A stretch of DNA of 64,000 nucleotides, from IMG/VR virus record IMGVR_UViG_3300044295_000306. One strand, written 5' to 3'. Numbering within the stretch: position 1 is the first letter of the stretch; every line of letters begins with the position of its first letter. This DNA comes from a virus (Duplodnaviria > Heunggongvirae > Uroviricota > Caudoviricetes). Made by a program: the position numbers and the translations under genes. This document shows positions 1 through 64,000 of this stretch, piece after piece. The notes beneath the pieces were generated by a model that saw nothing but the letters and a program-made list of their open reading frames with translations, ran no database searches and was not told the origin of the DNA.

Positions 1-126
1 GGTTTGAACTTCTTTACATATGTCCGAATAGTATTCAGAATCATATGCCGAACCAAATTCACATCCACTTTAGTCTTACTAGAACCAATCTGTTCCATAA
101 GATTGGAAATAGCGACCTGATTAAAA

Positions 127-501
127 TCAAAAATGATCATTATATTTCTTCTCAATATTAAAAATTAATTGTGTAACATATTCCGTATCAAGTTCAGTCG
201 AGAAATTATCCTCAAAAGGAATTACAGATATCTCATGCTTATTTATATCATACCAACAGCAGATACAAACTTCCTCTTTAGGTCTATGAATTCTAATATC
301 ATGAATAGTTCGATGTGGAGGAAATACTTCACTCTTCAATGAATCCCTATGTATATACACATTATAACACTCATGTTCCTGAGTTGAATCTATATCTTCA
401 AAACATATCATAATGCCAGGATAATAAATCTTATCATTTCTAAATCTCTTTATCCATGACTTGATTATATCTGTATATACTCTGTCATCGTCCAAAAACA
501 T
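127..501 (-). CDS. hypothetical protein
   Basis: 124-aa minus ORF; stop overlaps start of next ORF at 501. Confidence 0.4.
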   Translation of the reverse strand: MFLDDDRVYTDIIKSWIKRFRNDKIYYPGIMICFEDIDSTQEHECYNVYIHRDSLKSEVFPPHRTIHDIRIHRPKEEVCICCWYDINKHEISVIPFEDNFSTELDTEYVTQLIFNIEKKYNDHF

Positions 502-1577
502 TACAATACTCTCAGCAAAACAGTATCGGCATTGATTCTACCGTTAAGTTTAATCTCTTTTGCTTTGATATTACCGATCAAATTACGCAAAAACACTTTA
601 CCTTCTGTAGGAATCTTACTAATAACTTGATCGGGTTTCCGAACAGTTTTCGCAATAGATTTAGATTCTGAATAATTCAATACAGAAGTACCTTTGAATC
701 CAAAACCAGATACATCATCAGCATAATAACATCCGACTTTCCGTGTTTTGATATTGTACACCCATAGACTTTGGGCACCAATGATCTTCTGCGGATCAAT
801 CGATTTAATACCAAGTTTCTTATCTTCCTTACAATACTTGATCTTTCCAACAAGCTGTTCAGCGGTCTTTACTTTACGTTTTCGCGGTTTTCGTGTTTTC
901 TTGGATTCACCAATCAGTTTTTGTGTATCATCAATAATCGATTGGATATAATCAATAAGTTTCTTGATTCCACTCTTTTTAAGATTAGAATAACCTTCAA
1001 TCAATTGTGGATTGGTAGACTTAGAAACAAATTCCAAATCATCACGAATATCTTTAAAATGCTTAACAATGAAGATACAATGAACGCTCTTCATGTTTTT
1101 TTCAATCATCACACCAAGAGGAGAACTACTTTTCTTGAATGAAGAATGGACATATTCATCAATACAACCTTCAAGTTCTCCAATACATTCACGCGCTTTT
1201 TCTTCAATTCTATCACGAATCGAAACGGTTTGTTTGATAACTTCTTTCTTAGCTTTCTTTTCCTTATGTTTCAGGAAATCAATCTTATCAGTAAAATAAA
1301 TCATATCTTTTGGAGATAGTTTAGCACCGCGAGAAAGCATACGGCATAACCAACCAAAAGTATTTGGCATTGTATCGATTCGATTATCAGTTGAAGTGAT
1401 TTTGTTCTTTTTCAGATAATCATTAATATACTTCTTGGCATTCTTAGAATCACGATTAGATGAATACCAATTGAGACTTTGAATAAGAGTTGTCTTTTCA
1501 AGGATAGAATCATTAAAGGTAGGTTCGCCACCAGTAAGGATTTTCTCATATTCTTGCTCAGTAAGCTTTTTAGCCAT
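501..1577 (-). CDS. hypothetical protein (Lys-rich, 358 aa)
   Basis: long minus ORF, no recognisable motif. Confidence 0.45.
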   Translation of the reverse strand: MAKKLTEQEYEKILTGGEPTFNDSILEKTTLIQSLNWYSSNRDSKNAKKYINDYLKKNKITSTDNRIDTMPNTFGWLCRMLSRGAKLSPKDMIYFTDKIDFLKHKEKKAKKEVIKQTVSIRDRIEEKARECIGELEGCIDEYVHSSFKKSSSPLGVMIEKNMKSVHCIFIVKHFKDIRDDLEFVSKSTNPQLIEGYSNLKKSGIKKLIDYIQSIIDDTQKLIGESKKTRKPRKRKVKTAEQLVGKIKYCKEDKKLGIKSIDPQKIIGAQSLWVYNIKTRKVGCYYADDVSGFGFKGTSVLNYSESKSIAKTVRKPDQVISKIPTEGKVFLRNLIGNIKAKEIKLNGRINADTVLLRVL

Positions 1578-1865
1578 TTAAATAATCTCAAAAAATGATT
1601 TATATTGTGCGTCTTTAATTACAAATCCGATACCATCATCAAGATTTTCATTTCGATGTTTCGGATAAACAACACTTACAGCATAATCCATAGCTTCTTG
1701 AATGTTATCAAATGACACTGAATTACCAAAACAATCTCGGATAATCGTTGGTTCAAGTGAGAAATATAGTGTTTCAGGATTGAATTCTTGATACACTTTA
1801 GCTAGATTTTTAACATATCCGGCGCGATAGCCATCAAGTGTTTTGAGAATATAGATACCTGCCAT
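1578..1865 (-). CDS. hypothetical protein
   Basis: 95-aa ORF directly abutting neighbours. Confidence 0.4.
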   Translation of the reverse strand: MAGIYILKTLDGYRAGYVKNLAKVYQEFNPETLYFSLEPTIIRDCFGNSVSFDNIQEAMDYAVSVVYPKHRNENLDDGIGFVIKDAQYKSFFEII

Positions 1866-2077
1866 TATCGTTCCAGAATCACATAATCACCAAAATACTT
1901 ATCAAACACTTGAATTAGATTCTCATAATCGCCAGAAGTCATTTCGGTAATGATTTCGTTTTTGTTTAATCCAAGTTCTTTCGCATAACGATTAGCATAT
2001 CCCATTAAACAATATGCATTACCCTCAGGACCAGTCAGATCAATTACAGGTTTATTATTTCTTTTTTTACGGATCAT
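1865..2077 (-). CDS. hypothetical protein
   Basis: 70-aa ORF; ATGA start/stop overlap with downstream ORF; sigma70-like promoter at 2105-2140. Confidence 0.4.
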   Translation of the reverse strand: MIRKKRNNKPVIDLTGPEGNAYCLMGYANRYAKELGLNKNEIITEMTSGDYENLIQVFDKYFGDYVILER

Positions 2078-2155
2078 TTCATCACCTCACATAATAATTA
2101 TATCATTTCCATAGATATTTGTCAATGAACGTAAGTCATTGATTTTATTGATAAA

Positions 2156-2233
2156 TGGTGGGCCCAGCAGGACTTGCACCCGCACTCCTTCGATCGAAGG
2201 AGTCGAACGCTTTACTGTTTAAGCTATAGGCCC
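2156..2233 (-). tRNA. tRNA-like gene, isotype undetermined (atypical anticodon arm)
   Basis: RC shows acceptor GGGCCCU/UGGGCCC, T-arm GCGGG-UGCAAGU-CCUGC, encoded CCA; anticodon region is a 20-nt perfect palindrome ACUCCUUCGAUCGAAGGAGU giving a 9-nt loop. Confidence 0.4.
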
Positions 2234-2235
2234 TT

Positions 2236-2841
2236 TTAAATCTGTAATAGTGTTGATTCATCATAAGAACCAAGAGTACCCTTAACAAAGGTATTAAATG
2301 CAAGACTACATCTTACATTAGATCCTTTCTTAAAATCAACACCATGTGTTAAACTGGAAGGAAAGATAAGAAGATCACCAGTATTGACCGAAAATGGCCA
2401 TGTAACTGAATTCCATTGATTATTAGATTCTGCTGGTATTCTTAATTGATTGAATGTTTCATTATAGAAATTAATCGAATCATTCAATGCATTGATATAA
2501 AGAACACCCGAAACAATACTATTAGGATGATTATGTTTGTGGTGTGCTTGACCCTCGGAAGTCCAATTAAGCCAAGATTGTGTTATTTGAAACTTAACAT
2601 CAAACTTAGGTCTAATGATTTCTTGCATGTAAGTATGTAGATTAGCTTCGATAAATTTTTTAATGTTATCACAGATAGGATTGTTTAATACAAATCTATC
2701 ATCTGATAGTTCATTTCTGCCTAGATTGGGCACAGTAATATTACGGAGTTTTTCGAAAAATTGATTTTCCTCGGATGTCCATTCCCTGAAAATATTTGAG
2801 TAATATACAGGAGTTGGAAAAATATCAAAAATATGATTCAT
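2236..2841 (-). CDS. 2OG-Fe(II) oxygenase superfamily protein
   Basis: His-rich HKHNHPNS...LTHGV motifs typical of 2-oxoglutarate/Fe(II) dioxygenase fold. Confidence 0.5.
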   Translation of the reverse strand: MNHIFDIFPTPVYYSNIFREWTSEENQFFEKLRNITVPNLGRNELSDDRFVLNNPICDNIKKFIEANLHTYMQEIIRPKFDVKFQITQSWLNWTSEGQAHHKHNHPNSIVSGVLYINALNDSINFYNETFNQLRIPAESNNQWNSVTWPFSVNTGDLLIFPSSLTHGVDFKKGSNVRCSLAFNTFVKGTLGSYDESTLLQI

Positions 2842-2858
2842 AAATAATTTTATTTTCT

Positions 2859-3209
2859 ATGCAAGGTATTCATTTAATAGGGGATTTTAGTGATTGTCTT
2901 GAAAATACAAGACTCATTAATCTTGTAAATTTTCAAGCGTTATGCTTGAAATATGTTGAGGAATCAAGATTAACATCACTAAATTATATATTTCATCAAT
3001 TTGATGAGGGTGGATTTACTGGTGCTATTGTTCTCGCTGAATCTCATTTAGCTATTCATACATGGCCAGAAAAAAATGGATTTACTCTAGATGTTTATGT
3101 ATGTAATTATTCACAAGATAATACTATTAAAGCAAAATGTCTATTCAATTTAGTTGTGGATTATTTTAATCCTATTAATAGGATTATTCAAGAAATAACT
3201 AGAAGTTAG
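2859..3209 (+). CDS. speD: S-adenosylmethionine decarboxylase proenzyme (small bacterial class 1 type)
   Basis: ESHLAIHTWPE pyruvoyl-processing motif plus N-terminal G-HLIGDF-C signature; one of few plus-strand genes. Confidence 0.65.
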   Translation: MQGIHLIGDFSDCLENTRLINLVNFQALCLKYVEESRLTSLNYIFHQFDEGGFTGAIVLAESHLAIHTWPEKNGFTLDVYVCNYSQDNTIKAKCLFNLVVDYFNPINRIIQEITRS

Positions 3210-3304
3210 TGGTACTCCCCCACGGAATCGAACCGTGCCGTTGCAGCCCATCTGACCGCTCTCCCGGACTTATAAGATCCAGCCGCTCACCAAAGCTGAG
3301 GAGC
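3210..3304 (-). tRNA. type-II (long variable arm) tRNA with anticodon UAU (non-canonical combination)
   Basis: acceptor GCUCCUC/GGGGAGU, anticodon stem CUGGAU/GUCCGG loop CUUAUAA, 26-nt variable region, T-arm CACGG-UUCGAUU-CCGUG, A73, CCA encoded. Confidence 0.5.
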
Positions 3305-3310
3305 AATTAT

Positions 3311-3387
3311 TGGTACCTCTCCTCGGATTCGAACCGAGAAACTACTCCTTTTGAGAGAGTTGACTTTACCAATTTGTCCAGAGAGGC
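3311..3387 (-). tRNA. type-I tRNA with anticodon CAA (Leu anticodon in short-variable-arm body)
   Basis: acceptor GCCUCUC/GAGAGGU, anticodon stem ACUCU/GGAGU loop CUCAAAA, T-arm CUCGG-UUCGAAU-CCGAG, CCA encoded. Confidence 0.5.
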
Positions 3388-3506
3388 AATACATCAGGAT
3401 AGTTTTCTACTTTTTATTTATAGTGAGAAATCGAAACTCACTTTGATATTATTTTTCAAATATCTATCTAAAATGTAATTAGTTGCAGAACCTATCCTAT
3501 TTTTAA

Positions 3507-4925
3507 TTACAGACTATATCGATCTTTCATTACAGTTTCCATCATAATATATTCTGGTGTGAAATTATCCAGATTACCCTTAAGCAATGAAGTAAGAATA
3601 CTAGGACTGAATCCAGAAACAAGTGCAGTACCAGATTCATTAAATTTCACAGGCACGTTATCATGTGCATGTAGATTCCAGAAAACAACACGAGGAGCAT
3701 TATAACCATTCGCTTCATACTTCCGACGAATCATTTCAATTGCACTGTCATCGTGTTGAGTACAAGAATCAAATTGCATGTCTGAAAGAATCAATAGCAT
3801 TTCAGGCATTTCACTTTGTGGAACTTTACCAGCAACCGCTACATTCAAAATCTTTTTAAATGCAGCAACGATATCGGTATTCATACTCCATTTTGATCTA
3901 ATCATCTGATCAATTTTTTCGTGAATATTACCGGTCAAATGCATCAATTCAGGTGAACCAGAGAAAGTCAAGAACGTATCCTTAAACTTCCCTTTATTCT
4001 TTTCAGCTAGATATAGACCCAAACTGACTGATACATCAAGACAAGTAAGATTCTTGTTTCCACCAACAGAACAAATCATTGATCCAGAAACGTCAACTAG
4101 TGGAAGAATGTTTGCATTACCAACATAGTTAGGCAAAGCTTCCCATTGTTTTTGAATAAGATCCTTTTCCACTTTATCGTAAGTTTGATTAAAACCAAAA
4201 GCACCAATACGACCCTTCAATACATCATGAGGAAAAATAGCGGATGCATTCACTTTTACATTCTTTTCACCTTTTACAAGGGAATCAACATATTCAGCAT
4301 ACTTTGGAGTATGACGATTGAATGCTTTCTTATACCGTGCTGCTGCAATAGAAGGAACATGACTGAAATTGATATTTTCCCAATCATTCGCACACATTTG
4401 AGTTTCAACAACCTTAGTCAATTCTACCAAACGCTTCCGATAGAATTTTGGAGTCCAACCAAAATATGAACGCAATTCAACAGCCTTTTCACCCTTTCGA
4501 GGCATCCATTTTGCACAAAGTCCATGACCAGCATCAAGAGCATTCTTGATCAAATCAAATGCAACATTACGAACATCACCAGATTCAAAAACAAGAAGAT
4601 CGTCCCAACGACCCACTTCAGGAACTTTATGAAGAAGTCGAATAGCATCTTGTGGATAATTTTGTGCAAGATATTTTAGAATTTGCCGAAAGATTTCACG
4701 TTCACCAGCGCCACCGCGAACATCACGTGCCCATTGTGCAATACGCAATGCAATTTCAGCATCTTCAACATAAGCACCCACAAAAGAAGGAATAATGTTT
4801 TGACCGCGGGATGCGCCGATCTTGAAAAAAAGATCAACATTCTTATTTGCGGTTTCAACACGGGCTCGCATACCATTAGTGGTACGAGTTTCTTGATTAA
4901 TAACAGCATTAACGAAAGTATTCAT
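3507..4925 (-). CDS. TROVE-like/DUF2828-type protein with C-terminal von Willebrand A (MIDAS) domain
   Basis: N-terminal LFFKIGASRG... region, C-terminal VDVSGSM MIDAS motif; 472 aa. Confidence 0.5.
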   Translation of the reverse strand: MNTFVNAVINQETRTTNGMRARVETANKNVDLFFKIGASRGQNIIPSFVGAYVEDAEIALRIAQWARDVRGGAGEREIFRQILKYLAQNYPQDAIRLLHKVPEVGRWDDLLVFESGDVRNVAFDLIKNALDAGHGLCAKWMPRKGEKAVELRSYFGWTPKFYRKRLVELTKVVETQMCANDWENINFSHVPSIAAARYKKAFNRHTPKYAEYVDSLVKGEKNVKVNASAIFPHDVLKGRIGAFGFNQTYDKVEKDLIQKQWEALPNYVGNANILPLVDVSGSMICSVGGNKNLTCLDVSVSLGLYLAEKNKGKFKDTFLTFSGSPELMHLTGNIHEKIDQMIRSKWSMNTDIVAAFKKILNVAVAGKVPQSEMPEMLLILSDMQFDSCTQHDDSAIEMIRRKYEANGYNAPRVVFWNLHAHDNVPVKFNESGTALVSGFSPSILTSLLKGNLDNFTPEYIMMETVMKDRYSL

Positions 4926-5149
4926 AATATTTACCTTTTTTCATCTGAATAGTTGTTATGATTTTTTAAAGATGATCATAAACATCTAACGGTTGCAGCT
5001 TTCGCTGCCCATGTATTTGCTGAACCTATTCATTTCTCAATCAACGGGATATCTTTTTCTTTTTTCAATAAAAGATTTTTTAATTGCTGAATGTATCCCA
5101 TATTTCTACAGATTCATCTTTATGCCAATTTACAGTTGGATTTGGTTTG

Positions 5150-5195
5150 ATTGCTGAACTGAATCTATTTCACTTATATTACTTTATTTACTGCA
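5150..5195 (-). promoter_or_regulatory. sigma70-like promoter (TTGACA-17-TAATAT)
   Basis: RC reads GCTTGACAAAATGCAGTAAATAAAGTAATAT upstream of 3507..4925. Confidence 0.5.
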
Positions 5196-5228
5196 TTTTG
5201 TCAAGCATTAGGAAACACTTTTTATTAC

Positions 5229-5301
5229 TGGCACCCCTAGAAGGAGTCAAACCTCCGCAAGCTGGATTAGAAGTCCTGCCGCCGGATTCGCCGGTAGGGG
5301 T
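5229..5301 (-). tRNA. tRNA, probably Arg(UCU), compact D-arm
   Basis: acceptor ACCCCUA/UAGGGGU perfect, T-arm GGAGG-UUUGACU-CCUUC, anticodon stem CAGGA/UCCAG (one A.A) loop CUUCUAA, CCA encoded. Confidence 0.4.
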
Positions 5302-5308
5302 ATTGTTC

Positions 5309-5393
5309 TGGTGCGAAAGGCGGGAATCGAACCCGCAAGCCCAAAGGCGTCGCGGTTTAAGCGCGATGTGTTTGCCTGTTTCACCACTCTCGC
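5309..5393 (-). tRNA. tRNA-Leu(UAA)
   Basis: acceptor GCGAGAG/CUUUCGC, anticodon stem UCGCG/CGCGA loop CUUAAAC, long variable arm, T-arm GCGGG-UUCGAUU-CCCGC, A73, CCA. Confidence 0.65.
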
Positions 5394-5404
5394 AATTCAT
5401 ACAA

Positions 5405-5435
5405 CCATTATACTATAAATTAACTATTTTGTCAA
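5405..5435 (-). promoter_or_regulatory. sigma70-like promoter (TTGACA-17-TATAAT)
   Basis: RC GCTTGACAAAATAGTTAATTTATAGTATAAT; its -10 region duplicates the 5' part of the adjacent tRNA. Confidence 0.5.
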
Positions 5436-5444
5436 GCATTTTTT

Positions 5445-5519
5445 TGGTGCTCTTAATAAGAATCAAACTTATATTTCCGCTTTACCAAAGCGGTGTAATA
5501 GTCATTATACTATAAGAGC
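5445..5519 (-). tRNA. tRNA-Thr(GGU)
   Basis: acceptor GCUCUUA/UAAGAGC, anticodon stem CCGCU/AGCGG loop UUGGUAA, T-arm AUAAG-UUUGAUU-CUUAU, CCA. Confidence 0.6.
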
Positions 5520-5524
5520 ATGTT

Positions 5525-5598
5525 TGGTGCCTCTTGACAGAATCGAACTGCCGTAACGGCCTTGTAAGGACCGAGTTCTACCATTAAACTAAAGAGGC
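5525..5598 (-). tRNA. tRNA-Val(UAC)
   Basis: acceptor GCCUCUU/AAGAGGC, anticodon stem CGGUC/GGCCG loop CUUACAA, T-arm GGCAG-UUCGAUU-CUGUC, CCA. Confidence 0.6.
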
Positions 5599-6162
5599 AT
5601 TTTCTTTCTTAATTCTTTCCATTAAATCATCAAAAAGAATTGGTGTATAATCAAGATGCTCAACCGACACACAATGATACCATGGATCGATCTTATTATC
5701 TTTCATAACACGCCTATCATGTAAATGTCCATGAATATTACCTGCAAATCTCCCTTTACTATCAGGATGAACGGGTACATGACTGAGAATAAAGTTATTC
5801 ATTACATGGTATGCTCTTATATCTCTAAAATACTTAACATATTCTTCTAGTTTAAAGATATCATGATTACCCTTAATAAGAACTTTATCTCCATTAAGCT
5901 TTTCGAGGGTAGGAAATGCTTTTTTGTTAATAAGAACATCACCAAGATGATAGACTTTATCTTTAGGACCAACAACGCTATTCCATTTAGCGATCATATC
6001 TTGATCCATTTGGAATGGATCATTCCATGGACGGAGTTTGGAAACTCCATCAGAGCCTGTAAATTTACAAACACCGAGGTGTCCGAAATGGGTATCTGCT
6101 ACTAAAAAAGTTTTCATAATTTTATATATGTTAGTGGGGTAATCTATGGGTAACGATCCCAT
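5584..6162 (-). CDS. calcineurin-like metallophosphoesterase (Ser/Thr phosphatase family)
   Basis: DTHFGH and GNHD metal-binding motifs. Confidence 0.6.
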   Translation of the reverse strand: MGSLPIDYPTNIYKIMKTFLVADTHFGHLGVCKFTGSDGVSKLRPWNDPFQMDQDMIAKWNSVVGPKDKVYHLGDVLINKKAFPTLEKLNGDKVLIKGNHDIFKLEEYVKYFRDIRAYHVMNNFILSHVPVHPDSKGRFAGNIHGHLHDRRVMKDNKIDPWYHCVSVEHLDYTPILFDDLMERIKKENASLV

Positions 6163-6211
6163 TCTATCACTTTCACAGAGTGAGGTGCTAAACCTTTACA
6201 CTAAGATTACC
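6135..6211 (-). tRNA. tRNA-His(GUG) with encoded G-1 and C73
   Basis: acceptor GUAAUCU/AGAUUAC, extra 5' G opposite C73, anticodon stem UCACU/AGUGA loop CUGUGAA, T-arm AUGGG-AUCGUUA-CCCAU, CCA. Confidence 0.6.
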
Positions 6212-6216
6212 ATTGT

Positions 6217-6291
6217 TGGTCTCACCGAGAGGAATCAAACCTCTATCATGACCTTAGGAGTGTCTTATTCTATTCATTGAACTACGGTGAG
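6217..6291 (-). tRNA. tRNA, probably Arg(CCU) (weak anticodon stem)
   Basis: acceptor CUCACCG/CGGUGAG, D-stem GUUC/GAAU, loop CUCCUAA, T-arm AGAGG-UUUGAUU-CCUCU, CCA. Confidence 0.45.
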
Positions 6292-6294
6292 ATG

Positions 6295-6365
6295 TGCCGA
6301 ATAATGGAATCGAGCCATTGTCTATGTTTTACGAGAACATTGTTTTACCACTAAACTAATTCGGC
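6295..6365 (-). tRNA. tRNA-Thr(CGU), CCA not encoded
   Basis: acceptor GCCGAAU/AUUCGGC, D-stem GUUU/AAAC, anticodon stem AUGUU/AACAU loop CUCGUAA, T-arm AAUGG-CUCGAUU-CCAUU. Confidence 0.55.
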
Positions 6366-6370
6366 TAATC

Positions 6371-6445
6371 TGGAGCGGATATCCGGTAACGATCCGGAAT
6401 CTAAACTTTGGCAAAGTTTCGTGCGTCCATTCTCACTCTATCCGC
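6371..6445 (-). tRNA. tRNA-Gly(GCC)
   Basis: acceptor GCGGAUA/UAUCCGC, anticodon stem AAACU/AGUUU loop UUGCCAA, T-arm UCCGG-AUCGUUA-CCGGA, CCA. Confidence 0.55.
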
Positions 6446-6960
6446 ATTTGTTTCCATCTATTTCGTATAGCATCTGAGATTTTTTTTCTATGCTCAACAG
6501 ATTTTTTTCTGCCCTTTAGTGTTTCGGAAATTTTTTTCCTATTGTTTTCATTTTTCATCGGATGATTTTCCATTATTTTTAGCTTATGGTTTTCCGATAA
6601 TTTAATTCCTTTTTTTGCTTCAGATATCTTTTTCTTTGTTTCATCAGATAGTTTTGCTCCGGTTCTGAGTCCTTTACCTGAGCGATTTATATATCCGAAA
6701 CCACCTTTACCACCATCACAGATATTATATGAATTTTCATTCAAAACCACAAGTTCTTTCTCTTTATTTCGCATATCATTCTCATTATCAAAAATATGGA
6801 GAATTTCTTTTGTGAAATTGTCCATGCCGTATTTTTCAATGGCCTTTTTGATAATTTTTCCAGAGCCCATATAGCCGTCATTCAGGCAGTCTGTCTGGTG
6901 CATTCCGATATAAAACTTGTTGTTTATTTTATTTGTGACTTTATATACCGTATAGAACAT
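6433..6960 (-). CDS. GIY-YIG homing endonuclease
   Basis: N-terminal FYTVYKVTNKINNKFYIGMH GIY-YIG motif, basic C-terminal DNA-binding tail; 3' end overlaps tRNA-Gly. Confidence 0.65.
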   Translation of the reverse strand: MFYTVYKVTNKINNKFYIGMHQTDCLNDGYMGSGKIIKKAIEKYGMDNFTKEILHIFDNENDMRNKEKELVVLNENSYNICDGGKGGFGYINRSGKGLRTGAKLSDETKKKISEAKKGIKLSENHKLKIMENHPMKNENNRKKISETLKGRKKSVEHRKKISDAIRNRWKQMRIE

Positions 6961-7033
6961 TATATTTCTCCTATAATGTTCTATTTAGTCATGCAAGGTG
7001 GCAGGCTACCATTACATCATGACCGCTTTATTT

Positions 7034-7516
7034 CTATGCTGCACGATACTGACTCATGACTTCTTTATAACGATCAGCACAGTAAGATGCCGCAAAAGCT
7101 TGTGGTTTTACTAGAGGAACAACATTACAAGTTCCACGAATATAACCGATAGCTTGTTGTACAACACAGCTTGAACCATGCATTTCATCTGGATTAATAT
7201 CTAGATGAACTTCTACTTCACGATCTTCCAGTACATCAGCAAGTTTTTGAAACATTTCGCTTGCTTTATATACTTCATTCATCAATCTCATTGCAGGTTT
7301 ATCTTTGCGTTGATCATAATCACGTTCTCTTGTTACTTCACCGAATACACGACAACCATGTTTACCATCAACGTGAACAACAACAACGACAGTATAATCA
7401 GCATACCATACGCCATTATTTCTAAATCTTTCCGAATCTGCACCAATATAGATACGAGATTCAGGACTTTGCGCGTCAATGAAAGCTTTTACTTCGTTTA
7501 AATTAATTTTCTTCAT
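7034..7516 (-). CDS. hypothetical protein, possible RNase H-like (DUF458-like) fold
   Basis: IYIGADSE...VVVVVH motif pattern; weak. Confidence 0.3.
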   Translation of the reverse strand: MKKINLNEVKAFIDAQSPESRIYIGADSERFRNNGVWYADYTVVVVVHVDGKHGCRVFGEVTRERDYDQRKDKPAMRLMNEVYKASEMFQKLADVLEDREVEVHLDINPDEMHGSSCVVQQAIGYIRGTCNVVPLVKPQAFAASYCADRYKEVMSQYRAA

Positions 7517-7535
7517 GTTATCACCTCTACGTTAA

Positions 7536-7611
7536 TGGCGTCCCGAGAGAGATTCGAACTCCCACCCTTAGTTTTGGAGACTAATATGCTGCCGTTAAAC
7601 ACTATCGAGAC
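7536..7611 (-). tRNA. tRNA-Trp(CCA)
   Basis: acceptor GUCUCGA/UCGGGAC, anticodon stem UUAGU/ACUAA loop CUCCAAA, T-arm GGGAG-UUCGAAU-CUCUC, G73, CCA. Confidence 0.55.
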
Positions 7612-7614
7612 ATT

Positions 7615-7688
7615 TGGTACCCAGAACTGGTAACGATCCAGTGTCTCTCGGTTATCAGCCGAGGGCTCTACCTTTGAGCTATCCGGGT
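7615..7688 (-). tRNA. tRNA-Ile(GAU)
   Basis: acceptor ACCCGGA/UCUGGGU, D-stem GCUC/GAGC, anticodon stem CUCGG/CCGAG loop CUGAUAA, T-arm ACUGG-AUCGUUA-CCAGU, CCA. Confidence 0.6.
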
Positions 7689-7693
7689 ATAAC

Positions 7694-7769
7694 TGGTGCC
7701 TCCTTGTGGTTACGCTCCACACTCCCACGCTCTTCAGGCGTATGCTTTCACTAGATTAGCTTAGGAGGC
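7694..7769 (-). tRNA. tRNA-Phe(GAA) (unusual T-loop AGCGUAA)
   Basis: acceptor GCCUCCU/AGGAGGC, anticodon stem UACGC/GCGUG loop CUGAAGA, T-stem UGUGG/CCACA, CCA. Confidence 0.5.
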
Positions 7770-8129
7770 TTATCCTGCACTTCTTGTAATAAAGTTAGTT
7801 CTTACCTTCTTGGGTTTGAAATACTTATTAATTAATTCTTTACAAATCTCTACATCAACTGTTTTACAACTAAACACATCGATATAAAAATCACCATTAT
7901 CATCTACAAAATGTCCTGTGATTGAACTAGTCTCAATCATTTGACACAAACTAAATCCTGATTTGGTTGGATCATGTTGAGCAAAATGAACAATAGAAGG
8001 TTCACCATATGCAACCATTTCAATCGCAGGAACAAGTTCTTTTACAAAACTATAAATCTTATCTTTTGATCTAACACAATCAAGTTCACCCTGACTGCAA
8101 TCAAACATTGCATGATAACCCCAATACAT
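7770..8129 (-). CDS. S-adenosylmethionine decarboxylase-like paralog (divergent)
   Basis: ETSSITGHFVDDNGDFYIDVFSC aligns to ESHLTIHTWPE...IDLFTC of class-1 AdoMetDC; N-terminal G-H-F-C pattern conserved. Confidence 0.45.
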   Translation of the reverse strand: MYWGYHAMFDCSQGELDCVRSKDKIYSFVKELVPAIEMVAYGEPSIVHFAQHDPTKSGFSLCQMIETSSITGHFVDDNGDFYIDVFSCKTVDVEICKELINKYFKPKKVRTNFITRSAG

Positions 8130-8148
8130 AATATATATCCTTTTAGTC

Positions 8149-8223
8149 TGGTGGTAATAAAGGGACTTGAACCCCTACCTTACTCCGTATGAAGGAGGCG
8201 CACTACCATTATGCTATATTACC
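8149..8223 (-). tRNA. tRNA with CAU anticodon (Met or Ile2)
   Basis: acceptor GGUAAUA/UAUUACC, D-stem GCAU/GUGC, loop UUCAUAC, T-arm AGGGG-UUCAAGU-CCCUU, CCA. Confidence 0.55.
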
Positions 8224-8740
8224 TTATTGTTAATATTATTGTTTCATCTGTATTAATCTGTATTTTATCTCTTTTTCTCTTTAATGTCAATTCTTCAAAA
8301 GAAATATATTTTCTATCATAATAAGAATCAAATAATCTTACTCTCTCTTTAGCCAAATCAACATTAGATACTACACTCCAATGATACCAAGGATTACTTA
8401 TAGAAATTATAGCAATGTTATCATCACTCTTACTTAGTTCTTCATATAAACAAGCAAGATATTCTTCAATACAATCAAAATGATCCAATTCAAATGTCTG
8501 ATCATATTTTATTTTTGAAAAACCTTTTTGCTTCTTTAATACATTTAGAAGAAATATAATATCTTCAACATAAGAACCTTGAATATATCTCATATGGAAT
8601 GTTCGTGCTTTTACTGTAATCAATTTATTCAGTATATTCTCAGCTTTTTTTGTTGTTAGTTCTTTCTTATAATGTAAAGCATTGATTATTGAATAAAATC
8701 CACACATTCCATCTAAACTTCCTTGCTTAAATGCTTCCAT
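8219..8740 (-). CDS. hypothetical protein, possible papain-like cysteine peptidase fold
   Basis: GMCGFYSIINAL N-terminal Cys motif and downstream His; weak. Confidence 0.3.
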   Translation of the reverse strand: MEAFKQGSLDGMCGFYSIINALHYKKELTTKKAENILNKLITVKARTFHMRYIQGSYVEDIIFLLNVLKKQKGFSKIKYDQTFELDHFDCIEEYLACLYEELSKSDDNIAIISISNPWYHWSVVSNVDLAKERVRLFDSYYDRKYISFEELTLKRKRDKIQINTDETIILTIR

Positions 8741-8756
8741 GATATAACTTTCAAAG

Positions 8757-8831
8757 TGGTACCACCTGAAGGAATCAAACCCTCAATTCAAGGTCCGTAG
8801 CCAAGCGTGATATTCGTTTCACCAAGGTGGT
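8757..8831 (-). tRNA. tRNA-Arg(ACG) (anticodon stem with U.U mismatches)
   Basis: acceptor ACCACCU/AGGUGGU, D-stem GUGA/UCAC, loop CUACGGA, T-arm GAGGG-UUUGAUU-CCUUC, CCA. Confidence 0.5.
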
Positions 8832-8837
8832 ATTAAT

Positions 8838-8925
8838 TGGTGCTGGGCACAGGATTCGAACCTGCGTAGGAATTTCTTCCGCTTGCTTACAAGGCAAGTG
8901 CTTTTAGCCACTCAGCCAACCCAGC
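8838..8925 (-). tRNA. type-II (Ser/Leu-like body) tRNA with anticodon UGU (non-canonical)
   Basis: acceptor GCUGGGU/GCCCAGC, D-region UGGCUGAGUGGCUAAAAGC Ser-like, anticodon stem CUUGC/GCAAG loop CUUGUAA, variable arm CGGAAGAAAUUCCUAC, A73, CCA. Confidence 0.5.
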
Positions 8926-8929
8926 ATAT

Positions 8930-9004
8930 TGGTGGAGACTGGGGGAGTCGAACCCCCGACTTCGCGGTGCAAGCGCAATGTTTTCCCAACTATACTAAGT
9001 CCCC
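8930..9004 (-). tRNA. tRNA-Ala(UGC)
   Basis: acceptor GGGGACU/AGUCUCC (G3.U70), anticodon stem UUGCG/CGCGA loop CUUGCAC, T-arm GGGGG-UUCGACU-CCCCC, CCA. Confidence 0.6.
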
Positions 9005-9117
9005 AAATTCTTTACGGTTACGAACTTCCGTAGTCATTTTATCGTAATGACCGATAGATTGTCGCAGACAACCCGAATAACACGCTATCGAGAAAGGATA
9101 ATATCAATAGAATTTCA

Positions 9118-9158
9118 ATGAAGTCTGTACATTATACTATATAACATTATTTTTGTCA
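9118..9158 (-). promoter_or_regulatory. internal sigma70-like promoter in tRNA cluster (TTGACA-17-TATAAT)
   Basis: RC CCAGTTGACAAAAATAATGTTATATAGTATAATGTACAG. Confidence 0.5.
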
Positions 9159-9160
9159 AC

Positions 9161-9238
9161 TGGTAGGAATGGAGGGATTCGAACCCATCACTTGGCAGAT
9201 TAAAAGTCTGCTGTGCTAACCGTTAACACTACATTCCC
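9161..9238 (-). tRNA. tRNA-Lys(UUU)
   Basis: acceptor GGGAAUG/CAUUCCU, D-stem GUGU/GCAC, anticodon stem GCAGA/UCUGC loop CUUUUAA, T-arm UUCGAAU loop, CCA. Confidence 0.6.
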
Positions 9239-9244
9239 AATTCA

Positions 9245-9320
9245 TGGTGGAGACAGAGGGACTTGAACCCATCAACCTCCCGGTTAAGAGCCGGTTACTC
9301 TACCATTGAGTTATATCTCC
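9245..9320 (-). tRNA. tRNA-Lys(CUU)
   Basis: acceptor GGAGAUA/UGUCUCC, D-stem ACUC/GAGU, loop CUCUUAA, T-loop UUCAAGU, CCA. Confidence 0.55.
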
Positions 9321-9326
9321 ATTTCT

Positions 9327-9404
9327 TGGAGTAGTGAGTCGGAATCGAACCGACGGCTTTAGAGTTTTGCAGACTCTTGCATTGGGCCTCTCTGCCATCA
9401 CTAC
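9327..9404 (-). tRNA. tRNA-Cys(GCA)
   Basis: acceptor GUAGUGA/UCACUAC, anticodon stem AGAGU/ACUCU loop CUGCAAA, T-arm GUCGG-UUCGAUU-CCGAC, U73, CCA. Confidence 0.6.
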
Positions 9405-9412
9405 ATTATTTT

Positions 9413-9496
9413 TGGTGCCCGAAGAGGGACTTGAACCCCCACGCCTTGCGGCACATGCTTCTAAGACATGCGTGGCTGCCATTACACCATTCGGGC
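9413..9496 (-). tRNA. tRNA-Leu(UAG)
   Basis: acceptor GCCCGAA/UUCGGGC, anticodon stem CAUGU/GCAUG loop CUUAGAA, long variable arm, T-arm GGGGG-UUCAAGU-CCCUC, A73, CCA. Confidence 0.65.
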
Positions 9497-9503
9497 AATA
9501 CAT

Positions 9504-9597
9504 TGGTGGAAGATAGAGGATTCGAACCTCTGGTCCGATTTTCATCGGACTACGATTTAGCAAATCGCTGCAATCGACCGGACTCTGCCAATCTTCC
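9504..9597 (-). tRNA. tRNA-Ser(GCU)
   Basis: acceptor GGAAGAU/AUCUUCC, anticodon stem GCGAU/AUCGU loop UUGCUAA, long variable arm GUCCGAU..AUCGGAC, T-arm AGAGG-UUCGAAU-CCUCU, CCA. Confidence 0.65.
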
Positions 9598-9604
9598 TTA
9601 ATTT

Positions 9605-9681
9605 TGGTTGCGGGAAACAGGAGTCGAACCTGATATCTCTGGCTTATGAGACCAGTATGTAAACCGTTTCACTCTCCCGCA
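9605..9681 (-). tRNA. tRNA with CAU anticodon (second copy; Met or Ile2)
   Basis: acceptor UGCGGGA/UCCCGCA, anticodon stem CUGGU/GCCAG loop CUCAUAA, T-loop UUCGACU, CCA. Confidence 0.55.
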
Positions 9682-9687
9682 TTTGTT

Positions 9688-9740
9688 TGGTGGTAGGCCA
9701 ACTATCTCATGAAAATAGTCGAATCCGGAATATGCCTACC
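9688..9740 (-). other. 53-nt tRNA-like minihelix / truncated tRNA pseudogene
   Basis: perfect 7-bp acceptor stem GGUAGGC/GCCUACC plus ACCA, single internal 5-bp hairpin ACUAU-UUUCAUGAG-AUAGU, no D- or T-arm. Confidence 0.4.
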
Positions 9741-9746
9741 GTTGAT

Positions 9747-9832
9747 TGGTGCGTCAGGTAGGATTCGAACCTACTCAGCCTGAGGCGACGGATTTACAGT
9801 CCGTTGTAACTCTCCCACTTTACCGCTGACGC
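9747..9832 (-). tRNA. tRNA-Tyr(GUA), bacterial type with long variable arm
   Basis: acceptor GCGUCAG/CUGACGC, D-stem GUAA/UUAC, anticodon stem ACGGA/UCCGU loop CUGUAAA, variable stem CCU/AGG, T-arm GUAGG-UUCGAAU-CCUAC, A73, CCA. Confidence 0.65.
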
Positions 9833-9852
9833 ATTGTTAGTTTGCTCAATTC

Positions 9853-9928
9853 TGGTCTCTCTAAAAGGATTTGAACCTTTACCTCATGCTCCCAAAGCAC
9901 GAACGCTGCCAGATTACGCCATAGAGAG
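9853..9928 (-). tRNA. tRNA-Pro(UGG)
   Basis: acceptor CUCUCUA/UAGAGAG, anticodon stem CGUGC/GCAUG loop UUUGGGA (G37), T-arm AAAGG-UUCAAAU-CCUUU, CCA. Confidence 0.6.
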
Positions 9929-10099
9929 ATATCTATCTATATAAGATTGAATTTCATTCTTATATCTGCTGTGCATATATTGAATTCTTGGGAGGATTAT
10001 TTTAGTGCCTCCCGGTCACCATCATCAACGCATTACCGTTTACCCCATGCTCGGTTATTTTCACGGCTTTCTTTGACTTAAATTAAAAGATGATCCTTT

Positions 10100-10214
10100 T
10101 ACGATATGTGGCCACACGCCGCGGACCCACGGCCCTATATCAACCCAATAGGAAAGGATCATTGACTGGCGCCGATACGGGGTTACGATCCCCGACTATA
10201 GCCTTGACAGGGCC
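10100..10214. other. GC-rich structured island inside AT-rich tRNA cluster, contains plus-strand promoter
   Basis: local GC far above background; GGCCCUAUA...UAUAG..GGGCC long-range stem; GGGG-TTACGAT-CCCC hairpin; TTGACA-18-TACACT facing the plus-strand ORF. Confidence 0.35.
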
Positions 10215-10553
10215 ATGTGCAGACCACTACACTATATCGGCTTTATATATAACTTTATGATTTATTATTACATTATGGTCGACCCTGATAAACCTAATAA
10301 ATGTAAATTAGGTATCACTAAAGATCCACAACAACGTATTAAAGCTTATAAAACGGCTGCTCCTAATTGCTATTTCTTAGCAGTCTATATTATACCTGAA
10401 AAATATCACGAAAAACGTATTCTTGATATCATTAAAGATGTTTTTCGTGTTGAAAGTGAATATGTTCATTGTCCACCTTCTCTTATTAAAAACATCGTTG
10501 AATGTTATTTTACAGATAATAACATTATTACTGGCGGAGAGGGAGGGACTTGA
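10215..10553 (+). CDS. T5orf172/GIY-YIG-superfamily homing-endonuclease-like protein (true start probably near 10275)
   Basis: KCKLGITKDPQQRIKAYKT motif; plus strand; 3' end overlaps minus-strand tRNA-Ser. Confidence 0.4.
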   Translation: MCRPLHYIGFIYNFMIYYYIMVDPDKPNKCKLGITKDPQQRIKAYKTAAPNCYFLAVYIIPEKYHEKRILDIIKDVFRVESEYVHCPPSLIKNIVECYFTDNNIITGGEGGT

Positions 10554-10625
10554 ACCCCCACACCCCTTACAGGGGCCCTCTGTTTTCAAGACAGCTGCCG
10601 CTAGGCCAACTCGGCTAACCTCTCC
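10532..10625 (-). tRNA. tRNA-Ser(UGA)
   Basis: acceptor GGAGAGG/CCUCUCC, loop CUUGAAA, long variable arm, T-arm GGGGG-UUCAAGU-CCCUC, G73, CCA. Confidence 0.6.
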
Positions 10626-10631
10626 TAATTC

Positions 10632-10704
10632 TGGAGCGTCCAGGCGGATTCGAACCGTCTCCGACAGCTTGGAAGGCTGTGTCCTCTCCCAGGAGAATGA
10701 ACGC
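10632..10704 (-). tRNA. tRNA-Gly(UCC)
   Basis: acceptor GCGUUCA/UGGACGC, anticodon stem ACAGC/GCUGU loop CUUCCAA, T-arm GACGG-UUCGAAU-CCGCC, U73, CCA. Confidence 0.55.
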
Positions 10705-10711
10705 ATATTCT

Positions 10712-10785
10712 TGGCAGCCCCGCTTGGAATCGAACCAAGATCGATAGATTCAAAATCTATTGTTTTACCATTACACTACGAGGCA
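10712..10785 (-). tRNA. tRNA-Gln(UUG)
   Basis: acceptor (U)GCCUCG/CGGGGCU, anticodon stem AUAGA/UCUAU loop UUUUGAA, T-arm CUUGG-UUCGAUU-CCAAG, G73, CCA. Confidence 0.55.
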
Positions 10786-10794
10786 ATTGTCTGA

Positions 10795-10819
10795 CTCCGC
10801 CCAGAGGAATCGAACCTCT
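10795..10819 (-). pseudogene. tRNA 3' fragment (T-arm plus 3' acceptor strand only)
   Basis: AGAGG-UUCGAUU-CCUCU T-arm followed by GGGCGGA with no matching 5' acceptor strand. Confidence 0.35.
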
Positions 10820-10845
10820 CTAATACGGAATCATATTATGATTTG

Positions 10846-10920
10846 CTGACCGAGCTGGAATCGAACCAGCCTATTCTTGATTAACAGTCAAGCCCGCCTC
10901 ACCTTGAACGGTATCGGTCA
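10846..10920 (-). tRNA. tRNA-Asn(GUU), no encoded CCA, embedded in 21-bp extended helix
   Basis: acceptor UGACCGA/UCGGUCA continued by perfect flanking inverted repeat ATATTATGATTTGC (10833-10846) / GCAAATCATAATAT (10921-10934); anticodon stem CUUGA/UCAAG loop CUGUUAA; T-arm GCUGG-UUCGAUU-CCAGC. Confidence 0.55.
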
Positions 10921-11065
10921 GCAAATCATAATATTTTCATTTCTTCTATACCATATTGAAATGCTCAACTTTTTCAGATTGACTAGAAATTGTAGATCAG
11001 TGTTGGCTGCCACCAACTAATCATCTAACCCCTTTTGGCAGTTAGAGGCTTAAGCATTTCAATAT

Positions 11066-11140
11066 GCAAACTCATTGTAGGCAGGACTCGAACCTGCAAG
11101 TGGCGTTTATTTCCACCGGCCCTCAATGAGAGCCTATGTT
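11066..11140 (-). other. degenerate tRNA-like element (acceptor-like stem + T-arm, no D-arm)
   Basis: CUCAUUG/CAAUGAG 7-bp stem, T-arm GCAGG-UUCGAGU-CCUGC, internal GUGG..CCAC hairpin; lies between CCATATTGAA-type inverted repeats. Confidence 0.3.
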
Positions 11141-11212
11141 TATCCATTCCATCACTACGAGTTTCTGGGCTCATGACTTCCCAGTATGGAGCAGGGTAAT
11201 TAAGCCTGCTTT

Positions 11213-11349
11213 ACCATATTGAAGCATACTAAGGAGTTGAACCTCCTACAACCATTGTAAGGTTGTCCTCACCGAAGAAATATGACATTCAATAATTAAA
11301 TTCTGTGATCAGCAGGTTAATTATTGACTGCTAATATGCTTCAATATGG
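11213..11349 (-). other. tRNA-like element with ~40-nt insertion, enclosed by 14-bp inverted repeat
   Basis: CCATATTGAAGCAT (11213-11226) / ATGCTTCAATATGG (11336-11349) form acceptor-like 14-bp helix; internal ACAACC-UUACAAU-GGUUGU hairpin and AGGAG-GUUCAAC-CUCCU T-arm-like hairpin. Confidence 0.3.
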
Positions 11350-11425
11350 CGCTCTCACGGGGATTCGAACCCACGCTTTCTGCCTTGAAAGGGCAGCGTC
11401 CTCAATACCAATAGACGATGAGAGC
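11347..11425 (-). tRNA. tRNA-Glu(UUC)
   Basis: acceptor GCUCUCA/UGAGAGC, anticodon stem CUGCC/GGCAG loop CUUUCAA, T-loop UUCGAAU, G73, CCA. Confidence 0.55.
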
Positions 11426-11452
11426 AAGTGTTTCCTAATTGTTAAAGAGCAC

Positions 11453-11490
11453 TACAAAAACAAAACCCCAAGCTTTTTAGACTTGGGGTT
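11453..11490 (-). terminator. Rho-independent terminator (minus strand)
   Basis: AACCCCAAG-UCUAAAAAG-CUUGGGGUU 9-bp stem followed by UUUUGUUUUUGU on the minus strand; second hairpin GGGGUUUGUGU..ACACAAACCCC just upstream. Confidence 0.55.
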
Positions 11491-11515
11491 TGTGTTAAAA
11501 CTTTTATTACCTACT

Positions 11516-11620
11516 TCACACAAACCCCTTCAAAAATCCAGCATATAGTTGATCGCATGTTGAGCGATTACCTAATGTCCAAATTGTTGATTGTTCGGGC
11601 TTATTCATTATCGATTTCAT
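11516..11620 (-). CDS. candidate leaderless 34-codon micro-ORF within a ~170-nt promoter-to-terminator transcript
   Basis: ATG lies ~7 nt after the -10 box of the promoter at 11627-11655; MKSIMNKPEQSTIWTLGNRSTCDQLYAGFLKGFV. Confidence 0.25.
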   Translation of the reverse strand: MKSIMNKPEQSTIWTLGNRSTCDQLYAGFLKGFV

Positions 11621-11626
11621 GTAACT

Positions 11627-11655
11627 ATTATACCTTAATATCTCTATTTTGTCAA
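11627..11655 (-). promoter_or_regulatory. sigma70-like promoter (TTGACA-17-TATAAT)
   Basis: RC GCTTGACAAAATAGAGATATTAAGGTATAAT. Confidence 0.55.
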
Positions 11656-11668
11656 GCATTATTTCTAT

Positions 11669-11983
11669 TTATACAACATTTTCATCATAAGTAGCTGTTC
11701 CTAAAGAAAATTTGATGATTTTCATGGAATCCCACCTAATTGACCGCCATTCTTTCTTATCTAGATCAACAACAGCAATAACATCTTTAGAAACACGCCT
11801 GCTAGATGGCTTAGTCGCATCAAATGAAGGTACATCATTCTCATTCAATGAACAACGCATTACTCTTTCGGTACCATCTTTCTTAGTAAAAGTTACTTCA
11901 ACTTCTTCTGTTCTAAGTAACTGTTTAAACCATTCTTTCTTATAATCATTCCGAAAATTAAACTTTCCCATTACTTTCTCCAA
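11669..11983 (-). CDS. hypothetical protein
   Basis: 104-aa minus ORF. Confidence 0.4.
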   Translation of the reverse strand: MEKVMGKFNFRNDYKKEWFKQLLRTEEVEVTFTKKDGTERVMRCSLNENDVPSFDATKPSSRRVSKDVIAVVDLDKKEWRSIRWDSMKIIKFSLGTATYDENVV

Positions 11984-12392
11984 TCGTTTGAGCGTATTCT
12001 TTTAATTTTTTAATCATACTACGCCCCAAGATTTTAGTCAAGTAATCTTTGATCCAAATATCGGACTTTTCGGTTTTCCTCAATACACAACCACCATATA
12101 CTGTTCTATTACTTAAACTCATTACATGACTAATATACACATGAGGTTCTAAAAGAATAGCCTCAAAGTTATCATCTAACTCAAAAATACCATTCTCATC
12201 CTCTTTTAGAAAAACAACATGCCACATATCCCCTAAAGGAGATCCTGAATCAATCCTTTCTCCACGCTCAGAATCATCATTATACTTAAAGAAATATGTA
12301 TTAAATCCTGATTCTTCCTTTTCTCTAAAAGGAACAAAATAAAATCCATCATAATCTTCCTGTGACGTAACATCACTCATAATACTTACCAC
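11958..12392 (-). CDS. hypothetical protein
   Basis: 144-aa minus ORF. Confidence 0.4.
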   Translation of the reverse strand: MVSIMSDVTSQEDYDGFYFVPFREKEESGFNTYFFKYNDDSERGERIDSGSPLGDMWHVVFLKEDENGIFELDDNFEAILLEPHVYISHVMSLSNRTVYGGCVLRKTEKSDIWIKDYLTKILGRSMIKKLKEYAQTIGESNGKV

Positions 12393-13152
12393 GACGCAAT
12401 GCGTCTTTATCCTTCTTTCGATTATAAAGTTTCTTCAAAGGAACAACCCGTTGCCGATACTTGGGCTCACGAACTTCCTTAGCATACTGATTACGCATTT
12501 TCTATAACCTCACAATTGAATAATAAACTGACAGACAAATAAAATAAATCGCCACATATGTCATTGCCCTAACTCTCCACATCATCGCAGCAAAAAACAT
12601 TCCAAGCATGAATGAAAATATATTCAAACTCTGAAATGATATGTTTAGTAAGGCATAATTTTCCATATAATTATATTATTATTCCGTATATTTGTCAAGC
12701 CAATATAAAATCTTCAGCAAAATCCTCAGCATTGCTAAGTGTATGAAAATTAACGATTTTTACAACATAACCCTCTTCCACACATTCCGTCTTATATTTA
12801 AAGGTACTTCCTTTCGCATTCATCAATACAACAGAATACTTAGTCGAATCATCATTAAGATACTGAGAAATAATATTAGTCATTTTTAAGATCACTTAAT
12901 CCAATATGAATGAAAATAAACCCTAACGTAATAAAGAACATTATAAATGTCAAAGAACTATCTGTATGCGATTCAAAATAACTAGTAATTGACATAATCA
13001 AAACAAATCCTACAATACATTCAACAATACCTGATTTCATCTGAAAATCTCTTCAACAATAAAAATAATAACAAACCACTCAACTAATGTAAATCTACAT
13101 ATAATCCAATAATACCATTTATAACCAGTGAGTCTTTCGTGTAATGTCAGTT

Positions 13153-14463
13153 TCATTTTATATTACTAGATGAATCAGCTTTATCCTTATCAGCACGAAG
13201 TTCAATAAAGATTGGTAAAAACAAACTCTCATTACCAGTCTTTACATCCTTGATTCTTGCATTATACTTGATAGCACAAATTCCACCAATTACATCTTCC
13301 TTAATAGATTCTCTATCACAATCAGTAAATCCAGATCCAACAGATACATTAATAACATTATCAGATGAAGCAAGGATCAATGCACCAAGTTTACCGATAT
13401 TCTTACCAGTTCCTTCTTGCCAACCAACAATCCTTAAATCACATTCCAATTCACCCTTCATCTTGATTTGATGCTTGACTCTTTTATTTTCCCATGGAGA
13501 TTCCAGATTCTTGATAATCAATCCTTCTTCACCACGCTCAAGCATTCTATTAAATAATCCATTAGCTTCATCAAAACTATTAATAGAGTAATACTCAACC
13601 AATCGAATCTTCTTATTATCCATTACCTTTTCAAGAAGATAATCAAATCTTTTCTTATACGAAACATTACTCTTACCATTCCTAAAGTCTTGAATAGGAA
13701 TAATGTCCCACAATGTAGCGGTTACGGTACTTGCTTCTTTTGTAGTAATAGTACCCTTAAGTGTTTTAGAGAGAATACCATTTGATGTTTGTCGATTAAG
13801 GAATTTACCTTTTTCATCACAACAAATCAATTCGCCATCAAATACAACATTCTTTCCATCTGCTAGTTTAATGAATTCTTTTTCAAGATATCCAAGGAGA
13901 TCAATCTCTTTACCATTCCTAGTACGAAAATCTACCTTGTTATTGTTACAAATAGCATTAAATCTCATTCCATCAAGCTTCAATTGAGCAATAGCTGGGA
14001 ATTTAATGTATTTGTTTGATTTATCACTATACTGATCACATAGCATTACTGGATATTCAGGAATAAGATTCTTCCAAATCTTGTTCACAGTCTTACCAGA
14101 TACACCACATCGCAAATCTTTACTCAAAATCATTGCGAAAATCTTTGCTTCATCTTCAGGTAATTGACCTAATGTTCTTGATACCAGATCAATAGCAGCA
14201 TTTCCAGTTACATCCCGATTAGAAAGCATTTCCAATACATCAAAAATATAATCAAAATGAACTTTCTGCTCAGATTCACTATAATCAGGAATCTTTCGAA
14301 TATAATAATTCTTCATCGGATTCAATGCAGCATCAAATACCCGTTGAAGTACCTTATTTTTCATGTTCTTCCTAAGAATGTCCTCCTTAGCAAGTCTAGA
14401 TGAATTATCAGTAAGTTCTTGAATAATTTTAAATACCATTTTATACTCTTTTTCTCTACACAA
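13153..14463 (-). CDS. ATP-dependent DNA ligase
   Basis: nucleotidyltransferase motifs KLDGMR (I), FDGELI (III), EGLIIK (IV), KHQIKMK (V). Confidence 0.8.
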   Translation of the reverse strand: MCREKEYKMVFKIIQELTDNSSRLAKEDILRKNMKNKVLQRVFDAALNPMKNYYIRKIPDYSESEQKVHFDYIFDVLEMLSNRDVTGNAAIDLVSRTLGQLPEDEAKIFAMILSKDLRCGVSGKTVNKIWKNLIPEYPVMLCDQYSDKSNKYIKFPAIAQLKLDGMRFNAICNNNKVDFRTRNGKEIDLLGYLEKEFIKLADGKNVVFDGELICCDEKGKFLNRQTSNGILSKTLKGTITTKEASTVTATLWDIIPIQDFRNGKSNVSYKKRFDYLLEKVMDNKKIRLVEYYSINSFDEANGLFNRMLERGEEGLIIKNLESPWENKRVKHQIKMKGELECDLRIVGWQEGTGKNIGKLGALILASSDNVINVSVGSGFTDCDRESIKEDVIGGICAIKYNARIKDVKTGNESLFLPIFIELRADKDKADSSSNIK

Positions 14464-14469
14464 CCATTA

Positions 14470-14505
14470 TACCATTCAATGAAAATCTTGTCAAGTAGTT
14501 ATTGG
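14470..14505 (-). promoter_or_regulatory. sigma70-like promoter (TTGACA-17-TATAAT) for DNA ligase
   Basis: RC CTACTTGACAAGATTTTCATTGAATGGTATAATGG. Confidence 0.5.
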
Positions 14506-14815
14506 TAAGATCCAAAAATAAGTTTATACCCACTCCTACCCCTAATCATCTCCATAGCCTGATTAAATGGAATATTCCTGAATACGATTTTCTTCCCATT
14601 TACCATAAAAACAACAGTTATTGTGTATTCTTTATACATTATGAAGCTTCCGATACAGAAATAATATCATATGCATAACCCGAATAGTCCATTTCAAAGA
14701 AATTCAATGCATCCATGGCATTTTCAGCATAAATCGTCGCAACTACATCACATTCATTAGCCTTATCATAGTAATTTACATAAAATTTCTTTTCTTCGCT
14801 CATCATAGTCCTCAT

Positions 14816-15040
14816 TTATACAAAAAGTCCTATTACATAACACAACAAAAGCCCAGCATTTACCGTAATCATAGCTTTTTCCCGTATCATTATCGACCAT
14901 ACGAGAAAAAGAAACGCCGAAATATTTAAAAGATATATGTTTAACGGATATACCCGAAAGGAAGTAGCGAGCGCACCTCCAAGACAAATAAAAACAGCAA
15001 CCCACTTGATAATAATAGCTCTCATGTCTCTTTCTCTCAT
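14816..15040 (-). CDS. small membrane protein
   Basis: two hydrophobic helices; short leader after promoter at 15051-15079. Confidence 0.35.
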   Translation of the reverse strand: MRERDMRAIIIKWVAVFICLGGALATSFRVYPLNIYLLNISAFLFLVWSIMIREKAMITVNAGLLLCYVIGLFV

Positions 15041-15050
15041 TTATAGCATT

Positions 15051-15079
15051 ATAATACTATAAAAAAGGACATTTGTCAA
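15051..15079 (-). promoter_or_regulatory. sigma70-like promoter (TTGACA-17-TATTAT)
   Basis: RC TTGACAAATGTCCTTTTTTATAGTATTAT. Confidence 0.5.
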
Positions 15080-15091
15080 GTATTATCCCAA

Positions 15092-15136
15092 ATATCGACA
15101 TCCTCGATATGTGTCAGATATCGACATCCTCGATAT
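15092..15136. promoter_or_regulatory. two tandem copies of a 19-bp palindrome ATATCGACATCCTCGATAT (candidate operator)
   Basis: 7-bp arms ATATCGA/TCGATAT with 5-bp spacer, copies at 15092-15110 and 15118-15136, 13 bp upstream of the -35 box. Confidence 0.45.
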
Positions 15137-15331
15137 TATAAGTCGTTGATTATATTAGATAAGTTTTCCAGTGCCTCTTTAGCAAGTTCAGCACATGGAC
15201 CAAGAATAATAGCATTTAATTCTGGATATGTATGCGTATCCAGACTCATTATCCTTGTTAAATACTCATGTATTAGTAAAATTTGATCATTACTCATATT
15301 ATAAGATCCTGTTTTTACTACTTATACATCA

Positions 15332-15592
15332 TTACACGATCCTACCAACCTCTTCGTAAATAAATTTTTCAATAAGACTATTAACCAATTCCTTATTACC
15401 TAATGCATACGCCTCATATAACTTATTAGCCATATCATTAGCAGATTCTCTTACTTTATAACCTCGCGCCTCAAGTTCTTCAATCAATTCATCATCTTCA
15501 AAATAATCTAAATTTATTTCAACTTCAGTATATTTCGTAGTCATCTTATACTCCTTTGCCGTATTTTTCCTTAAGACTTTGATATAATACAA
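15332..15592 (-). CDS. hypothetical protein
   Basis: 86-aa ORF. Confidence 0.35.
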   Translation of the reverse strand: MYYIKVLRKNTAKEYKMTTKYTEVEINLDYFEDDELIEELEARGYKVRESANDMANKLYEAYALGNKELVNSLIEKFIYEEVGRIV

Positions 15593-15653
15593 ACCTTCCT
15601 CTTAAATCCTTGCCAATCCGCCAAATCATCATAATAAGCAGACATACTATCAC

Positions 15654-15887
15654 TCATTTTTTACCCTTTCCAATCATAAATCTCTTCAAATAATCATTAG
15701 CCGCACCTAAATCAGTAATATCTTCCTTATAACCATCCTCAATACCATAATGCTCTGCAATATACCTCTCCAATACATTACAGAAAAACTCCAAAGTAAC
15801 CCTATCCACCCTCGAAGCAATCTCCATAACCCTATCCTTCGGCATCCTCAATAGCTGTTCCGCTATCGCCTTCTCAATCGGATCCAT
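15654..15887 (-). CDS. hypothetical protein
   Basis: 77-aa ORF. Confidence 0.35.
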   Translation of the reverse strand: MDPIEKAIAEQLLRMPKDRVMEIASRVDRVTLEFFCNVLERYIAEHYGIEDGYKEDITDLGAANDYLKRFMIGKGKK

Positions 15888-16461
15888 CTACCTCCTCCTT
15901 ACCATAAAGTAACATCATTACATCATATGCACAATCATGTACCGGATCATGTTTATATACCACCGACCTATCAAACCCTTCAATATCACAATACCCATCC
16001 GCACGATTATACATCAAGTCTACCGCAGTCCTTACATCACGCCACCTATTGTAATTAAATATAGTCTCCAAACCAATACTCTTCTGTAAATCATCAAATA
16101 CTATCTGATCCAAATTACCCCTAGCCCATACATAATAATTACCTTCCTTCCTCTCCTCCACCCATTCCTTAAACCTATAATACGCATCCTCAACCTTCAT
16201 ATCACCATCCTGAGGTATAAATGACTTCCTCTTAACCAAATCACATTGCTTATCCCACCAATCCACCGTTCCTCTATCAATATACCTATTCAATCTCTTC
16301 CTCTGATCTAATACATCCAACTTTATAAAAAAAGCAGATGAATATAACTCAGCATAATTATATACCTTACCACTCTCAAAGTATATACACGCCCATGATA
16401 ATATTACAGAATCCGATCTTGTACCTAATGTCTCAATATCAAAAATAAACATCTTAATCAC
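15874..16461 (-). CDS. DEDDh-family 3'-5' exonuclease (DexA-like)
   Basis: Exo I motif FIFDIETLG and Exo III motif HDCAYDVMML. Confidence 0.65.
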   Translation of the reverse strand: MIKMFIFDIETLGTRSDSVILSWACIYFESGKVYNYAELYSSAFFIKLDVLDQRKRLNRYIDRGTVDWWDKQCDLVKRKSFIPQDGDMKVEDAYYRFKEWVEERKEGNYYVWARGNLDQIVFDDLQKSIGLETIFNYNRWRDVRTAVDLMYNRADGYCDIEGFDRSVVYKHDPVHDCAYDVMMLLYGKEEVDGSD

Positions 16462-16953
16462 CTTCCAGACCTAGACCCAGACCTAGACCCAGTCCAAGAC
16501 AAAGACCTTGTCCTCTTTAATTGCTTCATCTTAATCACCTTCCAGACCAAGACCTAGACAAATACCTAGACCTAGACCAAGACCTAGACCAAGACCCAGA
16601 CCCAGACCCAGACCCAGACCCAGACCAAGACCTAGACCCAGACCCAGACCCAGACCCAGACCAAGACCTAGACAAAGACCTAGACCAAGACAAAAATCTT
16701 GTTCTCTTTAATTGCTTCATCTTAATCACCTTCCAGACCCAGACCTAGACCAAGACCAAGACCTAGACCAAGACCAATACCTAGACCCAGACCCAGACCT
16801 AGACCAAGACCCAGACCTAGACAAAGACCTAGACAAAGACCTAGACAAAGACCTAGCCAAAGACCTAGACCAAGACCTAGACCCAGACCAAGACCCAGAC
16901 AAAGACCTAGACAAAGACAAAGACAAAAATCTTGTTCTCTTTAATTGCTTCAT
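16462..16953 (-). repeat. tandem AGACC(N) hexanucleotide minisatellite in three higher-order units, each carrying a small SR/SG-repeat ORF
   Basis: units begin GGAAGGTGATTAAGATGAAGCAATTAAAGAG (SD + ATG, MKQLKRTR...) followed by (GGTCT)n-like runs; minus-strand ORFs of 23, 64 and 75 aa (16462-16537, 16535-16729, 16726-16953). Confidence 0.5.
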
Positions 16954-17243
16954 TACTTCAAAATACCAAACGATTCAATCGCCCCAATACTTACATACCA
17001 ATCATTGGGCAACTTCTGTGCATCCTGCCATCCCTTACTATCAAATGATCCAGTCTCATACACAATAGCCGCATCACTCAATAATACACACCTCTCATTC
17101 ACACCAACCAACTTGCCAGTATAAATGTAATTAGCACAAAACAATGTAACTCTCTCTCCCATCAACTTCTCCAAACCCTCACCACTAACTTCTTCAACTA
17201 GCTTTTTCATTTTTACTTCTCCTTTTAGCATGCCATGCGGCAA
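16953..17243 (-). CDS. hypothetical protein
   Basis: 96-aa ORF with AAGGAG SD upstream of internal MKKL start. Confidence 0.4.
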   Translation of the reverse strand: MPHGMLKGEVKMKKLVEEVSGEGLEKLMGERVTLFCANYIYTGKLVGVNERCVLLSDAAIVYETGSFDSKGWQDAQKLPNDWYVSIGAIESFGILK

Positions 17244-17262
17244 ATAAAATTACTACACATAA

Positions 17263-17291
17263 ATTCTAACATTATTAACATATTTTGTCAA
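17263..17291 (-). promoter_or_regulatory. sigma70-like promoter (TTGACA-17-TAGAAT)
   Basis: RC TTGACAAAATATGTTAATAATGTTAGAAT. Confidence 0.45.
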
Positions 17292-17306
17292 GAAATAACC
17301 ATACAA

Positions 17307-17373
17307 TTTTTTGGCCGGAAAATTTCCAAAAACCAAAATACCAGTTTTTTGGCCGGAAAAATTTCCAAAAACC
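17307..17373. repeat. two direct copies of a ~28-bp element TTTTTTGGCCGGAAAA(A)TTTCCAAAAACC with nested inverted repeats
   Basis: copies at 17307-17334 and 17345-17373. Confidence 0.5.
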
Positions 17374-17496
17374 GATATTCCTCAAAACTAGCCCCACGTG
17401 GAGCCCTCAACCCGGTTCCTATTTTGAATTTCCAAAATAAGAACTATACGGATTCTAAAAATTATTATCTAATTCATTTGTTATGCCTTTGTTTAA

Positions 17497-17538
17497 TCAG
17501 TATGGAAGTATTACATCGAATAATAGGAATTCAGTCAA
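17497..17538 (-). promoter_or_regulatory. conserved promoter/5'UTR module copy with no ORF immediately downstream
   Basis: TTGACT-17-TGTAAT then ACTTCCATACTGATTAAACAAAGG; followed only by ATG-AAT-TAG. Confidence 0.45.
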
Positions 17539-17544
17539 GCTGTA

Positions 17545-17865
17545 TTAAGGCTTCAAGGCTGTGGACAGGTTGGCTTTGTACAGGTCGGCTTCTGTCAGGT
17601 TGGCTTTGTACAGGTCGGCTTCTGTCAGGTAGGCGTCGGACAGGTCGGCTTTGAACAGGTAGGCTTCGGACATGTCGGCTTTGAACAGGTTGGCGTTGGA
17701 CAGGTTGGCGTTGGACAGGTTGGCTCCGGACAGGTTGGCTTTGAACAGGTTGGCGTAGGAAAGATTTACGTTCTCGGAAACAGCTTCCTCGACGGCTTGT
17801 TTGATCGTTTTAGCTGTTTTGGATTCAAACAGGACTTGATCGTTGATGGATTTAATTTGAATCAT
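17545..17865 (-). CDS. pentapeptide-repeat protein, family member 1
   Basis: N-terminus [29 protein letters not shown] then A(N/D)LSxA(N/D)LS repeats. Confidence 0.6.
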   Translation of the reverse strand: MIQIKSINDQVLFESKTAKTIKQAVEEAVSENVNLSYANLFKANLSGANLSNANLSNANLFKADMSEAYLFKADLSDAYLTEADLYKANLTEADLYKANLSTALKP

Positions 17866-17884
17866 CGCCGGCGCCTTTGTTTAT

Positions 17885-17926
17885 TCAGTATGGAAGTATT
17901 ATATCGAATAATCGGAATTTAGTCAA
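17885..17926 (-). promoter_or_regulatory. conserved promoter module (TTGACT-17-TATAAT + conserved 5'UTR)
   Basis: RC TTGACTAAATTCCGATTATTCGATATAATACTTCCATACTGAATAAACAAAGG...ATG. Confidence 0.55.
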
Positions 17927-17931
17927 ATTAT

Positions 17932-18363
17932 TTAAATATTCGGTATTTTATCAATCCATTCTGGTATTTCGGTCATACTGCCAAGCTTTGAGGCTACATA
18001 GCAGCGCATTACAGCCACGAGGACGGTAGGACCAAAGTTAAATCTATTAGGTTTGTTCAGGGATGCGACATATCGTTCCTTTGGGTTGGATCGATTTGTG
18101 TGCTCTATTGTAAGGCATTCAGGACTGGCCAGCATTCGATTGATGATTCGGCCGGCGGCTTCCCATTTCCGGCTGAATAGAAGGTCAGGTCCTGTAGTAT
18201 AAGAGCCGTCTAATTCGCCCTCTTCATTCAGATTAAGTCGAAAAAGGGAACCGCTCCATTTATCCACATATAATTGATTCTCTGGTATACCCTCACAACG
18301 GGCCACCAGCCAATCTAGTACACAACCTTCGGCTTGGGCCACTTCGATTTGTTTAGTATTCAT
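17932..18363 (-). CDS. DUF2591 (NinX-like) family phage protein
   Basis: N-terminal KQIEVAQAEGCVLDWLVARCEG pattern. Confidence 0.4.
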   Translation of the reverse strand: MNTKQIEVAQAEGCVLDWLVARCEGIPENQLYVDKWSGSLFRLNLNEEGELDGSYTTGPDLLFSRKWEAAGRIINRMLASPECLTIEHTNRSNPKERYVASLNKPNRFNFGPTVLVAVMRCYVASKLGSMTEIPEWIDKIPNI

Positions 18364-18393
18364 TATTGATCCTTCAGATCATGATCCTTCGGA

Positions 18394-19038
18394 TCATTGA
18401 ACAGTCCGAATTCGAATAATCTTGTTCATCTTACGACCATGGGCCACATAACCGATGACGGGGATATTTTTATCATAACATGCGCGACAATCCAAACACT
18501 TACCGCCTTGGCTCGGGGCGGTGCATACCTTTACACCTTCCGGAGTCGTCATACCCTCAGGAAGAATGGTCGATCCATGCAATCCTTTAGTGAAGGTACC
18601 GTCAATTTCATCGGAAGAGTATCGCACCATCACGTTCGGCAAAGCTTGCATCTGGCCCAGAATACCAGCAAACTTAGGGAATTTATACATACGGGTGGGC
18701 AGCCAGTGTTTGGTATTAGGAGTCTGAACCATAATCTGATACATTTTTTCGGCCAACTTGATTGAATACATATCCCCCGAATCGAACCAACGGAAATACT
18801 TTTCCTTGGCCAAAGCATTCACAAAATCCTTCACAAAGGATTCCCGTTTCCAGTCCTCCTTGTTATTGGCACGAACCTTTTTAACAGCCCCAAAATGATA
18901 CATTCCAGTGGTCGCATAGCAACCCGAACAGGCCGAAACAAGCTTACCATCCGATCCTACCGAACCCGGACAAGTTTCCAAAGCTTGAAGCGACCAGGAT
19001 TTAGTACCAAGCTTCAAGGTTTTCGAAAGATTCAGCAT
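18394..19038 (-). CDS. conserved Cys-rich phage protein (GP88-like)
   Basis: KSWSL..TCPGS..DGKLVSACSGCYATTGMY motif. Confidence 0.35.
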   Translation of the reverse strand: MLNLSKTLKLGTKSWSLQALETCPGSVGSDGKLVSACSGCYATTGMYHFGAVKKVRANNKEDWKRESFVKDFVNALAKEKYFRWFDSGDMYSIKLAEKMYQIMVQTPNTKHWLPTRMYKFPKFAGILGQMQALPNVMVRYSSDEIDGTFTKGLHGSTILPEGMTTPEGVKVCTAPSQGGKCLDCRACYDKNIPVIGYVAHGRKMNKIIRIRTVQ

Positions 19039-19055
19039 GACAGTACCTTGTTTAT

Positions 19056-19097
19056 TCAGTATGGAAGTATTATATCGAATAATCAGAATTTAGTCAA
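19056..19097 (-). promoter_or_regulatory. conserved promoter module
   Basis: TTGACT-17-TATAAT, identical 5'UTR block. Confidence 0.55.
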
Positions 19098-19771
19098 GCG
19101 ACTTTAATAAAACGATTACCAAGAAGAATTGATGCACCCGTCAGGTCGGCGCCGGACAGGTTGGCTTCGGACAGATTAGCCCCGGTCAGGTTGGCTTTGG
19201 TCAGGTTGGCTTCGAACAGATCGGCGCCGTACAGGTTGGCGTAGGACAGGTTGGCGTCGGACAGGTAGGCGTCGGACATGTCGGCTTTGAACAGGTTGGC
19301 GTTGGACAGGTTGGCGTTGGACAGGTTGGCTCCGGACAGGTTGGCTTTGAACAGGTTGGCGTTGGACAGGTTGGCGCCGGACAGGTAGGCGTCGGACAGG
19401 TTGGCGTCGCACAGGTTGGCGCCGGACAGGTTAGCGAAGGACAGGTCGGCGTCGGACAGGTTGGCTTTGGACAGGTTGGCGTTGGACAGGTTGGCGCCGG
19501 ACAGGTCGGCGTAGGACAGGTTGGCTTTGGACAGGTTGGCGTAGAACAGGTTGGCGCCGGACAGGTCGGCGAAGGACAGGTCGGCGTTGGACAGGTTGGC
19601 GTTGGACAGGTCGGCTTTGTACAGGTCGGCGTTGGACAGGTTGGCTTTGGACAGGTCGGCTTTGGACAGGTCGACCATCTTTGCAACAGCTTCCTCAACG
19701 GCTTCCTTGATCGTTTTAGCCGTTTCTGATTCAAACAGGACTTGATCGTTGATGGATTTAATTTGAATCAT
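19094..19771 (-). CDS. pentapeptide-repeat protein, family member 2
   Basis: [29 protein letters not shown] + ~35 ANLSx pentapeptides. Confidence 0.65.
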
Positions 19772-19790
19772 CGGCGGCGCCTTTGTTTAA

Positions 19791-19832
19791 TCAGTATGGA
19801 AGTATTATATCGAATAATCAGAATTTAGTCAA
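19791..19832 (-). promoter_or_regulatory. conserved promoter module
   Basis: same module. Confidence 0.55.
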
Positions 19833-20450
19833 GAGCATTGAAGCGTTGGACAGGTCGGCTTTGGACAGGTCGGCTTTGGACAGGTCGGCTTTGGACAGGT
19901 TGGCTTTGTACAGGTAGGCGTTGGACAGGTTGGCTCCGGTCAGGTCGGCTTCGGACAGGTCGGCTTTGGACAGGTTGGCTTTGTACAGGTAGGCGTTGGA
20001 CAGGTTGGCTTCGGACAGGAACGCTCCGGTCAGGTCGGCTTCGGACAGGTCGGCTTTGGACAGGTTGGCGTCGGACAGGTCGGCTTCGGTCAGGTCGGCT
20101 TCGGACAGGTTGGCGTCGGATAGATCGGCTTTGGACAGGTTGGCGTCGGACAGGTCGGCTTCGGACAGGTCGGCTTCGGACAGGTTGGCGTCGGATAGAT
20201 CGGCTTTATACAGATTAACTTTGGACAGATCAGCCCCGGCCAGATTAGTCCCGGACAGATTAGCTTTGGATAGATTAGCTTTGTACAGATAAGCCCCGGC
20301 CAGATTAGCTTTAGAAAGATCAACCCTGGACAGATCAGCCCTGAACAGGTTTACCTTTAATTTAACGGCTTCCTCGACGGCTTTCTTGATCGTTTTAGCC
20401 GTTTCTGATTCAAACAGGACTTGATCGTTGATGGATTTAATTTGAATCAT
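19818..20450 (-). CDS. pentapeptide-repeat protein, family member 3
   Basis: conserved N-terminus + ADLSx repeats. Confidence 0.65.
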
Positions 20451-20468
20451 TTGTTATACTTTGTTTAA

Positions 20469-20510
20469 TCAGTATGGAAGTATTATATCGAATAATCAGA
20501 ATTTTGTCAA
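20469..20510 (-). promoter_or_regulatory. conserved promoter module
   Basis: TTGACA-17-TATAAT. Confidence 0.55.
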
Positions 20511-20553
20511 GCGGCTGGTTCACGCCGCCGAAGCGGCTTTAATCTAGGCTAGC

Positions 20554-20949
20554 CTACCGGTAGGCTTCGGACAGGTTGGCTTCGGACAGATCAGCGCCGG
20601 TCAGGTTAGCGCCGTACAGGTCGGCTCCGGTCAGGGTCGCTTTGTACAGGTTGGCTTTGGACAGGTTGGCGTAGGACAGGTTTGCTTTGGACAGGTTGGC
20701 GTAGGACAGATCGGCGTCGGTCAGGTCGGCGTAGGTCAGATCGGCGTTGGTCAGGTTGGCGTCGGACAGGTTGGCGTTGATCAGGTCGGCGTTGATCAGG
20801 TAGGCTTTGGACAGGTTAGCGCCGTACAGGTTGGCGTAGGACAGGCCGACCATCTTTGCAATAGCTTCCTCAACGGCTTCCTTGATCGTTTTAGCCGTTT
20901 CTAATTCAAACAGGACTTGATCGTTGATGGATTTAATTTGAATCATCTT
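20554..20949 (-). CDS. pentapeptide-repeat protein, family member 4 (start placed at conserved MIQIKS; track ORF extends to 21102)
   Basis: conserved N-terminus [29 protein letters not shown] + repeats; promoter module at 20967-21008. Confidence 0.55.
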
Positions 20950-21004
20950 CCAGCGCCTTTGTTTATTCAGTATGGAGATATTATAGTGAATATTCGGTAT
21001 TTTG

Positions 21005-21379
21005 TCAAGCGGCTGGAAGAACCCCAGGAAATTCGCCGGCGATATAGCCGTAAGAGATTCCCAGACAGTATTCCAAATAATTATTGTCGCCCTTGGTATC
21101 ATACGCTTGATGGAGCCATTCTATAGCCATTTCACGGCTTTTGGCTCCACAGGACATAAGCTGAAGGATTCGGCGCTCAAAATCATCTTCGGCCAGAATC
21201 TGACGGCTCTGCTCTTCATTCCAGGAAGCATCAGCGGCCTTCATTAGATCATTCCAAGTGGATTGTTTTTGATCGTCCGTGGCTGTGGACCAGAAGGTCC
21301 AGAAGTCGATAGACGGACGAATTCCATATGCATCTTTGTGGAGATCGGAGACCGTATCATTGCAATAGGTATAGATCAT
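21005..21379 (-). CDS. hypothetical protein
   Basis: 124-aa ORF, promoter module at 21409-21440. Confidence 0.4.
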
Positions 21380-21546
21380 TTGGATATATTCTTGTTTATT
21401 CAGTATGGAAGTATTATATCGAATATTCGGTATTTTGTCAAATGGTATATTATACAGAAAGAGGAGGGTTTAGCCCCCTGGCGGGTAGGGGTTAGGATTT
21501 TCAGGTGGATTAGGGACGAGTTCTAAAGGTGGCTAGTGTCATTTTA

Positions 21547-22380
21547 TCAACCGCAAATTGTATATTCAGCCAGGTTTTTCCAGTTGCTACCACCACCCTT
21601 ACGGATGATAGTAACCTGAATGAGAGTCCGTAGTGTTAATTCCTTTACTTTGTCTGCTAAGGATTCGATCAGGTCGATAGCATCTTGTTTATATTGTTGT
21701 TTATATTCTTGCATAAAATCATCTTGGGAGAGCAGGAATCGCATTCTATCGATTTTCTGTTGGCGCGTCATAGAAAGATCAACGGCCATGGAGCGGGAGA
21801 TGATGGCTTGATCCATTTGAATGGATGAAAGATTGGAAATGAAGATTACACGACCACGGAATTCAAAGCTAGTCGGCAAATCCTCATCGCGGATATCGGC
21901 TCTCCAGGAGATAATACGGCGACTGTAAGAATCCAGCGCGGCTTTAAGTAGATTAAGGGACACTGGATCCTTCAGAACGGAATCGCAATCATCGAAAACG
22001 ATGACGCCATTTTGATTCTCATACAAGGTCCTGTAGAGACCTTTAGGCGTAGAATAGCCTTTAACTACGATGAAGGACTTTTTTGTACTCAGGGAAGATC
22101 CGACTTCAAAGGATGCGAGGTCGGAATAATCTTGCATGCCACAGGATTGGAGGGCTTTTAAGACGTTAAAGGTTTTGCCGAGGCCGCCCGGGCCGGTGAT
22201 TACGACTGAGGATTGGTCGCCTTTACAGAGGAGTTGGACCATATCTTGGACAAAGCCGAATCGTTCATTGATGGTGAATCTGGAGGAGGGAACGGTTTCA
22301 AGCGCAGGCGTTTGGTTAGTAACGCGGTTCATGTAGTTTTTGGTTTTGCGAAAGCCGTTCTTGGGTACGCCGCGGGGCAT
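21547..22380 (-). CDS. P-loop ATPase (AAA-like)
   Basis: Walker A GPGGLGKT, Walker B IVFDDCDS. Confidence 0.55.
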   Translation of the reverse strand: MPRGVPKNGFRKTKNYMNRVTNQTPALETVPSSRFTINERFGFVQDMVQLLCKGDQSSVVITGPGGLGKTFNVLKALQSCGMQDYSDLASFEVGSSLSTKKSFIVVKGYSTPKGLYRTLYENQNGVIVFDDCDSVLKDPVSLNLLKAALDSYSRRIISWRADIRDEDLPTSFEFRGRVIFISNLSSIQMDQAIISRSMAVDLSMTRQQKIDRMRFLLSQDDFMQEYKQQYKQDAIDLIESLADKVKELTLRTLIQVTIIRKGGGSNWKNLAEYTICG

Positions 22381-22399
22381 GGATTACTCCGTTAATCAA

Positions 22400-22441
22400 T
22401 CAGTATGGAAGTATTATATCGAATAATCGGTATTTTGTCAA
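22400..22441 (-). promoter_or_regulatory. conserved promoter module
   Basis: TTGACA-17-TATAAT. Confidence 0.55.
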
Positions 22442-22653
22442 AGGTAGTTTACGGCGATATCATATGCAGGAAGTTTAATGCCGTAATTATCAAACAAGGA
22501 AACAATTTCCTTGAAATATTGATCTTGAAAAAGTTTGGCGGTTTTAATATCGTTCTTTTTAAACATTGCGTCGATCATTTCGCATGAGACCATGATTGAA
22601 TTGATACGGCTAGCCAGATCGCGTTGGACTTTTTTCGAGAGTTTGGCGGTCAT
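22438..22653 (-). CDS. hypothetical protein
   Basis: 71-aa ORF; module at 22674-22715. Confidence 0.35.
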   Translation of the reverse strand: MTAKLSKKVQRDLASRINSIMVSCEMIDAMFKKNDIKTAKLFQDQYFKEIVSLFDNYGIKLPAYDIAVNYL

Positions 22654-22952
22654 ATTTGGCTTTCCTTGTTTATTCAGTATGGAAGTATTATATCGAATAA
22701 TCGGAATTTAGTCAAGTGTTTGATTGGTGGGTGGTGCGGAGGAGGGAGATATTAGGTGCGATGAAGTCTAAATTGGAGAGGTCGATATTGGCTTGTTTGG
22801 CTTGGATGAGGGTTTCTTTACAGGATTTGGCGGTGGTGGATTGGAAGAGGACTTTATTGGTGGATGAAATGATTTGGAAGATCATTAGGAAGTCCTTTAT
22901 ATATTCAATATAGGGTCATTATATCGAATAATCGGTATTTTGTCAAATGATA

Positions 22953-23333
22953 TTACGGTATGTTAGTACCAGATAAATCAGCATCGGTTAGATCGGCACC
23001 CCAGAGATTTGCTTCTAACAGGTTTGCCTCTTTCAGGTCGGCTTGACACAAATTCGCAAAAGATAGACTGGAAAATGCTAGATTAGCGCGCCAAAGGGTA
23101 GCACCCTTAAGATATGCATATTTAAGATCGGCGCCTTTGAGATTGGCACCTTTCATGTATGCACAATAGAATAGACCATCTTGGAGATTAGCGCCAGCTA
23201 GATCAGCCCCGCCCAAATCGATTTCTGCCAAATTAATATTCAGTTTAACGGCTTCCTCGACGGCTTGTTTGATTGTTTTAGCTGTTTTAGATTCAAACAA
23301 TACTTGACCGGTAATGGATTTGATTTGGATCAT
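22953..23333 (-). CDS. pentapeptide-repeat protein, family member 5
   Basis: MIQIKSITGQVLFESKTAKTIKQAVEEAV + A(D/N)L(K/S)GA repeats; module at 23351-23392. Confidence 0.6.
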   Translation of the reverse strand: MIQIKSITGQVLFESKTAKTIKQAVEEAVKLNINLAEIDLGGADLAGANLQDGLFYCAYMKGANLKGADLKYAYLKGATLWRANLAFSSLSFANLCQADLKEANLLEANLWGADLTDADLSGTNIP

Positions 23334-23392
23334 TTGTTATACTTTCTTTATCAGTATGGAAGTATTATATCGAATAATAGGTATTTTGTCAA

Positions 23393-23641
23393 TCAATTTT
23401 CGTGAACAGTCCCGAGGTATTTGTTGAGGATCTGTGCATCTTCTTCGGGGCGGCTCTTGACTTTCAATGAAGTGCTTTCACCGTAGCAAACATAACGGTT
23501 ATCTTCAATGAAACAGAATCCAGCGCCAATTACTTTGCCACCAATCACTTGGGCCATTTCTGAATGATTGATATAATCGCTGAATACGATACCAACCGTT
23601 ACAGTTTGGTCCAAAATGACATACTTGCTACGATAAGACAT
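23393..23641 (-). CDS. hypothetical protein
   Basis: 82-aa ORF; variant module (TTGACG) at 23663-23704. Confidence 0.35.
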   Translation of the reverse strand: MSYRSKYVILDQTVTVGIVFSDYINHSEMAQVIGGKVIGAGFCFIEDNRYVCYGESTSLKVKSRPEEDAQILNKYLGTVHEN

Positions 23642-23870
23642 GACTTGTTCACGCTTCTGTTGTTCAGTATAAGAATATTATATTAGGATTAGGATTTTTC
23701 GTCAAGCGTTTTTTGAAGAATGATAAGCCTGGTATTGATGACAGAGAGTCCATATATAATGGTACTGTAGCCCAAAATCTTGTATAACGTAACATCCAAC
23801 GTCATCAAATAGCTTACCACAAGGGCAATGGCCAAGCCTTCAAGATTATCCACACTAAAGAATTTCATGA

Positions 23871-24251
23871 TTAACCTGCAACCTTTAAAAGGGCATCCAA
23901 TACTTCAAGCTGAGAACCACTCAGCATCGGGACTGGCCCGGGCGCTGCAGGAAGATCAAGATAAGAATACCGAGACCGGATATATACATACAGGTTATCC
24001 ACAATATCTTTACTTTCTTTGATCATAAAGCCGGTATTTTCACGAAGAATCTTAATGGCACTAACCTTATTACCATTCTTGATTTCGCTAACAACCCTGT
24101 AAAGATATTCTTCTGACTTTTTCGGTTTATTGGTCAGATTGATAAAAGTTTCTGGATCTTCTTTGGCCAGGCGAACAATCATCGCTCGAAAGTCCAGGTC
24201 GGAATTCATGAGCAGATCGATGGCTTGTTTATAATACATATCTTTGGTCAT
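23871..24251 (-). CDS. small protein with ribosomal bL12 (L7/L12) C-terminal-domain-like motif, paralog A
   Basis: KVSAIKILRENTGFMIKESKDIVDNL resembles bL12 CTD [23 protein letters not shown]; module at 24269-24311. Confidence 0.45.
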   Translation of the reverse strand: MTKDMYYKQAIDLLMNSDLDFRAMIVRLAKEDPETFINLTNKPKKSEEYLYRVVSEIKNGNKVSAIKILRENTGFMIKESKDIVDNLYVYIRSRYSYLDLPAAPGPVPMLSGSQLEVLDALLKVAG

Positions 24252-24317
24252 TTGAAAATCCTTGTTTATTCAGTATGGAAGTATTATATCGAATAATGGA
24301 TATTATGTCAAGCGGTA

Positions 24318-24509
24318 TTATTCGCCCCAATCATCCTTTTCGCCATCTTTTTCGCGGTATAAATCAAGGCGATATGAGCGAACTGGCGACAGAAAAACTA
24401 TTTTATTACAACAACTTACACGGACTTTGACAGTGCGATCATATGTATCGGTATTAATTAGAGCCACCTCAGGCACTTTTGCAATACGATTACAATTTGG
24501 GCATTTCAT
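24318..24509 (-). CDS. small zinc-ribbon protein
   Basis: CPNC...CC pairs; module at 24527-24569. Confidence 0.4.
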   Translation of the reverse strand: MKCPNCNRIAKVPEVALINTDTYDRTVKVRVSCCNKIVFLSPVRSYRLDLYREKDGEKDDWGE

Positions 24510-24574
24510 GTTTTATTATCCTGCTATTCAGTAGCAGTTAATTATAGTGAATAATAGGTATTTTGTCAACTAAT

Positions 24575-24886
24575 TTACATAGACCAATAGGTCTCGGATG
24601 ACGGATCGCAGCAAATAGGAGTATCCGTTGCAATTTGAATCTTTTTGCCTGACATTAAGTTGGTGACAGTCTTATAAGTTGGAAAGTATTCAAAAGAATA
24701 ACCATCCACAGACTTATAATGCCGTCTGAGCTTTCGGACTTCCCGTTTCATATCGGTTTTATCATGTTTATCATACTGAAATGAACAGATAAACCGTTTA
24801 CCGATCTTATTCGGACTGCCATACTTAGCCCCACGGGTAAGACGTTTATCTTTCTTATACAGTCGTAAGGTATAGGAATGTTTCAT
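24575..24886 (-). CDS. hypothetical basic protein
   Basis: 103-aa ORF; module at 24898-24940. Confidence 0.4.
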   Translation of the reverse strand: MKHSYTLRLYKKDKRLTRGAKYGSPNKIGKRFICSFQYDKHDKTDMKREVRKLRRHYKSVDGYSFEYFPTYKTVTNLMSGKKIQIATDTPICCDPSSETYWSM

Positions 24887-24937
24887 TGTTATTTCCTAAT
24901 CAATATGGAAACAGTATACCAAATAATAGGAATTTTG

Positions 24938-25303
24938 TCAACCGATTAGTTTATTATAGATATCTCTATTAAGTCCTTCGAGTTTTTTAACTTTCAATCT
25001 TTCAGGACCGGGAGTCCATGATAGCTTATTTAATACATACATTCGCATGACAAGATTATCCATAATTTGTTTGGCGTCATACAAACCCAAACCTTCTTTA
25101 GCCCGAATCAATTTAACTGATTCATATAATTTACGGTTTGCGATCATGTCGCAAACTTCATCGGCATAAGATTTATGTGGATCGACAAGTTCCACAAAAG
25201 TTTCTGGATATCTTTTGGCCAATTTAATAACAATACTTTTATAATCCAAATCCTCTTGTGCTAGGATATCGATTACCTTTTTATAGGTATTAATAATTTC
25301 CAT
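24938..25303 (-). CDS. small protein with bL12 C-terminal-domain-like motif, paralog B
   Basis: LYESVKLIRAKEGLGLYDAKQIMDNL matches bL12 CTD [11 protein letters not shown] core; shares DLD(F/Y)..I(V/I)(R/K)LAK..PETF with paralog A. Confidence 0.45.
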   Translation of the reverse strand: MEIINTYKKVIDILAQEDLDYKSIVIKLAKRYPETFVELVDPHKSYADEVCDMIANRKLYESVKLIRAKEGLGLYDAKQIMDNLVMRMYVLNKLSWTPGPERLKVKKLEGLNRDIYNKLIG

Positions 25304-25420
25304 GTTGTTTATATCGATTCCTAATAGGATTTTCTTGGGATTCTAGATAGTCGGCCAGCAATCCTAGTGCGGCTAGGATGATACAAAATAGACCGACACT
25401 AAGGATTGCTTCGAGCATGA

Positions 25421-25759
25421 TTAAACTTCCGCGGTAGCACCGATACCGGCGCGCACGGTGACGGTAACAGGACCAGGTTTGCGTGAAGCTTTCTTAGCTG
25501 CAATACCGATCTTAGGTTCTTGAAGCTTTTTAATGCGAGCTTGAAGTTCCTTAATCTTGGCTTCGCGCTTTTCTTTTCGCGCTTTAGCCTTTTCGGCCTT
25601 GCTTTTTTGCAGGGCTTCCTTGGCTTCCTGTCGAGCCTTTTTAATCTGATCTTGAATAATATTAATTCGCGCGAGATTGTCCTTGACGGTTTGCCGAATC
25701 TGGCCATTCTCTTGCTGAATAAGTTTCACGGTCTTGCGAAGATCATTAACAGTAGTCAT
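25421..25759 (-). CDS. coiled-coil basic protein
   Basis: Lys/Glu/Ala heptad-like region; module at 25781-25820. Confidence 0.4.
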   Translation of the reverse strand: MTTVNDLRKTVKLIQQENGQIRQTVKDNLARINIIQDQIKKARQEAKEALQKSKAEKAKARKEKREAKIKELQARIKKLQEPKIGIAAKKASRKPGPVTVTVRAGIGATAEV

Positions 25760-25826
25760 TTTGGTAATTCCTTTTAATTAAGTGTGAAAATATTATATCG
25801 AATAATAGGTATTTTGTCAATCAATA

Positions 25827-26078
25827 TTATTTTACTTCGATTTCTTCAATACTAAAAATATAAGGACATTCAAATTCCACGATACCATTTACCTTAGTAT
25901 ATGCATCGATTTCAATTTGCTTTTGTTTTTCGGCTGCCTCGAGGGTAGAGTATATGGGTTTGAAGGACCAATCCTCACCACCGTCAATGCTTGTGCCAAT
26001 TAGCTGATAGACTTTCATCGCTTCATTCCAAAGTAGTATGGAAGTATTATAGTGAATATTCGGTATTTTGTCAATCAA
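25827..26078 (-). CDS. hypothetical protein
   Basis: 83-aa ORF; C-terminal 40 nt duplicated at 26069-26110 in a 37-codon mini-paralog. Confidence 0.35.
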   Translation of the reverse strand: MIDKIPNIHYNTSILLWNEAMKVYQLIGTSIDGGEDWSFKPIYSTLEAAEKQKQIEIDAYTKVNGIVEFECPYIFSIEEIEVK

Positions 26079-26201
26079 TATTATTTTACTTCGATTTCTT
26101 CAATACTAAACAATGCAATTGGATTCCATTTTAAAGTCAAATTTTTACAGTTTACACACACCCTGTCTTTTGGATCAGAAAAGGTCTCTTCCATACATTG
26201 A

Positions 26202-26447
26202 TTACCTATTATACCATATAATATGAGTAGCGTTATTGGGAATTTCTTTTAATCGTGAAGGTTTGATAAAAATATCAGGATCGCATTTATTATCCCTTAC
26301 TGGATGTCCGAACCCATCGCAATCCAAGAATCCCCCATTTTTACAAAATCTTTTAAATTCTTCGATAGTATAAACATCATCCTCTGTTTCTGGACCAGAG
26401 CCATAGTTACCACTTGAAGAAAAATTAACTGTTTTAGTATAAGCCAT
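26202..26447 (-). CDS. hypothetical protein
   Basis: 81-aa ORF. Confidence 0.35.
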   Translation of the reverse strand: MAYTKTVNFSSSGNYGSGPETEDDVYTIEEFKRFCKNGGFLDCDGFGHPVRDNKCDPDIFIKPSRLKEIPNNATHIIWYNR

Positions 26448-26496
26448 ACTTTATAGAGGGGTCTTTACTTTAGTGATAACGATAAAGTTTGTGTAA

Positions 26497-26715
26497 TCAC
26501 TGGTCATATCCAATACAATCGATTTGGATATGTTCTGAATCAATCAGAATATCACTAGGATCGGTATTAGGCCATTTGTTGTTAATGGCTTCTAACAGAT
26601 CGCTAAGTGACAAAATCTGTGAAGAAGGAATATATAAAGTGTTGTCGGTATCATCAGGACGAAACTGAGTAATACCACGCGAATTTTTTGAGTAGCCCAT
26701 GCTAAAGTATTCCAA
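26497..26715 (-). CDS. hypothetical protein
   Basis: 72-aa ORF. Confidence 0.35.
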   Translation of the reverse strand: MEYFSMGYSKNSRGITQFRPDDTDNTLYIPSSQILSLSDLLEAINNKWPNTDPSDILIDSEHIQIDCIGYDQ

Positions 26716-27071
26716 AACTTTTAAAAGAATAGATCAACATGAATACACCAGCGAGCCCGGGCATCACCTGAAAAATAAAGGCTGATATGAAATTTTTGGT
26801 ATTCATAAGAAAGGCAATAATGGTAAAATAGATACCAAAAACAACAAAAACATAATTAGCCACAGTTTGCATGATATTAATCCTTAAAAAGGATTCACAG
26901 GAATGATTACTTGTTTGGTATTGTCCACTCGGTCATTGAACACATAGGGCTCAAAACTTTCATTATGGAATATACCGTTGCATTCATCGTTGACCGTAAC
27001 TTCCAAATTAGGATCAAATTCTTTAAGGCAATCGATAAGTTCTTGAACGGTCATTTTCCAAACTTTCTTTA

Positions 27072-27111
27072 TCAGTATGGAAGTATTATAGTGAATATTC
27101 GGTATTTTGTC
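27072..27111 (-). promoter_or_regulatory. conserved promoter module
   Basis: TTGACA-17-TATAAT. Confidence 0.5.
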
Positions 27112-27173
27112 AAATTATTTTTTAACCAACATACCAACAGATTCTTTAGCACGATCCAGCAATTCATACAAGG

Positions 27174-27818
27174 CTAGGCGTTGGACAGATTGGCGTTGGA
27201 CAGATTGGCTTTGGACAGGTCCAAGGCGCCGGACAGGTTGGCGTTGATCAGGTCGGCGTCGGACAGGTCGGCGAAGGACAGGTAGGCGTCGGACAGGTTG
27301 GCGCCGGACAGGTCGGCGAAGGACAGGTTGGCGTAGGACAGGTTGGCGTAGGACAGGTTGGCGTAGGACAGGTTGGCGTTGGACAGGTCGGCGTCGGACA
27401 GGTAGGCGTAGGACAGGTTGGCTCCGGACAGGTTGGCGTAGGACAGGTTTGCTTTGGACAGATCGGCGACGTACAGGTTGGCGTAGGACAGGTCGGCGTT
27501 GGACAGGTTGGCGCCGGACAGGTCGGCGTAGGACAGGTTGGCTTTGGACAGGTTGGCGTAGAACAGGTTGGCGCCGGACAGGTCGGCTTCGGACAGGTCG
27601 GCTTCGGACAGGTTGGCGTCGGATAGATCGGCTTTATACAGATTAACTTTGGACAGATCAGCCCCGGCCAGATTAGTCCCGGACAGATCAACCCTGGACA
27701 GATCAGCCCTGAACAGGTTTACCTTTAATTTAACGGCTTCCTCGACGGCTTGTTTGATTGTTTTAGCTGTTTTAGATTCAAACAATACTTGACCGGTAAT
27801 GGATTTGATTTGGATCAT
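27174..27818 (-). CDS. pentapeptide-repeat protein, family member 6
   Basis: conserved N-terminus + ~37 pentapeptides; module at 27838-27878. Confidence 0.65.
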   Translation of the reverse strand: MIQIKSITGQVLFESKTAKTIKQAVEEAVKLKVNLFRADLSRVDLSGTNLAGADLSKVNLYKADLSDANLSEADLSEADLSGANLFYANLSKANLSYADLSGANLSNADLSYANLYVADLSKANLSYANLSGANLSYAYLSDADLSNANLSYANLSYANLSYANLSFADLSGANLSDAYLSFADLSDADLINANLSGALDLSKANLSNANLSNA

Positions 27819-27870
27819 TTGTTATGCCTTTGTTTAATCAGTGTAGAAGTATTATATCAAATAATGGATA

Positions 27871-28326
27871 TTATGTCAATAAACTATTGACATTAATAAA
27901 TTCACAGACTAATCCTGTATCATCATTGGTAAATGATGCATTAGGTACAACATCATCGATTAGGACATTAACTTGGTGGTCAAAATGAAATCGGCAAAAG
28001 TTTTGAAATGCTCCTGTTTTGCCACGGATTGAAACAAAATCCGTAATGCTATCAAATTGCAATCCTGTCATTAGTGTATCGGCTCGCATCATATCTTCAA
28101 CGGAGGGGCGAGCGGCGATATTGACTTTAAGGACTTTTTCTAGTGTAGATTTGAATCGGCGATCAAAATCATCTTGATCTTTTTTATTCCAGATTGCGAA
28201 TGAAAAGATATGGACTTTTTTGACGTTATTTTGTTGAAGAAACTCCCGGACAGGAGTGGTATGCAATAACATGCCATCTGCCCAGGAAGTGATTACAGTT
28301 TCTTCTAGATCGAGGAATACATTCAT
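27871..28326 (-). CDS. hypothetical protein
   Basis: 151-aa ORF; module at 28338-28378. Confidence 0.4.
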   Translation of the reverse strand: MNVFLDLEETVITSWADGMLLHTTPVREFLQQNNVKKVHIFSFAIWNKKDQDDFDRRFKSTLEKVLKVNIAARPSVEDMMRADTLMTGLQFDSITDFVSIRGKTGAFQNFCRFHFDHQVNVLIDDVVPNASFTNDDTGLVCEFINVNSLLT

Positions 28327-28382
28327 GATTATGTTCTATCAATGAATGCATTATACGATAAATTGGTTATTTTGTCAATCTA

Positions 28383-28961
28383 TTAAAAGATACAGTTTAG
28401 ACCAACGATGGTGCTAAGAACAATAAATGCCCCAGCCGTAAAAATCTTAATCTCAGCCAAGTTGCTTGAAATTTCACTCGCTGTAAGATACCGACGATTG
28501 AACAGTCCTTTAAGCACCGGTCGTGTTTCATACTTACAATCATGAAACCGTTTAGTAATCAACAACCACACTGCCATGCCAAAACCAAAGACAAGAATAA
28601 AGCTACCTACAAGGACGCCCAAGATATCCTTGCCCATGACTTTATAAACAACGATAACCGTTACAATCTTGCCTAGTTGGGTACCAGAGAATTCATTGGC
28701 TGCTACACCAACTTCCTTTGCAGCGGATACCAATGCTGTTCCGATGTTTGAACCAAGATCAGCCCAAGCGGCGGCTTCATTGCGAACCGTTGCACTTAGA
28801 TTCTCAGGACTTTTCATCTTGTCCCTTTGTGCAACAAGGGAATTGATTTGTTCTTGACTTAGTCCTCGGGTATCGATGGCTGTAGTGCCACCAAATGCAA
28901 GTCCATAAAAGCCCATCATTAGGGCAATAATAAAAAGTTTTTTCATCCGAAGAATCTCCAT
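28383..28961 (-). CDS. membrane protein
   Basis: N-terminal signal/TM plus three C-terminal hydrophobic helices. Confidence 0.45.
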   Translation of the reverse strand: MEILRMKKLFIIALMMGFYGLAFGGTTAIDTRGLSQEQINSLVAQRDKMKSPENLSATVRNEAAAWADLGSNIGTALVSAAKEVGVAANEFSGTQLGKIVTVIVVYKVMGKDILGVLVGSFILVFGFGMAVWLLITKRFHDCKYETRPVLKGLFNRRYLTASEISSNLAEIKIFTAGAFIVLSTIVGLNCIF

Positions 28962-29146
28962 GCGATAACAGCTAGGTTAAAAAACATTGCAAACATATTG
29001 ACGATTTTAGGTAAAGGGTGCTCACTTATACCAGCGACATAGGCAGTTAGAGCCACGCATAATACGTTAATGTAAGTCATAGTATGATTCATTTGTTTTT
29101 CCGTTTATTCATTATGAATGTATTATACGATAAATTGATTATTTTG

Positions 29147-29440
29147 TCAAAATTTACGGAGAATGGCCGCGACAAGTGCAGCTTGTTTAACATTTCTACA
29201 ATATTCTTCATATTCTTCCTCAACCCTGGCACGAAGAATAGGATTATTCCTGAAATCATTAACAGTATATTTTGTGAAATCAATTAACCATTTTTGATGC
29301 TTTTTTGGTCCTTCAGCACCACATCCTCCACATACAACCAAATGATATTTTATGGTTCGCTCATATTCACCATATCCACCACGTTCATCATATTCTTTTT
29401 GTTCAGCTTTACTACCACAAAATGGACATAATGCTATCAT
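29147..29440 (-). CDS. Lar-like restriction-alleviation zinc-finger protein
   Basis: N-terminal LCPFCGS...VVCGGCGA pattern typical of Lar family; module at 29109-29150. Confidence 0.45.
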   Translation of the reverse strand: MIALCPFCGSKAEQKEYDERGGYGEYERTIKYHLVVCGGCGAEGPKKHQKWLIDFTKYTVNDFRNNPILRARVEEEYEEYCRNVKQAALVAAILRKF

Positions 29441-29766
29441 AATTAACCTCTAAACTTTCTCGCTCCACAAACACCACATATCAAGTACAAAGAAAATGGC
29501 TTTCCATCTACTCTCCATAGATGAAAGCCATTAGAACAATTTAATCTTTTACTAATCACACGACTTAAATCGATAAAATGTGGCTGAATACATCATCGTG
29601 AATTCATCTTTCATAATATTATACATGCGCGTTCCATATCCCATAGGATGAAAACTCAAACACTCAAGTCGGAATTCCTCATTCAATTCCTCTATACTTC
29701 CAGCAGTCCATTGCTGTTTAAGAGAAGAAACATTATCAACAATATTTTTTTTGCTGACGGTCATTA

Positions 29767-30237
29767 TTACTCCATCACACATTGTTCCGCTGGCCAGGTC
29801 AATTCGGCAAAAAACTTGCTTCTATAAGTCCGATAGAACCAACCACCGTTATTAGGACGGAAGACATAATTATATTCTTCCTTTTGACCACTCATTGCAT
29901 ACATTTCAAAATTCCAGAAAGAACGTGCTGCACAGCCTTCTTCTCCACGATCACGTCCATAAAAGAGACACATTTTTGAATGCGCTTCATATTCCGGAGT
30001 ATCAAAAGGAGGCGCACTAAAACTCCGCTTATAACCAATCGATTCACCAAGAAAACTAAGATCGCCCTCTTTCATCAGATTGTCCAGTTTCTCGAAATCT
30101 GACCAATTTTCAAGGAGAAGCTTACCATTATGCGAGGGATAACCATCCCAATGACAATAGACTTGTTTAACAGTACCATCAGGATATTCAAGAGCGATAG
30201 TTGAACGGGTAGCCATTTCGATTCCTTGTTTATTCAA
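29767..30237 (-). CDS. hypothetical protein
   Basis: 156-aa ORF; last copy of conserved module at 30234-30276. Confidence 0.4.
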   Translation of the reverse strand: MNKQGIEMATRSTIALEYPDGTVKQVYCHWDGYPSHNGKLLLENWSDFEKLDNLMKEGDLSFLGESIGYKRSFSAPPFDTPEYEAHSKMCLFYGRDRGEEGCAARSFWNFEMYAMSGQKEEYNYVFRPNNGGWFYRTYRSKFFAELTWPAEQCVME

Positions 30238-30566
30238 TATAGAGATATTATATCAAATAATAGGTATTTTGTCAAACGAATAAATTAACAAAATACCGCA
30301 TATAGCACCAATAAAATAAGCAAAAAACGCAATATATCAACTAAAATAATTGTTGCAAATAGAAGGATATCAAACAGCTTCATAAGCTAATTTCCATTCA
30401 ATTTCATTAATCGATACAACAGAAAAAGTGGCAGAAAAACGTGGTGCTGCTAATTTTACCAACCCATCAGCGGGATATGCTATAACAGTATCTAAAGACC
30501 ATGTTCGATTAGGATCATTAATCCAGCGCCAGTATATTTTATCACCAAGATTAGGTTTTTTGTTCA

Positions 30567-30890
30567 TCATGATTGATCTGTTGTCCAAAACTTACCACAA
30601 TCATAACATCTGTATTCGATCCAATAACTATCTCTTGAAGGATCATAATTGCCCGTATTACCTTTATATTCACGAACGGCATTATTATGCTTGCATTTAT
30701 TCATTAGCTTTTCTTTTTTGTTCTCTAATATATTGATTTGTTTTTCGAGAGCATCCACTTGTTTTTTAATAGCGGTAGACTTTTTTCCAAAATATCGAGC
30801 AGCATCAGAAACATCACAAACAGCCATTCCTTCTTTTAGATCAATTATCATCCTGCGATAAGGATCAACTTCATATCGTGTTTTATTCAT
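30567..30890 (-). CDS. hypothetical protein with C-terminal zinc ribbon
   Basis: CKHNN...CYDCGKFW. Confidence 0.35.
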   Translation of the reverse strand: MNKTRYEVDPYRRMIIDLKEGMAVCDVSDAARYFGKKSTAIKKQVDALEKQINILENKKEKLMNKCKHNNAVREYKGNTGNYDPSRDSYWIEYRCYDCGKFWTTDQS

Positions 30891-30926
30891 TTGATTTATT
30901 TTTTATCTTTGAGATAATTGCTTGAT

Positions 30927-31310
30927 TTAGCGATCAGTCTGTTCTTTCAATGCATCTTCAAATTCTTCTAAGCGTTGCTTTGTAATATTAGTTAAGCAAG
31001 ATGTTCCAGCTAATCCTGCCATAGTGCCACCTTCATAAAAGGAATTCTCTAAATTACAACGAAGGTCTTTATATTTAATCCAAGCAAGTTGCACTGCTTT
31101 CAAATCCTGTTGTTGTTTTGGTGTAAGTAATTTTCTGTATGAGTTATAGGTTGCATTTAATTTTTTTGTGACTTCTTCAAGCTCTTTATTGGCACATTGC
31201 TTCATCTCAAACATTCCCGCACCACCATCTTTGCAGTCAAGTGCATATGAATTTTGAATAAAACAAAAAAATAAGAAAACAAAAAGCAAGTTAGCTTTAT
31301 GAAAATTCAT
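30927..31310 (-). CDS. secreted DUF1311 (LprI-like) protein
   Basis: signal peptide then C..A.T..EL..V...LN..Y......L......L...Q..W..Y.D..C pattern. Confidence 0.5.
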   Translation of the reverse strand: MNFHKANLLFVFLFFCFIQNSYALDCKDGGAGMFEMKQCANKELEEVTKKLNATYNSYRKLLTPKQQQDLKAVQLAWIKYKDLRCNLENSFYEGGTMAGLAGTSCLTNITKQRLEEFEDALKEQTDR

Positions 31311-31603
31311 TTCATCATCCTTTGTTGTGTTGAAAATCTAAAAAGTCCGAAACTTCTCTACGCGGAATAAATTTAACATTTTTCATTTTACAATTTAGCC
31401 CAATCAGGTATTTCTGGACAGGTCAATTCGTAAAAAGCAATTACTCTAGTTCCAGTTGAATTAGACCACGGTCTAATTCCATCCCAATATACTATCCATT
31501 GAGATAAATTATTTTGATCGCGCAAAATTAACCAAGATGGTTTAACTGGAAATACATACTCATTATCGCTAATACGGCAATTGACCCATCCGTTAGACAT
31601 ATA

Positions 31604-32395
31604 TTATTTACCCAGCATCAGACTATTAAAATTAGCCGGTACCACAATAGTCTGGACCTTGCCATTTTTGATACCTTCACTGATATTTAAAGATGCTTGT
31701 GCATTCATATATGCAATGCTTTGGGAACTTTGATTAGCCAATGCATTCATACGTTCAGCTTCCTTCCTAGCAGTTTGAACCTCAACCTCTTTTCGTGCTA
31801 GTTCATTCTTTGACTTAACCAATTCATTGGCACTAGCTACAATACTATCAGCAGGAAGAATATTCTTAATCAAAACCTGTGATACCATAATAGTTCCACC
31901 AAGCTTTTCTTCTGTCAAACTTTGTTGAATATGATTCTTAATATGACTTTCAATCTCTTGCCTTGAATCATTCATAGTCAACGCTTCATAATCTCGGGCA
32001 CTCTTATATGCGGCATTTCGAGCAACCTGAAGAATATAGTTATACATCAGGTAAATTTCACCATGATCAACTGAATGGAATCCACGATTCTTGGTACCAT
32101 AAATCTCACTAACTTGTTGTGGATTAATACTATAAACAACTACCATATCAAAATCTTTCATGGTACTGTTGTCTTTAGCGATAGGAGTCATGTTTTCAAT
32201 AACAACATTAACGTCCTTGACTGGAAACTTGAGAACATCACCGATCAACACCTGATTAAAACTACCAGGCATTAGTTCGCCTTGTTGAATCTGTTTATCA
32301 AATCCAACACGAACACCAACTTCACCTGTCTCAATTCGTGTACAACCAGTTGCAAAAACAGAAGCAACCATAACACTCATGATAAGCTTTTTCAT
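31604..32395 (-). CDS. SPFH/Band-7 (prohibitin-like) lipoprotein
   Basis: lipobox ATGC after signal peptide; SPFH-like core with C-terminal coiled coil. Confidence 0.5.
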   Translation of the reverse strand: MKKLIMSVMVASVFATGCTRIETGEVGVRVGFDKQIQQGELMPGSFNQVLIGDVLKFPVKDVNVVIENMTPIAKDNSTMKDFDMVVVYSINPQQVSEIYGTKNRGFHSVDHGEIYLMYNYILQVARNAAYKSARDYEALTMNDSRQEIESHIKNHIQQSLTEEKLGGTIMVSQVLIKNILPADSIVASANELVKSKNELARKEVEVQTARKEAERMNALANQSSQSIAYMNAQASLNISEGIKNGKVQTIVVPANFNSLMLGK

Positions 32396-32781
32396 TTAAA
32401 TATCCTCTTCTTCAAAAGAAACACTATTAAATCGTTTATTGGGAAAATCTTTGAGAATTACTTTTGTATGCCACGAATGAACATCAACTTTCTCAACTTC
32501 ATAATATTGACCTTCAACCAATAATCCCTTAGGGTCATCATTACCGCCCCAATTTACTACAGTTTGGCTTGCTGTTTCATCACCAAGATATTTCATTCGC
32601 ATCATTTATTCCTTAAAAAAATACAACGATCAACGTAAGAATACTTACAGCGAGTATAGCACACAAAGCACTATACGTCAATCTCTTTGCTAGTTTAAAT
32701 TTTTCCATTCCAGTAAGTTTTAAAAAAGCATCTATACCAAAATAGAAAAAACCAAAAACAACTAAAAAGACCAAGAACATT

Positions 32782-33207
32782 CTAATCATGTTCGCACTCT
32801 TCTACATCTACACCTTTTTGTGTAACAATAACTCGAACATGATCACCAAAAACAACTTGCAAACAATTTTCCAACGATGAAAGTGTTTCATCAAGTTCTC
32901 GAAGATCAGCCCAATCTTTTGGATCATATCCTTCTTCAACGGTTCCATAAACTTCGAACCATCCGTCACCATAAAAAGAATCAGAAAAATCTTCAACATT
33001 AGATGCAAAAAGTCCATTATATCTAAAAACACACTCATCACCATCATTGAAATATGGTGTATATTGTTGCCATCCAATAGCTTTAATGTTTGGATGTTCC
33101 TTCATGAAATTCTTCAAAACAGGTTCGATCTGTTTTTGTGCCATTTCCATAAACTTTCGTTGTTGTTCTTCAAACTCATTACTAAGATCCTTGAGAATTT
33201 TAAGCAT
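32782..33207 (-). CDS. hypothetical protein
   Basis: 141-aa ORF. Confidence 0.35.
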   Translation of the reverse strand: MLKILKDLSNEFEEQQRKFMEMAQKQIEPVLKNFMKEHPNIKAIGWQQYTPYFNDGDECVFRYNGLFASNVEDFSDSFYGDGWFEVYGTVEEGYDPKDWADLRELDETLSSLENCLQVVFGDHVRVIVTQKGVDVEECEHD

Positions 33208-33218
33208 GATATTATCCC

Positions 33219-33566
33219 TTAATCAAAATTAAAAACATTTCTACGTTTAACAGTACCGCTCATCCAACCTTCAATGGGCATTTTATCTAGCCAATCTTGC
33301 ATTGTGGGAATAAATCCCAAATCCTGAATTATATGTTCTTCTGCGATATCTCGGACAGATAATTCTTTTCCTTCTGAATTAATTAAAACAGAACCAAACA
33401 CTTTTTCAACTACATAGATACCCCATGCACTATGCAACATTGAACGGTGTCTAACATCAGCTACATTAGACTTGGAAAAATCAATGAATTCATGAATGGG
33501 CATATAATCATCAAGCTTGCCACCATGTTGTTTCACAGAAATCTTAGCATGAATTAGAGGTTTCAT
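33219..33566 (-). CDS. hypothetical protein
   Basis: 115-aa ORF. Confidence 0.35.
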   Translation of the reverse strand: MKPLIHAKISVKQHGGKLDDYMPIHEFIDFSKSNVADVRHRSMLHSAWGIYVVEKVFGSVLINSEGKELSVRDIAEEHIIQDLGFIPTMQDWLDKMPIEGWMSGTVKRRNVFNFD

Positions 33567-33743
33567 TTGTCTTTTTCTTTCTCATTATCGGGTCGGCAAT
33601 AAGCATAAGCGGGTTTTTGATGTTGAGTAGCCTGTTGAATAATTCTCTCACACTCACTCAAAGATACATTCCGTGCTAAAACAGGATAATTTGAACAAAA
33701 TCCTAAAAAGGTACTATAACAGACAATTACCAAATAATTCATT

Positions 33744-34130
33744 TTATTTCACCAAAACATCGTTTTTTCCAAATGGCAGTATGATTTTGAAACTATTAGT
33801 GTTGACAATCACACGATCAATATTATTGATTCGCATATTACTCCGAAGTGTACTTTCTTTAGGATCATTACGCTTTACAACTTCATCATAAGTTTCAATC
33901 TTGCCGCCAAGGAAATAAATACCACTTTTCTTGATAATCTCACTGTCCAAATCTTCAGGACCTCGATAGCGCGTAAAAAACCTAAATCCATAAGGTTTCG
34001 CATTGTATCGTTCAGTGATCTTTTTACTCATTTTAATGGCAGTATTAACATCCCATGACTCGATTTCCTTGATAGTGCTTTCACTAAAGAAAGTGCCGGG
34101 ACTCAGAAACTCGACAAAATGTTTAATCAA
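33744..34130 (-). CDS. hypothetical protein
   Basis: 128-aa ORF. Confidence 0.35.
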   Translation of the reverse strand: MIKHFVEFLSPGTFFSESTIKEIESWDVNTAIKMSKKITERYNAKPYGFRFFTRYRGPEDLDSEIIKKSGIYFLGGKIETYDEVVKRNDPKESTLRSNMRINNIDRVIVNTNSFKIILPFGKNDVLVK

Positions 34131-34190
34131 TTTAATCTCACATTGTAATAATCACAGGATCATTATATCAAATAATTAGATTTTTGTCAA

Positions 34191-34550
34191 CTACCAATCT
34201 TCCGCCTTATCATAACCCTCAGGAAATTCATGTATATCCGGTATCTGAATAGAGAAATCCTCTCTTGTTATCTCACCCTTTTTCGTGTTTCTTATTATAT
34301 TAAGATGGGATGATACCTCGGGATTATTCTTCCAATGCTTATGCGATTCTTTATTCTTCTGACTCCATTCTTCCTGTGTATAATTACCTAATGCGCGAGC
34401 ACCTTTTCTCGGTGAAGCAATCTCACTACATTTCCGAGAACATATAAGAGCGCGTCCTTTATGCTTGATAAAACATACAGGACATTCTTTCTCCTTATAC
34501 TGTCTCCAGTATCCCTTTTCTCTTATCTTCCGTTCCATTGAACATACCAC
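34191..34550 (-). CDS. hypothetical zinc-binding protein
   Basis: CPVC...CSRKC motif; promoter at ~34150-34190. Confidence 0.35.
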   Translation of the reverse strand: MVCSMERKIREKGYWRQYKEKECPVCFIKHKGRALICSRKCSEIASPRKGARALGNYTQEEWSQKNKESHKHWKNNPEVSSHLNIIRNTKKGEITREDFSIQIPDIHEFPEGYDKAEDW

Positions 34551-35245
34551 CGATAAAATGCTTCTTCTAGGGTTTCATTTTTTCGCCATTCACAACTCCA
34601 ACCCATCAATCCACCCTTCCAAGTATTCACTTTTTCACCTATCGGAGTATCAGAATTACAATTAACAGTTCTTTGAATCTTCCTAGGCCAGGGCAACCAT
34701 TTGAACCATTTCCAACGCCATTCTCTTTCTTCACCAGCTAAACTAATTTTTGCAGTTTGTATTTTACCATCCTCAGTATAATGAACAAAATCAATATAGT
34801 TAATAGTTTGAACTCCTATACCATCCATATCCCTATATGGAGATTTTGTGTTTTCGATTAATTCATGCCAATAGAATTCTTGACTATTTTTCTTAGTATA
34901 ATTATTACGCCAATATAAATCACCATTCGGCAAAAGTAAATCATGTCTTACAATATTCCAGTCCCAAGGCAAACTCACTACTTTTGTATGATTCCAATGA
35001 AAATGAATTTCTCTTTCAAAATAAGTAATGCCATATCTTTTAATATCGTAATCCTCAAAAGTCTCTTTATAAGGAGTTACTTTCCATAGATAAAAAGTAA
35101 TGTAAAATTTCCATATTCCAATTCTAAAAAATAACCGATCTTTATATTGATCAAAAGGAGATTCATATTGATCACTAGGAAATCCCAAATAGAATGTAAA
35201 AATTTTATAACGGGATAAAGAAGCTTCAAGATATTTTAATCGCAT
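34523..35245 (-). CDS. hypothetical Trp-rich protein
   Basis: 240-aa ORF. Confidence 0.4.
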   Translation of the reverse strand: MRLKYLEASLSRYKIFTFYLGFPSDQYESPFDQYKDRLFFRIGIWKFYITFYLWKVTPYKETFEDYDIKRYGITYFEREIHFHWNHTKVVSLPWDWNIVRHDLLLPNGDLYWRNNYTKKNSQEFYWHELIENTKSPYRDMDGIGVQTINYIDFVHYTEDGKIQTAKISLAGEEREWRWKWFKWLPWPRKIQRTVNCNSDTPIGEKVNTWKGGLMGWSCEWRKNETLEEAFYRWYVQWNGR

Positions 35246-35459
35246 TTTTGTCCCTCTTCATCTGACCATGCCCAATTAACAATAATCCAATCCATTATAC
35301 AATCTTCTTTTGAATAATTAGCCTCAACATATTCCTTACCAAATTTATTACACATGGCACCATACCAATAATCATAATACTCTTTTAGAATTTCTTCTTC
35401 TGAAAGAGTAACTATTTTATCTTTTTCATCGGGATCATATTCGTGATAGGAATAATATC

Positions 35460-35648
35460 TCATGGTGTCTCGCAAGTTGGTTCAAGGGGCGGTTTACAAT
35501 TTGGACAAGTTTTTTCTTGAGGAGAAACACCTGCACCACAATTAGGACATTTCCATCCTATAGGAATTGTTATTCCTCTTTTTGTACATGAACCATTCCA
35601 TATACATTCATAATCATAACAATTTAAACCAGTTTTTGGACAAATCAT
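35460..35648 (-). CDS. small zinc-ribbon protein
   Basis: CPNC...CPNC pairs. Confidence 0.35.
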   Translation of the reverse strand: MICPKTGLNCYDYECIWNGSCTKRGITIPIGWKCPNCGAGVSPQEKTCPNCKPPLEPTCETP

Positions 35649-36083
35649 TAATATTCCCTAATTCTTAAAATAATTTTTAATCTTATCAACATATGTTGAT
35701 GCTGGTTCTCTTTGATCTACAGAATCTTGTACAATATTACAACATTTATTAACGATAGCATTAGAAAATTCGTCTAATTCTTCACTAGAAAGAACATAAA
35801 AATCACAATCACTAATATATGATCTTGCATTTTTAATCTTAACAACATTATAAATCTTTAAAAATTTATCATTCATTTATTGGACCTTTTTCTTCAATAC
35901 TTTCTTTTATGAAAGTTTCTTTACATTCTAAACATTTATATTTTTTACTTATAATGTTTGTTCGCTTAGATATCAACTTACCATAATTATCATAAATGTC
36001 ATAGGAATTGAACATTGGAACAAAAATAGATTCTTCTACAAATCTACAACTATCATTTACACAATTTGGATTTATCTTTTTCA

Positions 36084-36425
36084 TCATGACCAAGTTCTAT
36101 GTTTTTCGGCTACCCATTCCATACCATCATATTCTTCAATATCCCATTCCACATCATCAGGAATATCAATAATTTTTAATTTAGCAAACGAACCATTCGC
36201 TGTACTACCCAATTCTTCAATGACTTCAATTAAAGTAGAATCATTTCGAGCGATTTCACGATCATAAAAATAATTATTATCGTTCTTTTCATTGATATAG
36301 TAATGTTTAATGAATCCTTGATCATCATCAATGATAAGATTCCAATCTTTCTTTTTCGCATACAATTCCATTGCGCGTTCAGAAAGACCAAAACCACCAT
36401 AACAGGTATTAATTACAATTTTCAT
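36084..36425 (-). CDS. hypothetical protein
   Basis: 113-aa ORF in run of translationally coupled small ORFs 35236-36625. Confidence 0.3.
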   Translation of the reverse strand: MKIVINTCYGGFGLSERAMELYAKKKDWNLIIDDDQGFIKHYYINEKNDNNYFYDREIARNDSTLIEVIEELGSTANGSFAKLKIIDIPDDVEWDIEEYDGMEWVAEKHRTWS

Positions 36426-36624
36426 TTTATTATTCCATCATTAATAAGTTTCTCAAAAGTATCAAATAACTTATTAAATTTCATATCATATAAATGTTCA
36501 ATTGCATCAATCTTTTTTTGGATTGTTTCTACATTCATTTTATCACATAATGAACTTAAAGTTTTAAGATCATCAGTAACATGCCAGCATCGCATTATTT
36601 CCTCTTCTAGATCAAATCTATCCA

Positions 36625-37653
36625 TTATTTTTCCCCTAAAAGAAACTTGTTAGATATAGTTTTAAAAGAAATCTTCGAATCACGAATATTCTTATAAACA
36701 TATCCTTCTTTTTCTACTCTAAGATTAAGGAAAGAAGGTCCTTCCGCAAGCTTCAATAGACTTGCAACAGTAACATCTTTATCCAAACTTCTAACAGTCA
36801 TCACAGGCACATGATTAAGAGCCATATAAAAACAAAAATCATGTCTCTCTCTTGCAGAAATATATATCTGCCGATCAATATCAAAGATATCAAACAGATA
36901 AAACTTCAATTCTTGCAGATTGTACTTGTTTCCCTGAACACCTAGACCAATCAATTCACCTTGTAAAGCAATATTTCTTGATCCAAACACTTCACGAATT
37001 CTATCATGAATTCTCTCTTGAATAGCTACTTTCCAAAATGAATTGTTATCATCCCGCTTCAAATCAAGATTTCTCGAACATACACCATCATAACCTTGAT
37101 TTACATAAACTGTCATTGAAGAACCATCCAATTTTTCAGTGATTTCCCATAGTTCATTAGAACCTTTCCATTGTTCCAATTCATGAACCAGATTCTGAAT
37201 TCTTTCTTGATCGGTTTTCGGAATAAATGAAGGAAATGATCCTCTCACAGTTCCTCTCAACTGAGCAGGAATTTCCATTTCCCATTTGTTAATGTTTAAT
37301 TCTTCTGAAACATCCTCACCCAATTCTACTTGTCTCGGAATAATATTGCAAGGAAGCAATAAACCTTGACTGATTTGCCCACGCAGTTTAACAGTCCTCA
37401 GTCTTTCACCCGCAATATTCTGATATACTCTGGGTTCTTTTCCTTTAGAAAGAAACGATGCAATAGAATTGGGAATCCAACTATCAATCTCACAGTAGAT
37501 AGCCAAATCACCAATCTTATATTCACCCCTCTTAACAACAACCTGCCATCCATCAACAGTAGCTACCTCAATAGCATCCGCATTAGGAATAGACTTGATA
37601 TCATTAATTTTCCGAATAGTCGCAAGTTTTCTCATAATATACTCCAGTTTCAC
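36625..37653 (-). CDS. Rnl2-like ATP-dependent RNA ligase with N-terminal tRNA-binding (Myf/EMAP-type OB) domain
   Basis: N-terminal IRKINDIKSIPNADAIEVATVDGWQVVVKRGEYKIGDL (tRNA_bind-like); ligase motifs EKLDGSS (I), LQGELIG (III), EGYVYK (IV), FKTISNKF (V). Confidence 0.6.
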   Translation of the reverse strand: MKLEYIMRKLATIRKINDIKSIPNADAIEVATVDGWQVVVKRGEYKIGDLAIYCEIDSWIPNSIASFLSKGKEPRVYQNIAGERLRTVKLRGQISQGLLLPCNIIPRQVELGEDVSEELNINKWEMEIPAQLRGTVRGSFPSFIPKTDQERIQNLVHELEQWKGSNELWEITEKLDGSSMTVYVNQGYDGVCSRNLDLKRDDNNSFWKVAIQERIHDRIREVFGSRNIALQGELIGLGVQGNKYNLQELKFYLFDIFDIDRQIYISARERHDFCFYMALNHVPVMTVRSLDKDVTVASLLKLAEGPSFLNLRVEKEGYVYKNIRDSKISFKTISNKFLLGEK

Positions 37654-37688
37654 TCATAATAACATAATTAAATAATTTTGTCAACTAC

Positions 37689-38270
37689 TTACTTAGCTAA
37701 TGGATTATCTAATGCCTTTTTGATTTTTTCATCTACTTCACGACGAATAGCTCTTAATTCCACATCCTGACTCTTATTAGCATCTTGTAGTTCTTTTCTA
37801 ACCGTCTGAATGCTTCTATCTATTTCACGCTGAACAATCTTCATTTCTTTATTGGCATTTTCAAGAGATTCATTCATTTCTCTTTGATTTTGACGTCCAT
37901 TACGTTCCAATCCATCAACAACACCTTCCAATCTTCTGATATCTGTTTTTAAATCATTCTTGATATCTTGTGTGTATTGAACAGATTTATCAGAATTTTG
38001 TTGAACTAATTCCAATTTCTTTTCGATTTCAGTTAGATCAGGCGAAACATATTCAGCAATTTTTTTCTTCATTCCTTGATAATCTTTATATACTTCAAAA
38101 CATCCATATAATCCACCTAGTAAAGATGAAGCTAATGTGAATGCTACCATTAATTTGGCTGGTGTGAATTCATATCCGCCAATGCTTATGACGGTATCTT
38201 TACTCGCATACTTTTTTGCGGCCGCTTCTAGTTCATCTACTTTTTTGTTTATATTCTTGTCGTCTGACAT
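37689..38270 (-). CDS. membrane-anchored coiled-coil protein
   Basis: one TM helix then Glu/Lys/Arg coiled coil. Confidence 0.4.
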   Translation of the reverse strand: MSDDKNINKKVDELEAAAKKYASKDTVISIGGYEFTPAKLMVAFTLASSLLGGLYGCFEVYKDYQGMKKKIAEYVSPDLTEIEKKLELVQQNSDKSVQYTQDIKNDLKTDIRRLEGVVDGLERNGRQNQREMNESLENANKEMKIVQREIDRSIQTVRKELQDANKSQDVELRAIRREVDEKIKKALDNPLAK

Positions 38271-38279
38271 TTCTTTTCC

Positions 38280-40061
38280 TTATTTGTATTGTAAGTCTTT
38301 CATTTCTTCAAATCTCCTATCACTAGCTCCATACATTCCTCTCAACAATCTTGCATTATCTACATTTCTCTGATTTGAATAAACATCAACACTTCTATAA
38401 AATACAACATCTTTTAAAACAATATTACTATATGCATCAAAAGCCATATTAAAACCCATTGCGGTAATAATAGTATTCTGATTTGCAACTTGTTGTTCTA
38501 ATGTCTTTGCTCCAGCTGTCTCTTTCATAGCATCACCACCTTTAGATGCAGCTTCTTTTCTCGCAGCGTTCATTTTTGCTTGTTGTAATTGTTCACCTCT
38601 TGTCATCGGTTTTGGGCCCTGATCGGGTGCTGATCCTTGAGGACTAGGACTTGAACCTGACGCTGGTCCCCCAGTTTGTTTTTGTTGTGGAGCTGGTCCA
38701 GGTTGTGGTGCGCCTTGAGGTGGTTGTTGTTGAACAAGAGGTACTGATGAAACAACATTAGCGGGTGAAGCTGATGGTGCGGCTGCATTTGAATTATTTG
38801 TTATAACACTATTAACATTATTATCCGAAACAAGTTTAGGGGTACTTGTTGTAGTTTGTGTAGTAATTTCTTGTGCTTTTGGTGCTGTTGCTGCTATAAC
38901 ACCTGCCGTTGCTATTGTAGATGCTATTCCTTGATTCTCAAAAAGCATTTTTCTAGCATATGCATCAGAATAATTAGGACAATTTCTATCATATAGTCCA
39001 TTTAAATTACATTGTTGAGAATAATAAGCAGCCGCATAACCTGGGCAATCTGTTGCAAATAAAGCATTTAATGAACATTGCTGATTATGATATGTTGTTG
39101 CATAACCTGGGCAATCTGTTGCAAATAAAGCATTTAATGAACATTGTTGATTGTGATATGCTGTTGCATAATCTGGACAGTCTGTTGCGAATAAAGCATT
39201 TAATGAACATTGTTGATTGTGATATGCTGTTGTATAGCCAGGACATCCAGAATCATAAAGAGGATTTAATGAACACTGGAGATTATAATAGGCGATGCTA
39301 TATCCTGGGCAACCTGAATCATATAATGCGCTTATAGTGCATTGTTGGGAATAATATGCTGATGCATAACCTGGGCATGCAGAATTATATAATGCACTTA
39401 TGGTACATTGTTGTGTTAGGTATGCTGTGGCATAATCGGGACATGAAGGATCAGATAATGGATTTGATGTACATGCATATGTTTCTGTGCCGGTAAATGA
39501 TATTGTTGAAGGAATTCCTGATGTTGTTAAACCTCTTCCATTGTATATTTGGCTATATTGGCCTTGGGATATATTGCCAGATATTCCTACTGTTACATTA
39601 TGATTTGTAACATTGACTTGATTATAATTGATTGTTATAGCGCCGGTTGGACGTATTTCTACGTTGAAGGTATTTCTATTATTGGTACCATATTCTTTGG
39701 TATTTTGCCATGTATATCTCATGAATGTAGAATCAGTTTGGGTAAAGAATTTTGTTTGGCTATCACCTATTAGGTCTACCCAGAGAGGCATAATTGCAAA
39801 ATTGAATGCTGAGTTTGATCCTACATTATTGAGATTTTGGCCATCACAACACCATCCATGTGTTGGATTTAAAAATCCTACTACACCATTTGAAAAGAAA
39901 AATGATGTAGTGAACGATCTATTATAGAATGGAAAACTAAATGGTAGGTTTACTTGAGCCCAACCATCATCACTTAGATTATAATATGTTGTTGTGGTAT
40001 TTTGTGCGGATGATGTTATTGCTGAGAAAAACAGCAACAATCCTATTAGAAAACGAATCAT
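38280..40061 (-). CDS. secreted Cys-repeat protein with Pro/Gln-rich linker
   Basis: signal peptide; ~7 tandem 22-aa repeats QQCSLNALFATDCPGYATAYHN encoded by ~66-bp DNA repeats (38930-39440). Confidence 0.5.
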   Translation of the reverse strand: MIRFLIGLLLFFSAITSSAQNTTTTYYNLSDDGWAQVNLPFSFPFYNRSFTTSFFFSNGVVGFLNPTHGWCCDGQNLNNVGSNSAFNFAIMPLWVDLIGDSQTKFFTQTDSTFMRYTWQNTKEYGTNNRNTFNVEIRPTGAITINYNQVNVTNHNVTVGISGNISQGQYSQIYNGRGLTTSGIPSTISFTGTETYACTSNPLSDPSCPDYATAYLTQQCTISALYNSACPGYASAYYSQQCTISALYDSGCPGYSIAYYNLQCSLNPLYDSGCPGYTTAYHNQQCSLNALFATDCPDYATAYHNQQCSLNALFATDCPGYATTYHNQQCSLNALFATDCPGYAAAYYSQQCNLNGLYDRNCPNYSDAYARKMLFENQGIASTIATAGVIAATAPKAQEITTQTTTSTPKLVSDNNVNSVITNNSNAAAPSASPANVVSSVPLVQQQPPQGAPQPGPAPQQKQTGGPASGSSPSPQGSAPDQGPKPMTRGEQLQQAKMNAARKEAASKGGDAMKETAGAKTLEQQVANQNTIITAMGFNMAFDAYSNIVLKDVVFYRSVDVYSNQRNVDNARLLRGMYGASDRRFEEMKDLQYK

Positions 40062-40561
40062 TTGTCACTCTTAACATCTTTCGGTTTTCTATCAGGATTT
40101 CTATCCCACAAATCTTTAGCTTCTTCGCCTATTTTACCATCAATAGGACAAGGAGTGCCAGCATTTAGCATTGCACTGAATACTCTTTCATCTTGGCACA
40201 TTAATGAAACGGCTGCAACTTTCATTCCCATGTCATAGAGGTTTTTAGAAAGTTTAATTCTTTCACAGTTCATATCACGGGTAGTTGCGCCAAATGACAT
40301 ACCAAATATCTGTGTTTGAACTGCACCAGAAGCACCTACAATGCAAAGATCATTATTGATTGATGTAATTGCAGGAGCTACTGCTGTAGGTGGTGGTGTT
40401 CTAATTGTTGTTACCGAATTAGAATCTGATTTATTATATGAGCTTGAGGTGCTTGTGGAAGTAGAAGTCGAATCAGTTACAATAGGTTCGCTCTGAGCTT
40501 CTGCGAATTTGAAACATAACAAAAACATAACAAAAAGCACCATTAAATGCTTTTTGAACAT
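40058..40561 (-). CDS. secreted Ser/Thr-rich protein
   Basis: signal peptide, TSTSTSTSSS tract. Confidence 0.4.
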   Translation of the reverse strand: MFKKHLMVLFVMFLLCFKFAEAQSEPIVTDSTSTSTSTSSSYNKSDSNSVTTIRTPPPTAVAPAITSINNDLCIVGASGAVQTQIFGMSFGATTRDMNCERIKLSKNLYDMGMKVAAVSLMCQDERVFSAMLNAGTPCPIDGKIGEEAKDLWDRNPDRKPKDVKSDK

Positions 40562-41134
40562 GAGAAATCCCTTTTAGTTCTGGATTGTTAATGATGTTGG
40601 ATCTATATTTATTACATAATTGATAAATTGTACTGCAATATCTTCGTCATCAAAATATCTAATAATAGTATTACCAGTAAATTGAGAAACGAACAATAAC
40701 ATTATATATTTATCAAAGCGCGATAGCTTAATAAACCAGCCATCGCGCAATGCTGTTTCAAATGATACTATATTATTTTTTGTTGGTTTTACTGATACAG
40801 CCTGTTTCGATAAATTCTTTCGCATTTTTACCCATTCCAGCAACAATTTCATTTGCCTTATTGGTATATATAGCGAAAACAGAATTTGTCATTTCATTAA
40901 ATGATTTGGTATAAAAATCAACCTCTTTTACCTTGAAATCAATCAACTTCTTAGCAAATTCCTTCTGATAATCAAAAAATAATTCCATTATAGTTTCCTC
41001 CTAGCATTCTTCATCATCACAATTATTTCAATTACAGTATTGTAAAATTCCTTAAGCTTTTCCATAAAATCTCCTTTCATTATTATTTATTAACCTATGT
41101 TGCATTGCAGCACAGTCATTATAATGATATTTTT

Positions 41135-41560
41135 CTATGAAGTCAATAGGGTTTTCAGATGATTTCTTTGAATTTTACACGAACACCATTGATTATAATA
41201 ATCATCTTTAAGGAGTGCATCCCTCATGAAAATCTCTTTAGATTCCATATAGGAGCATTCTCCTCTTGATTTACATAAATGAATTATTTCTCTTTTAAAA
41301 TTATCTTTACCGTATTTTTCTATATCTTCAAGTAAAATCTTATTAGAACCCCAATAATTTTGCCAATTGGAATCGACTCTAATCTTTTTCTTTTTACCTT
41401 TTACTTGTTTGGTTTTTGCTCTGGTAAGATATTTTCTACCTATATACTTTTTGTTATTCAAAAGATTTGTTATACAATAAACAAATCCATACAATGAATC
41501 ATTTTCGTCTATAGTGAATATCGTATTATTGTAGATCCACGAATTCATCATCATTTTCAT
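41135..41560 (-). CDS. GIY-YIG homing endonuclease (second copy)
   Basis: GFVYCITNLLNNKKYIGRK and NYWGS..K.L..IEKYGKDNF..EII motifs. Confidence 0.55.
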   Translation of the reverse strand: MKMMMNSWIYNNTIFTIDENDSLYGFVYCITNLLNNKKYIGRKYLTRAKTKQVKGKKKKIRVDSNWQNYWGSNKILLEDIEKYGKDNFKREIIHLCKSRGECSYMESKEIFMRDALLKDDYYNQWCSCKIQRNHLKTLLTS

Positions 41561-41749
41561 CTAAATCCATGATCATATATCCACCACAAAATGGACACAT
41601 ACAAGGTCCATCTTCAGCTTCTAATTCATCATATTCTATTGCAAACTCTGTTTCGCATTCTTCACAAGTGTGTTGTATCTTTTTCATGAAAATTTCCTTT
41701 TATAAATATACAATACACTCTACTTATACTCTCTTAAATCGAGGTCAAA

Positions 41750-42193
41750 ATGCAAACAGAATTAACTGAATCAATGAAAAAGGTTCTTGCAAATACCTTT
41801 TCTTTGTACTTGAAATCACATAATTTTCATTGGAATGTTGAAGGCATGTTCTTCTCTGAATTGCACGACTTCTTCGGCAATCTTTACTCAGAATTGTGGG
41901 CAGCGGTAGATCCTATTGCTGAACATATCCGCTATCTAGATTCTTATGCACCAGGTGCATTAAGTAGATATATAGAACTTTCATCTATTCAAGATGAATT
42001 GACAGTTCCTACAGCTAGAGATATGATTACGATTCTTCTTGCAGATAATGATATTGTTCGTGCATCACTTTATGATGCATTCAAACAAGCCAATGCGGCC
42101 AATGAACAGGGACTTTCTAATTTCATCCAAGATAGAATAGGTGCTCATGATAAACACCACTGGATGTTGAGAAGTTTTCTTAAACTGGTATAA
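41750..42193 (+). CDS. dps: Dps-family ferritin-like DNA-protection protein
   Basis: FHWNVEGMFFSELHDFFGNLY...DPIAEHIRYL ferroxidase-site pattern; plus strand. Confidence 0.7.
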   Translation: MQTELTESMKKVLANTFSLYLKSHNFHWNVEGMFFSELHDFFGNLYSELWAAVDPIAEHIRYLDSYAPGALSRYIELSSIQDELTVPTARDMITILLADNDIVRASLYDAFKQANAANEQGLSNFIQDRIGAHDKHHWMLRSFLKLV

Positions 42194-42809
42194 AACCTAA
42201 TCTTTTATCATCTTCAATCTCTTCTTGACTGCAAGAGATTAATTCCGACGATATATCGATATTATCACTAGCCCAGACTACTTTAATTTCATTATAATCA
42301 TGATTTAAAAAGTCTGGATTTCTTCTAAAATGAATCTCTATTGGTTTTTCACCAATAAATTCTACATTAATATATTCTGCATATTTAATTCTGAAAAAGA
42401 TAGGATGTTGGAGATATATCTCTTTATTCGTCTTTTTCCATGATAAAAATTTATACAGTTTATCTGGATCTCTAATACCTTCTACAGCTAATATTGGCTT
42501 GAAATAATATTGATCAAATTTATAATCTATGCTGTATTGTGGACCTTCAAAATATTCACACCAGAAATAACCAGGCTTAATGATAGTTTGATTCTTTTTA
42601 AGATATACAATCTTTGCACCACGTCCCATACCCGATAAATTATATATTGGACGAATAACATACTTACCATCCTGTGGCACAGGAACACCACAAGGTCCAC
42701 AGTTATAATCTAATTGATCAGAAAACCAAAGTTTGTTAAAGTAATTTCTTAAGTGTGGATATTTAATCCAGCATTCTGCATCTTCTATCATGCCCAAACA
42801 TCTGCCCAA
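42180..42809 (-). CDS. hypothetical protein
   Basis: 209-aa ORF overlapping nrdB start by ATGA-type coupling. Confidence 0.4.
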   Translation of the reverse strand: MGRCLGMIEDAECWIKYPHLRNYFNKLWFSDQLDYNCGPCGVPVPQDGKYVIRPIYNLSGMGRGAKIVYLKKNQTIIKPGYFWCEYFEGPQYSIDYKFDQYYFKPILAVEGIRDPDKLYKFLSWKKTNKEIYLQHPIFFRIKYAEYINVEFIGEKPIEIHFRRNPDFLNHDYNEIKVVWASDNIDISSELISCSQEEIEDDKRLGFIPV

Positions 42810-43771
42810 GAACCGGATAGTGCTCCTTTTGCATAATCTGTTGATTTGTTTTCAAAAAAGTTTGTATGTATTGGTGCATTTACCATAGATTCTACCCACG
42901 GTAATGGATTCTTTTTTACTTTAAATATGCCTTTCAGGCCAAGAGATATTAATCTTCTATCTGCAATATATCTGATATATTGTTTTACATCGTGTTCTGA
43001 TAAATTTTCCATTGCGCCTTGTGAGAATGCTAGGTCAATAAATTTATCTTCAAGATCAACCATTTTAGTTGCAATGGTATAAATCTTTCCTTTCAATTCA
43101 TCGTTCCAGATTTCTTTATTCTCTTCGATATAAGTTCTAAAGAGTTTAATCATACTCTCCGCATGAATTGTTTCATCAATAATTGACCAGCTAATAATTT
43201 GACCCATACCCTTCATTAAACCATGGCGAGGGAAATTCAACAACATAATGAATGAAGAAAATAATTGCATACCTTCCGTAAATGCTGAAAATGCCGCTAT
43301 ATTAGTTGCTACAGATTCTATTGTTCCACTCTTATTGGAAAGATCAATAAAGTATTCATGTTTAGCTTTCATTGATTCATATTCAAGAAAATCATTATAA
43401 ATTGAATCTGGCATGCCTAATGTTTCAATTAAATGAGAATATGCAGCAACATGCAAAGCTTCTCTTGCTGCAAATCCACATAACATCATTCTTATTTCTG
43501 GTTGTGGAAAGTATGGTAGATAATTCTTGACATAACCACCAGCTACATCAATATCACCTTGTGTAAAGAATCGGAATATCTGTGTAAGAAAATGTTTCTG
43601 TTCTTTTGTTAATTTATTTTTCCAATCTTTTACATCTTCAATCATCGGTACTTCAAGATGAATCCAATGACTTTGTTCATGTTTTAACCAAGCTTCATAT
43701 GCAAATTCATAACTGAATGGACGAAAATAATTTCTTTCATCTGTTAATTTATACTTAACTTTTTTAATCAT
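42788..43771 (-). CDS. nrdB: ribonucleotide reductase class Ia small subunit
   Basis: di-iron carboxylate motifs (E..H pairs), FSAFTEGMQLFSSF, C-terminal tail. Confidence 0.8.
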   Translation of the reverse strand: MIKKVKYKLTDERNYFRPFSYEFAYEAWLKHEQSHWIHLEVPMIEDVKDWKNKLTKEQKHFLTQIFRFFTQGDIDVAGGYVKNYLPYFPQPEIRMMLCGFAAREALHVAAYSHLIETLGMPDSIYNDFLEYESMKAKHEYFIDLSNKSGTIESVATNIAAFSAFTEGMQLFSSFIMLLNFPRHGLMKGMGQIISWSIIDETIHAESMIKLFRTYIEENKEIWNDELKGKIYTIATKMVDLEDKFIDLAFSQGAMENLSEHDVKQYIRYIADRRLISLGLKGIFKVKKNPLPWVESMVNAPIHTNFFENKSTDYAKGALSGSWADVWA

Positions 43772-43798
43772 ATATTTAAACTTTCTTCATTTAGTTAG

Positions 43799-45589
43799 CT
43801 AACCTTCACATGCCAAACAAATATCATCATCACCGGCTAGCTTTTTCAAATCAATTTCTTCAATAACTTGTCTTTGTATTTTCTTTGATATCTTATCAGC
43901 TTTACCAATCTTTTCAGAACGACAATAATAAAGCGTTTTCATTTTCTGTTTCCATGCTTGGAAATGAACGGCATGAAGATACTTAATATTTACATCAGGT
44001 CTAAAAAATAAATTAACACTCTGCGATTGATCGATAAACTCTTGGCGATGCGCTGCATGATCAATAACCCATCTTTGATCTATCTCAATTGCCGTCTTGA
44101 ATATCTCTTTTTCCTCATCAGTCAATATATCAAGATGTTGTACAGATCCATCATTTGCAATAATAGATGACCAGATTTCTGGCAATTCTTCTTCACTTAC
44201 TTTAGTCTTTAAAACATTATCTAAAAACTTGTTCTTTGTTAGATAAGCACCAGATAAAGTATCTTGTCTATAAGCATTTGCTCTATATGGTTCTATAGAA
44301 GGTGACGTATTGCCCATAATAATACTACTAGAAGCATTAGGCGCTACAGACATTACATGACAAAAACGGAATCCAGTACCCGTTGCGTCAGGTGCTTCTC
44401 CTCTTTCTGCTCCAAGTTCTCTGTTGGCTTCATCCAGCTTCTTTCGAATATGTTTAAACATTTTCATATTAGCAGAAGTCGCTAATACGGATTCCCATGG
44501 TATATTATTTTTCTGTAAATATGCATGAAATCCTAATGCACCGACACCAATACTACGCTCACGACTGGCAGAATATTTAGCTCTTTTGATAGTATTTGGT
44601 GCATGTTTAATGAAATACTCCAATACATTATCAAGCATTTCGGCTACATCACGAAGAAATAGTTTATTGGACTTCCATTCATCAAAATATTCGAGATTTA
44701 CAGAAGAAAGACAACATACAGCAGTTCTATTCTTATCTGAGCAAAGTACAATTTCTGAACAAAGATTAGATTGTTTAATTGATAGACCCAATTTCTTTTG
44801 AAATTCTGGCATCATTCTATTACTTGTATCGATGAAATGAAGATATGGTTCTCCTGTATGCATACGCATTTCAAGGATTCTTTGCCATAATTCTTTTGCT
44901 GATATCTTTTCTTTTACTTCATCGCCGTGAGGATCTTTAAGTTCCCAGGTATCATCATAATTTGGATCGATCATGCTTTTTTCGATGATTTCCATGAAAT
45001 TATCAGTGATATTGATACCATGATGAAGATTTAATGCTTTCATGTTTTGATCGCCTGTTGGCTTTCTCATTTCAAGAAACATTAAGATATCAGGATGCGA
45101 TATATCGAGATAAGCAGCATACGAACCGCGTCTAGTCCTTCCTTGCCTATATGCAAGAGAACTAGCATCATAGGTCCGCAAATGAGGCATAACGCCAACA
45201 GATTTATCATCTGCACTTCTAATACCCACTCCAATTCCAATACCTCCCCCTAACATTGATAGCCAATTTACTTCCGACAAACAGTCAACCAAACCTTCCG
45301 CAGAATCATCCAAGTAGGGGAGAAAACAAGAAATAGGCAAACCACGCTTGCTCCTACCAAAAGAAAGAATAGGAGTAGAATAAGATAACCAATGCCTACT
45401 AGAATATTCATAAAGTCTTTGAGCGTGTTCAGTATTGCTAGAAAACATTTTTGAAACATATGCAAATCTTTCTTGTGGTGAAACTTCATCATCTTTCATA
45501 TAAGATTCTTTTAATCTTTTAATTCCTAATTCATCAAATAATTGATCCCTATTTAAATCTATCTCAATACCATGCATTTCTTTTTTCAT
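43799..45589 (-). CDS. nrdA: ribonucleotide reductase large subunit (short form, apparently without ATP-cone)
   Basis: active site NLCSEIVL, CCLSSVNL, C-terminal CLACEG redox pair. Confidence 0.8.
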   Translation of the reverse strand: MKKEMHGIEIDLNRDQLFDELGIKRLKESYMKDDEVSPQERFAYVSKMFSSNTEHAQRLYEYSSRHWLSYSTPILSFGRSKRGLPISCFLPYLDDSAEGLVDCLSEVNWLSMLGGGIGIGVGIRSADDKSVGVMPHLRTYDASSLAYRQGRTRRGSYAAYLDISHPDILMFLEMRKPTGDQNMKALNLHHGINITDNFMEIIEKSMIDPNYDDTWELKDPHGDEVKEKISAKELWQRILEMRMHTGEPYLHFIDTSNRMMPEFQKKLGLSIKQSNLCSEIVLCSDKNRTAVCCLSSVNLEYFDEWKSNKLFLRDVAEMLDNVLEYFIKHAPNTIKRAKYSASRERSIGVGALGFHAYLQKNNIPWESVLATSANMKMFKHIRKKLDEANRELGAERGEAPDATGTGFRFCHVMSVAPNASSSIIMGNTSPSIEPYRANAYRQDTLSGAYLTKNKFLDNVLKTKVSEEELPEIWSSIIANDGSVQHLDILTDEEKEIFKTAIEIDQRWVIDHAAHRQEFIDQSQSVNLFFRPDVNIKYLHAVHFQAWKQKMKTLYYCRSEKIGKADKISKKIQRQVIEEIDLKKLAGDDDICLACEG

Positions 45590-45605
45590 GCCTTCTCCAT
45601 TTTTA

Positions 45606-46259
45606 TTATTGTTCTAATGCTTTTGCTACATTCGGAAACTCATCTCCTATAATGTCCCAACATTGTTTTGCTATCTGTGCGTGTTCTTTCTGTGTTCCAT
45701 TTCCCATTCTTAATTGACAGTAATGAATCCAACTTCTCAATGTTCCTGCCATATACAGTCTGGATCCTGTCAGTCCTTCCGGTAATACTACTCTTGCTTG
45801 TTCTTTTGCAATACCATTATCAATAGCCCAACGATATGCTTTTTCTGCATACATTACCATTTCATTTTGATATAGGGACCATGCACTTTGTAAATCAGCA
45901 TTATCTACTTCAATACTATTTTGTCTGTTTTTGGTATCTTGTAATCTTGCTTCTCTTGTATGAAATTCCATAGATTTTGTAGGATCCGCATACCTTTGTG
46001 AGAATTCTTGAAATGAAAATGAACGATGACGTAATATCTGTCTTGCAATATCGCGTGTCGTATTTATTTCTACAACAATAGATACCATCTCAAAAGGACT
46101 CCAATGAGAATTCTTGATTAAATAATTAATCAATTTAAAACCAGCTTCATTAGTTTTCTGATTTGTGGGATTTGATATTCTAGCCATATATACAATCATT
46201 TCTTCGGCCGTCATATTATCTTCAGTTGGTGCAGTAACTCCAATTAATTTTACACTCAT
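45606..46259 (-). CDS. thyX: flavin-dependent thymidylate synthase
   Basis: ThyX motif RHRSFSFQEFSQRY. Confidence 0.85.
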   Translation of the reverse strand: MSVKLIGVTAPTEDNMTAEEMIVYMARISNPTNQKTNEAGFKLINYLIKNSHWSPFEMVSIVVEINTTRDIARQILRHRSFSFQEFSQRYADPTKSMEFHTREARLQDTKNRQNSIEVDNADLQSAWSLYQNEMVMYAEKAYRWAIDNGIAKEQARVVLPEGLTGSRLYMAGTLRSWIHYCQLRMGNGTQKEHAQIAKQCWDIIGDEFPNVAKALEQ

Positions 46260-46269
46260 AATATACTCC

Positions 46270-47337
46270 TTAATCGTTTGATTTCTTCCAATATGTGAAT
46301 CTTGTCATTGCTTTCAGATCAGAAACAGTATTCTTATCTATAATTTCATTTATTTCTGAAATCGGCATACCATTTATAATCATTTCATTTATATCTTTAC
46401 CATCAACATTATCTGGCCAAATTACAATATTTTCATGCTTTTTGATAGCTTTTCTCATCGCTCGAATAATCTCTCTATTCCGAGGCTCATTATCATATAT
46501 CAATACAGTCTTGATTTTATGATCCTTTTTGATTCTTTCTGAAGTACCAAGAAGATCGGAATTACATGCTGCAATGCAATTATTCAAAAAGAATGAATCA
46601 AACTGTCCTTCAACAATCATTACAGGCTTATTAAAATTAATTCTGTCTAATCCATATATCAACTTATCTTCACTCTCATTAGTTCTAAGTGTAATATATC
46701 TCAGTTTCTTTAAACCACTCTCTAATGCTCTACCAGAAATAGCTATAAGATTATCATTTGTGTCATAAAAAGGTATTACCACACGGGCATCTTCTTCTAA
46801 TTCTTTATCATGATCAGGATATACCTCATCAACAAATTTCTTATAATTTGTCGTAAATAAAAGATGTTTATAAACAAAATCAGGTAATTTTCTGTTTCTT
46901 AGATATAATCTACAAAAATGCTGTTCAGGTAAAACATCGCACCATTCAGCATTTTCATATAGTTTTCGTTTTTCATCTTTACCGAATTTTATTGCCGGTA
47001 TTTCAATCGGAGTATTAATATTCTTTGATGGTGTCTCACCAGATTTATATTTTTCTAATACATATTCATTATAAAGATTATTATCAACTTCTTTGATTAG
47101 ATTACCGAGAGATAAAGATTGTCCACAATTATGACATTTAAAAATAAGACTAGTAGTACGTCTAAAGATAAAACCACGTTTTTTAGACTGATTAGATTGA
47201 GAATCACCACAGAGCGGGCAACGGAAATTGAATAGATATTCTCCCTTTGTTACAAACTTATCTAGTCTAGAAGAGAGTAAATGCGTATATTTTAGATCAA
47301 TAAAAAGAGCCATAGTAAAATTCCAAAGAAAAAGCAT
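46270..47337 (-). CDS. DNA primase (zinc-finger + TOPRIM)
   Basis: CPLCGDS...CHNCGQS zinc ribbon; TOPRIM MIVEGQFDSFFL. Confidence 0.7.
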   Translation of the reverse strand: MLFLWNFTMALFIDLKYTHLLSSRLDKFVTKGEYLFNFRCPLCGDSQSNQSKKRGFIFRRTTSLIFKCHNCGQSLSLGNLIKEVDNNLYNEYVLEKYKSGETPSKNINTPIEIPAIKFGKDEKRKLYENAEWCDVLPEQHFCRLYLRNRKLPDFVYKHLLFTTNYKKFVDEVYPDHDKELEEDARVVIPFYDTNDNLIAISGRALESGLKKLRYITLRTNESEDKLIYGLDRINFNKPVMIVEGQFDSFFLNNCIAACNSDLLGTSERIKKDHKIKTVLIYDNEPRNREIIRAMRKAIKKHENIVIWPDNVDGKDINEMIINGMPISEINEIIDKNTVSDLKAMTRFTYWKKSND

Positions 47338-47823
47338 CAGACTATTTTACATAGTCCGATGCTTGTTGTCAACTACAATTTAACTTATTTTCTGAATAAT
47401 TTGGTCAATAATATAACCAATTACTAGAGCAGCACCAACAACAATCCATCTCCATCTTTCGATATCAGATATTCTTTCTTCTACCTTATCGAATTTTTCC
47501 ATAAGACATTGGTGCTGTTCCTTTTGCTCACGCCGAAGATCAATTAAATTAATACTTATGTTTTTAACTTCCGTTTCTAACACAGCTATCCTTTCGTTCG
47601 TGTCAAAAGATTCTATCGGGCTCATTACTTCTTACTTTCATCTTTCTTTTCAACTTCTAGCTTTTTATGAACTTTGATTGTTTTACAAACTTTTTTCGTA
47701 GTTCCATTTTTTTGTTGCTGATCAACACAAACTTGTTTTTGTTCAGCAGCTAAAGAGAAATTGAATGTTGTTAATGTTAATGCTAATGCCAATAAAAGTT
47801 TTTTCATGATTATTTTCCTTTAA

Positions 47824-48306
47824 TTAAATTTCAGGCTGTGGAGGTTGCATAGGTGCAGGTTTACCTCCAAAACCAGTTACTACTTGTGCATTAAAAACAG
47901 GTGTTACAGGACTAACAGGTGGTATATTTGTTGTTGTAACATATCCAGAACCAATTGGTGCTGTCAATGTTTGTGACATAGGACGTGGAGTTGATACAGT
48001 AGAAGCTATTGCGGGTTGTCTATTTGCAGCTTCTAATGCTTTTGCTCTAGATTCTTTATCATCACCAGCAAGCATAATACCAGAAAGAGTACCTGTCAAG
48101 AATGTTGCAATAGGAATAATAAGTTCAAAGAATTTATTATCAACAGGACTCATTCCATTCATTGGTTGTGTTACAAAGATAAGACTATACAACACAACAA
48201 AAACAATTCCAAATAATGTTAAACCAAGAATTAAACCGATAAAAAACTTCAATCGCGCATTTAATTCTTCTGACGTATATTTTTCGCCAAAATTAATCAT
48301 TGACAA
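47824..48306 (-). CDS. membrane protein with Pro-rich C-terminus (holin/spanin-region candidate)
   Basis: two TM helices; adjacent to endolysin. Confidence 0.3.
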   Translation of the reverse strand: MSMINFGEKYTSEELNARLKFFIGLILGLTLFGIVFVVLYSLIFVTQPMNGMSPVDNKFFELIIPIATFLTGTLSGIMLAGDDKESRAKALEAANRQPAIASTVSTPRPMSQTLTAPIGSGYVTTTNIPPVSPVTPVFNAQVVTGFGGKPAPMQPPQPEI

Positions 48307-48518
48307 GTTCCTTTACAAATAAGATTATTTCCACTAGATTTCTTTTCTTCTTTATCTTTTACATAATGTGATAAATCTTCTGGACAAGTTCCATTTGCAC
48401 TACAATATGGTTTCTTACAAAATGGCTGTTCCCAATTATCTGGATTCTGACATGGATAACGATATCTTTCTTCACATCCTAAAAGAACTAAAGCGAATAA
48501 AAGAATAATCTTTTTCAT
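48297..48518 (-). CDS. small Cys-rich lipoprotein
   Basis: lipobox LLGCE, multiple Cys. Confidence 0.35.
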   Translation of the reverse strand: MKKIILLFALVLLGCEERYRYPCQNPDNWEQPFCKKPYCSANGTCPEDLSHYVKDKEEKKSSGNNLICKGTCQ

Positions 48519-48520
48519 TA

Positions 48521-49144
48521 TTATATTCCTAATACATGCAATGCATGATTATAATGTTTAATTCGATCATCCAAACCTATTGTTCCACCATTGATTCTTT
48601 TTGTCAATGTAAGAATATCACCTTTATCTGCCCATTGATTCAAATTATTTGTTTCCCAGAACCAACATGCTGATTGAGCAGCACCTTCAAATGTCTGAAG
48701 ATATTCAGAAGCTTCCTCAACACTTATATTTATTGATGCAGCAAACCATGTATAATTATCTCTACCCGTCAATTGAATCAATCCTCTACCACAAAATCTA
48801 TAACCATCTCCAGTTGACTCATCACCATTACCCATTCGACTGGCATATACCCTATTTGCTATAGCTTCTTGTTTATTTGACTTACTTGCATATTCTTGCG
48901 CGAGTTCATCTGTCGGAAAATATTTTGGAAATACTTTTCTTAATGACTGCCATTTATAGTTAAGATTTTCTTTAAGAAATACAAATTCACCCGATTCATG
49001 GGCACATTGTGCTATAAACGCTGCTATTCTTTGTGGCGTGTTTATATCATAATCTGGTAATAACTGAGCTAATGCACGATGCCAATGATCAACATATGGA
49101 TTTTTAGGAAGTAATTGTTTTAATTGATCAAGTGTTAGTTCCAT
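48521..49144 (-). CDS. endolysin, glycoside hydrolase family 19 (chitinase-like lysozyme)
   Basis: AAFIAQCAHESGEF...GDGYRFCGRGLIQLTGRDNY GH19 signature. Confidence 0.8.
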   Translation of the reverse strand: MELTLDQLKQLLPKNPYVDHWHRALAQLLPDYDINTPQRIAAFIAQCAHESGEFVFLKENLNYKWQSLRKVFPKYFPTDELAQEYASKSNKQEAIANRVYASRMGNGDESTGDGYRFCGRGLIQLTGRDNYTWFAASINISVEEASEYLQTFEGAAQSACWFWETNNLNQWADKGDILTLTKRINGGTIGLDDRIKHYNHALHVLGI

Positions 49145-49355
49145 TATACTTTCCCCGCAATAGTAGAAGCTATATTAACTACATTAACAATCATATTTCT
49201 AAAATGTATGTTCTCTTCGAATTGTAAAGCTTGATTATCTATAGATTCTTGAAGAATTAATGTTTCAACAAGTTCTTTAAATTCACTTTCAGAAATTTGT
49301 TGTGCTTCATATAAATCTTTAAGTTCTTGCGCTTTTTGTGCTAATTCTTGTGGTG

Positions 49356-49799
49356 TCATTTTCTAGGTCTCTTTCCTATTACTCTTTGAATAGATTCGGC
49401 TGCCGATGATATCGATTTTAGTTTCAATTCACAATATGTCTTATTTACAGGTTCATTCTTTAAATATCTATTATTAAAATCATCAGCCATAATAAACAAT
49501 TTTTCTACTAATTGATATGTCTGCTCATTATCAGGTATATATTGTGAATAATGTTTTAAACCATATGCAGCATTATATAAAGATTGTGCATTTTCCGTCG
49601 AGGTATTTAAATCATAACAAGCGGTAATTGCAACAATTGATGCCGTTCTTATTTGTGTAACTTGTGTATATTCATATGAATCAAATGGCGCTATAGTATA
49701 TCTTTCATATAAACTCGTTACGGTACTACATCCCGAAAGCAATATAAAAGCAAATAGAATTATTATTTTTTTCATATGTGTATTTATTATAGTGCCCAC
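49356..49799 (-). CDS. lipoprotein (possible spanin component)
   Basis: lipobox LLSGCS after signal peptide; next to endolysin. Confidence 0.35.
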   Translation of the reverse strand: MGTIINTHMKKIIILFAFILLSGCSTVTSLYERYTIAPFDSYEYTQVTQIRTASIVAITACYDLNTSTENAQSLYNAAYGLKHYSQYIPDNEQTYQLVEKLFIMADDFNNRYLKNEPVNKTYCELKLKSISSAAESIQRVIGKRPRK

Positions 49800-50575
49800 T
49801 TAGTTGATAGATAATTTTTAACTGTAGTAATTTCACCTGAAGTTAGCGCGCGGGTCCAGAACATTAATTCACCTATATCTCCATCCCAATAATTTGAATT
49901 ACCAGTAGAATCAACACCACCATAGAAAGTTGATTCTGAAGCAGATGTTGTATTTGCTACCGTGCCTGTAAATGTTAATGAAAGATCATTACCATCTAAT
50001 TTGGATGTTAATCTAGTGGAATTATTAGACTGTGAACCATCAAATTTTATTATAATATTATGCCAATTTGTATCAACAACTTTAGTATCTACTGTAAAAG
50101 TAGCACCAGAAAATCCTCCAATCCATTGTGTACCGTTTTGACCCCATCTAAATCCATTTGTATTTGTCGTAGAAAGTATTCTTGTACCTGCACTTGTGTT
50201 TGATGAACGAAATAAAATTGCCATCGTCACAGCGGATAAACTTTGCATATAAGCAACAGGATTAATTGTCAATGATGATGTTGCCGCCGGAGAAAATCTT
50301 GCAGCACCTAATCCATTTTTAACGGGTGTGAAAAAAGTGGGTCTTTTTCCACCAGTAGAATTCCAATCATGTGATGTTAATCCACCAGCATTTTGCCATG
50401 AAGTTATATTAGTATTGTTAGCAAGAGGTGTTGATGTTTTATTAAATTGTAATCCATCATTAGCATAATACCATACTTGTAAAGATGGTAATGCATTAGG
50501 CGAAGTATATTGCCACCAAAATTGTGTTGTTGAAATACTAGCCATTATGCAACACCAGCACCCGAAATAAACCAA
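49787..50575 (-). CDS. tail-fibre-associated / structural protein
   Basis: Thr/Ser/Asn/Gly-rich beta-type composition, overlaps fibre gene end. Confidence 0.35.
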   Translation of the reverse strand: MVYFGCWCCIMASISTTQFWWQYTSPNALPSLQVWYYANDGLQFNKTSTPLANNTNITSWQNAGGLTSHDWNSTGGKRPTFFTPVKNGLGAARFSPAATSSLTINPVAYMQSLSAVTMAILFRSSNTSAGTRILSTTNTNGFRWGQNGTQWIGGFSGATFTVDTKVVDTNWHNIIIKFDGSQSNNSTRLTSKLDGNDLSLTFTGTVANTTSASESTFYGGVDSTGNSNYWDGDIGELMFWTRALTSGEITTVKNYLSTKWAL

Positions 50576-52407
50576 GTATTAGCCGTTACCTTAATAGCAG
50601 TTGCCATACCATATGGCGATATAGTTCTAGTTCCTGTGCTACCAATACCACCAAGATATAAATTATCCGTTGTTATTGCTACGTTTGCAGTAACACCTCC
50701 AGCAGTAATAACAGAAAATGTTGAACCAAGTGGAAATGACACAGATGAATTTGCTGGAATAGTAATAGTAGAATTAGCAGTAACGTATATATGTTTACTC
50801 TGATCAGCAATAGTTAATGTATAATTGCTTGATTGACTATTTTGAGGAATTCCTAAATAACCAACACTATTCGCTACACTACTATTAGATGCCGGCGATA
50901 ATACACTATTTGCAGTTAAAGCAGTATTCGCGTAATTAAATGCGGCTTGTGCAAACACATTAACAGTATTAGCAAACGCATAAGCTGAATCAGTCTTTAC
51001 ATTAACAGTATTAGCGAATGCATAAGCAGCATCAGTCTTTACATTAACAGTATTAGCAAACGCATAAGCTGAATCAGTCTTTACATTAACAGTATTAGCG
51101 AATGCATAAGCAGCATCAGTCTTTACATTAACAGTATTAGCAAATGCATAAGCAGCATCAGTCTTTACATTAACAGTATTAGCGAATGCATAAGCAGCAT
51201 CAGTCTTTACATTAACAGTATTAGCAAATGCATAAGCTGAATCAGTCTTTACATTAACAGTATTAGCAAACGCATAAGCTGAATCAGTCTTTACATTAAC
51301 AGTATTAGCGAATGCATAAGCAGCATCAGTCTTTACATTAACAGTATTAGCAAATGCATAAGCTGAATCAGTCTTTACATTAACAGTATTAGCGAATGCA
51401 TAAGCTGAATCAGTCTTTACATTAACAGTATTAGCGAATGCATAAGCTGAATCAGTCTTTACATTAACAGTATTAGCGAATGCATAGGCTGATTGTGACA
51501 ATACATTAGCTGAATTTGCTGTATCTCTTGCAAATTGATCGATGCCTGAGCCACCTGAGCCACCAGTAGGATCTTGTGCGATCCATTTGCTTGTTGATGA
51601 ATTATATGTTAATACTTGACCATTTGTCGCATTTTTTATACTATGATCCGTATCACCTAAATCATATAACCAATATGAACCTGAACCACCTGATGCAGAT
51701 AGTACACCAAAATCCGAAACAACTTTATTAATTCTTCTGCTAACATCTTCATTTAATTTTGTAATAGACTCACTAATCTTTGTGATATCACCAGGATCAC
51801 CTTTTTCACCTTTTTCACCCCTCTCACCTTTTTCGCCTTGCGGGCCAGCTGGACCTTGAGGTCCTATTGGACCTCCACTTGGACCTATAGGACCAATAGG
51901 GCCAGTGTCACCCTTATCACCTTTTGATCCTTTTTCTCCTTTAGGTCCGGGTTTACCTTGTGAACCTGGATCACCTTTATTACCTTTTGGACCAATAGGA
52001 CCTTCTGGACCAATAGGACCTTCTGGACCTACAGGTCCTTGTATTCCCGGATATCCTTGAATTCCTCTTAATCCTGTTTCACCACGCTCACCTTGTGGAC
52101 CCATAGGACCAATAGGACCTTCTGGACCAGGATCTCCTTTATCACCCTTTTCACCTTTGTTTAATTTAAGTAAAATACCATCATTATCAGTAGCAGTAAC
52201 TTCTGTTACTATTTGTTTTATTGGTTCAGGTTCAGGTTCAGGTTCGGATTCAATTACAAGTTCAGACTCTTGAATGAATTCTTCTTGAATTTCATTTTTT
52301 TCTGAATACTTTTTATTTTTTCTTGTTTTGAATAAAATTTCTTCAAAAAGAGATTTGTGTTCAGGTTCTTTATTCTGTTTTTCATCATATTCACTAAATT
52401 TTTTCAT
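50545..52407 (-). CDS. collagen-like repeat tail fibre protein
   Basis: ~45 G-X-Y triplets (GPEGPIGPMGPQGERGETG...) then 12 tandem 14-aa repeats SAYAFANTVNVKTD (42-bp DNA repeats 50940-51480). Confidence 0.6.
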   Translation of the reverse strand: MKKFSEYDEKQNKEPEHKSLFEEILFKTRKNKKYSEKNEIQEEFIQESELVIESEPEPEPEPIKQIVTEVTATDNDGILLKLNKGEKGDKGDPGPEGPIGPMGPQGERGETGLRGIQGYPGIQGPVGPEGPIGPEGPIGPKGNKGDPGSQGKPGPKGEKGSKGDKGDTGPIGPIGPSGGPIGPQGPAGPQGEKGERGEKGEKGDPGDITKISESITKLNEDVSRRINKVVSDFGVLSASGGSGSYWLYDLGDTDHSIKNATNGQVLTYNSSTSKWIAQDPTGGSGGSGIDQFARDTANSANVLSQSAYAFANTVNVKTDSAYAFANTVNVKTDSAYAFANTVNVKTDSAYAFANTVNVKTDAAYAFANTVNVKTDSAYAFANTVNVKTDSAYAFANTVNVKTDAAYAFANTVNVKTDAAYAFANTVNVKTDAAYAFANTVNVKTDSAYAFANTVNVKTDAAYAFANTVNVKTDSAYAFANTVNVFAQAAFNYANTALTANSVLSPASNSSVANSVGYLGIPQNSQSSNYTLTIADQSKHIYVTANSTITIPANSSVSFPLGSTFSVITAGGVTANVAITTDNLYLGGIGSTGTRTISPYGMATAIKVTANTWFISGAGVA

Positions 52408-52994
52408 TTCACACTTTCATATATTTTCTTTTGTTCCTTATACCAATCTTGCCATCCAAGTAATTGTTCTCTTACTTGGTAATAGGTTGAATAGTTGTCT
52501 GTGATGACTTTAAGGAGTTCACTTGCTTTAACATCGGAGGTTCCTTCATCAATTCCTCCGGAACTTCTGGCCACGACATTTTGACTGGAACTATTGTGGA
52601 GCATGATTGCAGCGTTAGACAAAGTACAGCTACTATCATATTGTGTAACAACTTTTTCAATGTATTTAACATTCTCATCACTAGTTTCCTTTATGACTTT
52701 TACTTTATCAATATACTTAATTCGTATATTATCACTAGCTTTCTTAGCTTCTTCTTCCGCATCATGTATCTTGTTTTGATATTCTTGCATTTGCTCTTGA
52801 TATTTTTTCTGATTATAATATATACCTTCTGCAAATATGGTAGAAATAATGATAATTATAGCTATTGGAGATAAAATAAACTTATATATTCCTGAATATC
52901 TAGATGCAAAATACGCAACTATACCTATTACCAATAGCGTATGTACTATCATTATTATACTTGATTCAGGTATAAACGAAATCCAAGAAATCAT
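52404..52994 (-). CDS. membrane protein
   Basis: two N-terminal TM helices. Confidence 0.35.
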   Translation of the reverse strand: MISWISFIPESSIIMIVHTLLVIGIVAYFASRYSGIYKFILSPIAIIIIISTIFAEGIYYNQKKYQEQMQEYQNKIHDAEEEAKKASDNIRIKYIDKVKVIKETSDENVKYIEKVVTQYDSSCTLSNAAIMLHNSSSQNVVARSSGGIDEGTSDVKASELLKVITDNYSTYYQVREQLLGWQDWYKEQKKIYESVK

Positions 52995-53422
52995 TTTAGT
53001 TTCTTTAAAAATGGATTTTTCTTCTTTGGCATTATACCCGGCTCACCTTGTTTTCCCACACCTATACCTGCTACATTACCAGCACCTGCCGAATTAACTG
53101 CAACATCTTCTTTCTTTAATTCACCACGTTCTTTTTCATAATCAGCTTGTTGCTTTTTCAATTCTTTCATTTTATCTGCCCAAAACTTGGCGCGAGCATT
53201 TACATCATATCCGCCACGTTTCAATCCAGCTTCAAATCTAGCTTGTGATGATTTTCTTTCCATTTCGTGAAGATGTTTAAAGTATTGAACTTGTCTTTCA
53301 CGTTTTTCAGCACCAGACTTTGATGGATAAGTGCCTAGATTCTTTCCTGTCTTTTTTGAAACTAATCTATATCCGCCAGATACTTTTTCTATATGTTCTT
53401 TAATTTCTCTCAGCGTTTTCAT
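52991..53422 (-). CDS. hypothetical basic protein
   Basis: 143-aa ORF. Confidence 0.35.
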   Translation of the reverse strand: MKTLREIKEHIEKVSGGYRLVSKKTGKNLGTYPSKSGAEKRERQVQYFKHLHEMERKSSQARFEAGLKRGGYDVNARAKFWADKMKELKKQQADYEKERGELKKEDVAVNSAGAGNVAGIGVGKQGEPGIMPKKKNPFLKKLK

Positions 53423-53810
53423 TTAATCTCCTAAGCATACTTGCTATATTCATATCAACAGGTATATCTGATGATATTATATTCTTATCGTTTATTCCTT
53501 TAACTATATTTGGCATATAATTAAGAAATATTAAAAAAGTCTTAAGTGCTGAATAACATTCTACATCTATATGATAAAACAACATCCTTGTTGAAGCTTC
53601 AATACCAAACACATTGTAAATTACTACAAGATGATTTAGTATCAATCTCTCTTTCAAGTCATTGTTCTTTAAATAACGCCTAAACAATTTCTTTATATAA
53701 TTTAATCTCTTTAAATCTTCCTTGAATTCACTTTTTATACAGTTAGGCTTTTCATAAGCTTTTGCAGCATAAAGTATAAAATTATCATTATTTAAAGATT
53801 CAAAGAACAT
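53400..53810 (-). CDS. hypothetical protein
   Basis: 136-aa ORF. Confidence 0.35.
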   Translation of the reverse strand: MFFESLNNDNFILYAAKAYEKPNCIKSEFKEDLKRLNYIKKLFRRYLKNNDLKERLILNHLVVIYNVFGIEASTRMLFYHIDVECYSALKTFLIFLNYMPNIVKGINDKNIISSDIPVDMNIASMLRRLNENAERN

Positions 53811-53840
53811 TATATAATTACTACTCCAACTTTCAGTTAA

Positions 53841-54398
53841 TTACGAATCAGCAAATATTGTATCGTCATTTCCATCGCTTGTCATTGAACCCATTGCTAC
53901 CAATGTTTCTCTATGAACACGACCAGCACGACCACCCATTGTTATGGTAAATGATGCATTAGCATTTGTCGCTGTTGCTGAAGGCGCTGATGTGTAAAGA
54001 CCAGGTGTTAAAACATTGATTGCAAGAATCAATTTCGATGTTGCATTTACAGAAATTTGCGCGTTAGCAGCTAATGTTCCTTTACCGCCACCAGAAAAGC
54101 TTAGATAAACATTACCATCTGGACTATAAGCACCACTATTAGCAGTAATTGAAACAATCGGACCTGCACCAAGTGTAACTAGATTCCATCCAGCATGACC
54201 ACCTTTTGGATTTGCAGCAACTCCTTGTTCTGTTGCATCTACACCAAATATACCAACACCTTTATTAGTCTGGACTAAACTCATTTGAGTATTATCATAG
54301 ATAACATCGACGTTTGACTGTGTATTCTGTAATTTTACAGTTGAAGGTGCAAACTTTGGTACGCTTGTATTTGCGTCTGTATTAGACCATAGGGACAT
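53841..54398 (-). CDS. structural protein (Gly/Ala/Thr-rich)
   Basis: composition typical of fibre/baseplate beta proteins. Confidence 0.35.
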   Translation of the reverse strand: MSLWSNTDANTSVPKFAPSTVKLQNTQSNVDVIYDNTQMSLVQTNKGVGIFGVDATEQGVAANPKGGHAGWNLVTLGAGPIVSITANSGAYSPDGNVYLSFSGGGKGTLAANAQISVNATSKLILAINVLTPGLYTSAPSATATNANASFTITMGGRAGRVHRETLVAMGSMTSDGNDDTIFADS

Positions 54399-54409
54399 TT
54401 CTTTCTCCT

Positions 54410-54913
54410 TTATTTGAATCCTAATTCTTTAAGTTTTCTTATTGTTACTCTGATATTTACATGATGTATACCAATTCCACCCGCAGCATTAAATTCCTTT
54501 ATATTCTTCTCATAATCATCAATTAAAATATTCTGTTTATTACCTGATGTTGCGTAATCTTTCTTTTCATCTCTGGCTACGGCATGAAATCGATTCAAGG
54601 GAAGATGAAGATGTTTCTCAACCCAATCACGTTTTCCTTTTCTCGAATTATCGTCCCAATCAGCATAAGCAGTAAGAATATGTGCATTATATTTATTAAT
54701 ATAATTCCACAATGTCATAGAATTTTTCATTAAAGGCAAATTAGCCCAAAAATCTTCTGTCTGTGCTATCTTGTATTTTCTTTCAAATTTCTCTTTCTTA
54801 TCTTGATATGGTGCCTCAAAAGCATGTCCTAATACTTTTTCAGCACCACCAAGAAAATCTACTAGTACGCCGTCCATATCACAATAAATGATACCATAAT
54901 TATGTTTAATCAT
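54410..54913 (-). CDS. HAD-family 5'(3')-deoxyribonucleotidase
   Basis: N-terminal IIYCDMDGVLVDF HAD motif I. Confidence 0.6.
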   Translation of the reverse strand: MIKHNYGIIYCDMDGVLVDFLGGAEKVLGHAFEAPYQDKKEKFERKYKIAQTEDFWANLPLMKNSMTLWNYINKYNAHILTAYADWDDNSRKGKRDWVEKHLHLPLNRFHAVARDEKKDYATSGNKQNILIDDYEKNIKEFNAAGGIGIHHVNIRVTIRKLKELGFK

Positions 54914-55989
54914 TAAGCTTGTCTCAATATCAATGGTGTTAATGTTGGATCTTTAATAAACTTATCTTTCTTTCCTGTTAATTTAATATTCTTGTCTTTC
55001 ATCTTGTTTGGCTCTGTCTCAACAGATTCATTATATCTTTTCAATGCAGTAACGCCAAACTTTGAATATTTCGATGCATAATCTTGCTTGGCTTTTTCAG
55101 CAGATTCTACATCTTGATGATGGGATATATCTTTCGCTTTAGTTCTCCCTCTAGGAGAACTGCGGTCAGCTTTGAAAAAAACAGTGTATCTGTTTCCTTT
55201 TTGTCCTTCAGGAGACATAGGATGATTTACTGCTATCGCAACAAAACCAGATTTGTGATTTTTTTCTTTAGCTTCATTAACATGCTGTAAATCGACATTC
55301 CTGTTATCTTTTGAATATTGCTCCTTCATTTGCTTCTTCATTGCACTCTTAGCCAAATGCTTAACTCTTGAAAGTTGTGAGTGTTTTGCTCCAGACTTAT
55401 CAGTTACAGGTTCTTCCTTTTTCTTATAAGGTCCTTTAAATGGAGGCTCTTCTACTGCTTCACCCATTCTTTGTTTAGCTATACTCTTTACAACAGATAA
55501 TCTTGATACAGGTTGTGTTATCTTTGTCGCTTCACCGGGTGCAGTCTTATATGGCTTCTTATGTGTATCCATATGCTGTGAAGGTACCAAAACAGGAGCT
55601 TTAATCAATCTCTTTGGTGCACCAGATGAAAATCGACCTTGTTGTTCTGTTCCTTCCTGAACTGATCCCATATAATCATGTACAGTAGAAATATAATCTT
55701 GTGCTAATGTGATTTTTGATTGTACCCATTCTGGCAAATTATCATTGTCCTCAAGCATATCATGAAGTTCTTTCGCATCATGCATTATACTTCTGAGTTG
55801 TGTTTTTGCCATATCTCCTTCTTGATCATACTCATCTTCATCTTTTGCTTCCTTAACAGGCACACAATTAGGCACTTTCTTACCATTCTTCTCTTTCATA
55901 CCCACAGCCGTATAACCCGACCAGCAAGCATCTTTCAGCTTGCCAGTCGATTGTTTAATTTCAGAGATTGGTTTTGCCATATTACTCAC
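54913..55989 (-). CDS. hypothetical Lys-rich protein
   Basis: 358-aa ORF. Confidence 0.4.
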   Translation of the reverse strand: MSNMAKPISEIKQSTGKLKDACWSGYTAVGMKEKNGKKVPNCVPVKEAKDEDEYDQEGDMAKTQLRSIMHDAKELHDMLEDNDNLPEWVQSKITLAQDYISTVHDYMGSVQEGTEQQGRFSSGAPKRLIKAPVLVPSQHMDTHKKPYKTAPGEATKITQPVSRLSVVKSIAKQRMGEAVEEPPFKGPYKKKEEPVTDKSGAKHSQLSRVKHLAKSAMKKQMKEQYSKDNRNVDLQHVNEAKEKNHKSGFVAIAVNHPMSPEGQKGNRYTVFFKADRSSPRGRTKAKDISHHQDVESAEKAKQDYASKYSKFGVTALKRYNESVETEPNKMKDKNIKLTGKKDKFIKDPTLTPLILRQA

Positions 55990-57223
55990 CTTTAGCTGAC
56001 TTTGTAGCTGTAGCGTACATTACCTCTTTTGCTCTCTTACCATAGCGTTCCTTAAATCCAGCCATATTTTTCTTCATTGACTTAACAATTTCTTCTTTCT
56101 TTTCTGTCTCCGCTGGAGTCAATTCGCGCTCTTCAATCGCTTCAACTTCCTCTTTCGTCACAACTTTATGAGAAGCTTTTACAATCTTTTCACCAAATCT
56201 ATCTTTACCAACATTAATTAAAACATGATCAGGTTCTACTTTATGTACAATGCCTTTATATCCTGCACCACCTTTATATCTATATCCAGCATGAACCTTA
56301 TCACCAACCTTTAATTCAGATTTTTCTTCTTCTGTTAATTCAACTTCTTCATTCTCAACTTCTTCATTCTTAACAGCTTGCACTGATGCCTTAGCTACCT
56401 TTGCCTTTTCATCATCTTTAGCTGTTCCAGCTTCTTTTCTCTTTTGTTTTTCCAATTCTTTTGTGAATTGTTCATTGTCTGGCTCTTCTTCAATGATTTC
56501 TTCTAATATAACATGATCATATAATGCTTTCAATCCACCAGTTTTTAAATCTTCCATAATTTCTGAAAATGATTCACCTTGAAGCTTGACTTTATTTTTC
56601 GAACCTTTTGGACGTCCACGACCACGTTTTGGTGCTTCTGGCTCATCTGAATAAACTTTTGTGTCATAACGACGCACATTTGTACTACCTTTTGGACGTC
56701 CACGACCACGTTTTGGTGTATCAACACTTTTATTGTCATCATCTGATTCTGGTTCATCTTTTTGTGCTGAACCACCATATGCTGTTCCTGATACTTTACG
56801 AATATTAGTTGCTGCTGGTTTTGCGGGTGGATTTACTGGCTTACCAGCAGCTTTTGCTTTCGCGCGAGCAGCTTCTAAACGATCTTCAATACCTTCATTA
56901 ACATCATAACCTTTATGAGGTTTTAAAGATTTTACTTTTTGTTTATCGCTATCAAACCAATGTGGCATTCCACCACCTGCATCGCCATGATGATTATAAA
57001 CTTGCTGATCACCATATTTTTTAACATGATCATCAACAGCTTTAGCAAATTCTGGCGATAAACCATGTTTATGATATAAAGGAAGAACTTCCCTTTTATA
57101 ATGTTGATAACTTGGTTTTACAGCTTCATTAATATCTAATTTCTTTTGCATACCCTTAAGATCCTCTTGCATAATTTTTGCTGCTGCTTCGGCAATATTT
57201 TTTGTTAGTTTATCATTAAACAT
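55982..57223 (-). CDS. AT-hook DNA-binding protein
   Basis: two KRGRGRPKGS AT-hook motifs, Lys/Glu-rich. Confidence 0.45.
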   Translation of the reverse strand: MFNDKLTKNIAEAAAKIMQEDLKGMQKKLDINEAVKPSYQHYKREVLPLYHKHGLSPEFAKAVDDHVKKYGDQQVYNHHGDAGGGMPHWFDSDKQKVKSLKPHKGYDVNEGIEDRLEAARAKAKAAGKPVNPPAKPAATNIRKVSGTAYGGSAQKDEPESDDDNKSVDTPKRGRGRPKGSTNVRRYDTKVYSDEPEAPKRGRGRPKGSKNKVKLQGESFSEIMEDLKTGGLKALYDHVILEEIIEEEPDNEQFTKELEKQKRKEAGTAKDDEKAKVAKASVQAVKNEEVENEEVELTEEEKSELKVGDKVHAGYRYKGGAGYKGIVHKVEPDHVLINVGKDRFGEKIVKASHKVVTKEEVEAIEERELTPAETEKKEEIVKSMKKNMAGFKERYGKRAKEVMYATATKSAKGE

Positions 57224-57767
57224 TTTTATTTCCTTTTCTTATTAATTTAATTCTTATATGCAATTGATACTGCTTTCACATCACTACCCGTATCAACTTG
57301 CAATGTCTCTGTTCTATCTTTTTCAATAATGACTTCACTGTTGGTTAATAATGTAATTGTTCCTGTATTTGTTCCGGAGCCATCGGCGATAGTTATCAAA
57401 TGCTCTTGTGAACCAATATGTACAAGTCTAACAACGACAGCATTATTAACAGTTGTGTTTGATGCTGAATTTAATGTTTGCTCTCGACTCAAAACTCTTA
57501 TTAACACTTTAATCCTCTTCTATTTCGATTATTAAATCTTCTTTACCTTTTATTATCCTGTGAAACACTTCTTTTTCCACATAATACACCATATTCTCTT
57601 CCATTACAACAGGCATTTCATTATCCATCTGTAATTTCCAATCAATACCACTTAAAACTTTTATCTTTCTATCTTTCCTATCACGATGCCAAATCAATTC
57701 ACTCTCATCAACATCTTTCGAAAAAATACGATTTATAACACTTCCTGTTCTCGTATCATTATATGGA

Positions 57768-58346
57768 TTACCAATAGAAGTTTCCACCACCAGATAATCC
57801 TAAACTCTTTGCGTATCGAGGAGTATTACATGCCCAATATGCAGCACTTGTTCTATCTTTCTGAATAGAACACTTATGCCTTGCAGCAAATGACTTTCTT
57901 CTCTCAGGATTATTCATCTTAACAGATAATCCTGTAGTATCACCCCAACTTACTTTCTTGATACCACCATCAGGTTTCCTCACATATACATAAAACTTCT
58001 TAGTTCCACCACGCTTTGGCTGTCCAATAGGAGGATGCTTCTCTTCCTCTTCAATCATAGGACAATCTAATGGTACCATTTTACCTTCATGTTCAACAAT
58101 AATACCTAAATCAGTTTCTCTTAAAATAGAAAGATCAAGATTAGTTAATGATGAATGATCAAATGCACCATTATTCAACATCTCTCTTGCTTCACGAAAT
58201 AATTGAAAATATTTCTCTGAACCAACTCGAAAAATAGATTCAATCAATGGTACTTGTTCTTTTACATGCCAGTCAATAGCCTCACTTATAGTTGTCTCTT
58301 GAAGCTTTTCATCTAATTCAGTAAGATAATTCTTAAGATTTTTCAT
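57768..58346 (-). CDS. hypothetical protein
   Basis: 192-aa ORF. Confidence 0.4.
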   Translation of the reverse strand: MKNLKNYLTELDEKLQETTISEAIDWHVKEQVPLIESIFRVGSEKYFQLFREAREMLNNGAFDHSSLTNLDLSILRETDLGIIVEHEGKMVPLDCPMIEEEEKHPPIGQPKRGGTKKFYVYVRKPDGGIKKVSWGDTTGLSVKMNNPERRKSFAARHKCSIQKDRTSAAYWACNTPRYAKSLGLSGGGNFYW

Positions 58347-58347
58347 G

Positions 58348-60315
58348 TTAATCCCTTGTGCTTCCCAATGGAGGTCTTAAAAATTCAGGTCCATCTATTG
58401 CATCATCCTGATCCGTTTTACCAAACTCATCATCAATGTTTTGTGGCTTTAGATTTAATTTAATCTTCAATTTATTTAAACTGATTTTTTTGTGTACTTT
58501 CTCTTTTTCTTCGGCAATTTCTTGATATCCGTTTCTTCCATCTTCTTTTCTGGTACTATAGCTATTTCCTCTATCACTATAGATTCTTCCTTCTGAAATA
58601 ACTTTTTTACCTTCTCTATTAAAGCTTTCATTAGTATTCTCCGTTTCTGATATATCAGAATTATCGATTGTTGATATTCTTGTTTCTGTATCTTCTTCAC
58701 TTATGTCTGTTCCTAAAAGAAGCAATCTTCTTGAAGAATCATCAGACAATCCATAAGACTCTGAAATAATTTCATCAAAATCATCATCAATACTTTCTTT
58801 TACACCTTTAACAACAGGTACTAATCTATCATGAATGCTATGATACATAGTTTTACCATCTTTACCATATCTTCCAAAACCATAATATTCTAGACCCATC
58901 TGTTGTGCTTGTGCCGATGCATTAGAACCAGCTGGTGGTTTTTGTTTAGATACTTGAAGATTATCAGATGATTTTAATTGACCACCAATCCAGCTTTTAG
59001 CTTGTTCACCATTAACTGGCTTATCGATCCATTTATTAACATTTTTGAAAATACTCAAAAGCTCTTCTGTTTTTTGTTTTTTCAATTCATCTGGTACTTT
59101 ATCTGATTTCAAATCTATATCATTATCAAATTCGAGAAAATCATCACCAAACATATCCTTGAAAGCATCTTTAGATTTCTGAACACCTTCCCACTTTGCT
59201 TTTCTGAAGGGTTCTTTCACTTCTCTACTACCACTAGCACCACGTTTCTTGTTTCTTTCTTGGGATGTTTCATCAGAAGTAGTGACTAATATCATCTTGG
59301 TTTCATAACCAAGTTTTTTCAATACATCATTTAATTGACCATATTTTTCTGGATCATCACCAGTTCCATTTATAATTAAACCATTTCTTCCAGATATAGC
59401 CAATCTTTGACGAAGTTCTTTAATATTCTTCGCTTTACCTCTTAACACATCACGTTGCTGATCTTCTGAATCGGGCATCTTCTTATCTAAACCATTTTGA
59501 TCCATTAGATACTCAAATGCTTTGTCTGAATTAATCTCAATCAATCCTGATGTGGTACTAGTACCATATGCTGCATTGCCCGATTCACCAAAAATAGACT
59601 TCATCACAAAGTCTTTACCCGATCCTGGACCACCTGCCATGAAAACAGCTTTAAATATACCTCTATCATGAACACCTTCAGTAAGCATCTGATCAAATGC
59701 TTCATTTACAGATTCATGTAATCCCATACCTTTTCTAACATCATGATACATCTCTTTGGCATGTTCATGTGATACATGAGAAGGTATACCTTTTTTAAAT
59801 TCGTTATAATTACCATTCTTAGCATGTTCGCGCATCTTGGATGCTGACATACCTTCTGTTCCTTCCGCATCCGGATCACGTTCACCAGAACTATGAACAG
59901 TTATCTTTTTGAAATTATATAATGCACCTTTATGGGTACCATTGTATTGATGAAGCTTTTTCTTATATTCTTCAGTGCGATCTGAACCTGCAATCATGTG
60001 AAGATGAGTAACACCTGCTTTATGAAGTTTAGCAGCATGTTGAAGGAATGTTGGATGTTCTTTGGTAGCTACCGATATATTGGTATTTGGAAATGCTCGT
60101 TTAGCATGTTTTTGCTTCTGAGCGGCTGAAAGAGGATTTTTAGCTTTATCCTGGGATGCTGAAAGAACAACATGATGTTCTCCACCAACTTCCTTGGCTA
60201 TCTCTTTAACCTTATTGACTAATTTTTCATGACCGGTAGTTGGAGGATTCATGCGTCCAAACGCTAAGACGCCGTGTTTTTCCTCGGATTCTAATAGGAA
60301 TTCTTTAAATTTCAT
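58348..60315 (-). CDS. NadR-like bifunctional protein: NMN adenylyltransferase-type nucleotidyltransferase + P-loop kinase, acidic C-terminal tail
   Basis: N-terminal GVLAFGRMNPPTTGHEKL (HxGH-type) and internal GGPGSGKDF Walker A. Confidence 0.5.
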   Translation of the reverse strand: MKFKEFLLESEEKHGVLAFGRMNPPTTGHEKLVNKVKEIAKEVGGEHHVVLSASQDKAKNPLSAAQKQKHAKRAFPNTNISVATKEHPTFLQHAAKLHKAGVTHLHMIAGSDRTEEYKKKLHQYNGTHKGALYNFKKITVHSSGERDPDAEGTEGMSASKMREHAKNGNYNEFKKGIPSHVSHEHAKEMYHDVRKGMGLHESVNEAFDQMLTEGVHDRGIFKAVFMAGGPGSGKDFVMKSIFGESGNAAYGTSTTSGLIEINSDKAFEYLMDQNGLDKKMPDSEDQQRDVLRGKAKNIKELRQRLAISGRNGLIINGTGDDPEKYGQLNDVLKKLGYETKMILVTTSDETSQERNKKRGASGSREVKEPFRKAKWEGVQKSKDAFKDMFGDDFLEFDNDIDLKSDKVPDELKKQKTEELLSIFKNVNKWIDKPVNGEQAKSWIGGQLKSSDNLQVSKQKPPAGSNASAQAQQMGLEYYGFGRYGKDGKTMYHSIHDRLVPVVKGVKESIDDDFDEIISESYGLSDDSSRRLLLLGTDISEEDTETRISTIDNSDISETENTNESFNREGKKVISEGRIYSDRGNSYSTRKEDGRNGYQEIAEEKEKVHKKISLNKLKIKLNLKPQNIDDEFGKTDQDDAIDGPEFLRPPLGSTRD

Positions 60316-60344
60316 TTTGCCTCTACAGCAAATAAGGGTTTTTA

Positions 60345-61439
60345 TTATTTATAATCTTTTTCTTTTCTATACTTTGCCATAGCTGATCCTATTACCTGAT
60401 GCATATCATAGTACATATACTCAGAAAGTCTACCTCCAAAGATAACATTACTCTCATTTGCAGCTTTTTCTTTGTATTTTGTGTAATTTGTATTGTTTTT
60501 TTCGTCATTTATAGGATAATAAGGAATATCATTTCTACCACATGATACGGGATATTCTTTGGTTATGATAGTATATTTGGATGATACACCGGTAAAATGC
60601 TTATGTTCTACTATTCTTGTCCAGGGTACATCCAATGAAGGATAATTAACCATAGCAGTACCTTGATAGTTCTCTACATCAAGTTTTTCATGGACAAAAG
60701 ATAATCCACGATACTCTAAATCACCATATTCATAATCAAAGTATTCATCTATCTTACCGGTATATACAACTCTTTTTGTCATTCTTGTCAGATACTCTCT
60801 ATCTGATAAAAAATCGGTATTTAATTGAACATCGATTCCATCTAACATTCTTTCAAACAGTTTGTCATATCCATCGACGGGTATGCCTTGATATCTATCA
60901 TTAAAATAATTATTATCGTAGGTATATCTAACTGGTAATCGTTTGATGATAAAAGATGGTAAGTCTTTTGGTTCTTTTTTCCATTGTTTTTGGGTATAAC
61001 CTTTGATTAGAAGATCATATATTTCTTTACCTACCAGACTTAAAGCTTGTTCTTCTAGATTGGATGGTATACCTTTAAACTTTTGTTTTTCGATGATTGC
61101 TTTAGCGTCATCTGGTTTAATGATATTCCATATCTCTTGAAATGTATTCATATTGAATGGTAATGAGTATAATCTACCATTCACAAATGATTTAGGAGTT
61201 AGGATGAAGTTATTAAATTCAGAAAACTTATTGACAAAAGACCAGATATCTTTGGAATTCGTATGAAAAATATGTGGTCCGTATTGATGAACATCGATAT
61301 CTAAAGTTCTTGAACTGTATGCATTTCCGCCAATATGTGATCTTTTATCAAGTACAAGACATTTTTTACCATCATCTGTTGCTAGTCTTGCAAAAGTGGA
61401 ACCAAAAAAACCAGATCCCACAATCAAATAATCATACAT
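60345..61439 (-). CDS. glf: UDP-galactopyranose mutase
   Basis: N-terminal FAD site YDYLIVGSGFFGSTFA...HIGGNAYS. Confidence 0.75.
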   Translation of the reverse strand: MYDYLIVGSGFFGSTFARLATDDGKKCLVLDKRSHIGGNAYSSRTLDIDVHQYGPHIFHTNSKDIWSFVNKFSEFNNFILTPKSFVNGRLYSLPFNMNTFQEIWNIIKPDDAKAIIEKQKFKGIPSNLEEQALSLVGKEIYDLLIKGYTQKQWKKEPKDLPSFIIKRLPVRYTYDNNYFNDRYQGIPVDGYDKLFERMLDGIDVQLNTDFLSDREYLTRMTKRVVYTGKIDEYFDYEYGDLEYRGLSFVHEKLDVENYQGTAMVNYPSLDVPWTRIVEHKHFTGVSSKYTIITKEYPVSCGRNDIPYYPINDEKNNTNYTKYKEKAANESNVIFGGRLSEYMYYDMHQVIGSAMAKYRKEKDYK

Positions 61440-62241
61440 TCATTATTTTCCTATACAAATTCTGAAATTCATTACCTTCCATTTTGTCAAACATATGAAT
61501 AAATGGAGGATAATTATTCATTTCTATATTCTGTCCACCTTCTGTTTGCAGCTTGGATGGAACATCAATATTAGATGAATAATTGAATGTCATTATAGGA
61601 TATTCATCAAATTCGACTGGCTCAATACCAAAATGAGCATAACTGATAGCAAAAAGAATTTCATCTACTCTGCCGCCACGGAAATATCTTTTACATTTAT
61701 ACTTATCATAATTAAAAAATACATGCTTGGCGCACTCAAAGAATGGTGTAAGAAAAGTATTTTTTCTCAAATAGAAAAATCCACCATGTACATGAGGAAC
61801 ATGCTTACCAACTTCTTTAGATACTTCTCCAATAGTACCCCAATGCCAATTTGGATCATTGATTCTACCTTGCATAACAATACCGTAATTGTTATTCTGA
61901 CAGAAATTCCAAACATGATCGGGATTATACTGACACAAAACATCACTATCCACAATGATGTTTTCGTCGTAAGGTATGTAATAATCGAAATTAACTCGTG
62001 GATATAGACAATACTTCTCAAAGTTTGTCTCACATTGATAATATAAACCAGATAAAGGTTCAAATGAAACTAACTTATCAAATAATTCTTTTTCTTTTGC
62101 GTAATCTTTATCTTCATCATGAACTAATAGACTTATAGGTCTTTGATCACCTGATTTTCGTATAGTATTTGCTAAGAGACAGCATTCATCAATATATCTT
62201 TTTCCTAAAGCAATTAAAAAATAGCCTTGACTCATTTCCAC
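61432..62241 (-). CDS. putative glycosyltransferase
   Basis: position in sugar cluster; weak. Confidence 0.3.
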   Translation of the reverse strand: MEMSQGYFLIALGKRYIDECCLLANTIRKSGDQRPISLLVHDEDKDYAKEKELFDKLVSFEPLSGLYYQCETNFEKYCLYPRVNFDYYIPYDENIIVDSDVLCQYNPDHVWNFCQNNNYGIVMQGRINDPNWHWGTIGEVSKEVGKHVPHVHGGFFYLRKNTFLTPFFECAKHVFFNYDKYKCKRYFRGGRVDEILFAISYAHFGIEPVEFDEYPIMTFNYSSNIDVPSKLQTEGGQNIEMNNYPPFIHMFDKMEGNEFQNLYRKIMNV

Positions 62242-62873
62242 GATTCCAAATTAATGTTAAGTTCATTTATTCTTTTAATAATATTTCTTTCTTTTTCTTC
62301 TATTTCTAATTTCTTCACAAAGAATCTGGAATGCCATTCAACAGCAATGAAATTAACTCTTTCCATGATATTATCATTAATCATCTTTTCAAGAGTTTCA
62401 TATTCTGAACCCTCAATGTCCATCTTGATTATCAAAGTATCATCTTCTTTGAAGTTCTTAGAAATGAAATCGGATAGATCAATACATGGAACAGTAGCCT
62501 TTGTATTAAAATTTTGACGTAATTCACCGCCCCAAGGATTCCAGTTATCAAGATCAATCACAGAAGAACCCATTCCTGTTGCATCTTCATTGGGAGGTGT
62601 CTCAATATTAACAGTCAATGTGCCATAATGAGCAGAAACAGCTTCATTGTGTGGTATTACCCAAGGTGTTAATTTATGATATTCATCCATAAAGACTTTA
62701 TAGGTATTAGGATTAGCTTCGAATGTATGGATAATCCAACTGCTATCCATTTTGAATCTATCAATAAACTCTCTTAAACCTTGTCCATAATGAGTTCCTA
62801 AATCAAGAAATATATTCATTTTTTCTCCAATTCTTCCTGAATATATTTTAAAATGTTTCCCTTTGGAATCCAT
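62232..62873 (-). CDS. FkbM-family methyltransferase
   Basis: LIIKMDIEGSEYETL FkbM motif. Confidence 0.6.
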   Translation of the reverse strand: MDSKGKHFKIYSGRIGEKMNIFLDLGTHYGQGLREFIDRFKMDSSWIIHTFEANPNTYKVFMDEYHKLTPWVIPHNEAVSAHYGTLTVNIETPPNEDATGMGSSVIDLDNWNPWGGELRQNFNTKATVPCIDLSDFISKNFKEDDTLIIKMDIEGSEYETLEKMINDNIMERVNFIAVEWHSRFFVKKLEIEEKERNIIKRINELNINLESWK

Positions 62874-63727
62874 CCAAGAAGTTTATGTGCTTTTGTAGTA
62901 TTAGCCAATGTTTCTTTAGCTTCACCAATTCTAGGTGGAATAAACTTGATAGAATCTGATATTTTCATAGCTAATTCTAATACAGAATGATTAAGACCTG
63001 TACCTATATTAATCAATTCACCTTTATACACTGTTCCTTCTTTAATCTTGTCCATAGCTCTAATATTAGCATCAACTACATCATATACATGCGTAAAATC
63101 TCTTCGTTGACTACCATCACCAACAATAGTTAAAGGTTGATTATCTTTTCTCTGTCTCAAGAAAAGTCCAACAACAGGTGCATAAGGACCTTTAATAGGT
63201 TCTCTCGGACCATATACATTAAAATATCTGAAAACTACTGTAGATAAACCAAACAAATCTGAATACATTTTACATAGTTTTTCACCCGATACTTTAGAAA
63301 CTGAATAAGGATTTAAACAATCATCAGATAATTCTTCATGTAACGCACCTTTATTTCTCAATCCATACGCAGAAGATGTTGATGAGTATATAACTCCTTT
63401 AACACCAGCTTCTCTTGCACATTGTAATACGGTTCCTGTACCTAATGTATTAGTTTTAATAGCTAGAATGGGATTTTCAATAGCTGGCTGAATTCTTGAC
63501 TCAGCCGCTAAATGAAACACAAAATCAACGTCATTGTATAGATTTCGTGTTGATTCATAATCAGTTATATCAAATGGATAATAATCAGCTTCTCTATTAT
63601 AATAAAATCTCTCATGAACTGTTGATGATTCATTATCAATAACTTTAACTTTATAACCTTTATCAACAAGTTGATCAACTATATGTGATCCAATAAATCC
63701 AGCTCCACCTGTAACAATAACATTCAT
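62816..63727 (-). CDS. NAD-dependent epimerase/dehydratase (UDP-sugar 4-epimerase-like)
   Basis: VTGGAGFIGSH Rossmann motif; SDR catalytic YxxxK region. Confidence 0.8.
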   Translation of the reverse strand: MNVIVTGGAGFIGSHIVDQLVDKGYKVKVIDNESSTVHERFYYNREADYYPFDITDYESTRNLYNDVDFVFHLAAESRIQPAIENPILAIKTNTLGTGTVLQCAREAGVKGVIYSSTSSAYGLRNKGALHEELSDDCLNPYSVSKVSGEKLCKMYSDLFGLSTVVFRYFNVYGPREPIKGPYAPVVGLFLRQRKDNQPLTIVGDGSQRRDFTHVYDVVDANIRAMDKIKEGTVYKGELINIGTGLNHSVLELAMKISDSIKFIPPRIGEAKETLANTTKAHKLLGWIPKGNILKYIQEELEKK

Positions 63728-63728
63728 A

Positions 63729-63929
63729 TTAAACTCCAGTATTAAAAATAATCTGCTTCACTTCATCTTTAAATCTTGTGTAATCTATTTTTATATCTCT
63801 ACCACTTTGTTGCATTATCTTTGGATATACATTCTTGAACAATTCATCCATTTCACTAAACGCTTTATACTTATCATACTCACTACCAGTCTCTGGACGA
63901 GGTGGATGAAACATCTTGATAAAATGCAA
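63729..63929 (-). CDS. hypothetical protein
   Basis: 66-aa ORF. Confidence 0.3.
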   Translation of the reverse strand: MHFIKMFHPPRPETGSEYDKYKAFSEMDELFKNVYPKIMQQSGRDIKIDYTRFKDEVKQIIFNTGV

Positions 63930-64000
63930 TACAGCGGGATCAGTCTCTAGATATTCTGATAATATACAATCTATACCCCAGCCAGTATAAACATCATATG

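Follow-up and report, generated by a model that had tools for sequence, protein, structure and literature searches.

A phage tRNA(UAU) gene with a putative duplicated anticodon arm, beside unusual standard-code tRNA-Leu(CAA) and tRNA-Thr(UGU) genes

Can tRNAs whose bodies and anticodons appear to disagree still serve the standard genetic code? Three genes raise this question in the window, the complete 64,000-nucleotide stretch of viral DNA analysed here. A sequence-only reading had proposed that two long-armed tRNAs, with UAU and UGU anticodons, insert Leu or Ser at AUA and ACA codons as a recoding device or, alternatively, are unusual Ile(UAU) and Thr(UGU) isoacceptors. Our results support the isoacceptor interpretation, since the genes belong to conserved families with isotype-appropriate determinants, and do not support recoding. 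ARAGORN recovered all three genes where they had been placed by hand, on the minus strand and with the same anticodons (95 nt, tat; 77 nt, caa; 88 nt, tgt). Judged from its sequence, the source is a large AT-rich phage, one of whose proteins has an identical copy on a contig of up to 307 kb, and the three tRNAs are conserved and predicted to be functional.

2156..11425, minus strand: tRNA array containing all tRNAs discussed; 30 genes by ARAGORN, to which Rfam adds 2159-2233 and 7697-7769
3210..3304, minus strand: five-arm tRNA(UAU), 95 nt (ARAGORN, minimum-free-energy fold, covariation, family pattern)
3311..3387, minus strand: short-arm (type I) tRNA-Leu(CAA), 77 nt, anticodon 3351-3353 (ARAGORN, Rfam)
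5445-5519: tRNA-Thr(GGU) (ARAGORN)
6294-6365: tRNA-Thr(CGU) (ARAGORN)
7615..7688, minus strand: ordinary tRNA-Ile(GAU) of the same phage, for comparison, loop CUGAUAA (ARAGORN)
8838..8925, minus strand: tRNA-Thr(UGU), 88 nt, anticodon 8889-8891 (ARAGORN, Rfam)
8869..8880, minus strand: GGAA-GAAA-UUCC hairpin in the variable region of tRNA-Thr(UGU)

The meaning of the relevant codons was examined in UDP-galactopyranose mutase and RNR alpha, with 119 homologues aligned to each. At ATA sites of the two enzymes, respectively, the homologues carried Ile at frequencies of 0.74 and 0.51, Val at 0.06 and 0.38 and Leu at 0.05 and 0.04; Ser was outside the six commonest residues at these sites. Thr predominated at ACA sites (0.43 and 0.76) and Leu at TTG sites (0.58 and 0.94). 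In this phage AUA is Ile, and the standard genetic code is in use. Of the Ile codons, 25% are ATA (276 ATA among 16,083 codons in total). Its use is split, being nearly missing in one gene set and frequent in another.

These frequencies bear directly on the proposed mis-insertion, in which LeuRS or SerRS would load long-arm bodies whatever their anticodon. Precedents exist: class II bodies with non-cognate anticodons mischarge in other systems, allo-tRNAs place Ser at Leu codons, and in vitro the nematode nev-tRNA-Ile(UAU) is leucylated (PMC3333845, PMC4300185); A73 would also be compatible with LeuRS. Nevertheless, we regard recoding as extremely improbable. Ile and Val together account for 0.80-0.89 of residues at ATA sites, and Thr is the main residue at ACA sites. 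Both long tRNAs carry A73 and C2-G71, which speak against SerRS: in E. coli the Ser tRNAs have G73, and C2-G71 is a SerRS antideterminant (PMC9976931). The UAU tRNA, with its 4-nt D loop, lacks the Leu-type A14/A15 arrangement, and tRNA-Thr(UGU) retains all ThrRS determinants, with G15-C48 in place of the Leu-type A15-U48.

The Thr determinants in question are G1-C72, C2-G71, G35 and U36, and A73 is also present. G1-C72, C2-G71 and UGU are unchanged across long and normal Thr(UGU) relatives. The gene scores 56.9 bits with the Rfam tRNA model RF00005 (gathering score 29) and has a 13-nt variable-region insertion. The GGAA/UUCC stem described earlier is present and capped by GAAA, and the D stem is 3 bp with an 11-nt loop. 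In relatives the hairpin reads GG-GAAA-CC (L002, L004, L005, L007) or CUC-AAAA-GAG (L198). By these sequence features, 8838-8925 is a tRNA-Thr(UGU) in which a small GAAA-capped hairpin accompanies the ThrRS determinants. As had been noted, Thr(GGU) and Thr(CGU) tRNAs are present, and ARAGORN detected no second Thr(UGU) in the window.

The CAA gene (58.7 bits with RF00005) has the short variable loop previously ascribed to it, 5 nt (AGUUU) in the RF00005 alignment, together with G1.U72, A73 and a D loop, AAUUGGUA, like that of type II Leu tRNAs. A73, this D loop, U8-A14 and U48 are elements read by bacterial LeuRS, and on this sequence evidence 3311-3387 is a tRNA-Leu(CAA) minus the long variable arm. 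Its short relatives comprise 59 unique sequences, and short-form Leu tRNAs with CAA, UAG, UAA, GAG and AAG anticodons occur in phage and mobile tRNA arrays. Mitochondrial tRNA-Leu likewise has a short variable loop, and a characterised bacterial precedent, which the earlier reading did not mention, is the type I tRNA-Leu of Streptomyces coelicolor, which shares the CAA anticodon and is leucylated by a normal bacterial LeuRS with a kcat/Km of 6.25 s-1 uM-1 compared with 14.2 s-1 uM-1 for type II (PMC6614811). In contrast to that case, the present tRNA is phage-encoded, belongs to a form widespread in phage and mobile arrays and is known from sequence.

The UAU gene is the most unusual of the three. 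It falls below the gathering score of every Rfam family, its top match being tRNA-Sec (24.9 bits versus a gathering score of 47). The UAU gene is real despite these scores, as indicated by its five-helix minimum-free-energy cloverleaf, by covariation in relatives and by a family pattern that matched once in the window against 0 expected from 100 shuffles. Its helices are a 7/5 acceptor/T branch, a compact D arm, the UAU arm (arm 1) and a second arm with a 7-nt loop (arm 2).

3210-3212: encoded CCA end, with discriminator A73 at 3213
3221..3237, minus strand: T arm, 5 bp, loop UUCGAUU
3243..3259, minus strand: arm 2, 5-bp stem GCGGU/GCUGC, 7-nt loop CAGAUGG
3250-3252: GAU in the arm 2 loop, loop positions 3-5
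3264..3282, minus strand: arm 1, 6-bp anticodon stem, loop CUUAUAA, anticodon UAU at 3272-3274
3285..3296, minus strand: compact D arm, 4-bp stem, 4-nt loop UGGU

All five helices are backed by covariation in both subfamilies. In A5 (17 relatives) pairing across the fold reaches 99.5% and 26/27 pairs show compensatory changes, compared with 37-48% pairing when partners were slid; the D-arm helix (helix 2) pairs in 100% of cases and shows such changes in 4/4 pairs. The whole-fold values for A4 are 94.7% and 22/25.

The variable region was earlier given as about 26 nt. That length holds (26 nt, tRNA positions 42-67), but the region does not form an ordinary variable arm. The anticodon arm proper, arm 1, is normal (Y32, U33, UAU, A37); arm 2 is also anticodon-arm-sized, with a stem of about 5 bp and a 7-nt loop, and is followed by a 4-5-nt spacer resembling a type I variable loop. 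The GAU in its loop is identical to the anticodon of the major tRNA-Ile. The window copy departs from the arm 2 consensus at stem level 3 (G.U rather than C-G) and loop position 7 (G rather than A). The invariant GAU in the extra-arm loop, overlooked previously, is the main feature of this locus. Recoding would leave it unexplained, since variable-loop sequence is not read by LeuRS or SerRS.

The family has more than 200 relatives, spread over phage contigs, tRNA arrays of bacteria and genomic islands, with at least 120 contigs each from viruses and from bacterial genomes; Acidobacteria and soil metagenomes are among the sources. Bacterial copies lie in arrays beside Met, Val and Ile(GAU) or are solitary. 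Among cultured phages, Sinorhizobium phage Phosso has the gene annotated as tRNA-Ile(tat), and Synechococcus phage S-SRM01 has it unannotated.

Most family counts rest on relatives picked with a pattern that includes AGAU. Two samples avoid this selection: AGAU occurs in 12/12 long UAU tRNAs reached via a neighbouring protein without use of the motif, and a motif-free scan of viral contigs gave YAGAU in 93/118 unique matches. Ordinary tRNAs matching by their acceptor region make up about a dozen of the remaining 25, and six of the rest have CUGAUUA, CUGAUUU, CCGAUUA or CUGAUAA, the last of which matches the E. coli tRNA-Ile1 loop. GAU is thus kept in the variants while the preceding base is A, U or C. 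AGAU is rare (2-4%) in tRNA-Ser, tRNA-Leu and tRNA-Tyr variable arms. Across 112 unique sequences, chosen mostly by the AGAU pattern, arm 2 invariably has a 7-nt loop, pairing at stem levels 1-3 reaches 99-100%, with 4-5 pair types at each level, and A73 is universal; U33 and A37 of arm 1 are also present in 112/112, by construction, since these relatives were selected on TTATA.

We think it likely that the UAU tRNA has Ile identity and would be charged with Ile. Within arm 2, the family consensus has equivalents of A38 (80%) and C29-G41 (86%), both E. coli IleRS determinants (PMC9976931); C29-G41 occurs in 51% of ordinary phage tRNA-Ile(GAU) and in 10-19% of other isotypes. The five-arm covariance model places the anticodon arm of the phage's own tRNA-Ile(GAU) on arm 2 and a CAU tRNA on arm 1. 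Tandem duplication of a tRNA-Ile(GAU) anticodon arm is the most likely origin of the gene; G34 of copy 1 would then have changed to U and U33 of copy 2 to A. Bacterial IleRS reads G34 or k2C34 with A35 and U36 and is poor with UAU: the E. coli enzyme is 360-fold worse at charging tRNA-Ile2(UAU) than the form with lysidine (PMC3575796 Table 1). Arm 2 may give IleRS the GAU determinant that UAU lacks, while on the ribosome AUA would be read by arm 1, arm 2 being accommodated there as a class II variable arm is. We put forward this role of arm 2 in IleRS recognition tentatively, at slightly less than even confidence. IleRS clamps the anticodon stem-loop, and its zinc-binding domain reads N34 (PMC11685878); arm 2 would probably fill this site by an arm swap, through alternative stacking of the five-way junction.

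Several observations, besides the departures of the window copy from the arm 2 consensus, fit less well. The position 37 equivalent of arm 2 is usually not A (it is U in 57/112), so that no t6A37, a strong determinant for E. coli IleRS, could form there. In the standard L-shape the variable arm is directed away from the class I synthetase anticodon-binding site; arm 2 could contact IleRS only through a hypothetical alternative conformer. Plain 74-nt tRNA(UAU) genes in some related phages (L008, L015) indicate that the extra arm is not always needed and that IleRS of some hosts may accept UAU.

Arm 2 might instead bind a factor other than IleRS or tune decoding, for example by suppressing AUG misreading, with Ile charging proceeding through A73 and A35, U36 and t6A37 of arm 1. 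We consider this rather unlikely, but it deserves weight. Its partner could be a modification enzyme, the Ro60-related protein of the array or another quality-control protein, or a host anticodon nuclease decoyed by arm 2. The plain tRNA(UAU) genes and the usual orientation of variable arms are in keeping with such a role, as is the partial copying of IleRS determinants by the invariant loop, with no A37 equivalent and with A replacing U33. Furthermore, 33 viral loci show synteny between these tRNAs and the Ro60-related DUF2828/DUF7788 protein. However, solitary bacterial copies lack a Ro60-like gene (ORFs of five 8-kb loci, by eye), and we know of no tRNA-binding factor that recognises AGAU in a 7-nt loop. 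Such a role would also make a coincidence of an exact Ile-anticodon match, at the anticodon position of an anticodon-sized loop, that persists as the preceding base varies.

Both arms might decode, arm 1 reading AUA and arm 2 AUU/AUC as the tRNA alternates which of them it presents, or one arm might be excised after transcription to give an ordinary tRNA. A few members (L159, L162, L165, L171) do have a canonical second loop with U33 (CUGAUAA or CUGAUUA), ARAGORN at times takes arm 2 of Stenotrophomonas-type copies as the anticodon arm, Ile(gat), and the phage encodes an RNA ligase (36625-37653). Yet about 95% of members have A at the position 33 equivalent, which is incompatible with a U-turn, and ordinary tRNA-Ile(GAU) genes adjoin the five-arm gene. 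Solitary bacterial copies have no ligase (ORFs of five loci, by eye), and to our knowledge no bacterial mechanism excises such a hairpin. Taken together, we judge these options very improbable.

Five-arm genes probably are the same as, or overlap with, those of allo-tRNA-UAU (Mukai et al., Nucleic Acids Res 2017, PMC5389517; review PMC7609411), which also match tRNA-Sec-like models, share the long extra arm, tetraloop D arm and long anticodon stem, and are likewise frequent in Acidobacteria and soil metagenomes. Allo-tRNAs differ in having 8/4 or 9/3 acceptor/T branches and mostly G73 or U73, compared with 7/5 and A73 here, and the main text of PMC5389517 does not mention a GAU loop. Its authors assumed Ser identity for allo-tRNA-UAU; six, converted to CUA amber suppressors, failed to rescue a Ser146TAG reporter, two were lethal, and most of the RNAs were judged probably not to function in translation (PMC5389517). 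By extension, the five-arm RNA could be a regulatory or selfish tRNA-like RNA tied to transposons or toxin-antitoxin systems. Some allo-tRNA-UAU copies are indeed pseudogenes near such genes (PMC5389517, PMC7609411), and the window copy is below the gathering score of the Rfam tRNA model. We nonetheless find a non-adaptor role improbable. The copies carry A73 and an encoded CCA end, their T loop is canonical, G18G19 is present and the 7/5 branch is well paired. In phages and bacteria they sit in tRNA arrays where an AUA decoder is expected, beside Met, Val and Ile(GAU), and the phage uses ATA heavily, as Ile. Moreover, the reporter of Mukai et al. needed Ser or Ala, so Ile insertion would have read as negative.

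Other known systems bracket the proposal of an Ile-charged five-arm decoder. In Mycoplasma mobile and tilS-less bacteria, tRNA-Ile2(UAU) also reads AUA as Ile with unmodified UAU and no lysidine, but there the solution lies in the enzyme, whose Arg865 recognises U34, and the tRNA is ordinary type I (PMC3575796). The added GAU arm would put the solution in the tRNA and suit an unadapted IleRS. The nematode nev-tRNA-Ile(UAU) is likewise class II-shaped but is eukaryotic, with a tRNA-Leu-like body that is Leu-charged in vitro, in contrast to a phage that reads AUA as Ile; no anticodon-like variable-arm loop has been reported for it (PMC3333845, PMC4300185). Anticodon mimicry also occurs in viral tRNA-like structures. 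That of TYMV, for example, is valylated via an anticodon-like loop that serves synthetase recognition, not decoding. Such structures are the 3' ends of RNA genomes, whereas the five-arm mimic would adjoin a real anticodon on a decoding tRNA. As a point against the proposal, the phage also has two CAU tRNAs (8149-8223 and 9609-9680), either of which could be a lysidine-type AUA decoder.

Overall, we are confident that all three tRNAs are real and decode by the standard code. The fuller reading of the sequence, a five-arm AUA decoder with a duplicated anticodon arm alongside standard-code tRNA-Leu(CAA) and tRNA-Thr(UGU), we hold at even confidence. The five-arm tRNA(UAU) is a member of a large, little-studied phage and bacterial family, and if the proposal is true, mobile DNA would gain an AUA decoder without TilS or a specialised IleRS.

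Three tRNA genes of this phage were located by ARAGORN and Rfam with the anticodons and body types that the sequence-only reading had assigned to them, and neither search placed a different anticodon on any of these loci:

3210-3304 (-), 95-nt long-arm tRNA with UAU anticodon (UAU tRNA)
3311-3387 (-), short-arm tRNA with CAA anticodon (CAA tRNA)
8838-8925 (-), long-arm tRNA with UGU anticodon (UGU tRNA)

Against the Rfam tRNA model (gathering score 29), the CAA tRNA scores 58.7 bits and the UGU tRNA 56.9 bits; both are variants with precedents or simple explanations. The UAU tRNA falls below the gathering score in every Rfam family, with tRNA-Sec as its best match (24.9 bits). It is nonetheless a real gene, because its own fold and the comparative evidence from its relatives both support it.

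The window is AT-rich (~34% GC), with nearly every gene on the minus strand. A block of genes at ~17500-22400 and ~27200-27800 has a GC content of 0.45-0.57, much above the rest; most of its genes lack ATA codons (two have 4-5) and almost none contains AGA. The tRNA array spans 2.1-11.4 kb and comprises 30 genes by ARAGORN, together with 2159-2233 and 7697-7769 by Rfam, interspersed with genes for a 2OG-Fe(II) oxygenase, a GIY-YIG/NUMOD endonuclease, a metallophosphatase, and two AdoMet-decarboxylase-like proteins. DNA ligase, RNA ligase, both ribonucleotide reductase (RNR) subunits, and UDP-galactopyranose mutase are encoded beyond it. Megablast of 3000-12000 against deposited phages returned short tRNA matches only and no close phage, and JGI contigs of up to 307 kb encode proteins identical to two from the window. 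Together, these results indicate a large uncultured phage. Protein-coding genes within the array include the following:

2236-2841 (-), 2OG-Fe(II) oxygenase
2859-3209 (+), AdoMet-decarboxylase-family protein
3507-4925 (-), DUF2828/DUF7788 Ro60-related protein
7034-7516 (-), PF04308 RNase H-like protein
7770-8129 (-), AdoMet-decarboxylase-family protein

The AdoMet-decarboxylase, oxygenase, and PF04308 genes could have nucleotide- or tRNA-modifying functions. The DUF2828/DUF7788 protein, which some phage annotations label Ro60-related or RNA-binding, may take part in quality control of the unusual array tRNAs; in many of the related viral loci (L001-L033), its gene is followed by a shared series of tRNAs, ordered Gly-GCC, Thr-UGU, Gly-UCC, and Ile-UAU. 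Between tRNA genes, at 6433-6960 (-) and 8219-8740 (-), lie a GIY-YIG/NUMOD3 homing-endonuclease-like gene and a very AT-rich ORF (GC 0.25; ATA in 10 of 19 Ile codons), which may drive shuffling of the array.

Several other array members are also noncanonical. The gene at 2159-2233 (-) (Rfam 53.3 bits, missed by ARAGORN) has a normal acceptor stem, D arm, and CCA end and an unusual T loop, UGCAAGU; its anticodon region has two alternative folds, one in which 5 bp close a 9-nt loop (CUCCUUCGA) and one in which 8 bp close a GAUC tetraloop. ARAGORN reported an 89-nt "tRNA-Asn(att)" at 11073-11161 (-), which has no Rfam match. Its extra arm is long and its T arm is good; the acceptor stem has mismatches, a CCA end is absent, and the anticodon loop (UCAUUGA) has C at position 33. 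This is probably a tRNA-like RNA that is degenerate or does not decode. Both programs missed an Arg(UCU)-like sequence at ~5225-5300 (-), whose T loop is GUUUGAC and whose anticodon stem contains an A.A mismatch, and ARAGORN missed a Phe(GAA) tRNA at 7697-7769 (-), with T loop AGCGUAA and 38 bits in Rfam. Bacterial tRNA-Ser typically has G73, as does tRNA-Ser(UGA) at 10532-10625; tRNA-Ser(GCU) at 9504-9597 (-) has A73.

The sequence-only reading had also raised the possibility that the long-arm tRNAs recode AUA and ACA by inserting Leu or Ser. We examined this proposal in UDP-galactopyranose mutase (9 ATA codons) and RNR alpha (10 ATA codons), each aligned with 119 homologues.

Residue frequencies in homologues at codon sites of the two phage proteins
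ATA: mutase, I 0.74, V 0.06, L 0.05; RNR alpha, I 0.51, V 0.38, L 0.04
ATT/ATC: mutase, I 0.78; RNR alpha, I 0.76
ACA: mutase, T 0.43; RNR alpha, T 0.76
TTG: mutase, L 0.58; RNR alpha, L 0.94

ATA sites align with Ile and Val and ACA sites with Thr in both proteins, contradicting the recoding proposal. Several ATA sites have Ile in 116-119 of the 119 homologues, Ser is outside the six commonest residues at the ATA sites of mutase and RNR alpha alike, and alignments with solved structures agree. As judged from these 19 ATA sites in two proteins, which speak to proteome-level reassignment and not to low-level mischarging, reassignment of ATA to Leu or Ser is refuted, and the genetic code of the phage does not appear to be changed. 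Use of ATA is bimodal between genes across 500-64000, and AGA, which makes up 45% of Arg codons in the phage, behaves similarly. In most genes at 34-64 kb, ATA accounts for ~25-85% of Ile codons, and some ATA-poor genes at 0.5-33 kb have a GC content of just 32-37%. Genes in which ATA is rare or absent include:

501-1577, 0 of 37 Ile codons
3507-4925, 0 of 27
13153-14463, 1 of 39
21547-22380, 0 of 19
31604-32395, 0 of 21

This pattern may reflect genes expressed before versus after phage tRNAs accumulate; alternatively, the two groups may be genes of different origin.

The CAA tRNA has a 5-nt variable loop (AGUUU), A73, G1.U72, U8, and U48, and its D loop, AAAUUGGUAAA, contains AAUUGGUA. It carries the Leu identity set: A73, U8-A14, A15-U48, and G18G19 in a Leu-type D loop. 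In an alignment, this arrangement of D loop, U8, and U48 was shared by the phage's own type II Leu tRNAs and by an E. coli tRNA-Leu sequence. With its 5-nt variable loop and Leu anticodon, the CAA tRNA resembles the type I tRNA-Leu(CAA) of S. coelicolor, which is charged well by its own LeuRS (PMC6614811); the long arm is dispensable for bacterial LeuRS. Short Leu tRNAs are represented in related loci by 59 unique sequences, with anticodons CAA, UAG, UAA, GAG, and AAG.

The extra length of the UGU tRNA is a small variable-region hairpin, GGAA-GAAA-UUCC. ThrRS identity in E. coli and T. thermophilus resides in G1-C72, C2-G71, G35, and U36, all of which this tRNA carries. We compared it with four relatives of 83 nt and with six tRNA-Thr(UGU) genes of ordinary length (75-76 nt) from the syntenic position, and G1-C72, C2-G71, the UGU anticodon, and A73 are invariant in all 11, long and normal alike. 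The hairpin varies among relatives (GG-GAAA-CC in L002, L004, L005, and L007; CUC-AAAA-GAG in L198), and scattered Asn, Glu, Gly, Pro, and Trp tRNAs of related phages have similar GNRA- or UUCG-capped hairpins in the same region. Charging by LeuRS is opposed by G15-C48. Charging by SerRS is opposed by A73 and by C2-G71, a SerRS antideterminant (PMC9976931); the UGU and UAU tRNAs each have A73 and C2-G71, in conflict with the Ser class II pattern of G73 and no C2-G71. Derivation of the UGU body from one of the phage's own Ser tRNAs was also examined, and pairwise identities of 0.71-0.75 to many tRNAs did not discriminate between sources. From its sequence, we interpret the UGU tRNA as a tRNA-Thr whose variable region is decorated.

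The UAU tRNA has a different architecture. In its minimum-free-energy fold, the acceptor stem has 7 bp and the D stem 4 bp (loop UGGU). The anticodon arm (arm 1) has 6 bp and the loop CUUAUAA; after a 4-nt spacer, a second hairpin (arm 2) has 5 bp and the loop CAGAUGG; and a 5-nt spacer, a 5-bp T stem, A73, and CCA complete the molecule. The 4-nt D loop places it outside the Leu identity set. Relatives were collected without use of the AGAU motif by fetching 33 viral loci through the neighboring DUF2828 protein; 11 of these encode a 92-96-nt tRNA(UAU) and two a plain 74-nt tRNA(UAU). All 12 aligned long genes have AGAU in the second loop, above a stem that varies through compensatory substitutions. 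Pattern scans detected this five-arm family on at least 120 viral contigs, and a blastn search of deposited phages with the window copy gave no match. In a viral scan with no motif requirement, 93 of 118 unique matches had YAGAU. The other 25 include about a dozen ordinary tRNAs that the scan matched through their acceptor region; the true long-arm UAU genes that remain include six with CUGAUUA, CUGAUUU, CCGAUUA, or CUGAUAA and about four with other extra arms. Since those six still keep GAU, GAU is the constant element. One further gene among them (L158, IMGVR_UViG_3300021091_000193, ~7899 +) has a second loop UGGACGA, with GAC, a Val anticodon, at loop positions 3-5.

The family falls into two subfamilies, one with a canonical D arm and one, including the window copy, with a compact D arm.

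Pairing in the alignments of the two five-arm subfamilies
A4, canonical D arm: 94.7% of cells paired, 35-47% with partners slid; 22 of 25 pairs compensatory
A5, compact D arm: 99.5% of cells paired, 37-48% with partners slid; 26 of 27 pairs compensatory

In both, the acceptor/T branch is 7/5: the seven acceptor pairs are 99-100% paired and all covary, and the five T-stem pairs are 100% paired. Among 112 unique sequences, most of which were chosen with the AGAU pattern so that loop invariance in the set is by construction, the second loop is always 7 nt, levels 1-3 of the arm 2 stem are 99-100% paired, level 3 is C-G in 86%, and loop position 7 is A in 80%. All 112 unique members have A73, as does the window copy. 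We rejected an ordinary variable-arm loop motif as an explanation of arm 2, as AGAU occurs in only 2-4% of Ser, Leu, and Tyr variable arms. Inspection of a few sequences by eye for pairing of arm 2 elsewhere in the tRNA revealed no conserved AUCU complement. A Y RNA or YrlA, considered in view of the adjacent Ro60-related gene, was likewise rejected: neither Rfam model matched at E <= 1 over 1-14000 or E <= 10 over 3190-3400, and the acceptor stem is complete with CCA.

Bacteria also carry the family. A scan of one genome per species gave at least 120 matches, nearly all true members. Among the matches listed, Acidobacteriota have a near-identical copy in arrays of 10-31 tRNA genes in the order Asn-Met-Ile(UAU)-Val-Ile(GAU)-Lys, and other carriers include Pyrinomonadaceae, Rhodobacteraceae, Xanthomonas, Stenotrophomonas, Pseudoxanthomonas, Microbulbifer, Marinobacter, and Azospirillum; in 40 of the listed loci, which resemble genomic islands, the five-arm gene is the sole tRNA. 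Acidobacteriota contigs such as L205, L249, L253, L255, and L290 hold 20-31 tRNA genes in 8 kb including the five-arm UAU tRNA; Leu tRNAs with a short arm (77-78 nt) and some over-long tRNAs, such as the Arg tRNAs of 88-90 nt in L212 and L258, occur in these arrays as well. Two cultured phages have members: Sinorhizobium phage Phosso, where it is annotated tRNA-Ile(tat), and Synechococcus phage S-SRM01 (L325, MW015081.1, ~32,944-33,035), where a clear member without encoded CCA is unannotated in GenBank.

By description, its occurrence in Acidobacteria, its similarity to tRNA-Sec, and its five-stem junction suggest that the five-arm family is allo-tRNA-UAU. Mukai et al. describe allo-tRNAs as having a 12-bp acceptor branch arranged as 8/4 or 9/3 and mostly G73 or U73 (PMC5389517). 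The compact subfamily shares with them a D arm with a tetraloop (on a 4-bp stem), a long anticodon stem (6 bp), and a long variable region (26 nt), and the window copy is tRNA-Sec-like in its best Rfam match; the other subfamily has a canonical D arm. Unlike them, the five-arm family has A73 and a 7/5 branch, and an eighth acceptor pair would be A.G in the window copy; covariation supports 7/5 over an 8/4 or 9/3 fold for the UAU tRNA. In that study, six of the RNAs, once turned into amber suppressors, did not rescue a Ser-requiring reporter, two were toxic, and the conclusion was that these RNAs are probably not used in translation (PMC5389517; repeated in PMC7609411). As described there, the reporter would not have detected Ile insertion. 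A full-text literature search, covering few subscription journals, turned up no account of an extra arm that bears GAU.

Of all sense codons, AUA is the hardest for bacteria: it normally calls for TilS, which is essential, together with a dedicated CAU tRNA and a lysidine-tuned IleRS. The phage has two CAU tRNAs (8149-8223 and 9609-9680), either of which could be a lysidine-type tRNA-Ile2. Arm 1 of the UAU tRNA starts one nucleotide after the D stem, as a normal anticodon arm does, and has U33, A37, and, in the window copy, A38. Arm 2 is the size of an anticodon arm and has GAU, which the major tRNA-Ile uses as its anticodon, where an anticodon would lie. After arm 2 comes a spacer of variable-loop length whose last base can form a Levitt pair with position 15. 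At the position 33 equivalent of arm 2, U is replaced by A in ~95% of copies. The conservation of GAU indicates strong purifying selection, which together with the loss of U33 points to a loop that must be recognized but must not decode. Tandem duplication of a tRNA-Ile(GAU) anticodon arm would be the simplest origin. The family covariance model R1 is non-discriminating, scoring ordinary tRNAs as well or better; it places the phage's ordinary tRNA-Ile(GAU) on arm 2 and a CAU tRNA on arm 1, which is consistent with such a duplication.

The obvious reader of arm 2 would be IleRS. We propose that arm 1 would be presented to the ribosome and decode AUA, while re-stacking of the five-way junction would present arm 2 to IleRS. 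Decoding through UAU and recognition through GAU would remove the need for TilS or an adapted IleRS, as would be useful to phages and mobile tRNA arrays. With a UAU anticodon, tRNA-Ile2 is charged by E. coli IleRS 360-fold worse than in the lysidine form (PMC3575796), and the identity set of this enzyme comprises A73, N34, A35, U36, t6A37, A38, and minor stem pairs including C29-G41 (PMC9976931). A73 is present in the UAU tRNA. The decoding arm provides U34-A35-U36 without G34 or lysidine-34, and GAU occupies the equivalent positions of arm 2. The arm 2 consensus has the equivalents of A38 in 80% and of C29-G41 in 86% of sequences, with that of A37 in only 36%; the window copy has G at the 38 equivalent and G.U at the 29-41 equivalent.

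Insertion of Ile at AUA is indicated indirectly by the Ile/Val residues that homologues have at the ATA sites of the phage proteins. We consider Ile identity of the UAU tRNA as a whole probable, and mimicry of an IleRS determinant by arm 2 a possibility just short of an even chance. Both estimates are restrained because the anticodon stem-loop that IleRS clamps lies at the distal end of the L (PMC11685878), because arm 2 usually lacks the A37 equivalent and the window copy lacks the consensus C-G and A38 equivalents, and because plain tRNA(UAU) genes exist in related phages. Arm 2 would be readable by IleRS only if it took the place of the anticodon arm in an alternative stacking. The full proposal, that two anticodon arms separate identity from decoding to give a portable, modification-independent AUA decoder that explains allo-tRNA-UAU, is more tentative still, and we hold it somewhat more doubtful than true.

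The CAA and UGU tRNAs show that the rule of a long arm for Leu, Ser, and Tyr and a short arm for the rest is often broken in phage arrays with the code unchanged. Since the window copy lies below the Rfam gathering score and the S-SRM01 copy is unannotated, phage tRNA repertoires may be undercounted. The five-arm family is large, with a striking conserved second anticodon-like arm whose function is now directly testable. If the proposal is true, placing the IleRS determinant on a second arm would be a new principle of tRNA identity, and it would offer genetic-code engineering a natural model for the reassignment of codons served by anticodon-reading synthetases. It would also give a function to a large group of RNAs earlier set aside as probably non-translational. 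A five-arm AUA decoder would then be spread over phages, mobile tRNA arrays, and genomic islands across bacterial phyla, and would account for the ability of AT-rich phages and mobile tRNA arrays to provide AUA decoding across unrelated hosts.

What the first reader, a model, noticed from the sequence alone, without database searches (positions are those of the whole stretch)
9688..11349. Degenerate tRNA-like elements enclosed in long perfect inverted repeats, a 53-nt minihelix and a tRNA fragment
tRNA-Asn (10846-10920) sits in a hairpin whose acceptor stem is extended to 21 bp by flanks ATATTATGATTTGC / GCAAATCATAATAT. Two further elements (11066-11140 and 11213-11349) have acceptor-like stems extended by CCATATTGAA(A/G)(T/C)... 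inverted repeats and keep only T-arm-like and anticodon-like hairpins. 9688-9740 is a 53-nt minihelix with a 7-bp acceptor stem, ACCA and one hairpin. 10795-10819 is an orphan T-arm plus 3' acceptor strand. The repeated CCATATTGAA box (4 copies, both orientations) and the extended stems look like processing or mobility signals. Candidates are RNase III/E sites, tRNA-derived mobile or recombination elements, or decoys for host anticodon nucleases.
Basis: seen in the sequence. Interest (0 to 1): 0.6.

Follow-up and report, generated by a model that had tools for sequence, protein, structure and literature searches.

The report
Long-stem RNAs fused to phage tRNA ends
Inside a phage tRNA operon sit small structured RNAs closed by a conserved ~20-bp stem that starts in the CCA end of the preceding tRNA; they belong to a large, apparently undescribed, virus-only RNA family whose function is still unknown.

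Summary
All features lie on the minus strand, in the promoter-proximal part of a 30-tRNA phage array.

- **The two CCATATTGAA repeats.** They close RNA hairpin elements at 11350..11213 (A) and 11067..10951 (B). B's repeat encloses 10969-11049, not the T-arm at 11079-11095. That T-arm belongs to a separate tRNA-like RNA.
- **A large family.** A and B belong to a family found in at least 120 IMG/VR viral contigs. The helix is usually 18-21 bp and starts at the NCCA of the preceding tRNA or tRNA-like RNA. It encloses 54-103 nt of "cargo" that falls into at least 43 unrelated groups.
- **It acts as RNA.** G·U outnumbers A·C 150 to 5 on the tRNA-sense strand. The largest cargo group shows compensatory changes in 19 of 38 pairs.
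- **It looks new.** No Rfam family matches, no true member was found in 596 Gb of cellular genomes, and no paper with the motif was found.
- **tRNA-Asn.** Its 21-bp stem belongs to a second discrete class: 7 of 1087 tRNAs have an acceptor stem extended by 11-14 bp.
- **The small elements.** The minihelix and the "orphan T-arm" both fold as acceptor-type minihelices.

Best reading: RNA-level processing and packaging helices for co-transcribed small RNAs. The nuclease and the cargo function are unknown.

The parts
11347..11425 (-). tRNA-Glu(UUC). Its 3' GCCA forms the first paired nucleotides of element A.
   Evidence: ARAGORN; Rfam tRNA 48 bits; the stem starts 3 nt before the tRNA end.
11213..11350 (-). 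Element A. A 20-bp closing helix (GCCAUAUUGAAGCAUAUUAG / UUAGUAUGCUUCAAUAUGGU, 2 G·U) encloses a 98-nt interior. The interior holds an 11-bp hairpin, a C(UUCG)G hairpin, an anticodon-like hairpin (loop UUACAAU) and a T-arm-like hairpin.
   Evidence: Inverted repeat I3; MFE -55.5 kcal/mol, z = -7.8; stem 20 bp, loop 98 nt; family member. The cargo has no homologue in the loci held here or, via its stem 19-mer, in IMG/VR.
11073..11161 (-). tRNA-like RNA of 89 nt with no encoded CCA, an 8+3-bp acceptor-like stem, a canonical T-arm and a long extra arm. It directly precedes element B.
   Evidence: ARAGORN 'Asn att'; no Rfam hit; fold z = -3.7. An orthologue in L083 (about 80% identity) is also followed by GCAUAUUGAA and carries compensatory acceptor-stem changes GUAG/CUAC to GCGG/CCGC.
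10951..11067 (-). Element B. A 17-bp closing helix (CAUAUUGAAAUGCUUAA / UUGAGCAUUUCAAUAUG) encloses an 81-nt interior with three hairpins.
   Evidence: Inverted repeat I4; MFE -40.4 kcal/mol, z = -4.5; family member.
10833..10934 (-). tRNA-Asn(GUU), 10920..10845, with its acceptor stem extended by 14 bp of leader/trailer pairing to a perfect 21-bp helix. CCA is not encoded (G-CAAAUC follows the stem). It is the only canonical Asn tRNA called in the window.
   Evidence: Inverted repeat I1; z = -7.8. It is one of 7 of 1087 tRNAs with an 11-14-bp extension; the other 1080 have 0-3 bp.
10792..10833 (-). T-arm minihelix. A 9-bp acceptor-like stem (UGAUUCCGU / GCGGAGUCA) plus T-arm AGAGG-UUCGAUU-CCUCU, with no D or anticodon arm and no CCA. 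It lies 6 nt upstream of tRNA-Gln.
   Evidence: Fold -19.4 kcal/mol, z = -3.7. Similar T-arm hairpin + NCCA units precede family elements in L038, L062 and L084.
9688..9740 (-). A 53-nt minihelix. 7-bp acceptor stem GGUAGGC/GCCUACC, a 12-nt connector, a 10-bp hairpin (an alternative 8-bp stem gives the 7-nt loop UUCAUGA) and an encoded ACCA. It occupies a tRNA slot between tRNA-Tyr and tRNA-Met.
   Evidence: Fold -18.7 kcal/mol, z = -3.6; flanking tRNAs at 6 and 7 nt; no homologue found.
11627..11655 (-). Consensus sigma-70-type promoter (TTGACA-17-TATAAT) upstream of the tRNA-Glu end of the array. A terminator-like hairpin at 11491..11463 lies between it and tRNA-Glu.
   Evidence: Pattern scan, 12 of 12 matches.
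3507..4925 (-). Ro-like RNA-binding protein gene (DUF2828 + DUF7788) inside the tRNA array. It is a candidate partner but is not obligatorily linked to the elements.
   Evidence: Pfam; PHROG 850; annotated 'Ro-like RNA binding protein' in mycobacteriophages; co-occurrence tests.
7034..7516 (-). RNase H-like (PF04308/DUF458) gene inside the array. It is the protein that most often accompanies element-bearing arrays.
   Evidence: Pfam. Present in 26 loci of the motif scan and in 0 of 33 Ro-like loci without elements. Also present in phage DLP_6, which has no such stems.

Best explanation
The region is part of a polycistronic phage tRNA transcript read from the minus strand. Besides ordinary tRNAs it encodes tRNA-derived and tRNA-attached small RNAs.

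Elements A and B belong to a virus-specific family. Each member is a structured 54-103-nt 'cargo' RNA closed by a helix of about 20 bp. The 5' strand of the helix begins with the discriminator and CCA of the preceding tRNA, or of a tRNA-like minihelix. It continues as U plus an A/U-rich stretch and then RYRYAYU. The 3' strand (ARUGUGUUUCAAUAUGG) ends at, or a few nucleotides before, the next gene.

**Shown here**
- The helix is selected as RNA on the tRNA strand.
- Its length is narrowly fixed.
- It is fused to NCCA.
- At least one cargo type is a conserved fold.

**Inferred**
- The helix is a processing and packaging device. A double-strand-specific endonuclease (an RNase III-type staggered cut in a two-turn helix), or RNase P acting at the base of a hairpin next to CCA, would separate the neighbours.
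- The upstream tRNA would be left with a short trailer that exonucleases trim back to CCA.
- The cargo would be released as an exonuclease-resistant stable small RNA.

The 21-bp helix around the CCA-less tRNA-Asn would be a second use of the same two-turn-helix logic. The two minihelices are further acceptor-end modules of the same array. What the cargos do is unknown.
For: - With the gap relaxed, these loci and the window gave 88 distinct elements in tRNA arrays, co-oriented with the tRNAs.
- **RNA-level selection.** With orientation set only by the tRNA strand, helix positions 10-17 are 532 Watson-Crick, 150 G·U, 5 A·C and 17 other.
- **Fixed helix length.** 68 of 88 helices are 18-21 bp, and pairing collapses after bp 17.
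- **Fusion to NCCA.** 41 of 88 share CCA with a called tRNA. Most of the rest follow a T-arm or acceptor-like helix plus NCCA. The nucleotide after CCA is U in 62 of 62.
- **Next gene close by.** The next tRNA starts within 0-3 nt in 11 elements and within 20 nt in 28.
- **Cargo.** 43 clusters. Cluster 0 (the 20 members aligned) has 19 of 38 pairs with compensatory double changes.
- **Virus-specific.** 27 hits in 596 Gb of cellular genomes, none of them a family member. In 25 the stem stops at 10-13 bp. Two are unrelated near-perfect long palindromes (38 and 52 bp). Only one of the 27 loci holds any tRNA.
- **Second class is discrete.** Acceptor-stem extension is 0-3 bp in 1080 tRNAs and 11-14 bp in 7, with total helices of 18-21 bp.
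- **Window folds.** z = -4.5 to -7.8.
- **Precedent.** E. coli RNase P removes hairpins 2-7 nt downstream of a tRNA CCA (PMC4176162).
Against: - No cleavage or expression data exist. The nuclease is entirely inferred.
- The helix has no 3' RCCA tail, which argues against a canonical RNase P substrate.
- RNase III does not need the sequence conservation seen in the stem. This hints at a sequence-specific partner, or simply at shared ancestry.
- Most tRNAs in the same arrays are separated by 2-10 nt without any such helix, so the helix is not needed for tRNA release in general.
- Related phages with similar arrays (L125, DLP_6) lack the stems.
- The counts come from related phages and are not phylogenetically independent.
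Confidence: 0.45

Rival explanations
1. Y-RNA-like scaffolds. The conserved stem would be the binding site of the phage Ro-like (DUF2828) protein encoded in the same array. The variable cargo would be an effector or tether module, as in Ro60/Y RNA and YrlA.
For: - A Ro-like gene lies inside the array.
- The architecture matches Y RNAs: 5'/3' ends paired in a long conserved stem, variable interiors, about 100-130 nt, several copies per genome, some with tRNA-like parts (PMC4201824).
- In L005, L025, L054 and L113 an element lies 25-80 nt downstream of the Ro-like stop codon.
- The 5' strand AUUGAAG weakly resembles the YrlA motif GNCGAAN0-1G.
Against: - 33 IMG/VR loci with Ro-like genes (39-62% identity), mostly in co-oriented tRNA arrays, have no such stems.
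- L007 and L032 have elements but no Ro-like gene at the syntenic place.
- The Rfam YrlA model does not hit the elements.
- The stem is a perfect helix without the bulge typical of Ro sites.
- The fusion to the tRNA CCA is not explained.
Confidence: 0.15
2. Acceptor-end or CCA mimics acting as decoys or sponges for host factors that act on tRNA 3' ends, such as toxins or nucleotidyltransferases that modify CCA, or exonucleases. The cargos could also be aptamer-like inhibitors of host defence proteins.
For: - The array is rich in acceptor-stem/CCA modules without a working anticodon arm: minihelices at 9740..9688 and 10833..10792, and T-arm hairpin + NCCA units in relatives.
- The cargos are diverse, patchily distributed and virus-only, as expected for arms-race functions.
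- Array genes include Ro-like, RNase H-like and phosphoesterase proteins.
Against: There is no direct evidence. In the precursor the CCA is base-paired, so it is not an accessible mimic. No known defence target was identified. One literature search found nothing comparable.
Confidence: 0.15
3. DNA-level elements. These would be miniature transposons with terminal inverted repeats, or recombination sites comparable to integron attC sites, that shuffle tRNA cassettes between phages and target tRNA 3' ends.
For: - Conserved termini with unrelated interiors, many copies and patchy distribution among related phages.
- The same cargo type follows different tRNAs.
- Homing-endonuclease-type genes are in the array.
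Against: - G·U versus A·C is 150 to 5 on one strand.
- The cargo has RNA-type covariation and a UUCG loop.
- No direct target duplications were noticed in the flanks printed. This was not analysed systematically.
- No transposase or integrase was found next to the elements in the window.
- Identical contigs from four samples show no presence/absence polymorphism, though this test has little power.
Confidence: 0.07
4. Decaying tRNA pseudogenes and neutral spacers with no function of their own.
For: - E1 and E3 have no detectable homologues and look like tRNAs with internal deletions.
- The cargos of A and B are singletons.
Against: - For the stem family: strong purifying selection on pairing, fixed length and covariation.
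- For the 89-nt tRNA-like RNA: compensatory changes against L083.
- For E1 and E3: intact 7-9-bp stems, fold z about -3.6, and exact tRNA-like spacing.
Confidence: 0.08

Closest known systems
Phage T4 species 1 and species 2 stable RNAs (rnaC, rnaD) in the T4 tRNA cluster
   Same: They are small (about 120-140 nt) non-tRNA RNAs encoded between and after tRNA genes and co-transcribed with them. rnaC has a tRNA-type T-arm next to its 3' end. Their function is still unknown (annotation and sequence).
   Different: The T4 RNAs lack the 17-20-bp CCAUAUUGAA-type closing helix and are not fused to the CCA of the upstream tRNA. No sequence similarity was found.
Ro60-associated Y RNAs / bacterial YrlA (Rfam RF02553)
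   Same: The 5' and 3' ends form a long conserved stem. The interior is variable, the size is 80-130 nt, there are several paralogues, and some have tRNA-like domains. They are encoded near a Ro-type protein gene (PMC4201824).
   Different: The YrlA model does not match. The motif is different and the helix is perfect without a bulge. The stem is fused to the tRNA CCA. Most Ro-like loci lack the elements, and some element-rich loci lack a Ro-like gene.
RNase III processing stems, such as the leader/trailer helices that flank 16S and 23S rRNA, and phage T7 RNase III sites
   Same: Complementary flanks form a helix of about two turns around a stable RNA inside a polycistronic transcript. The helix length here is 18-21 bp.
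   Different: No cleavage was shown. The sequence conservation and the precise start at NCCA are not features of known RNase III sites. The comparison rests on my own knowledge of RNase III substrates.
RNase P removal of hairpins just downstream of tRNA CCA (E. coli valU, lysT, leuX terminators)
   Same: A hairpin directly follows the CCA of a tRNA and is removed endonucleolytically 2-7 nt after the CCA (PMC4176162).
   Different: Those hairpins are short Rho-independent terminators at operon ends. Here the helix includes the CCA itself, encloses a large structured RNA and lies inside the operon.
HDV-like theta ribozymes downstream of phage tRNAs
   Same: They are structured RNA elements placed immediately 3' of phage tRNA genes and are thought to release the tRNA 3' end (PMC10879173, seen, abstract only).
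   Different: No Rfam ribozyme family matches at E up to 10. A simple 20-bp terminal helix around 43 unrelated interiors is not a conserved catalytic core.

Membership tests
tRNA (Rfam RF00005 / ARAGORN) | Cloverleaf that scores above the Rfam gathering threshold (29 bits) | tested here: not met
   Elements A and B, E1, E3 and the 89-nt tRNA-like RNA give no RF00005 hit even at E up to 10. Only tRNA-Asn 10849-10918 passes, at 35.3 bits. ARAGORN alone calls 11073-11161.
YrlA / Y RNA | [quoted passage not shown] | tested here: not met
   No YrlA hit on the window elements. The only YrlA hit in L007 (26 bits against a gathering score of 69) spans two ordinary tRNAs.
YrlA / Y RNA | Encoded next to, and co-occurring with, a Ro60-type protein gene | tested here: inconclusive
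   The closest clade has an element 25-80 nt after the Ro-like gene. But 33 other Ro-like loci lack the elements, and L007 and L032 have elements without a Ro-like gene at the syntenic place.
YrlA / Y RNA | Physical binding by the Ro-type protein | not testable with these tools
   This needs a binding experiment such as a gel shift or co-immunoprecipitation.
RNase III processing stem | Uninterrupted double helix of about two turns (about 20 bp) formed by flanks of a stable RNA | tested here: met
   Contiguous helix of 18-21 bp in 68 of 88 elements. tRNA-enclosing helices total 18-21 bp. Window stems are 20, 17 and 21 bp.
RNase III processing stem | Staggered cleavage of both strands by RNase III | not testable with these tools
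   This needs an in vitro cleavage assay or end mapping in wild-type and rnc-mutant hosts.
Transposon-type terminal inverted repeats (MITE) | Repeat mismatches show no strand bias, because selection acts on double-stranded DNA | tested here: not met
   G·U 150 against A·C 5 on the tRNA-sense strand.
Transposon-type terminal inverted repeats (MITE) | Direct target-site duplications and empty sites in close relatives | tested here: inconclusive
   No direct duplications were noticed in the flanks printed; this was not analysed systematically. The only near-identical contigs are 100% identical, so no empty-site test was possible.
Self-cleaving ribozymes next to phage tRNAs (HDV-like theta, hatchet, twister and others) | Conserved catalytic core detectable with Rfam models | tested here: not met
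   No ribozyme family at E up to 10 in 9600-11550, nor at E up to 5 in L007 and L094 elements. The interiors fall into 43 unrelated clusters.
T4 rnaC / rnaD | Sequence or structure homology to the T4 species 1 and 2 RNAs | tested here: not met
   The T4 sequences were read directly. There is no CCAUAUUGAA-type stem and no shared sequence. The resemblance is only in genomic context.

The most novel reading that the evidence does not exclude
A previously unrecognised, virus-only class of modular non-coding RNAs. A universal helix of about 20 bp is welded to the CCA end of a tRNA. It would serve as a common expression, processing and stability chassis for dozens of unrelated structured RNA cargos. 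These cargos would ride on the very strong tRNA operon transcription. They could act as protein-binding or anti-defence RNAs, possibly with a dedicated phage nuclease or RNA-binding partner such as the RNase H-like DUF458 protein or the Ro-like DUF2828 protein.
Probability: 0.35. Interest if true: 0.8.

Novelty: new variant of a known kind. Interest (0 to 1): 0.66.

Why it matters
Phage tRNA arrays are usually read as codon-usage or anti-defence tRNA supplies. The DNA between the tRNAs is ignored or called pseudogene debris.

Here that DNA encodes a large family of conserved structured RNAs with a shared closing helix. It occurs in at least 120 uncultured viral contigs, has at least 43 cargo types, and was not found in cellular genomes or in Rfam.

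If the helix is a processing device, it shows how phages mature tRNAs and co-express small RNAs from one transcript. If the cargos are effectors, they are an untapped set of phage regulatory or anti-defence RNAs.

A cultured phage with variant stems could make the question testable. It is Synechococcus phage BUCT-ZZ01, whose recorded host is Synechococcus elongatus PCC 7942. From my own knowledge, that host is genetically tractable.

Tried and rejected
- **Close relatives in cultured phages.** Megablast of 9600-11500 found none. Distant blastn found only tRNA pieces and the T5orf172 ORF. Concatenated cargo representatives gave no match.
- **Rfam at permissive thresholds.** Searches on the window and on two relatives found only tRNAs and noise. 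The gathering-threshold run on 11 loci listed only tRNAs among the 150 rows shown.
- **Ro-like protein as obligatory partner.** Rejected after the 33-locus test.
- **DUF458 RNase H-like protein as a sufficient marker.** Rejected, because phage DLP_6 has it without stems.
- **Host origin of the motif.** Rejected by the scan of cellular genomes.
- **Link between the element 5' strand and the phage's transcript starts (CCAUACUGAA).** Judged coincidental. 'CAUA' after the -10 box is seen at promoter-like sites in other contigs too.
- **Promoter function of the 5' strand.** No -35/-10 match upstream of element A.
- **Microdiversity test for mobility.** The contigs found are 100% identical. One look-up failed because of a start-codon choice.
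- **Homologues of the A and B cargos.** None found. Hits to B's 18-mer lie in coding DNA.
- **T4 rnaC/rnaD as family members.** Rejected on sequence.
- **Literature.** Searches for the motif, for DUF2828, and for tRNA-array processing or decoys found nothing that describes the family.
Full report
**1. Setting**

The window is phage-like. ARAGORN finds 30 tRNA genes, all on the minus strand, between 3210 and 11425. Rfam confirms most of them and adds one more tRNA at 2159-2233. The finding lies at the promoter-proximal end of this array. A 12-of-12 TTGACA-17-TATAAT match sits at 11655..11627, and a terminator-like hairpin at 11491..11463.

Genes interleaved with the tRNAs include:
- a Ro-like RNA-binding protein (DUF2828 + DUF7788), 3507-4925;
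- an RNase H-like DUF458 protein, 7034-7516;
- a phosphoesterase, 5584-6162;
- a GIY-YIG/NUMOD3 endonuclease.

No cultured phage is close at the DNA level. The best protein matches are:
- the Ro-like protein of Synechococcus phage BUCT-ZZ01, 49% identity;
- the DUF458 protein of Stenotrophomonas phage DLP_6, 60% identity.

**2. Checking the observation**

Read on the minus strand, the region runs in this order:
- tRNA-Glu (11425..11347)
- element A (11350..11213)
- a 51-nt spacer with two hairpins
- an 89-nt tRNA-like RNA (11161..11073)
- element B (11067..10951)
- tRNA-Asn in a 21-bp helix (10934..10833)
- a T-arm minihelix (10833..10792)
- tRNA-Gln, and further downstream tRNA-Tyr
- the 53-nt minihelix (9740..9688)
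- tRNA-Met.

All six features fold much better than shuffled controls, with z between -3.6 and -7.8. The three stems of 20, 17 and 21 bp stand out against a background maximum of 13 bp in the 14-kb array region. CCATATTGAA is present three times exactly and once with one mismatch.

Two corrections are needed. The second repeat encloses 10969-11049, not the T-arm at 11079-11095. That T-arm belongs to the separate tRNA-like RNA. The "orphan" T-arm is part of a complete minihelix with both acceptor strands.

**3. The CCAUAUUGAA elements belong to a large family**

In most hits the complementarity continues well beyond the searched nonamers. The consensus is CCAUAUUGAA-RYRYAYU ... ARUGUGY-UUCAAUAUGG.

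The hits lie inside phage tRNA arrays and on the tRNA strand.

I fixed the orientation from the tRNA strand alone. Helix positions 10-17 of the 88 distinct elements are then 532 Watson-Crick, 150 G·U, 5 A·C and 17 other pairs. Pairing collapses at position 18. Wobble pairs on one strand only mean selection on an RNA of the tRNA sense, not on a DNA palindrome.

Other measured properties:
- The contiguous helix, including the pairs formed by the discriminator and CCA, is 18-21 bp in 68 of 88 elements.
- In 41 of 88 the CCA is that of an ARAGORN-called tRNA: Leu 13, Glu 7, Gln 6, and eight other identities.
- In most of the remainder the preceding sequence is a T-arm and/or acceptor-like helix followed by NCCA.
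- The next tRNA starts 0-3 nt after the helix in 11 cases and within 20 nt in 28.
- Looser searches show the family is wider than the nonamer. Stems starting CCAUAUUAAAAC, CCAUAUAAAAAC, CCAUAAUUAAGU, CCAUAGUAAAAC, CCAUUUGUUUAG and others sit at the same place.
- The nucleotide after CCA is U in 62 of 62. The next eight nucleotides are 6-8 A/U in 59 of 62.

BUCT-ZZ01 carries such variant stems in its array of 28 tRNA genes and a tmRNA gene.

**4. The interior is not a spacer**

The 88 interiors fall into 43 similarity clusters. The largest has 21 members, of which 20 were aligned. Its consensus fold is a multi-helix junction in which 19 of 38 predicted pairs keep pairing through changes on both sides. 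It also has invariant unpaired stretches: GAAG, GAAAA and CGAGAG.

Some clusters are tRNA-like, with a canonical T-arm abutting the 3' strand. These include cluster 3 and the window's element A. Most are not.

The cargos of A and B have no homologue in the loci held here. Scans of IMG/VR with the 5'-strand 19-mer of A and 18-mer of B also found none.

**5. Specificity and novelty controls**

The stricter pattern CCATATTGAA-N(88-118)-TTCAATATGG hit only 27 places in 596 Gb of bacterial and archaeal genomes, and none is a family member. In 25 the stems stop at 10-13 bp. Two are unrelated near-perfect long palindromes (38 and 52 bp). Only one of the 27 loci holds any tRNA.

No Rfam 15 family matches the elements, at E up to 10 in the window and up to 5 in relatives. 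Representatives of nine cargo clusters find nothing in 50,697 cultured phage records. Full-text searches for the motif and for related concepts found no description.

**6. tRNA-Asn and the minihelices**

Across 1087 tRNAs in the loci held, the leader/trailer extension of the acceptor stem is 0-3 bp in 1080 and 11-14 bp in 7, with nothing in between. The seven are Asn twice (the window and L064, with different sequences), Gly, Pro, Met, Thr and His.

In this class the leader ends in YUUUG-type sequence. The trailer starts N-CAAA, so CCA is usually not encoded. The total helix is 18-21 bp. A KVP40-like Vibrio phage shows similar tRNA-enclosing helices. The tRNA-Asn hairpin is therefore a member of a rare but discrete and recurrent class.

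The 89-nt tRNA-like RNA has an orthologue in L083 at about 80% identity. That orthologue is followed by the same GCAUAUUGAA element start and carries compensatory acceptor-stem changes. This argues against a decaying pseudogene.

The two minihelices have no detectable homologues. Comparable small hairpin + NCCA units do precede family elements in relatives:
- CCGAGUUCGAGUCUCGG-ACCA
- GCCGGUUCAAGUCCGGC-GCCA
- GGGCACCGAAAGGUGUCCA

**7. Candidate protein partners**

*Ro-like protein.* It is adjacent to tRNA arrays in the window, BUCT-ZZ01, Felixounavirus wV8 and Vibrio phage D482. In the closest clade an element follows its stop codon by 25-80 nt.

However, 33 IMG/VR loci with Ro-like genes at 39-62% identity lack the stems. 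L007 and L032 have elements but no Ro-like gene at the syntenic place. The link is therefore not obligatory.

*DUF458 protein and the phosphoesterase.* They occur in 26 and 22 loci of the motif scan, against 0 and 1 of the 33 Ro-like loci. This may simply reflect lineage. DLP_6 has the DUF458 gene and no stems. No partner can be assigned.

**8. Mechanism**

*Shown:* an RNA-level helix of fixed, roughly two-turn length, fused to NCCA, enclosing conserved structured RNAs, inside tRNA operons of one group of uncultured phages.

*Inferred:* the helix is a processing and packaging device. A two-turn perfect helix is the classical substrate form of RNase III (my own knowledge). E. coli RNase P removes hairpins that follow a tRNA CCA by 2-7 nt (PMC4176162). 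Either would separate the neighbours and leave the cargo closed by a stable stem.

*Against:* there are no cleavage data. The helix has no RCCA tail. The stem shows more sequence conservation than RNase III needs. Most tRNAs in the arrays do without such helices.

*Rivals:*
- Y-RNA-like scaffolds for the Ro-like protein;
- acceptor-end decoys or aptamer cargos;
- DNA-level cassettes, disfavoured by the wobble asymmetry;
- neutral debris, disfavoured for the family but possible for the two minihelices.

**9. Verdict**

The main result goes beyond the finding. The two repeats are members of a widespread, virus-specific and apparently undescribed RNA family.

I rate it a new variant of a known kind: stable small RNAs embedded in tRNA operons and bounded by processing helices. 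Interest is 0.66. Confidence is high that the family and its RNA nature are real, and moderate to low for the mechanism.

Noticed in passing
window 17,880-29,150 (minus strand): Thirteen consensus promoter matches (TTGAC[A/T]-17-TATAAT). Twelve are near-identical cassettes followed by ACTTCCATACT, or ATCTCCATACT in one. Six of them continue as CCATACTGAATAAACAAGG before short ORFs. This looks like a repeated early-promoter/leader cassette.
   Followed up: partly
window 3507-4925 (-) and 3388-3506 (-): A Ro-like (DUF2828 + DUF7788) gene lies inside the tRNA array. It is followed by a 119-nt structured spacer with a 7+6-bp closing stem and three hairpins, just before tRNA-Leu. In four relatives a CCAUUUUGAA- or CAUAUUGAA-type element occupies this position.
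   Followed up: partly
L124 (Vibrio phage D482) 19989-21996; Vibrio phage vB_ValM_PVA8: In vB_ValM_PVA8 the Ro-like and DUF458 matches are adjacent, next to the tRNA array (65927-66358 and 66407-67840, same strand). In D482 a 175-aa hypothetical gene sits in the equivalent place just after the Ro-like gene. This may be a conserved gene pair.
   Followed up: partly
window 5230-5308 (-): A tRNA-like sequence with acceptor ACCCCUA/UAGGGGU, a T-arm-like hairpin and a UCU anticodon-like loop. It ends in GCCA. Neither ARAGORN nor Rfam called it. It may be a divergent tRNA-Arg(UCU), an isoacceptor otherwise missing from the list.
   Followed up: no
window 10090-10162 (-) and the whole 9929-10166 gap: A 238-nt non-coding gap lies between tRNA-Asp and tRNA-Pro. 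Four nucleotides after the CCA of tRNA-Asp, a 73-nt hairpin begins (10-bp stem AUGAUCCUUU/AAAGGAUCAU, G+C-rich interior). Further hairpins follow. These may be additional small RNAs.
   Followed up: no
window 10215-10553 (+): A small T5orf172/MUG113-type ORF lies on the strand opposite to the tRNAs. Its 3' end overlaps tRNA-Ser (10532-10625) in antisense. Its homologues, at about 70% DNA identity, are in 190-kb Vibrio phages.
   Followed up: partly
window 11463-11655 (-): A perfect consensus promoter is followed about 135 nt later by a strong terminator-like hairpin, just upstream of tRNA-Glu. This could be a short leader or small RNA unit, or an attenuator for the array. A 47-aa ORF overlaps it.
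   Followed up: no
window 3210-3304 (-); L007, L038, L062, L082, L083, L096, L112 and others: Unusually long (88-99 nt) genes that ARAGORN calls 'tRNA-Ile(tat)' recur in these arrays. The window's 89-nt tRNA-like RNA at 11073-11161 is orthologous to one of them (L083). This may be a distinct tRNA-like family.
   Followed up: partly
L067 860-1250; L121 15749-16167: tmRNA genes with tag peptides are embedded in the tRNA arrays of two related viral genomes. In BUCT-ZZ01 the 3' strand of a CCAUAUUAAAGC-type stem overlaps the called tmRNA start.
   Followed up: no
window 11669-11971 (-): The small ORF just upstream of the array promoter carries a WYL_2 domain, according to precomputed Pfam hits on identical contigs.
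   Followed up: no

What the first reader, a model, noticed from the sequence alone, without database searches (positions are those of the whole stretch)
16441..30280. Host-takeover-like region: over 20 small genes each behind the same ~45-nt consensus sigma70 promoter plus conserved 5'UTR module
Every intergenic gap carries, on the minus strand, TTGAC(A/T)AAATNCCGATTATTCGATATAATACTTCCATACTGAATAAACAAAGG then ATG. That is a perfect TTGACA-17-TATAAT promoter followed by a ~25-nt conserved leader. Copies lie at about 17497, 17885, 19056, 19791, 20469, 20967, 21409, 22400, 22674, 22903, 23351, 23663, 24269, 24527, 24898, 25781, 26031, 27072, 27838, 28338, 29109 and 30234. Conservation extends well beyond the -35 and -10 boxes, which implies selection on the spacer and leader (a regulator site, translational enhancer or sRNA target) or recent amplification. 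The module at 17497 has no ORF behind it.
Basis: seen in the sequence. Interest (0 to 1): 0.8.

Follow-up and report, generated by a model that had tools for sequence, protein, structure and literature searches.

The report
Repeated early-promoter cassettes in jumbo phage
A 13-kb stretch of an uncultured giant phage carries 22 near-identical copies of a strong bacterial-type promoter plus short leader, in front of two thirds of its small genes. It is a hairpin-less variant of the promoter cassettes already known from T4-like phages, and the copies appear to be kept alike by recombination, with no evidence for a special regulator.

Summary
There are 22 copies of TTGAC(A/T)AAAT(A/T)CCGATTATTCGATATAAT-ACTTCCATACTGA(A/T)TAAACAA(A)GG, all on the minus strand between 17493 and 30275 (0 expected by chance). 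A sequence profile separates them cleanly from everything else in the window.

Twenty-one copies sit 12-28 nt upstream of an ATG that opens an ORF. The last copy (17538) is a decayed relic with a TGTAAT -10 and ATG-AAT-TAG behind it.

The window comes from an uncultured phage of at least 307 kb with 30 tRNA genes.

The promoter-plus-leader reading is supported by sequence only. The idea that the spacer is under selection is not supported. Fifteen other consensus sigma70-type promoters in the same window lack the module's spacer and start region. Related phages carry their own, different, internally uniform cassettes. The orthologous promoter of one shared gene has an unrelated spacer (26% identity). 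Module variants and the pentapeptide paralogues are recombinant mosaics.

The discriminator, start and leader half follows a grammar shared across the phage family, so it is probably functional.

The closest known system is the PeSL cassette of T4-type phages, but its defining stem-loop is absent here. I file this as a new variant of a known kind, of moderate interest.

The parts
30230..30275 (-). Module m30275 (12/12 hexamers). It drives gene 29767-30216 (149 aa, phrog_1987). Genes 29552-29764 and 29147-29440 follow without a module of their own.
29105..29150 (-). Module m29150 (divergent spacer AAATAATCAATTTATCG). It drives 28943-29092 (49 aa), then 28383-28946 (about 187 aa, phrog_19575).
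   Evidence: 39.0 bits
28333..28378 (-). Module m28378, the same spacer subtype as m29150 and the weakest full copy. It drives 27871-28326 (151 aa).
   Evidence: 31.8 bits
27834..27879 (-). Module m27879. It drives pentapeptide-repeat paralogue 27174-27818 (214 aa, GC 57%).
27068..27113 (-). Module m27113. It drives 26884-27054 (56 aa). Four genes without modules follow (26702-26872, 26497-26700, 26202-26447, 26081-26194).
26029..26074 (-). Module m26074 (short leader). It drives 25827-26018 (63 aa). It shares 35 nt of upstream sequence (gene 3' end ...FSIEEIEVK*) with m25820.
25775..25820 (-). Module m25820. It drives 25421-25759 (112 aa), then 25290-25418 and 24938-25303 (121 aa, a paralogue of 23871-24251).
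24896..24941 (-). Module m24941 (-10 TATACT). It drives 24575-24886 (103 aa).
24524..24569 (-). Module m24569 (divergent start region). It drives 24318-24509 (63 aa, CxxC pairs).
24266..24311 (-). Module m24311. It drives 23871-24251 (126 aa, weak L7/L12-C-like hit), then 23689-23868 (59 aa).
23660..23705 (-). Module m23705, the most divergent spacer (-35 TTGACG). It drives 23393-23641 (82 aa). The upstream gene's stop lies 16 nt inside the module.
23347..23392 (-). Module m23392. It drives pentapeptide paralogue 22953-23333 (126 aa).
22901..22946 (-). Module m22946. It drives 22712-22885 (57 aa, a degenerate copy of the pentapeptide family's N-terminal domain).
22670..22715 (-). Module m22715, the best-scoring copy at 66.1 bits. 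It drives 22438-22653 (71 aa).
22396..22441 (-). Module m22441. It drives the P-loop/AAA-like gene 21547-22380 (277 aa, phrog_1250). Its leader TGATTGATTAACGGAG is the one conserved in orthologues.
21396..21441 (-). Module m21441. It drives 21005-21379 (124 aa, phrog_21968). It is the only module with a terminator-like hairpin upstream (21462-21479).
20963..21008 (-). Module m21008. It drives pentapeptide paralogue 20554-20946 (130 aa). The upstream stop TGA lies inside the -35.
20465..20510 (-). Module m20510. It drives pentapeptide paralogue 19818-20450 (210 aa), a mosaic with a 19771-like 5' part and a 27818-like following part.
19787..19832 (-). Module m19832. It drives pentapeptide paralogue 19094-19771 (225 aa). 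The upstream gene reads 14 nt into the module and stops at the TGA of TTCTGATT.
19052..19097 (-). Module m19097. It drives 18394-19038 (214 aa, Pfam GP88/DUF7227), then 17932-18363 (143 aa, NinX-like) without a module.
17881..17926 (-). Module m17926. It drives pentapeptide paralogue 17545-17865 (106 aa).
17493..17538 (-). Module m17538, the terminal orphan copy. Its -35 is TTGACT and its -10 is TGTAAT (key A lost). Its leader is identical to that of the pentapeptide gene at 27818, but it is followed by ATG AAT TAG. It looks like a relic of a deleted paralogue.
17927..17956 (-). Degenerate module remnant TTGATAAAATACCGAATATTTAAATAAT. It forms the last codons (..IDKIPNI*) of the NinX-like gene, immediately upstream of m17926.
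   Evidence: 15.1 bits

Best explanation
Each module is a complete, very compact expression cassette. It has these parts in order:
- a consensus -35 (TTGACA), a 17-bp spacer and a consensus -10 (TATAAT);
- a discriminator and start region, ACTTCC-A-TACTGA;
- an unstructured A-rich leader with a GG-containing Shine-Dalgarno;
- an ATG about 22-29 nt after the predicted start.

Inferred: the host RNA polymerase with its housekeeping sigma factor fires from all of them straight after DNA entry, without any phage protein. That would give each small gene of this accessory block its own strong start. There are no terminators between them, so transcripts should run on and also cover the 11 genes that lack a module.

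Shown: the copies resemble each other beyond the two hexamers because they are copies of one another. They spread together with the pentapeptide-repeat gene duplications and onto unrelated genes, and they are kept alike by recombination or gene conversion within the genome (concerted evolution).

Inferred, by analogy with PeSL elements: the 45-60 bp of shared sequence in turn gives the phage's recombination system sites at which gene cassettes can be duplicated, deleted or swapped.

The two halves of the module differ. The discriminator, start and leader half follows a grammar shared by the whole phage family and is probably selected for efficient initiation and translation. The spacer is lineage-specific and is not needed for promoter function.
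For: Copy number and position:
- 22 copies on one strand, 0 expected by chance; 15 match the hexamers at 12/12 and 6 at 11/12.
- A profile separates them sharply from all other sequence.
- An ATG opening an ORF follows 21 of 22 copies.
- In 18 of 22 the upstream stop codon is inside the module or at most 7 nt before it. Six times it is the TGA within TTGACA.

No structure:
- No hairpins or terminators accompany the modules.
- The leaders fold no better than shuffled sequence.

The spacer and start region are not needed for promoter function:
- 15 other consensus promoters in the window share the hexamers only. Spacer identity is 39-42% against 72% inside the array; start-region identity is 31% against 71%.

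Relatives carry different cassettes:
- Relatives found through the P-loop protein (64-74% aa identity) have different, internally near-identical cassettes (L007 x5, L009, L011/L012, L030).
- The window's promoter for that shared gene has 26% spacer identity to the orthologous promoters, but it keeps their leader TGATTGATTA and a similar discriminator (ACTTCCAT against ACTTGTAT).
- L018, found independently through protein similarity, has TATAAT-TCTTCCATACTTTAAAACAAAAGG, which is 20/24 identical to the window's start and leader.

Recombination within the array:
- Variant sites occur in all four combinations (GATT/GAAT with CGA/CAC; TTGACA/TTGACT with the leader types).
- Paralogues 27818 and 23333 share 87 identical nt at the 5' end, yet are 58% identical in protein overall.
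- Paralogue 20450 is a 5'/3' mosaic of two others.
- m26074 and m25820 share the 3' end of their upstream genes. A module remnant forms the end of the NinX-like gene. The terminal copy is a truncated relic.

Mixed cargo:
- Cargo genes range from 31% to 57% GC behind the same AT-rich module.

Cassette turnover in relatives:
- In the related pair L011/L012, two of six indel or replacement junctions coincide with a promoter cassette.

Precedent:
- PeSL cassettes are described in PMC2839356 and PMC4122927.
- Consensus beyond the hexamers in T4 early promoters is described in PMC2988021.
Against: - There are no transcript data. The host is unknown, so 'sigma70' means a housekeeping-sigma consensus and nothing more.
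- Early timing is inferred from promoter type and gene content only.
- No relatives at 80-98% identity exist in the collections (the nearest exonuclease homologue is 67% identical). Cassette-mediated gene exchange therefore could not be shown for this lineage.
- L001 and L002 are collinear with the window.
- Having two promoter populations in one genome would equally fit a separately regulated class.
- High identity alone cannot separate homogenisation from strong selection.
Confidence: 0.7

Rival explanations
1. The modules form a separately regulated promoter class. A phage-encoded (or host) DNA-binding factor would recognise the conserved spacer and/or the start region and switch all 22 promoters on or off together, as an operator embedded in the promoter. 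The sequence would then be held by selection.
For: The window holds two promoter populations with the same hexamers but different spacers and start regions. The spacer is 72% identical on average across unrelated genes. An imperfect dyad, TACCGAWT|ATTCGATA, lies in the spacer.
Against: The dyad is no better than chance: 44% of shuffles match the major variant, and 6% match the best variant, which occurs only once. Spacer variants do not change symmetrically. Related phages have unrelated spacers at the orthologous promoter, so any factor would have to co-evolve in every lineage. No regulator gene is recognisable in the array.
Confidence: 0.12
2. The conserved leader acts at the RNA level, as a translational enhancer, an RNase or sRNA target, or a three-frame stop that ends stray upstream translation. 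That role, and not promoter function or ancestry, would explain the conservation downstream of the -10.
For: The start and leader half is conserved across the phage family, well beyond this genome (TATTGATTGATTAGGAG and CCATACT..AAACAAAAGG). It is A/U-rich and unstructured, which suits ribosome loading. TGATTGATTGA/TGATTGATTAA carries stops in all three frames (read from the sequences).
Against: It gives no Rfam match and folds no better than shuffles. The first 6-8 conserved nucleotides after the -10 are probably not transcribed. This reading does not explain the conserved spacer. Stops in all three frames are expected often in AT-rich sequence of about 60 nt (my estimate, not tested).
Confidence: 0.2
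3. The array is only the neutral trace of a very recent tandem amplification. The module has had no time to diverge and has no role in recombination or regulation.
For: Seven of 21 module-led genes are pentapeptide paralogues whose 5' coding ends are as similar as their modules (86% against 89% nt identity). Neighbouring copies share subtype variants. The terminal copy is a truncated duplicate.
Against: Fourteen modules precede genes that are unrelated to each other except for one paralogous pair, and there the similarity stops abruptly at the leader. The paralogues' bodies are only 52-70% identical while their modules and 5' ends are 74-100% identical. All four combinations of variant sites are present. 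Module identity does not fall with distance along the array (Spearman -0.09, p = 0.19).
Confidence: 0.12
4. The repeats are an assembly artefact, produced by collapsed or chimeric joining of reads.
For: Short-read assemblies fragment at the modules (1,010-1,032-bp Logan contigs ending in modules). The first 98 nt of L002 look chimeric.
Against: Two independent JGI contigs reproduce 12-13 consecutive modules with their unique genes at 99.85-99.99% identity. Every module is flanked by unique sequence.
Confidence: 0.01

Closest known systems
PeSL (promoter-early stem-loop) cassettes of T4-type phages (RB49/phi1/JSE, PST/T4, nt-1/KVP40; Arbiol et al. 2010 PMC2839356; Comeau et al. 2014 PMC4122927)
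   Same: Both are repeated intergenic cassettes with a near-perfect sigma70-type promoter, an SD and the start codon at the 3' end. Both are concentrated in blocks of small genes of unknown function. In both, the sequence is conserved beyond the hexamers and the consensus is lineage-specific. In JSE I read aaaaagttgTTGACA-ggggatcNNNgatcccc-TATAAT-acacacataccgaaacgaa..ggagaatcaaaATG. Its start region, ACACACATACCGAA, resembles the window's ACTTCCATACTGAA at 10 of 14 positions, or 12 of 19 over a longer stretch.
   Different: The stem-loop that defines a PeSL is missing. JSE, Munch and L037 cassettes fold at -12.8 to -13.3 kcal/mol (z -2.1 to -3.8). The window's modules fold at 0 to -3.3 kcal/mol (z -0.55 to +1.2). 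There is also no room for an AT-rich upstream element or a terminator, because the upstream gene ends in or next to the -35. The density (22 in 12.8 kb) and uniformity are higher than the example quoted for nt-1 (six in about 5 kb). Recombination at the cassettes is inferred here and was not observed. The phage is an uncultured phage of at least 307 kb, only distantly related to T4-type phages.
T4 early promoters (Pe), the 'uber' UP/-35/TGn/-10 promoters (Hinton 2010, PMC2988021)
   Same: Both are strong housekeeping-sigma promoters that serve many small pre-replicative genes. Alignments of both show consensus beyond the canonical elements.
   Different: T4 Pe rely on UP elements and TGn. Here TGn is present in only 3 of 22 copies, and the UP position is coding sequence. 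T4 Pe are similar to one another but not near-identical. No Alt, AsiA or MotA counterpart was looked for or seen in the window.
SPO1 host-takeover module (Bacillus phage SPO1; from my own knowledge, not tested here)
   Same: Both are clusters of about two dozen small genes served by many strong host-sigma early promoters.
   Different: The SPO1 module lies in the terminal redundancy, and several of its products have demonstrated host shut-off activity. Neither point could be tested here. I know of no report that SPO1 early promoters share their spacer and leader to this degree.
Strong coliphage early promoters with functional initially transcribed regions (T5 PN25, T7 A1, lambda PL/PR; sequences from my own knowledge)
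   Same: Both have a C-A-T start context with A at +1 and U at +2 followed by an A-rich stretch (for example PN25 TATAAT-AGATTC-ATAAATTTGAG against TATAAT-ACTTCC-ATACTGAATAAAC). Downstream sequence is known to affect promoter clearance in these promoters.
   Different: Those are single promoters. They are not a multi-copy cassette family fused to an SD and start codon.

Membership tests
PeSL cassette (T4-type phages) | Near-consensus sigma70-type early promoter (-35, about 17 bp, -10) | tested here: met
   15 copies match at 12/12 and 6 at 11/12, all with a 17-bp spacer.
PeSL cassette (T4-type phages) | Stable stem-loop inside or just upstream of the promoter, acting as a terminator or attenuator | tested here: not met
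   Modules fold at 0 to -3.3 kcal/mol (z -0.55 to +1.2), against -12.8 to -13.3 kcal/mol for the JSE, Munch and L037 controls. Only one terminator-like hairpin lies near a module (21462-21479), and terminator counts equal the shuffle expectation.
PeSL cassette (T4-type phages) | AT-rich (UP-like) region upstream of the -35 | tested here: inconclusive
   The 25 nt upstream are 63% A+T against 58% for the region. They are mostly the 3' end of the upstream gene and show no conserved sequence.
PeSL cassette (T4-type phages) | Shine-Dalgarno and start codon of the downstream gene at the 3' end of the element | tested here: met
   An ATG lies 12-28 nt after the conserved part in 21 of 22 copies, preceded by AAGG/GGAG-type runs.
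PeSL cassette (T4-type phages) | Concentration in hyperplastic regions rich in small genes of unknown function | tested here: met
   The array holds 32 small genes in 12.8 kb. Most have no Pfam or PHROG function. Strain-level gene-content differences occur nearby.
PeSL cassette (T4-type phages) | Indels, replacements or mini-circles bounded by the cassettes in closely related phages | not testable with these tools
   No relative closer than 67% aa identity is available. Other samples hold the same strain. There is indirect support: mosaic variants, and in the related pair L011/L012 two of six junctions lie at cassettes. Mini-circles need inverse PCR.
T4-type early promoter (UP/-35/TGn/-10) | Extended -10 (TGn) | tested here: not met
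   TG precedes the -10 in only 3 of 22 modules (30275, 27879, 24941).
T4-type early promoter (UP/-35/TGn/-10) | Transcription immediately after infection by unmodified host RNA polymerase | not testable with these tools
   This needs infected-cell RNA or in vitro transcription. The host is unknown: the genome-contig scan gave only two single hits in Clostridia MAGs.
Structured cis-regulatory RNA or known RNA family in the leader | Match to an Rfam model, or folding more stable than shuffles | tested here: not met
   No Rfam hit falls in 11-38 kb at E <= 1 apart from one tRNA and one chance miRNA hit. Leader folding z-scores run from -0.31 to +1.66.
Operator for a dimeric regulator embedded in the spacer | Dyad symmetry better than chance and kept across copies | tested here: not met
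   The best dyad matches 6/8 in the major variant, and 44% of shuffles do as well. The 7/8 dyad occurs in a single copy.

The most novel reading that the evidence does not exclude
The 22 modules are a distinct regulatory class, not merely copies. A factor would read the lineage-specific spacer and/or the conserved start region (ACTTCC-ATACTGA, which contains a -10-like CATACT at the start site). The phage could then drive or shut its accessory-gene block independently of its 15 'plain' consensus promoters. A related reading is that the discriminator and start region ties early expression to host physiology, in the way rRNA P1 promoters do. E. coli rrnB P1 has the same TATAAT-N8-ACTGA geometry.
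Probability: 0.12. Interest if true: 0.6.

Novelty: new variant of a known kind. Interest (0 to 1): 0.35.

Why it matters
The array shows that the 'mobile regulatory cassette' style of organising phage accessory genes extends beyond cultured T4-type phages. It reaches an uncultured phage lineage of at least 307 kb and can work in a stripped-down form. Here one 46-nt unit supplies the upstream gene's stop codon, the promoter, the leader and the ribosome site, with no hairpin.

The array also offers a natural experiment. It has 22 near-identical strong promoters, alongside 15 that share only the hexamers. That contrast can test what spacer and initially transcribed sequences contribute to promoter strength.

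There is a practical warning as well. Such arrays break short-read assemblies exactly at the cassettes, so accessory regions of large phages will be under-assembled.

None of this changes current understanding of phage early transcription.

Tried and rejected
1. Near-identical DNA in cultured phages. Megablast of the whole region found nothing. Short-query blastn of the module gave only weak partial hits.
2. Exact module strings in IMG/VR. One scan gave 0 hits, one gave 3 chance hits without a -35, and one gave 0.
3. A scan for the spacer's first half gave 27 single hits. The best (L055/L064/L069) shares only AAATACCGATTAT.
4. Metagenome scan for TTGAC-N18-TATAAT-NN-TTCCATACTGA.
   - It returned six contigs. 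Four of them (L037, L040-L042) carry dense arrays with their own spacer and the same start motif, but share essentially no proteins with the window: the only hit is one 41%-identity match of 76 residues, in L037.
   - I do not count this as evidence of shared function. The loci were selected by the motif itself, and among the very many consensus promoters in that collection a few 11-mer coincidences are expected.
5. Resemblance to the rRNA P1 promoter.
   - The rrnB P1 sequence was verified. It shares the TATAAT-N8-ACTGA geometry with the module and CGGAATAA with the L037-type spacer.
   - The resemblance to the window's own spacer is weak. I keep this as a lead only.
6. Host identification through the genome-contig scan gave two isolated hits in Clostridia MAGs, which is uninformative.
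7. Dyad-symmetric operator in the spacer: not significant.
8. RNA structure or a known RNA family in the leader: none.
9. Stem-loop or terminator component: none.
10. Rearrangements between samples. L001 and L002 are collinear with the window. The apparent gene-order difference came from gene calling, and the odd 5' end of L002 sits at a contig edge inside repeats.
11. Homology between the window's P-loop gene and the 272-aa gene in JSE's PeSL-rich region: none.
12. Decline of module similarity with distance along the array: none.

Full report
**1. The observation**

On the minus strand between 17493 and 30275 there are 22 copies of a roughly 46-nt unit:

TTGAC(A/T)AAAT(A/T)CC(G/T)A(T/A)TATTC(GA/AC)TATAAT-ACTTCCATACTGA(A/T)TAAACAA(A)GG

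- The 29-nt core with up to 3 mismatches finds 17 copies. A looser pattern anchored on the -35, the -10 and the start finds 21. Dinucleotide-preserving shuffles give 0.00 and 0.06.
- A relaxed scan adds the copy at 28378. The copy at 17538, whose -10 is TGTAAT, was already among the hits.
- An ungapped alignment shows that conservation begins exactly at the -35 and decays about 20 nt after the -10. Nothing upstream is conserved.
- A sequence-only profile built from the 22 copies scores them at 31.8-66.1 bits. The next best match in the window is an ordinary promoter at 24.7 bits. A degenerate remnant at 17932-17956 scores 15.1 bits.
- The consensus scan grades 15 copies at 12/12 against TTGACA-17-TATAAT and six at 11/12.

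Two corrections are needed. First, only 21 of the 32 genes in the block have their own module. Second, the stretch 16441-17290 contains no module.

**2. The surroundings**

- The window is AT-rich (36% G+C) and all its genes are on the minus strand. It carries 30 tRNA genes at 3210-11425.
- It also encodes DNA ligase, RNA ligase, both ribonucleotide reductase subunits, a primase, a DexA-like exonuclease, an endolysin and a collagen-like tail fibre.
- No cultured phage is close. Megablast finds nothing, and the ligase is at most 39% identical.
- The exonuclease next to the array occurs on a 307,349-bp contig, so this is a jumbo phage. Its nearest homologue is 67% identical.
- The same strain is present in two JGI metagenomes and several SRA runs. 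Contigs L001 and L002 reproduce 7.3-7.6 kb of the array at 99.85-99.99% identity. Short-read contigs end precisely in modules. The array is therefore real, and it is hard to assemble.

**3. Anatomy**

- Behind 21 modules an ATG opens an ORF of 49-277 aa. The ATG lies 12-28 nt after the end of the conserved part and is preceded by an AAGG/GGAG-type run.
- Seven of these genes are pentapeptide-repeat paralogues with a common 29-residue N-terminus. One of the seven is degenerate.
- The others include a GP88/DUF7227 protein, a NinX-like protein, a P-loop protein (phrog_1250), two weakly L7/L12-C-like paralogues, and many small proteins with no family.
- The packing is extreme. In 18 of 22 cases the upstream stop codon lies inside the module or at most 7 nt before it, and six times it is the TGA within TTGACA.
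- The modules have no hairpins or intrinsic terminators. One terminator-like site lies near a module, and the overall terminator count equals the shuffle expectation.
- Transcripts that start at the predicted +1 fold no better than shuffled sequence.
- Rfam finds nothing relevant in the region.
- The last copy (17538) has lost the critical A of the -10. It keeps the exact leader of a pentapeptide gene but is followed by ATG AAT TAG, so it is a decaying relic at the edge of the array.

**4. Why the copies are so alike**

Four lines of evidence favour shared ancestry with ongoing homogenisation over selection on the spacer.

(a) The window holds 15 further promoters with consensus hexamers, in front of the tRNA clusters, the ligase, the RNA ligase, the primase and other genes. 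Their spacers are 39-42% identical to each other and to the array, against 72% within the array. Their start regions are 31% identical, against 71%. The module's extra sequence is therefore not required for a promoter to be used in this phage.

(b) The P-loop protein has 27 relatives in IMG/VR at 64-74% identity. Several of those genomes carry their own near-identical cassettes with different sequences:
- L007: ACCACTTGACAAATAGGTAATTATTTGGTATAATGTAGTCTGAATAATTGATT, five copies in 2.3 kb.
- L009: GGTTGCCATTCC..TGTGCTATAGTCCATCCATCGAAT.
- L011/L012: GTTGCCAATAGGAACCTGTTCTGTATAATGGTCTGTATTGAAT.
- L030 also carries its own version.

(c) For that one orthologous gene, the window's spacer is 26% identical to the orthologous spacers, which is random. 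It is typical of its own genome's modules. The leader TGATTGATTA and a similar discriminator (ACTTCCAT against ACTTGTAT) are retained.

(d) The copies are mosaics:
- Variant sites occur in all four combinations.
- Paralogues 27818 and 23333 share 87 identical nucleotides at the 5' end, yet are 58% identical in protein overall.
- Paralogue 20450 joins a 19771-type 5' end to a 27818-type continuation.
- Two modules share the 3' end of their upstream genes, and a module remnant forms the last codons of the NinX-like gene.
- The cargo genes range from 31% to 57% G+C behind the same AT-rich module. This fits cassettes of mixed origin.

**5. What does look selected**

The discriminator, start and leader half obeys a grammar that recurs across the family. 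Orthologous promoters carry (TATAAT/TAGAAT)-ACTTGTAT-TGATTGATTAGG. An unrelated gene in L018 has TATAAT-TCTTCCATACTTTAAAACAAAAGG, which is 20/24 identical to the window's sequence. L018 was found through protein similarity and not through the motif.

The C-A-T start context and the A/U-rich, unstructured leader resemble classical strong phage promoters (my own knowledge of PN25, T7 A1 and lambda PL/PR). I read this half as tuned for initiation and ribosome loading. That function is an inference.

**6. Comparison with known systems**

The closest described system is the PeSL of T4-type phages. [quoted passage not shown] PeSLs concentrate in hyperplastic regions and mediate gene shuffling and mini-circle formation (PMC2839356, PMC4122927).

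- I read bona fide PeSLs from phage JSE: aaaaagttgTTGACA-ggggatcNNNgatcccc-TATAAT-acacacataccgaaacgaa..ggagaatcaaaATG. They too are conserved through the spacer and the start region, and their start region resembles the window's.
- Their hairpin is absent here. The JSE, Munch and L037 cassettes fold at about -13 kcal/mol (z -2.1 to -3.8). The window's modules fold at 0 to -3.3 kcal/mol, which is indistinguishable from shuffles.
- Relatives L011 and L012 do have a small hairpin just upstream of the -35. The window's form therefore looks like a compacted derivative.
- T4 early promoters are also known to share consensus beyond the canonical elements (PMC2988021). They depend on UP and TGn elements, which are lacking here.

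Direct evidence for cassette-mediated exchange could not be obtained for this lineage. In the related pair L011/L012 (88-96% nt identity), whole-gene indels are frequent, and two of six junctions coincide with a promoter cassette.

**7. Leads that did not hold**

- The spacer's dyad symmetry is not significant.
- Metagenomic contigs that share the start motif (L037-L042) have no meaningful protein similarity to the window. They were selected by the motif itself, so they prove little.
- The module shares the TATAAT-N8-ACTGA geometry with E. coli rrnB P1. The L037-type spacer shares CGGAATAA with rrnB P1. The window's own spacer does not convincingly resemble it.
- The host remains unknown.

**8. 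Verdict**

The sequence observation is confirmed. The promoter-plus-leader interpretation is well supported by sequence, but there is no experimental evidence for it. The extended conservation is best explained by amplification and concerted evolution of a promoter cassette whose downstream half follows a family-wide functional grammar.

This is a stem-loop-less, unusually dense and uniform variant of a known kind, the PeSL-type early-promoter cassette, in a new jumbo-phage lineage. The interest is moderate.

Noticed in passing
window 16441-16955, minus strand: Three tandem mini-ORFs (75, about 61 and about 24 aa) each begin MKQLKRTR and continue as serine-X dipeptide repeats (SR/SL/SW/SG). 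They are encoded by a roughly 60-copy AGACCT hexamer array. Each ends in GGAAGGTGATTAAG-ATG of the next ORF, and the last feeds into the DexA-like exonuclease gene. None has a module. Their function is unknown.
   Followed up: partly
window 17236-17470 (repeats at 17307-17342 and 17346-17381): The orphan module 17538 is followed by about 230 nt of non-coding sequence. It holds two 36-nt direct repeats, TTTTT(T)GGCCGGAAAA(A)TTTCCAAAAACC, each internally palindromic. A different consensus promoter follows at 17291. This marks the boundary of the array. No Rfam family matches it.
   Followed up: partly
window 17545-23333 and 27174-27818: This is a compositional island. Its genes have 45-57% G+C (GC3 up to 0.79) against 36% for the window, and the GC skew changes sign. 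The pentapeptide-repeat genes are the extreme case. The pattern suggests foreign origin or strong repeat-codon bias.
   Followed up: partly
window 17545-17865, 19094-19771, 19818-20450, 20554-20946, 22712-22885, 22953-23333, 27174-27818: Seven pentapeptide-repeat paralogues share the N-terminal motif MIQIKSI(N/T)(D/G)QVLFES(E/K)TAKTIK(E/Q)AVEEAV. Homologues of about 50% identity, some with Pfam PF19062, occur in multiple copies in other phage-like contigs (L080, next to ERF/RusA; L081, three copies near DnaB and DNA polymerase A). They may be DNA-mimic or anti-host proteins; this was not tested.
   Followed up: partly
window 3210-11425: Thirty tRNA genes lie in clusters, each cluster behind an ordinary TTGACA-17-TATAAT promoter without the module's spacer or start region. 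One is a tRNA-Ile(tat), reported as a 95-nt gene.
   Followed up: no
L045/L046/L047 (equivalent to window about 12500-16450): Strains of the same phage from different samples differ in small-gene content between the exonuclease and the DNA ligase. This is hyperplastic behaviour next to the array. All these contigs end within about 500 nt upstream of the exonuclease gene, at the repeat region.
   Followed up: no
L037 (10,155 nt), L040, L041, L042: These unrelated metagenomic phage-like contigs carry very dense arrays of consensus promoters, up to 18 in 10 kb. They share their own cassette, TTGACnnnnnGGAATAAGTTTGCTATAAT(A/G)CT(C/T)CCATACTGAACGAAGGGG. L037 encodes three T7 gp0.7-like kinase paralogues. 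The spacer 8-mer CGGAATAA and the TATAAT-N8-ACTGA geometry match E. coli rrnB P1.
   Followed up: partly
L078 (Salmonella phage Munch, 1680 and 2986) and L077 (phage JSE, 2978): Two unrelated cultured enterobacterial phages have promoters of the form TTGAC..GGGAGTA..TATAAT/TATTAT-ACTCCCATA. A hairpin (GGGAGTAT/ATACTCCC) encloses the -10 box. This is a second PeSL hairpin placement, besides the in-spacer GGGGATC..GATCCCC type.
   Followed up: partly
L060, minus strand at 4242: The promoter-like site is TTGACAAATACCGAATATTCAGTAATATGAAATCAGTTACCGAAAATTCGGTAA. It contains a perfect palindrome, ACCGAAAATTCGGT, which looks like an operator. It was found only because it shares ACCGAATATTC with the window's spacer.
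   Followed up: no
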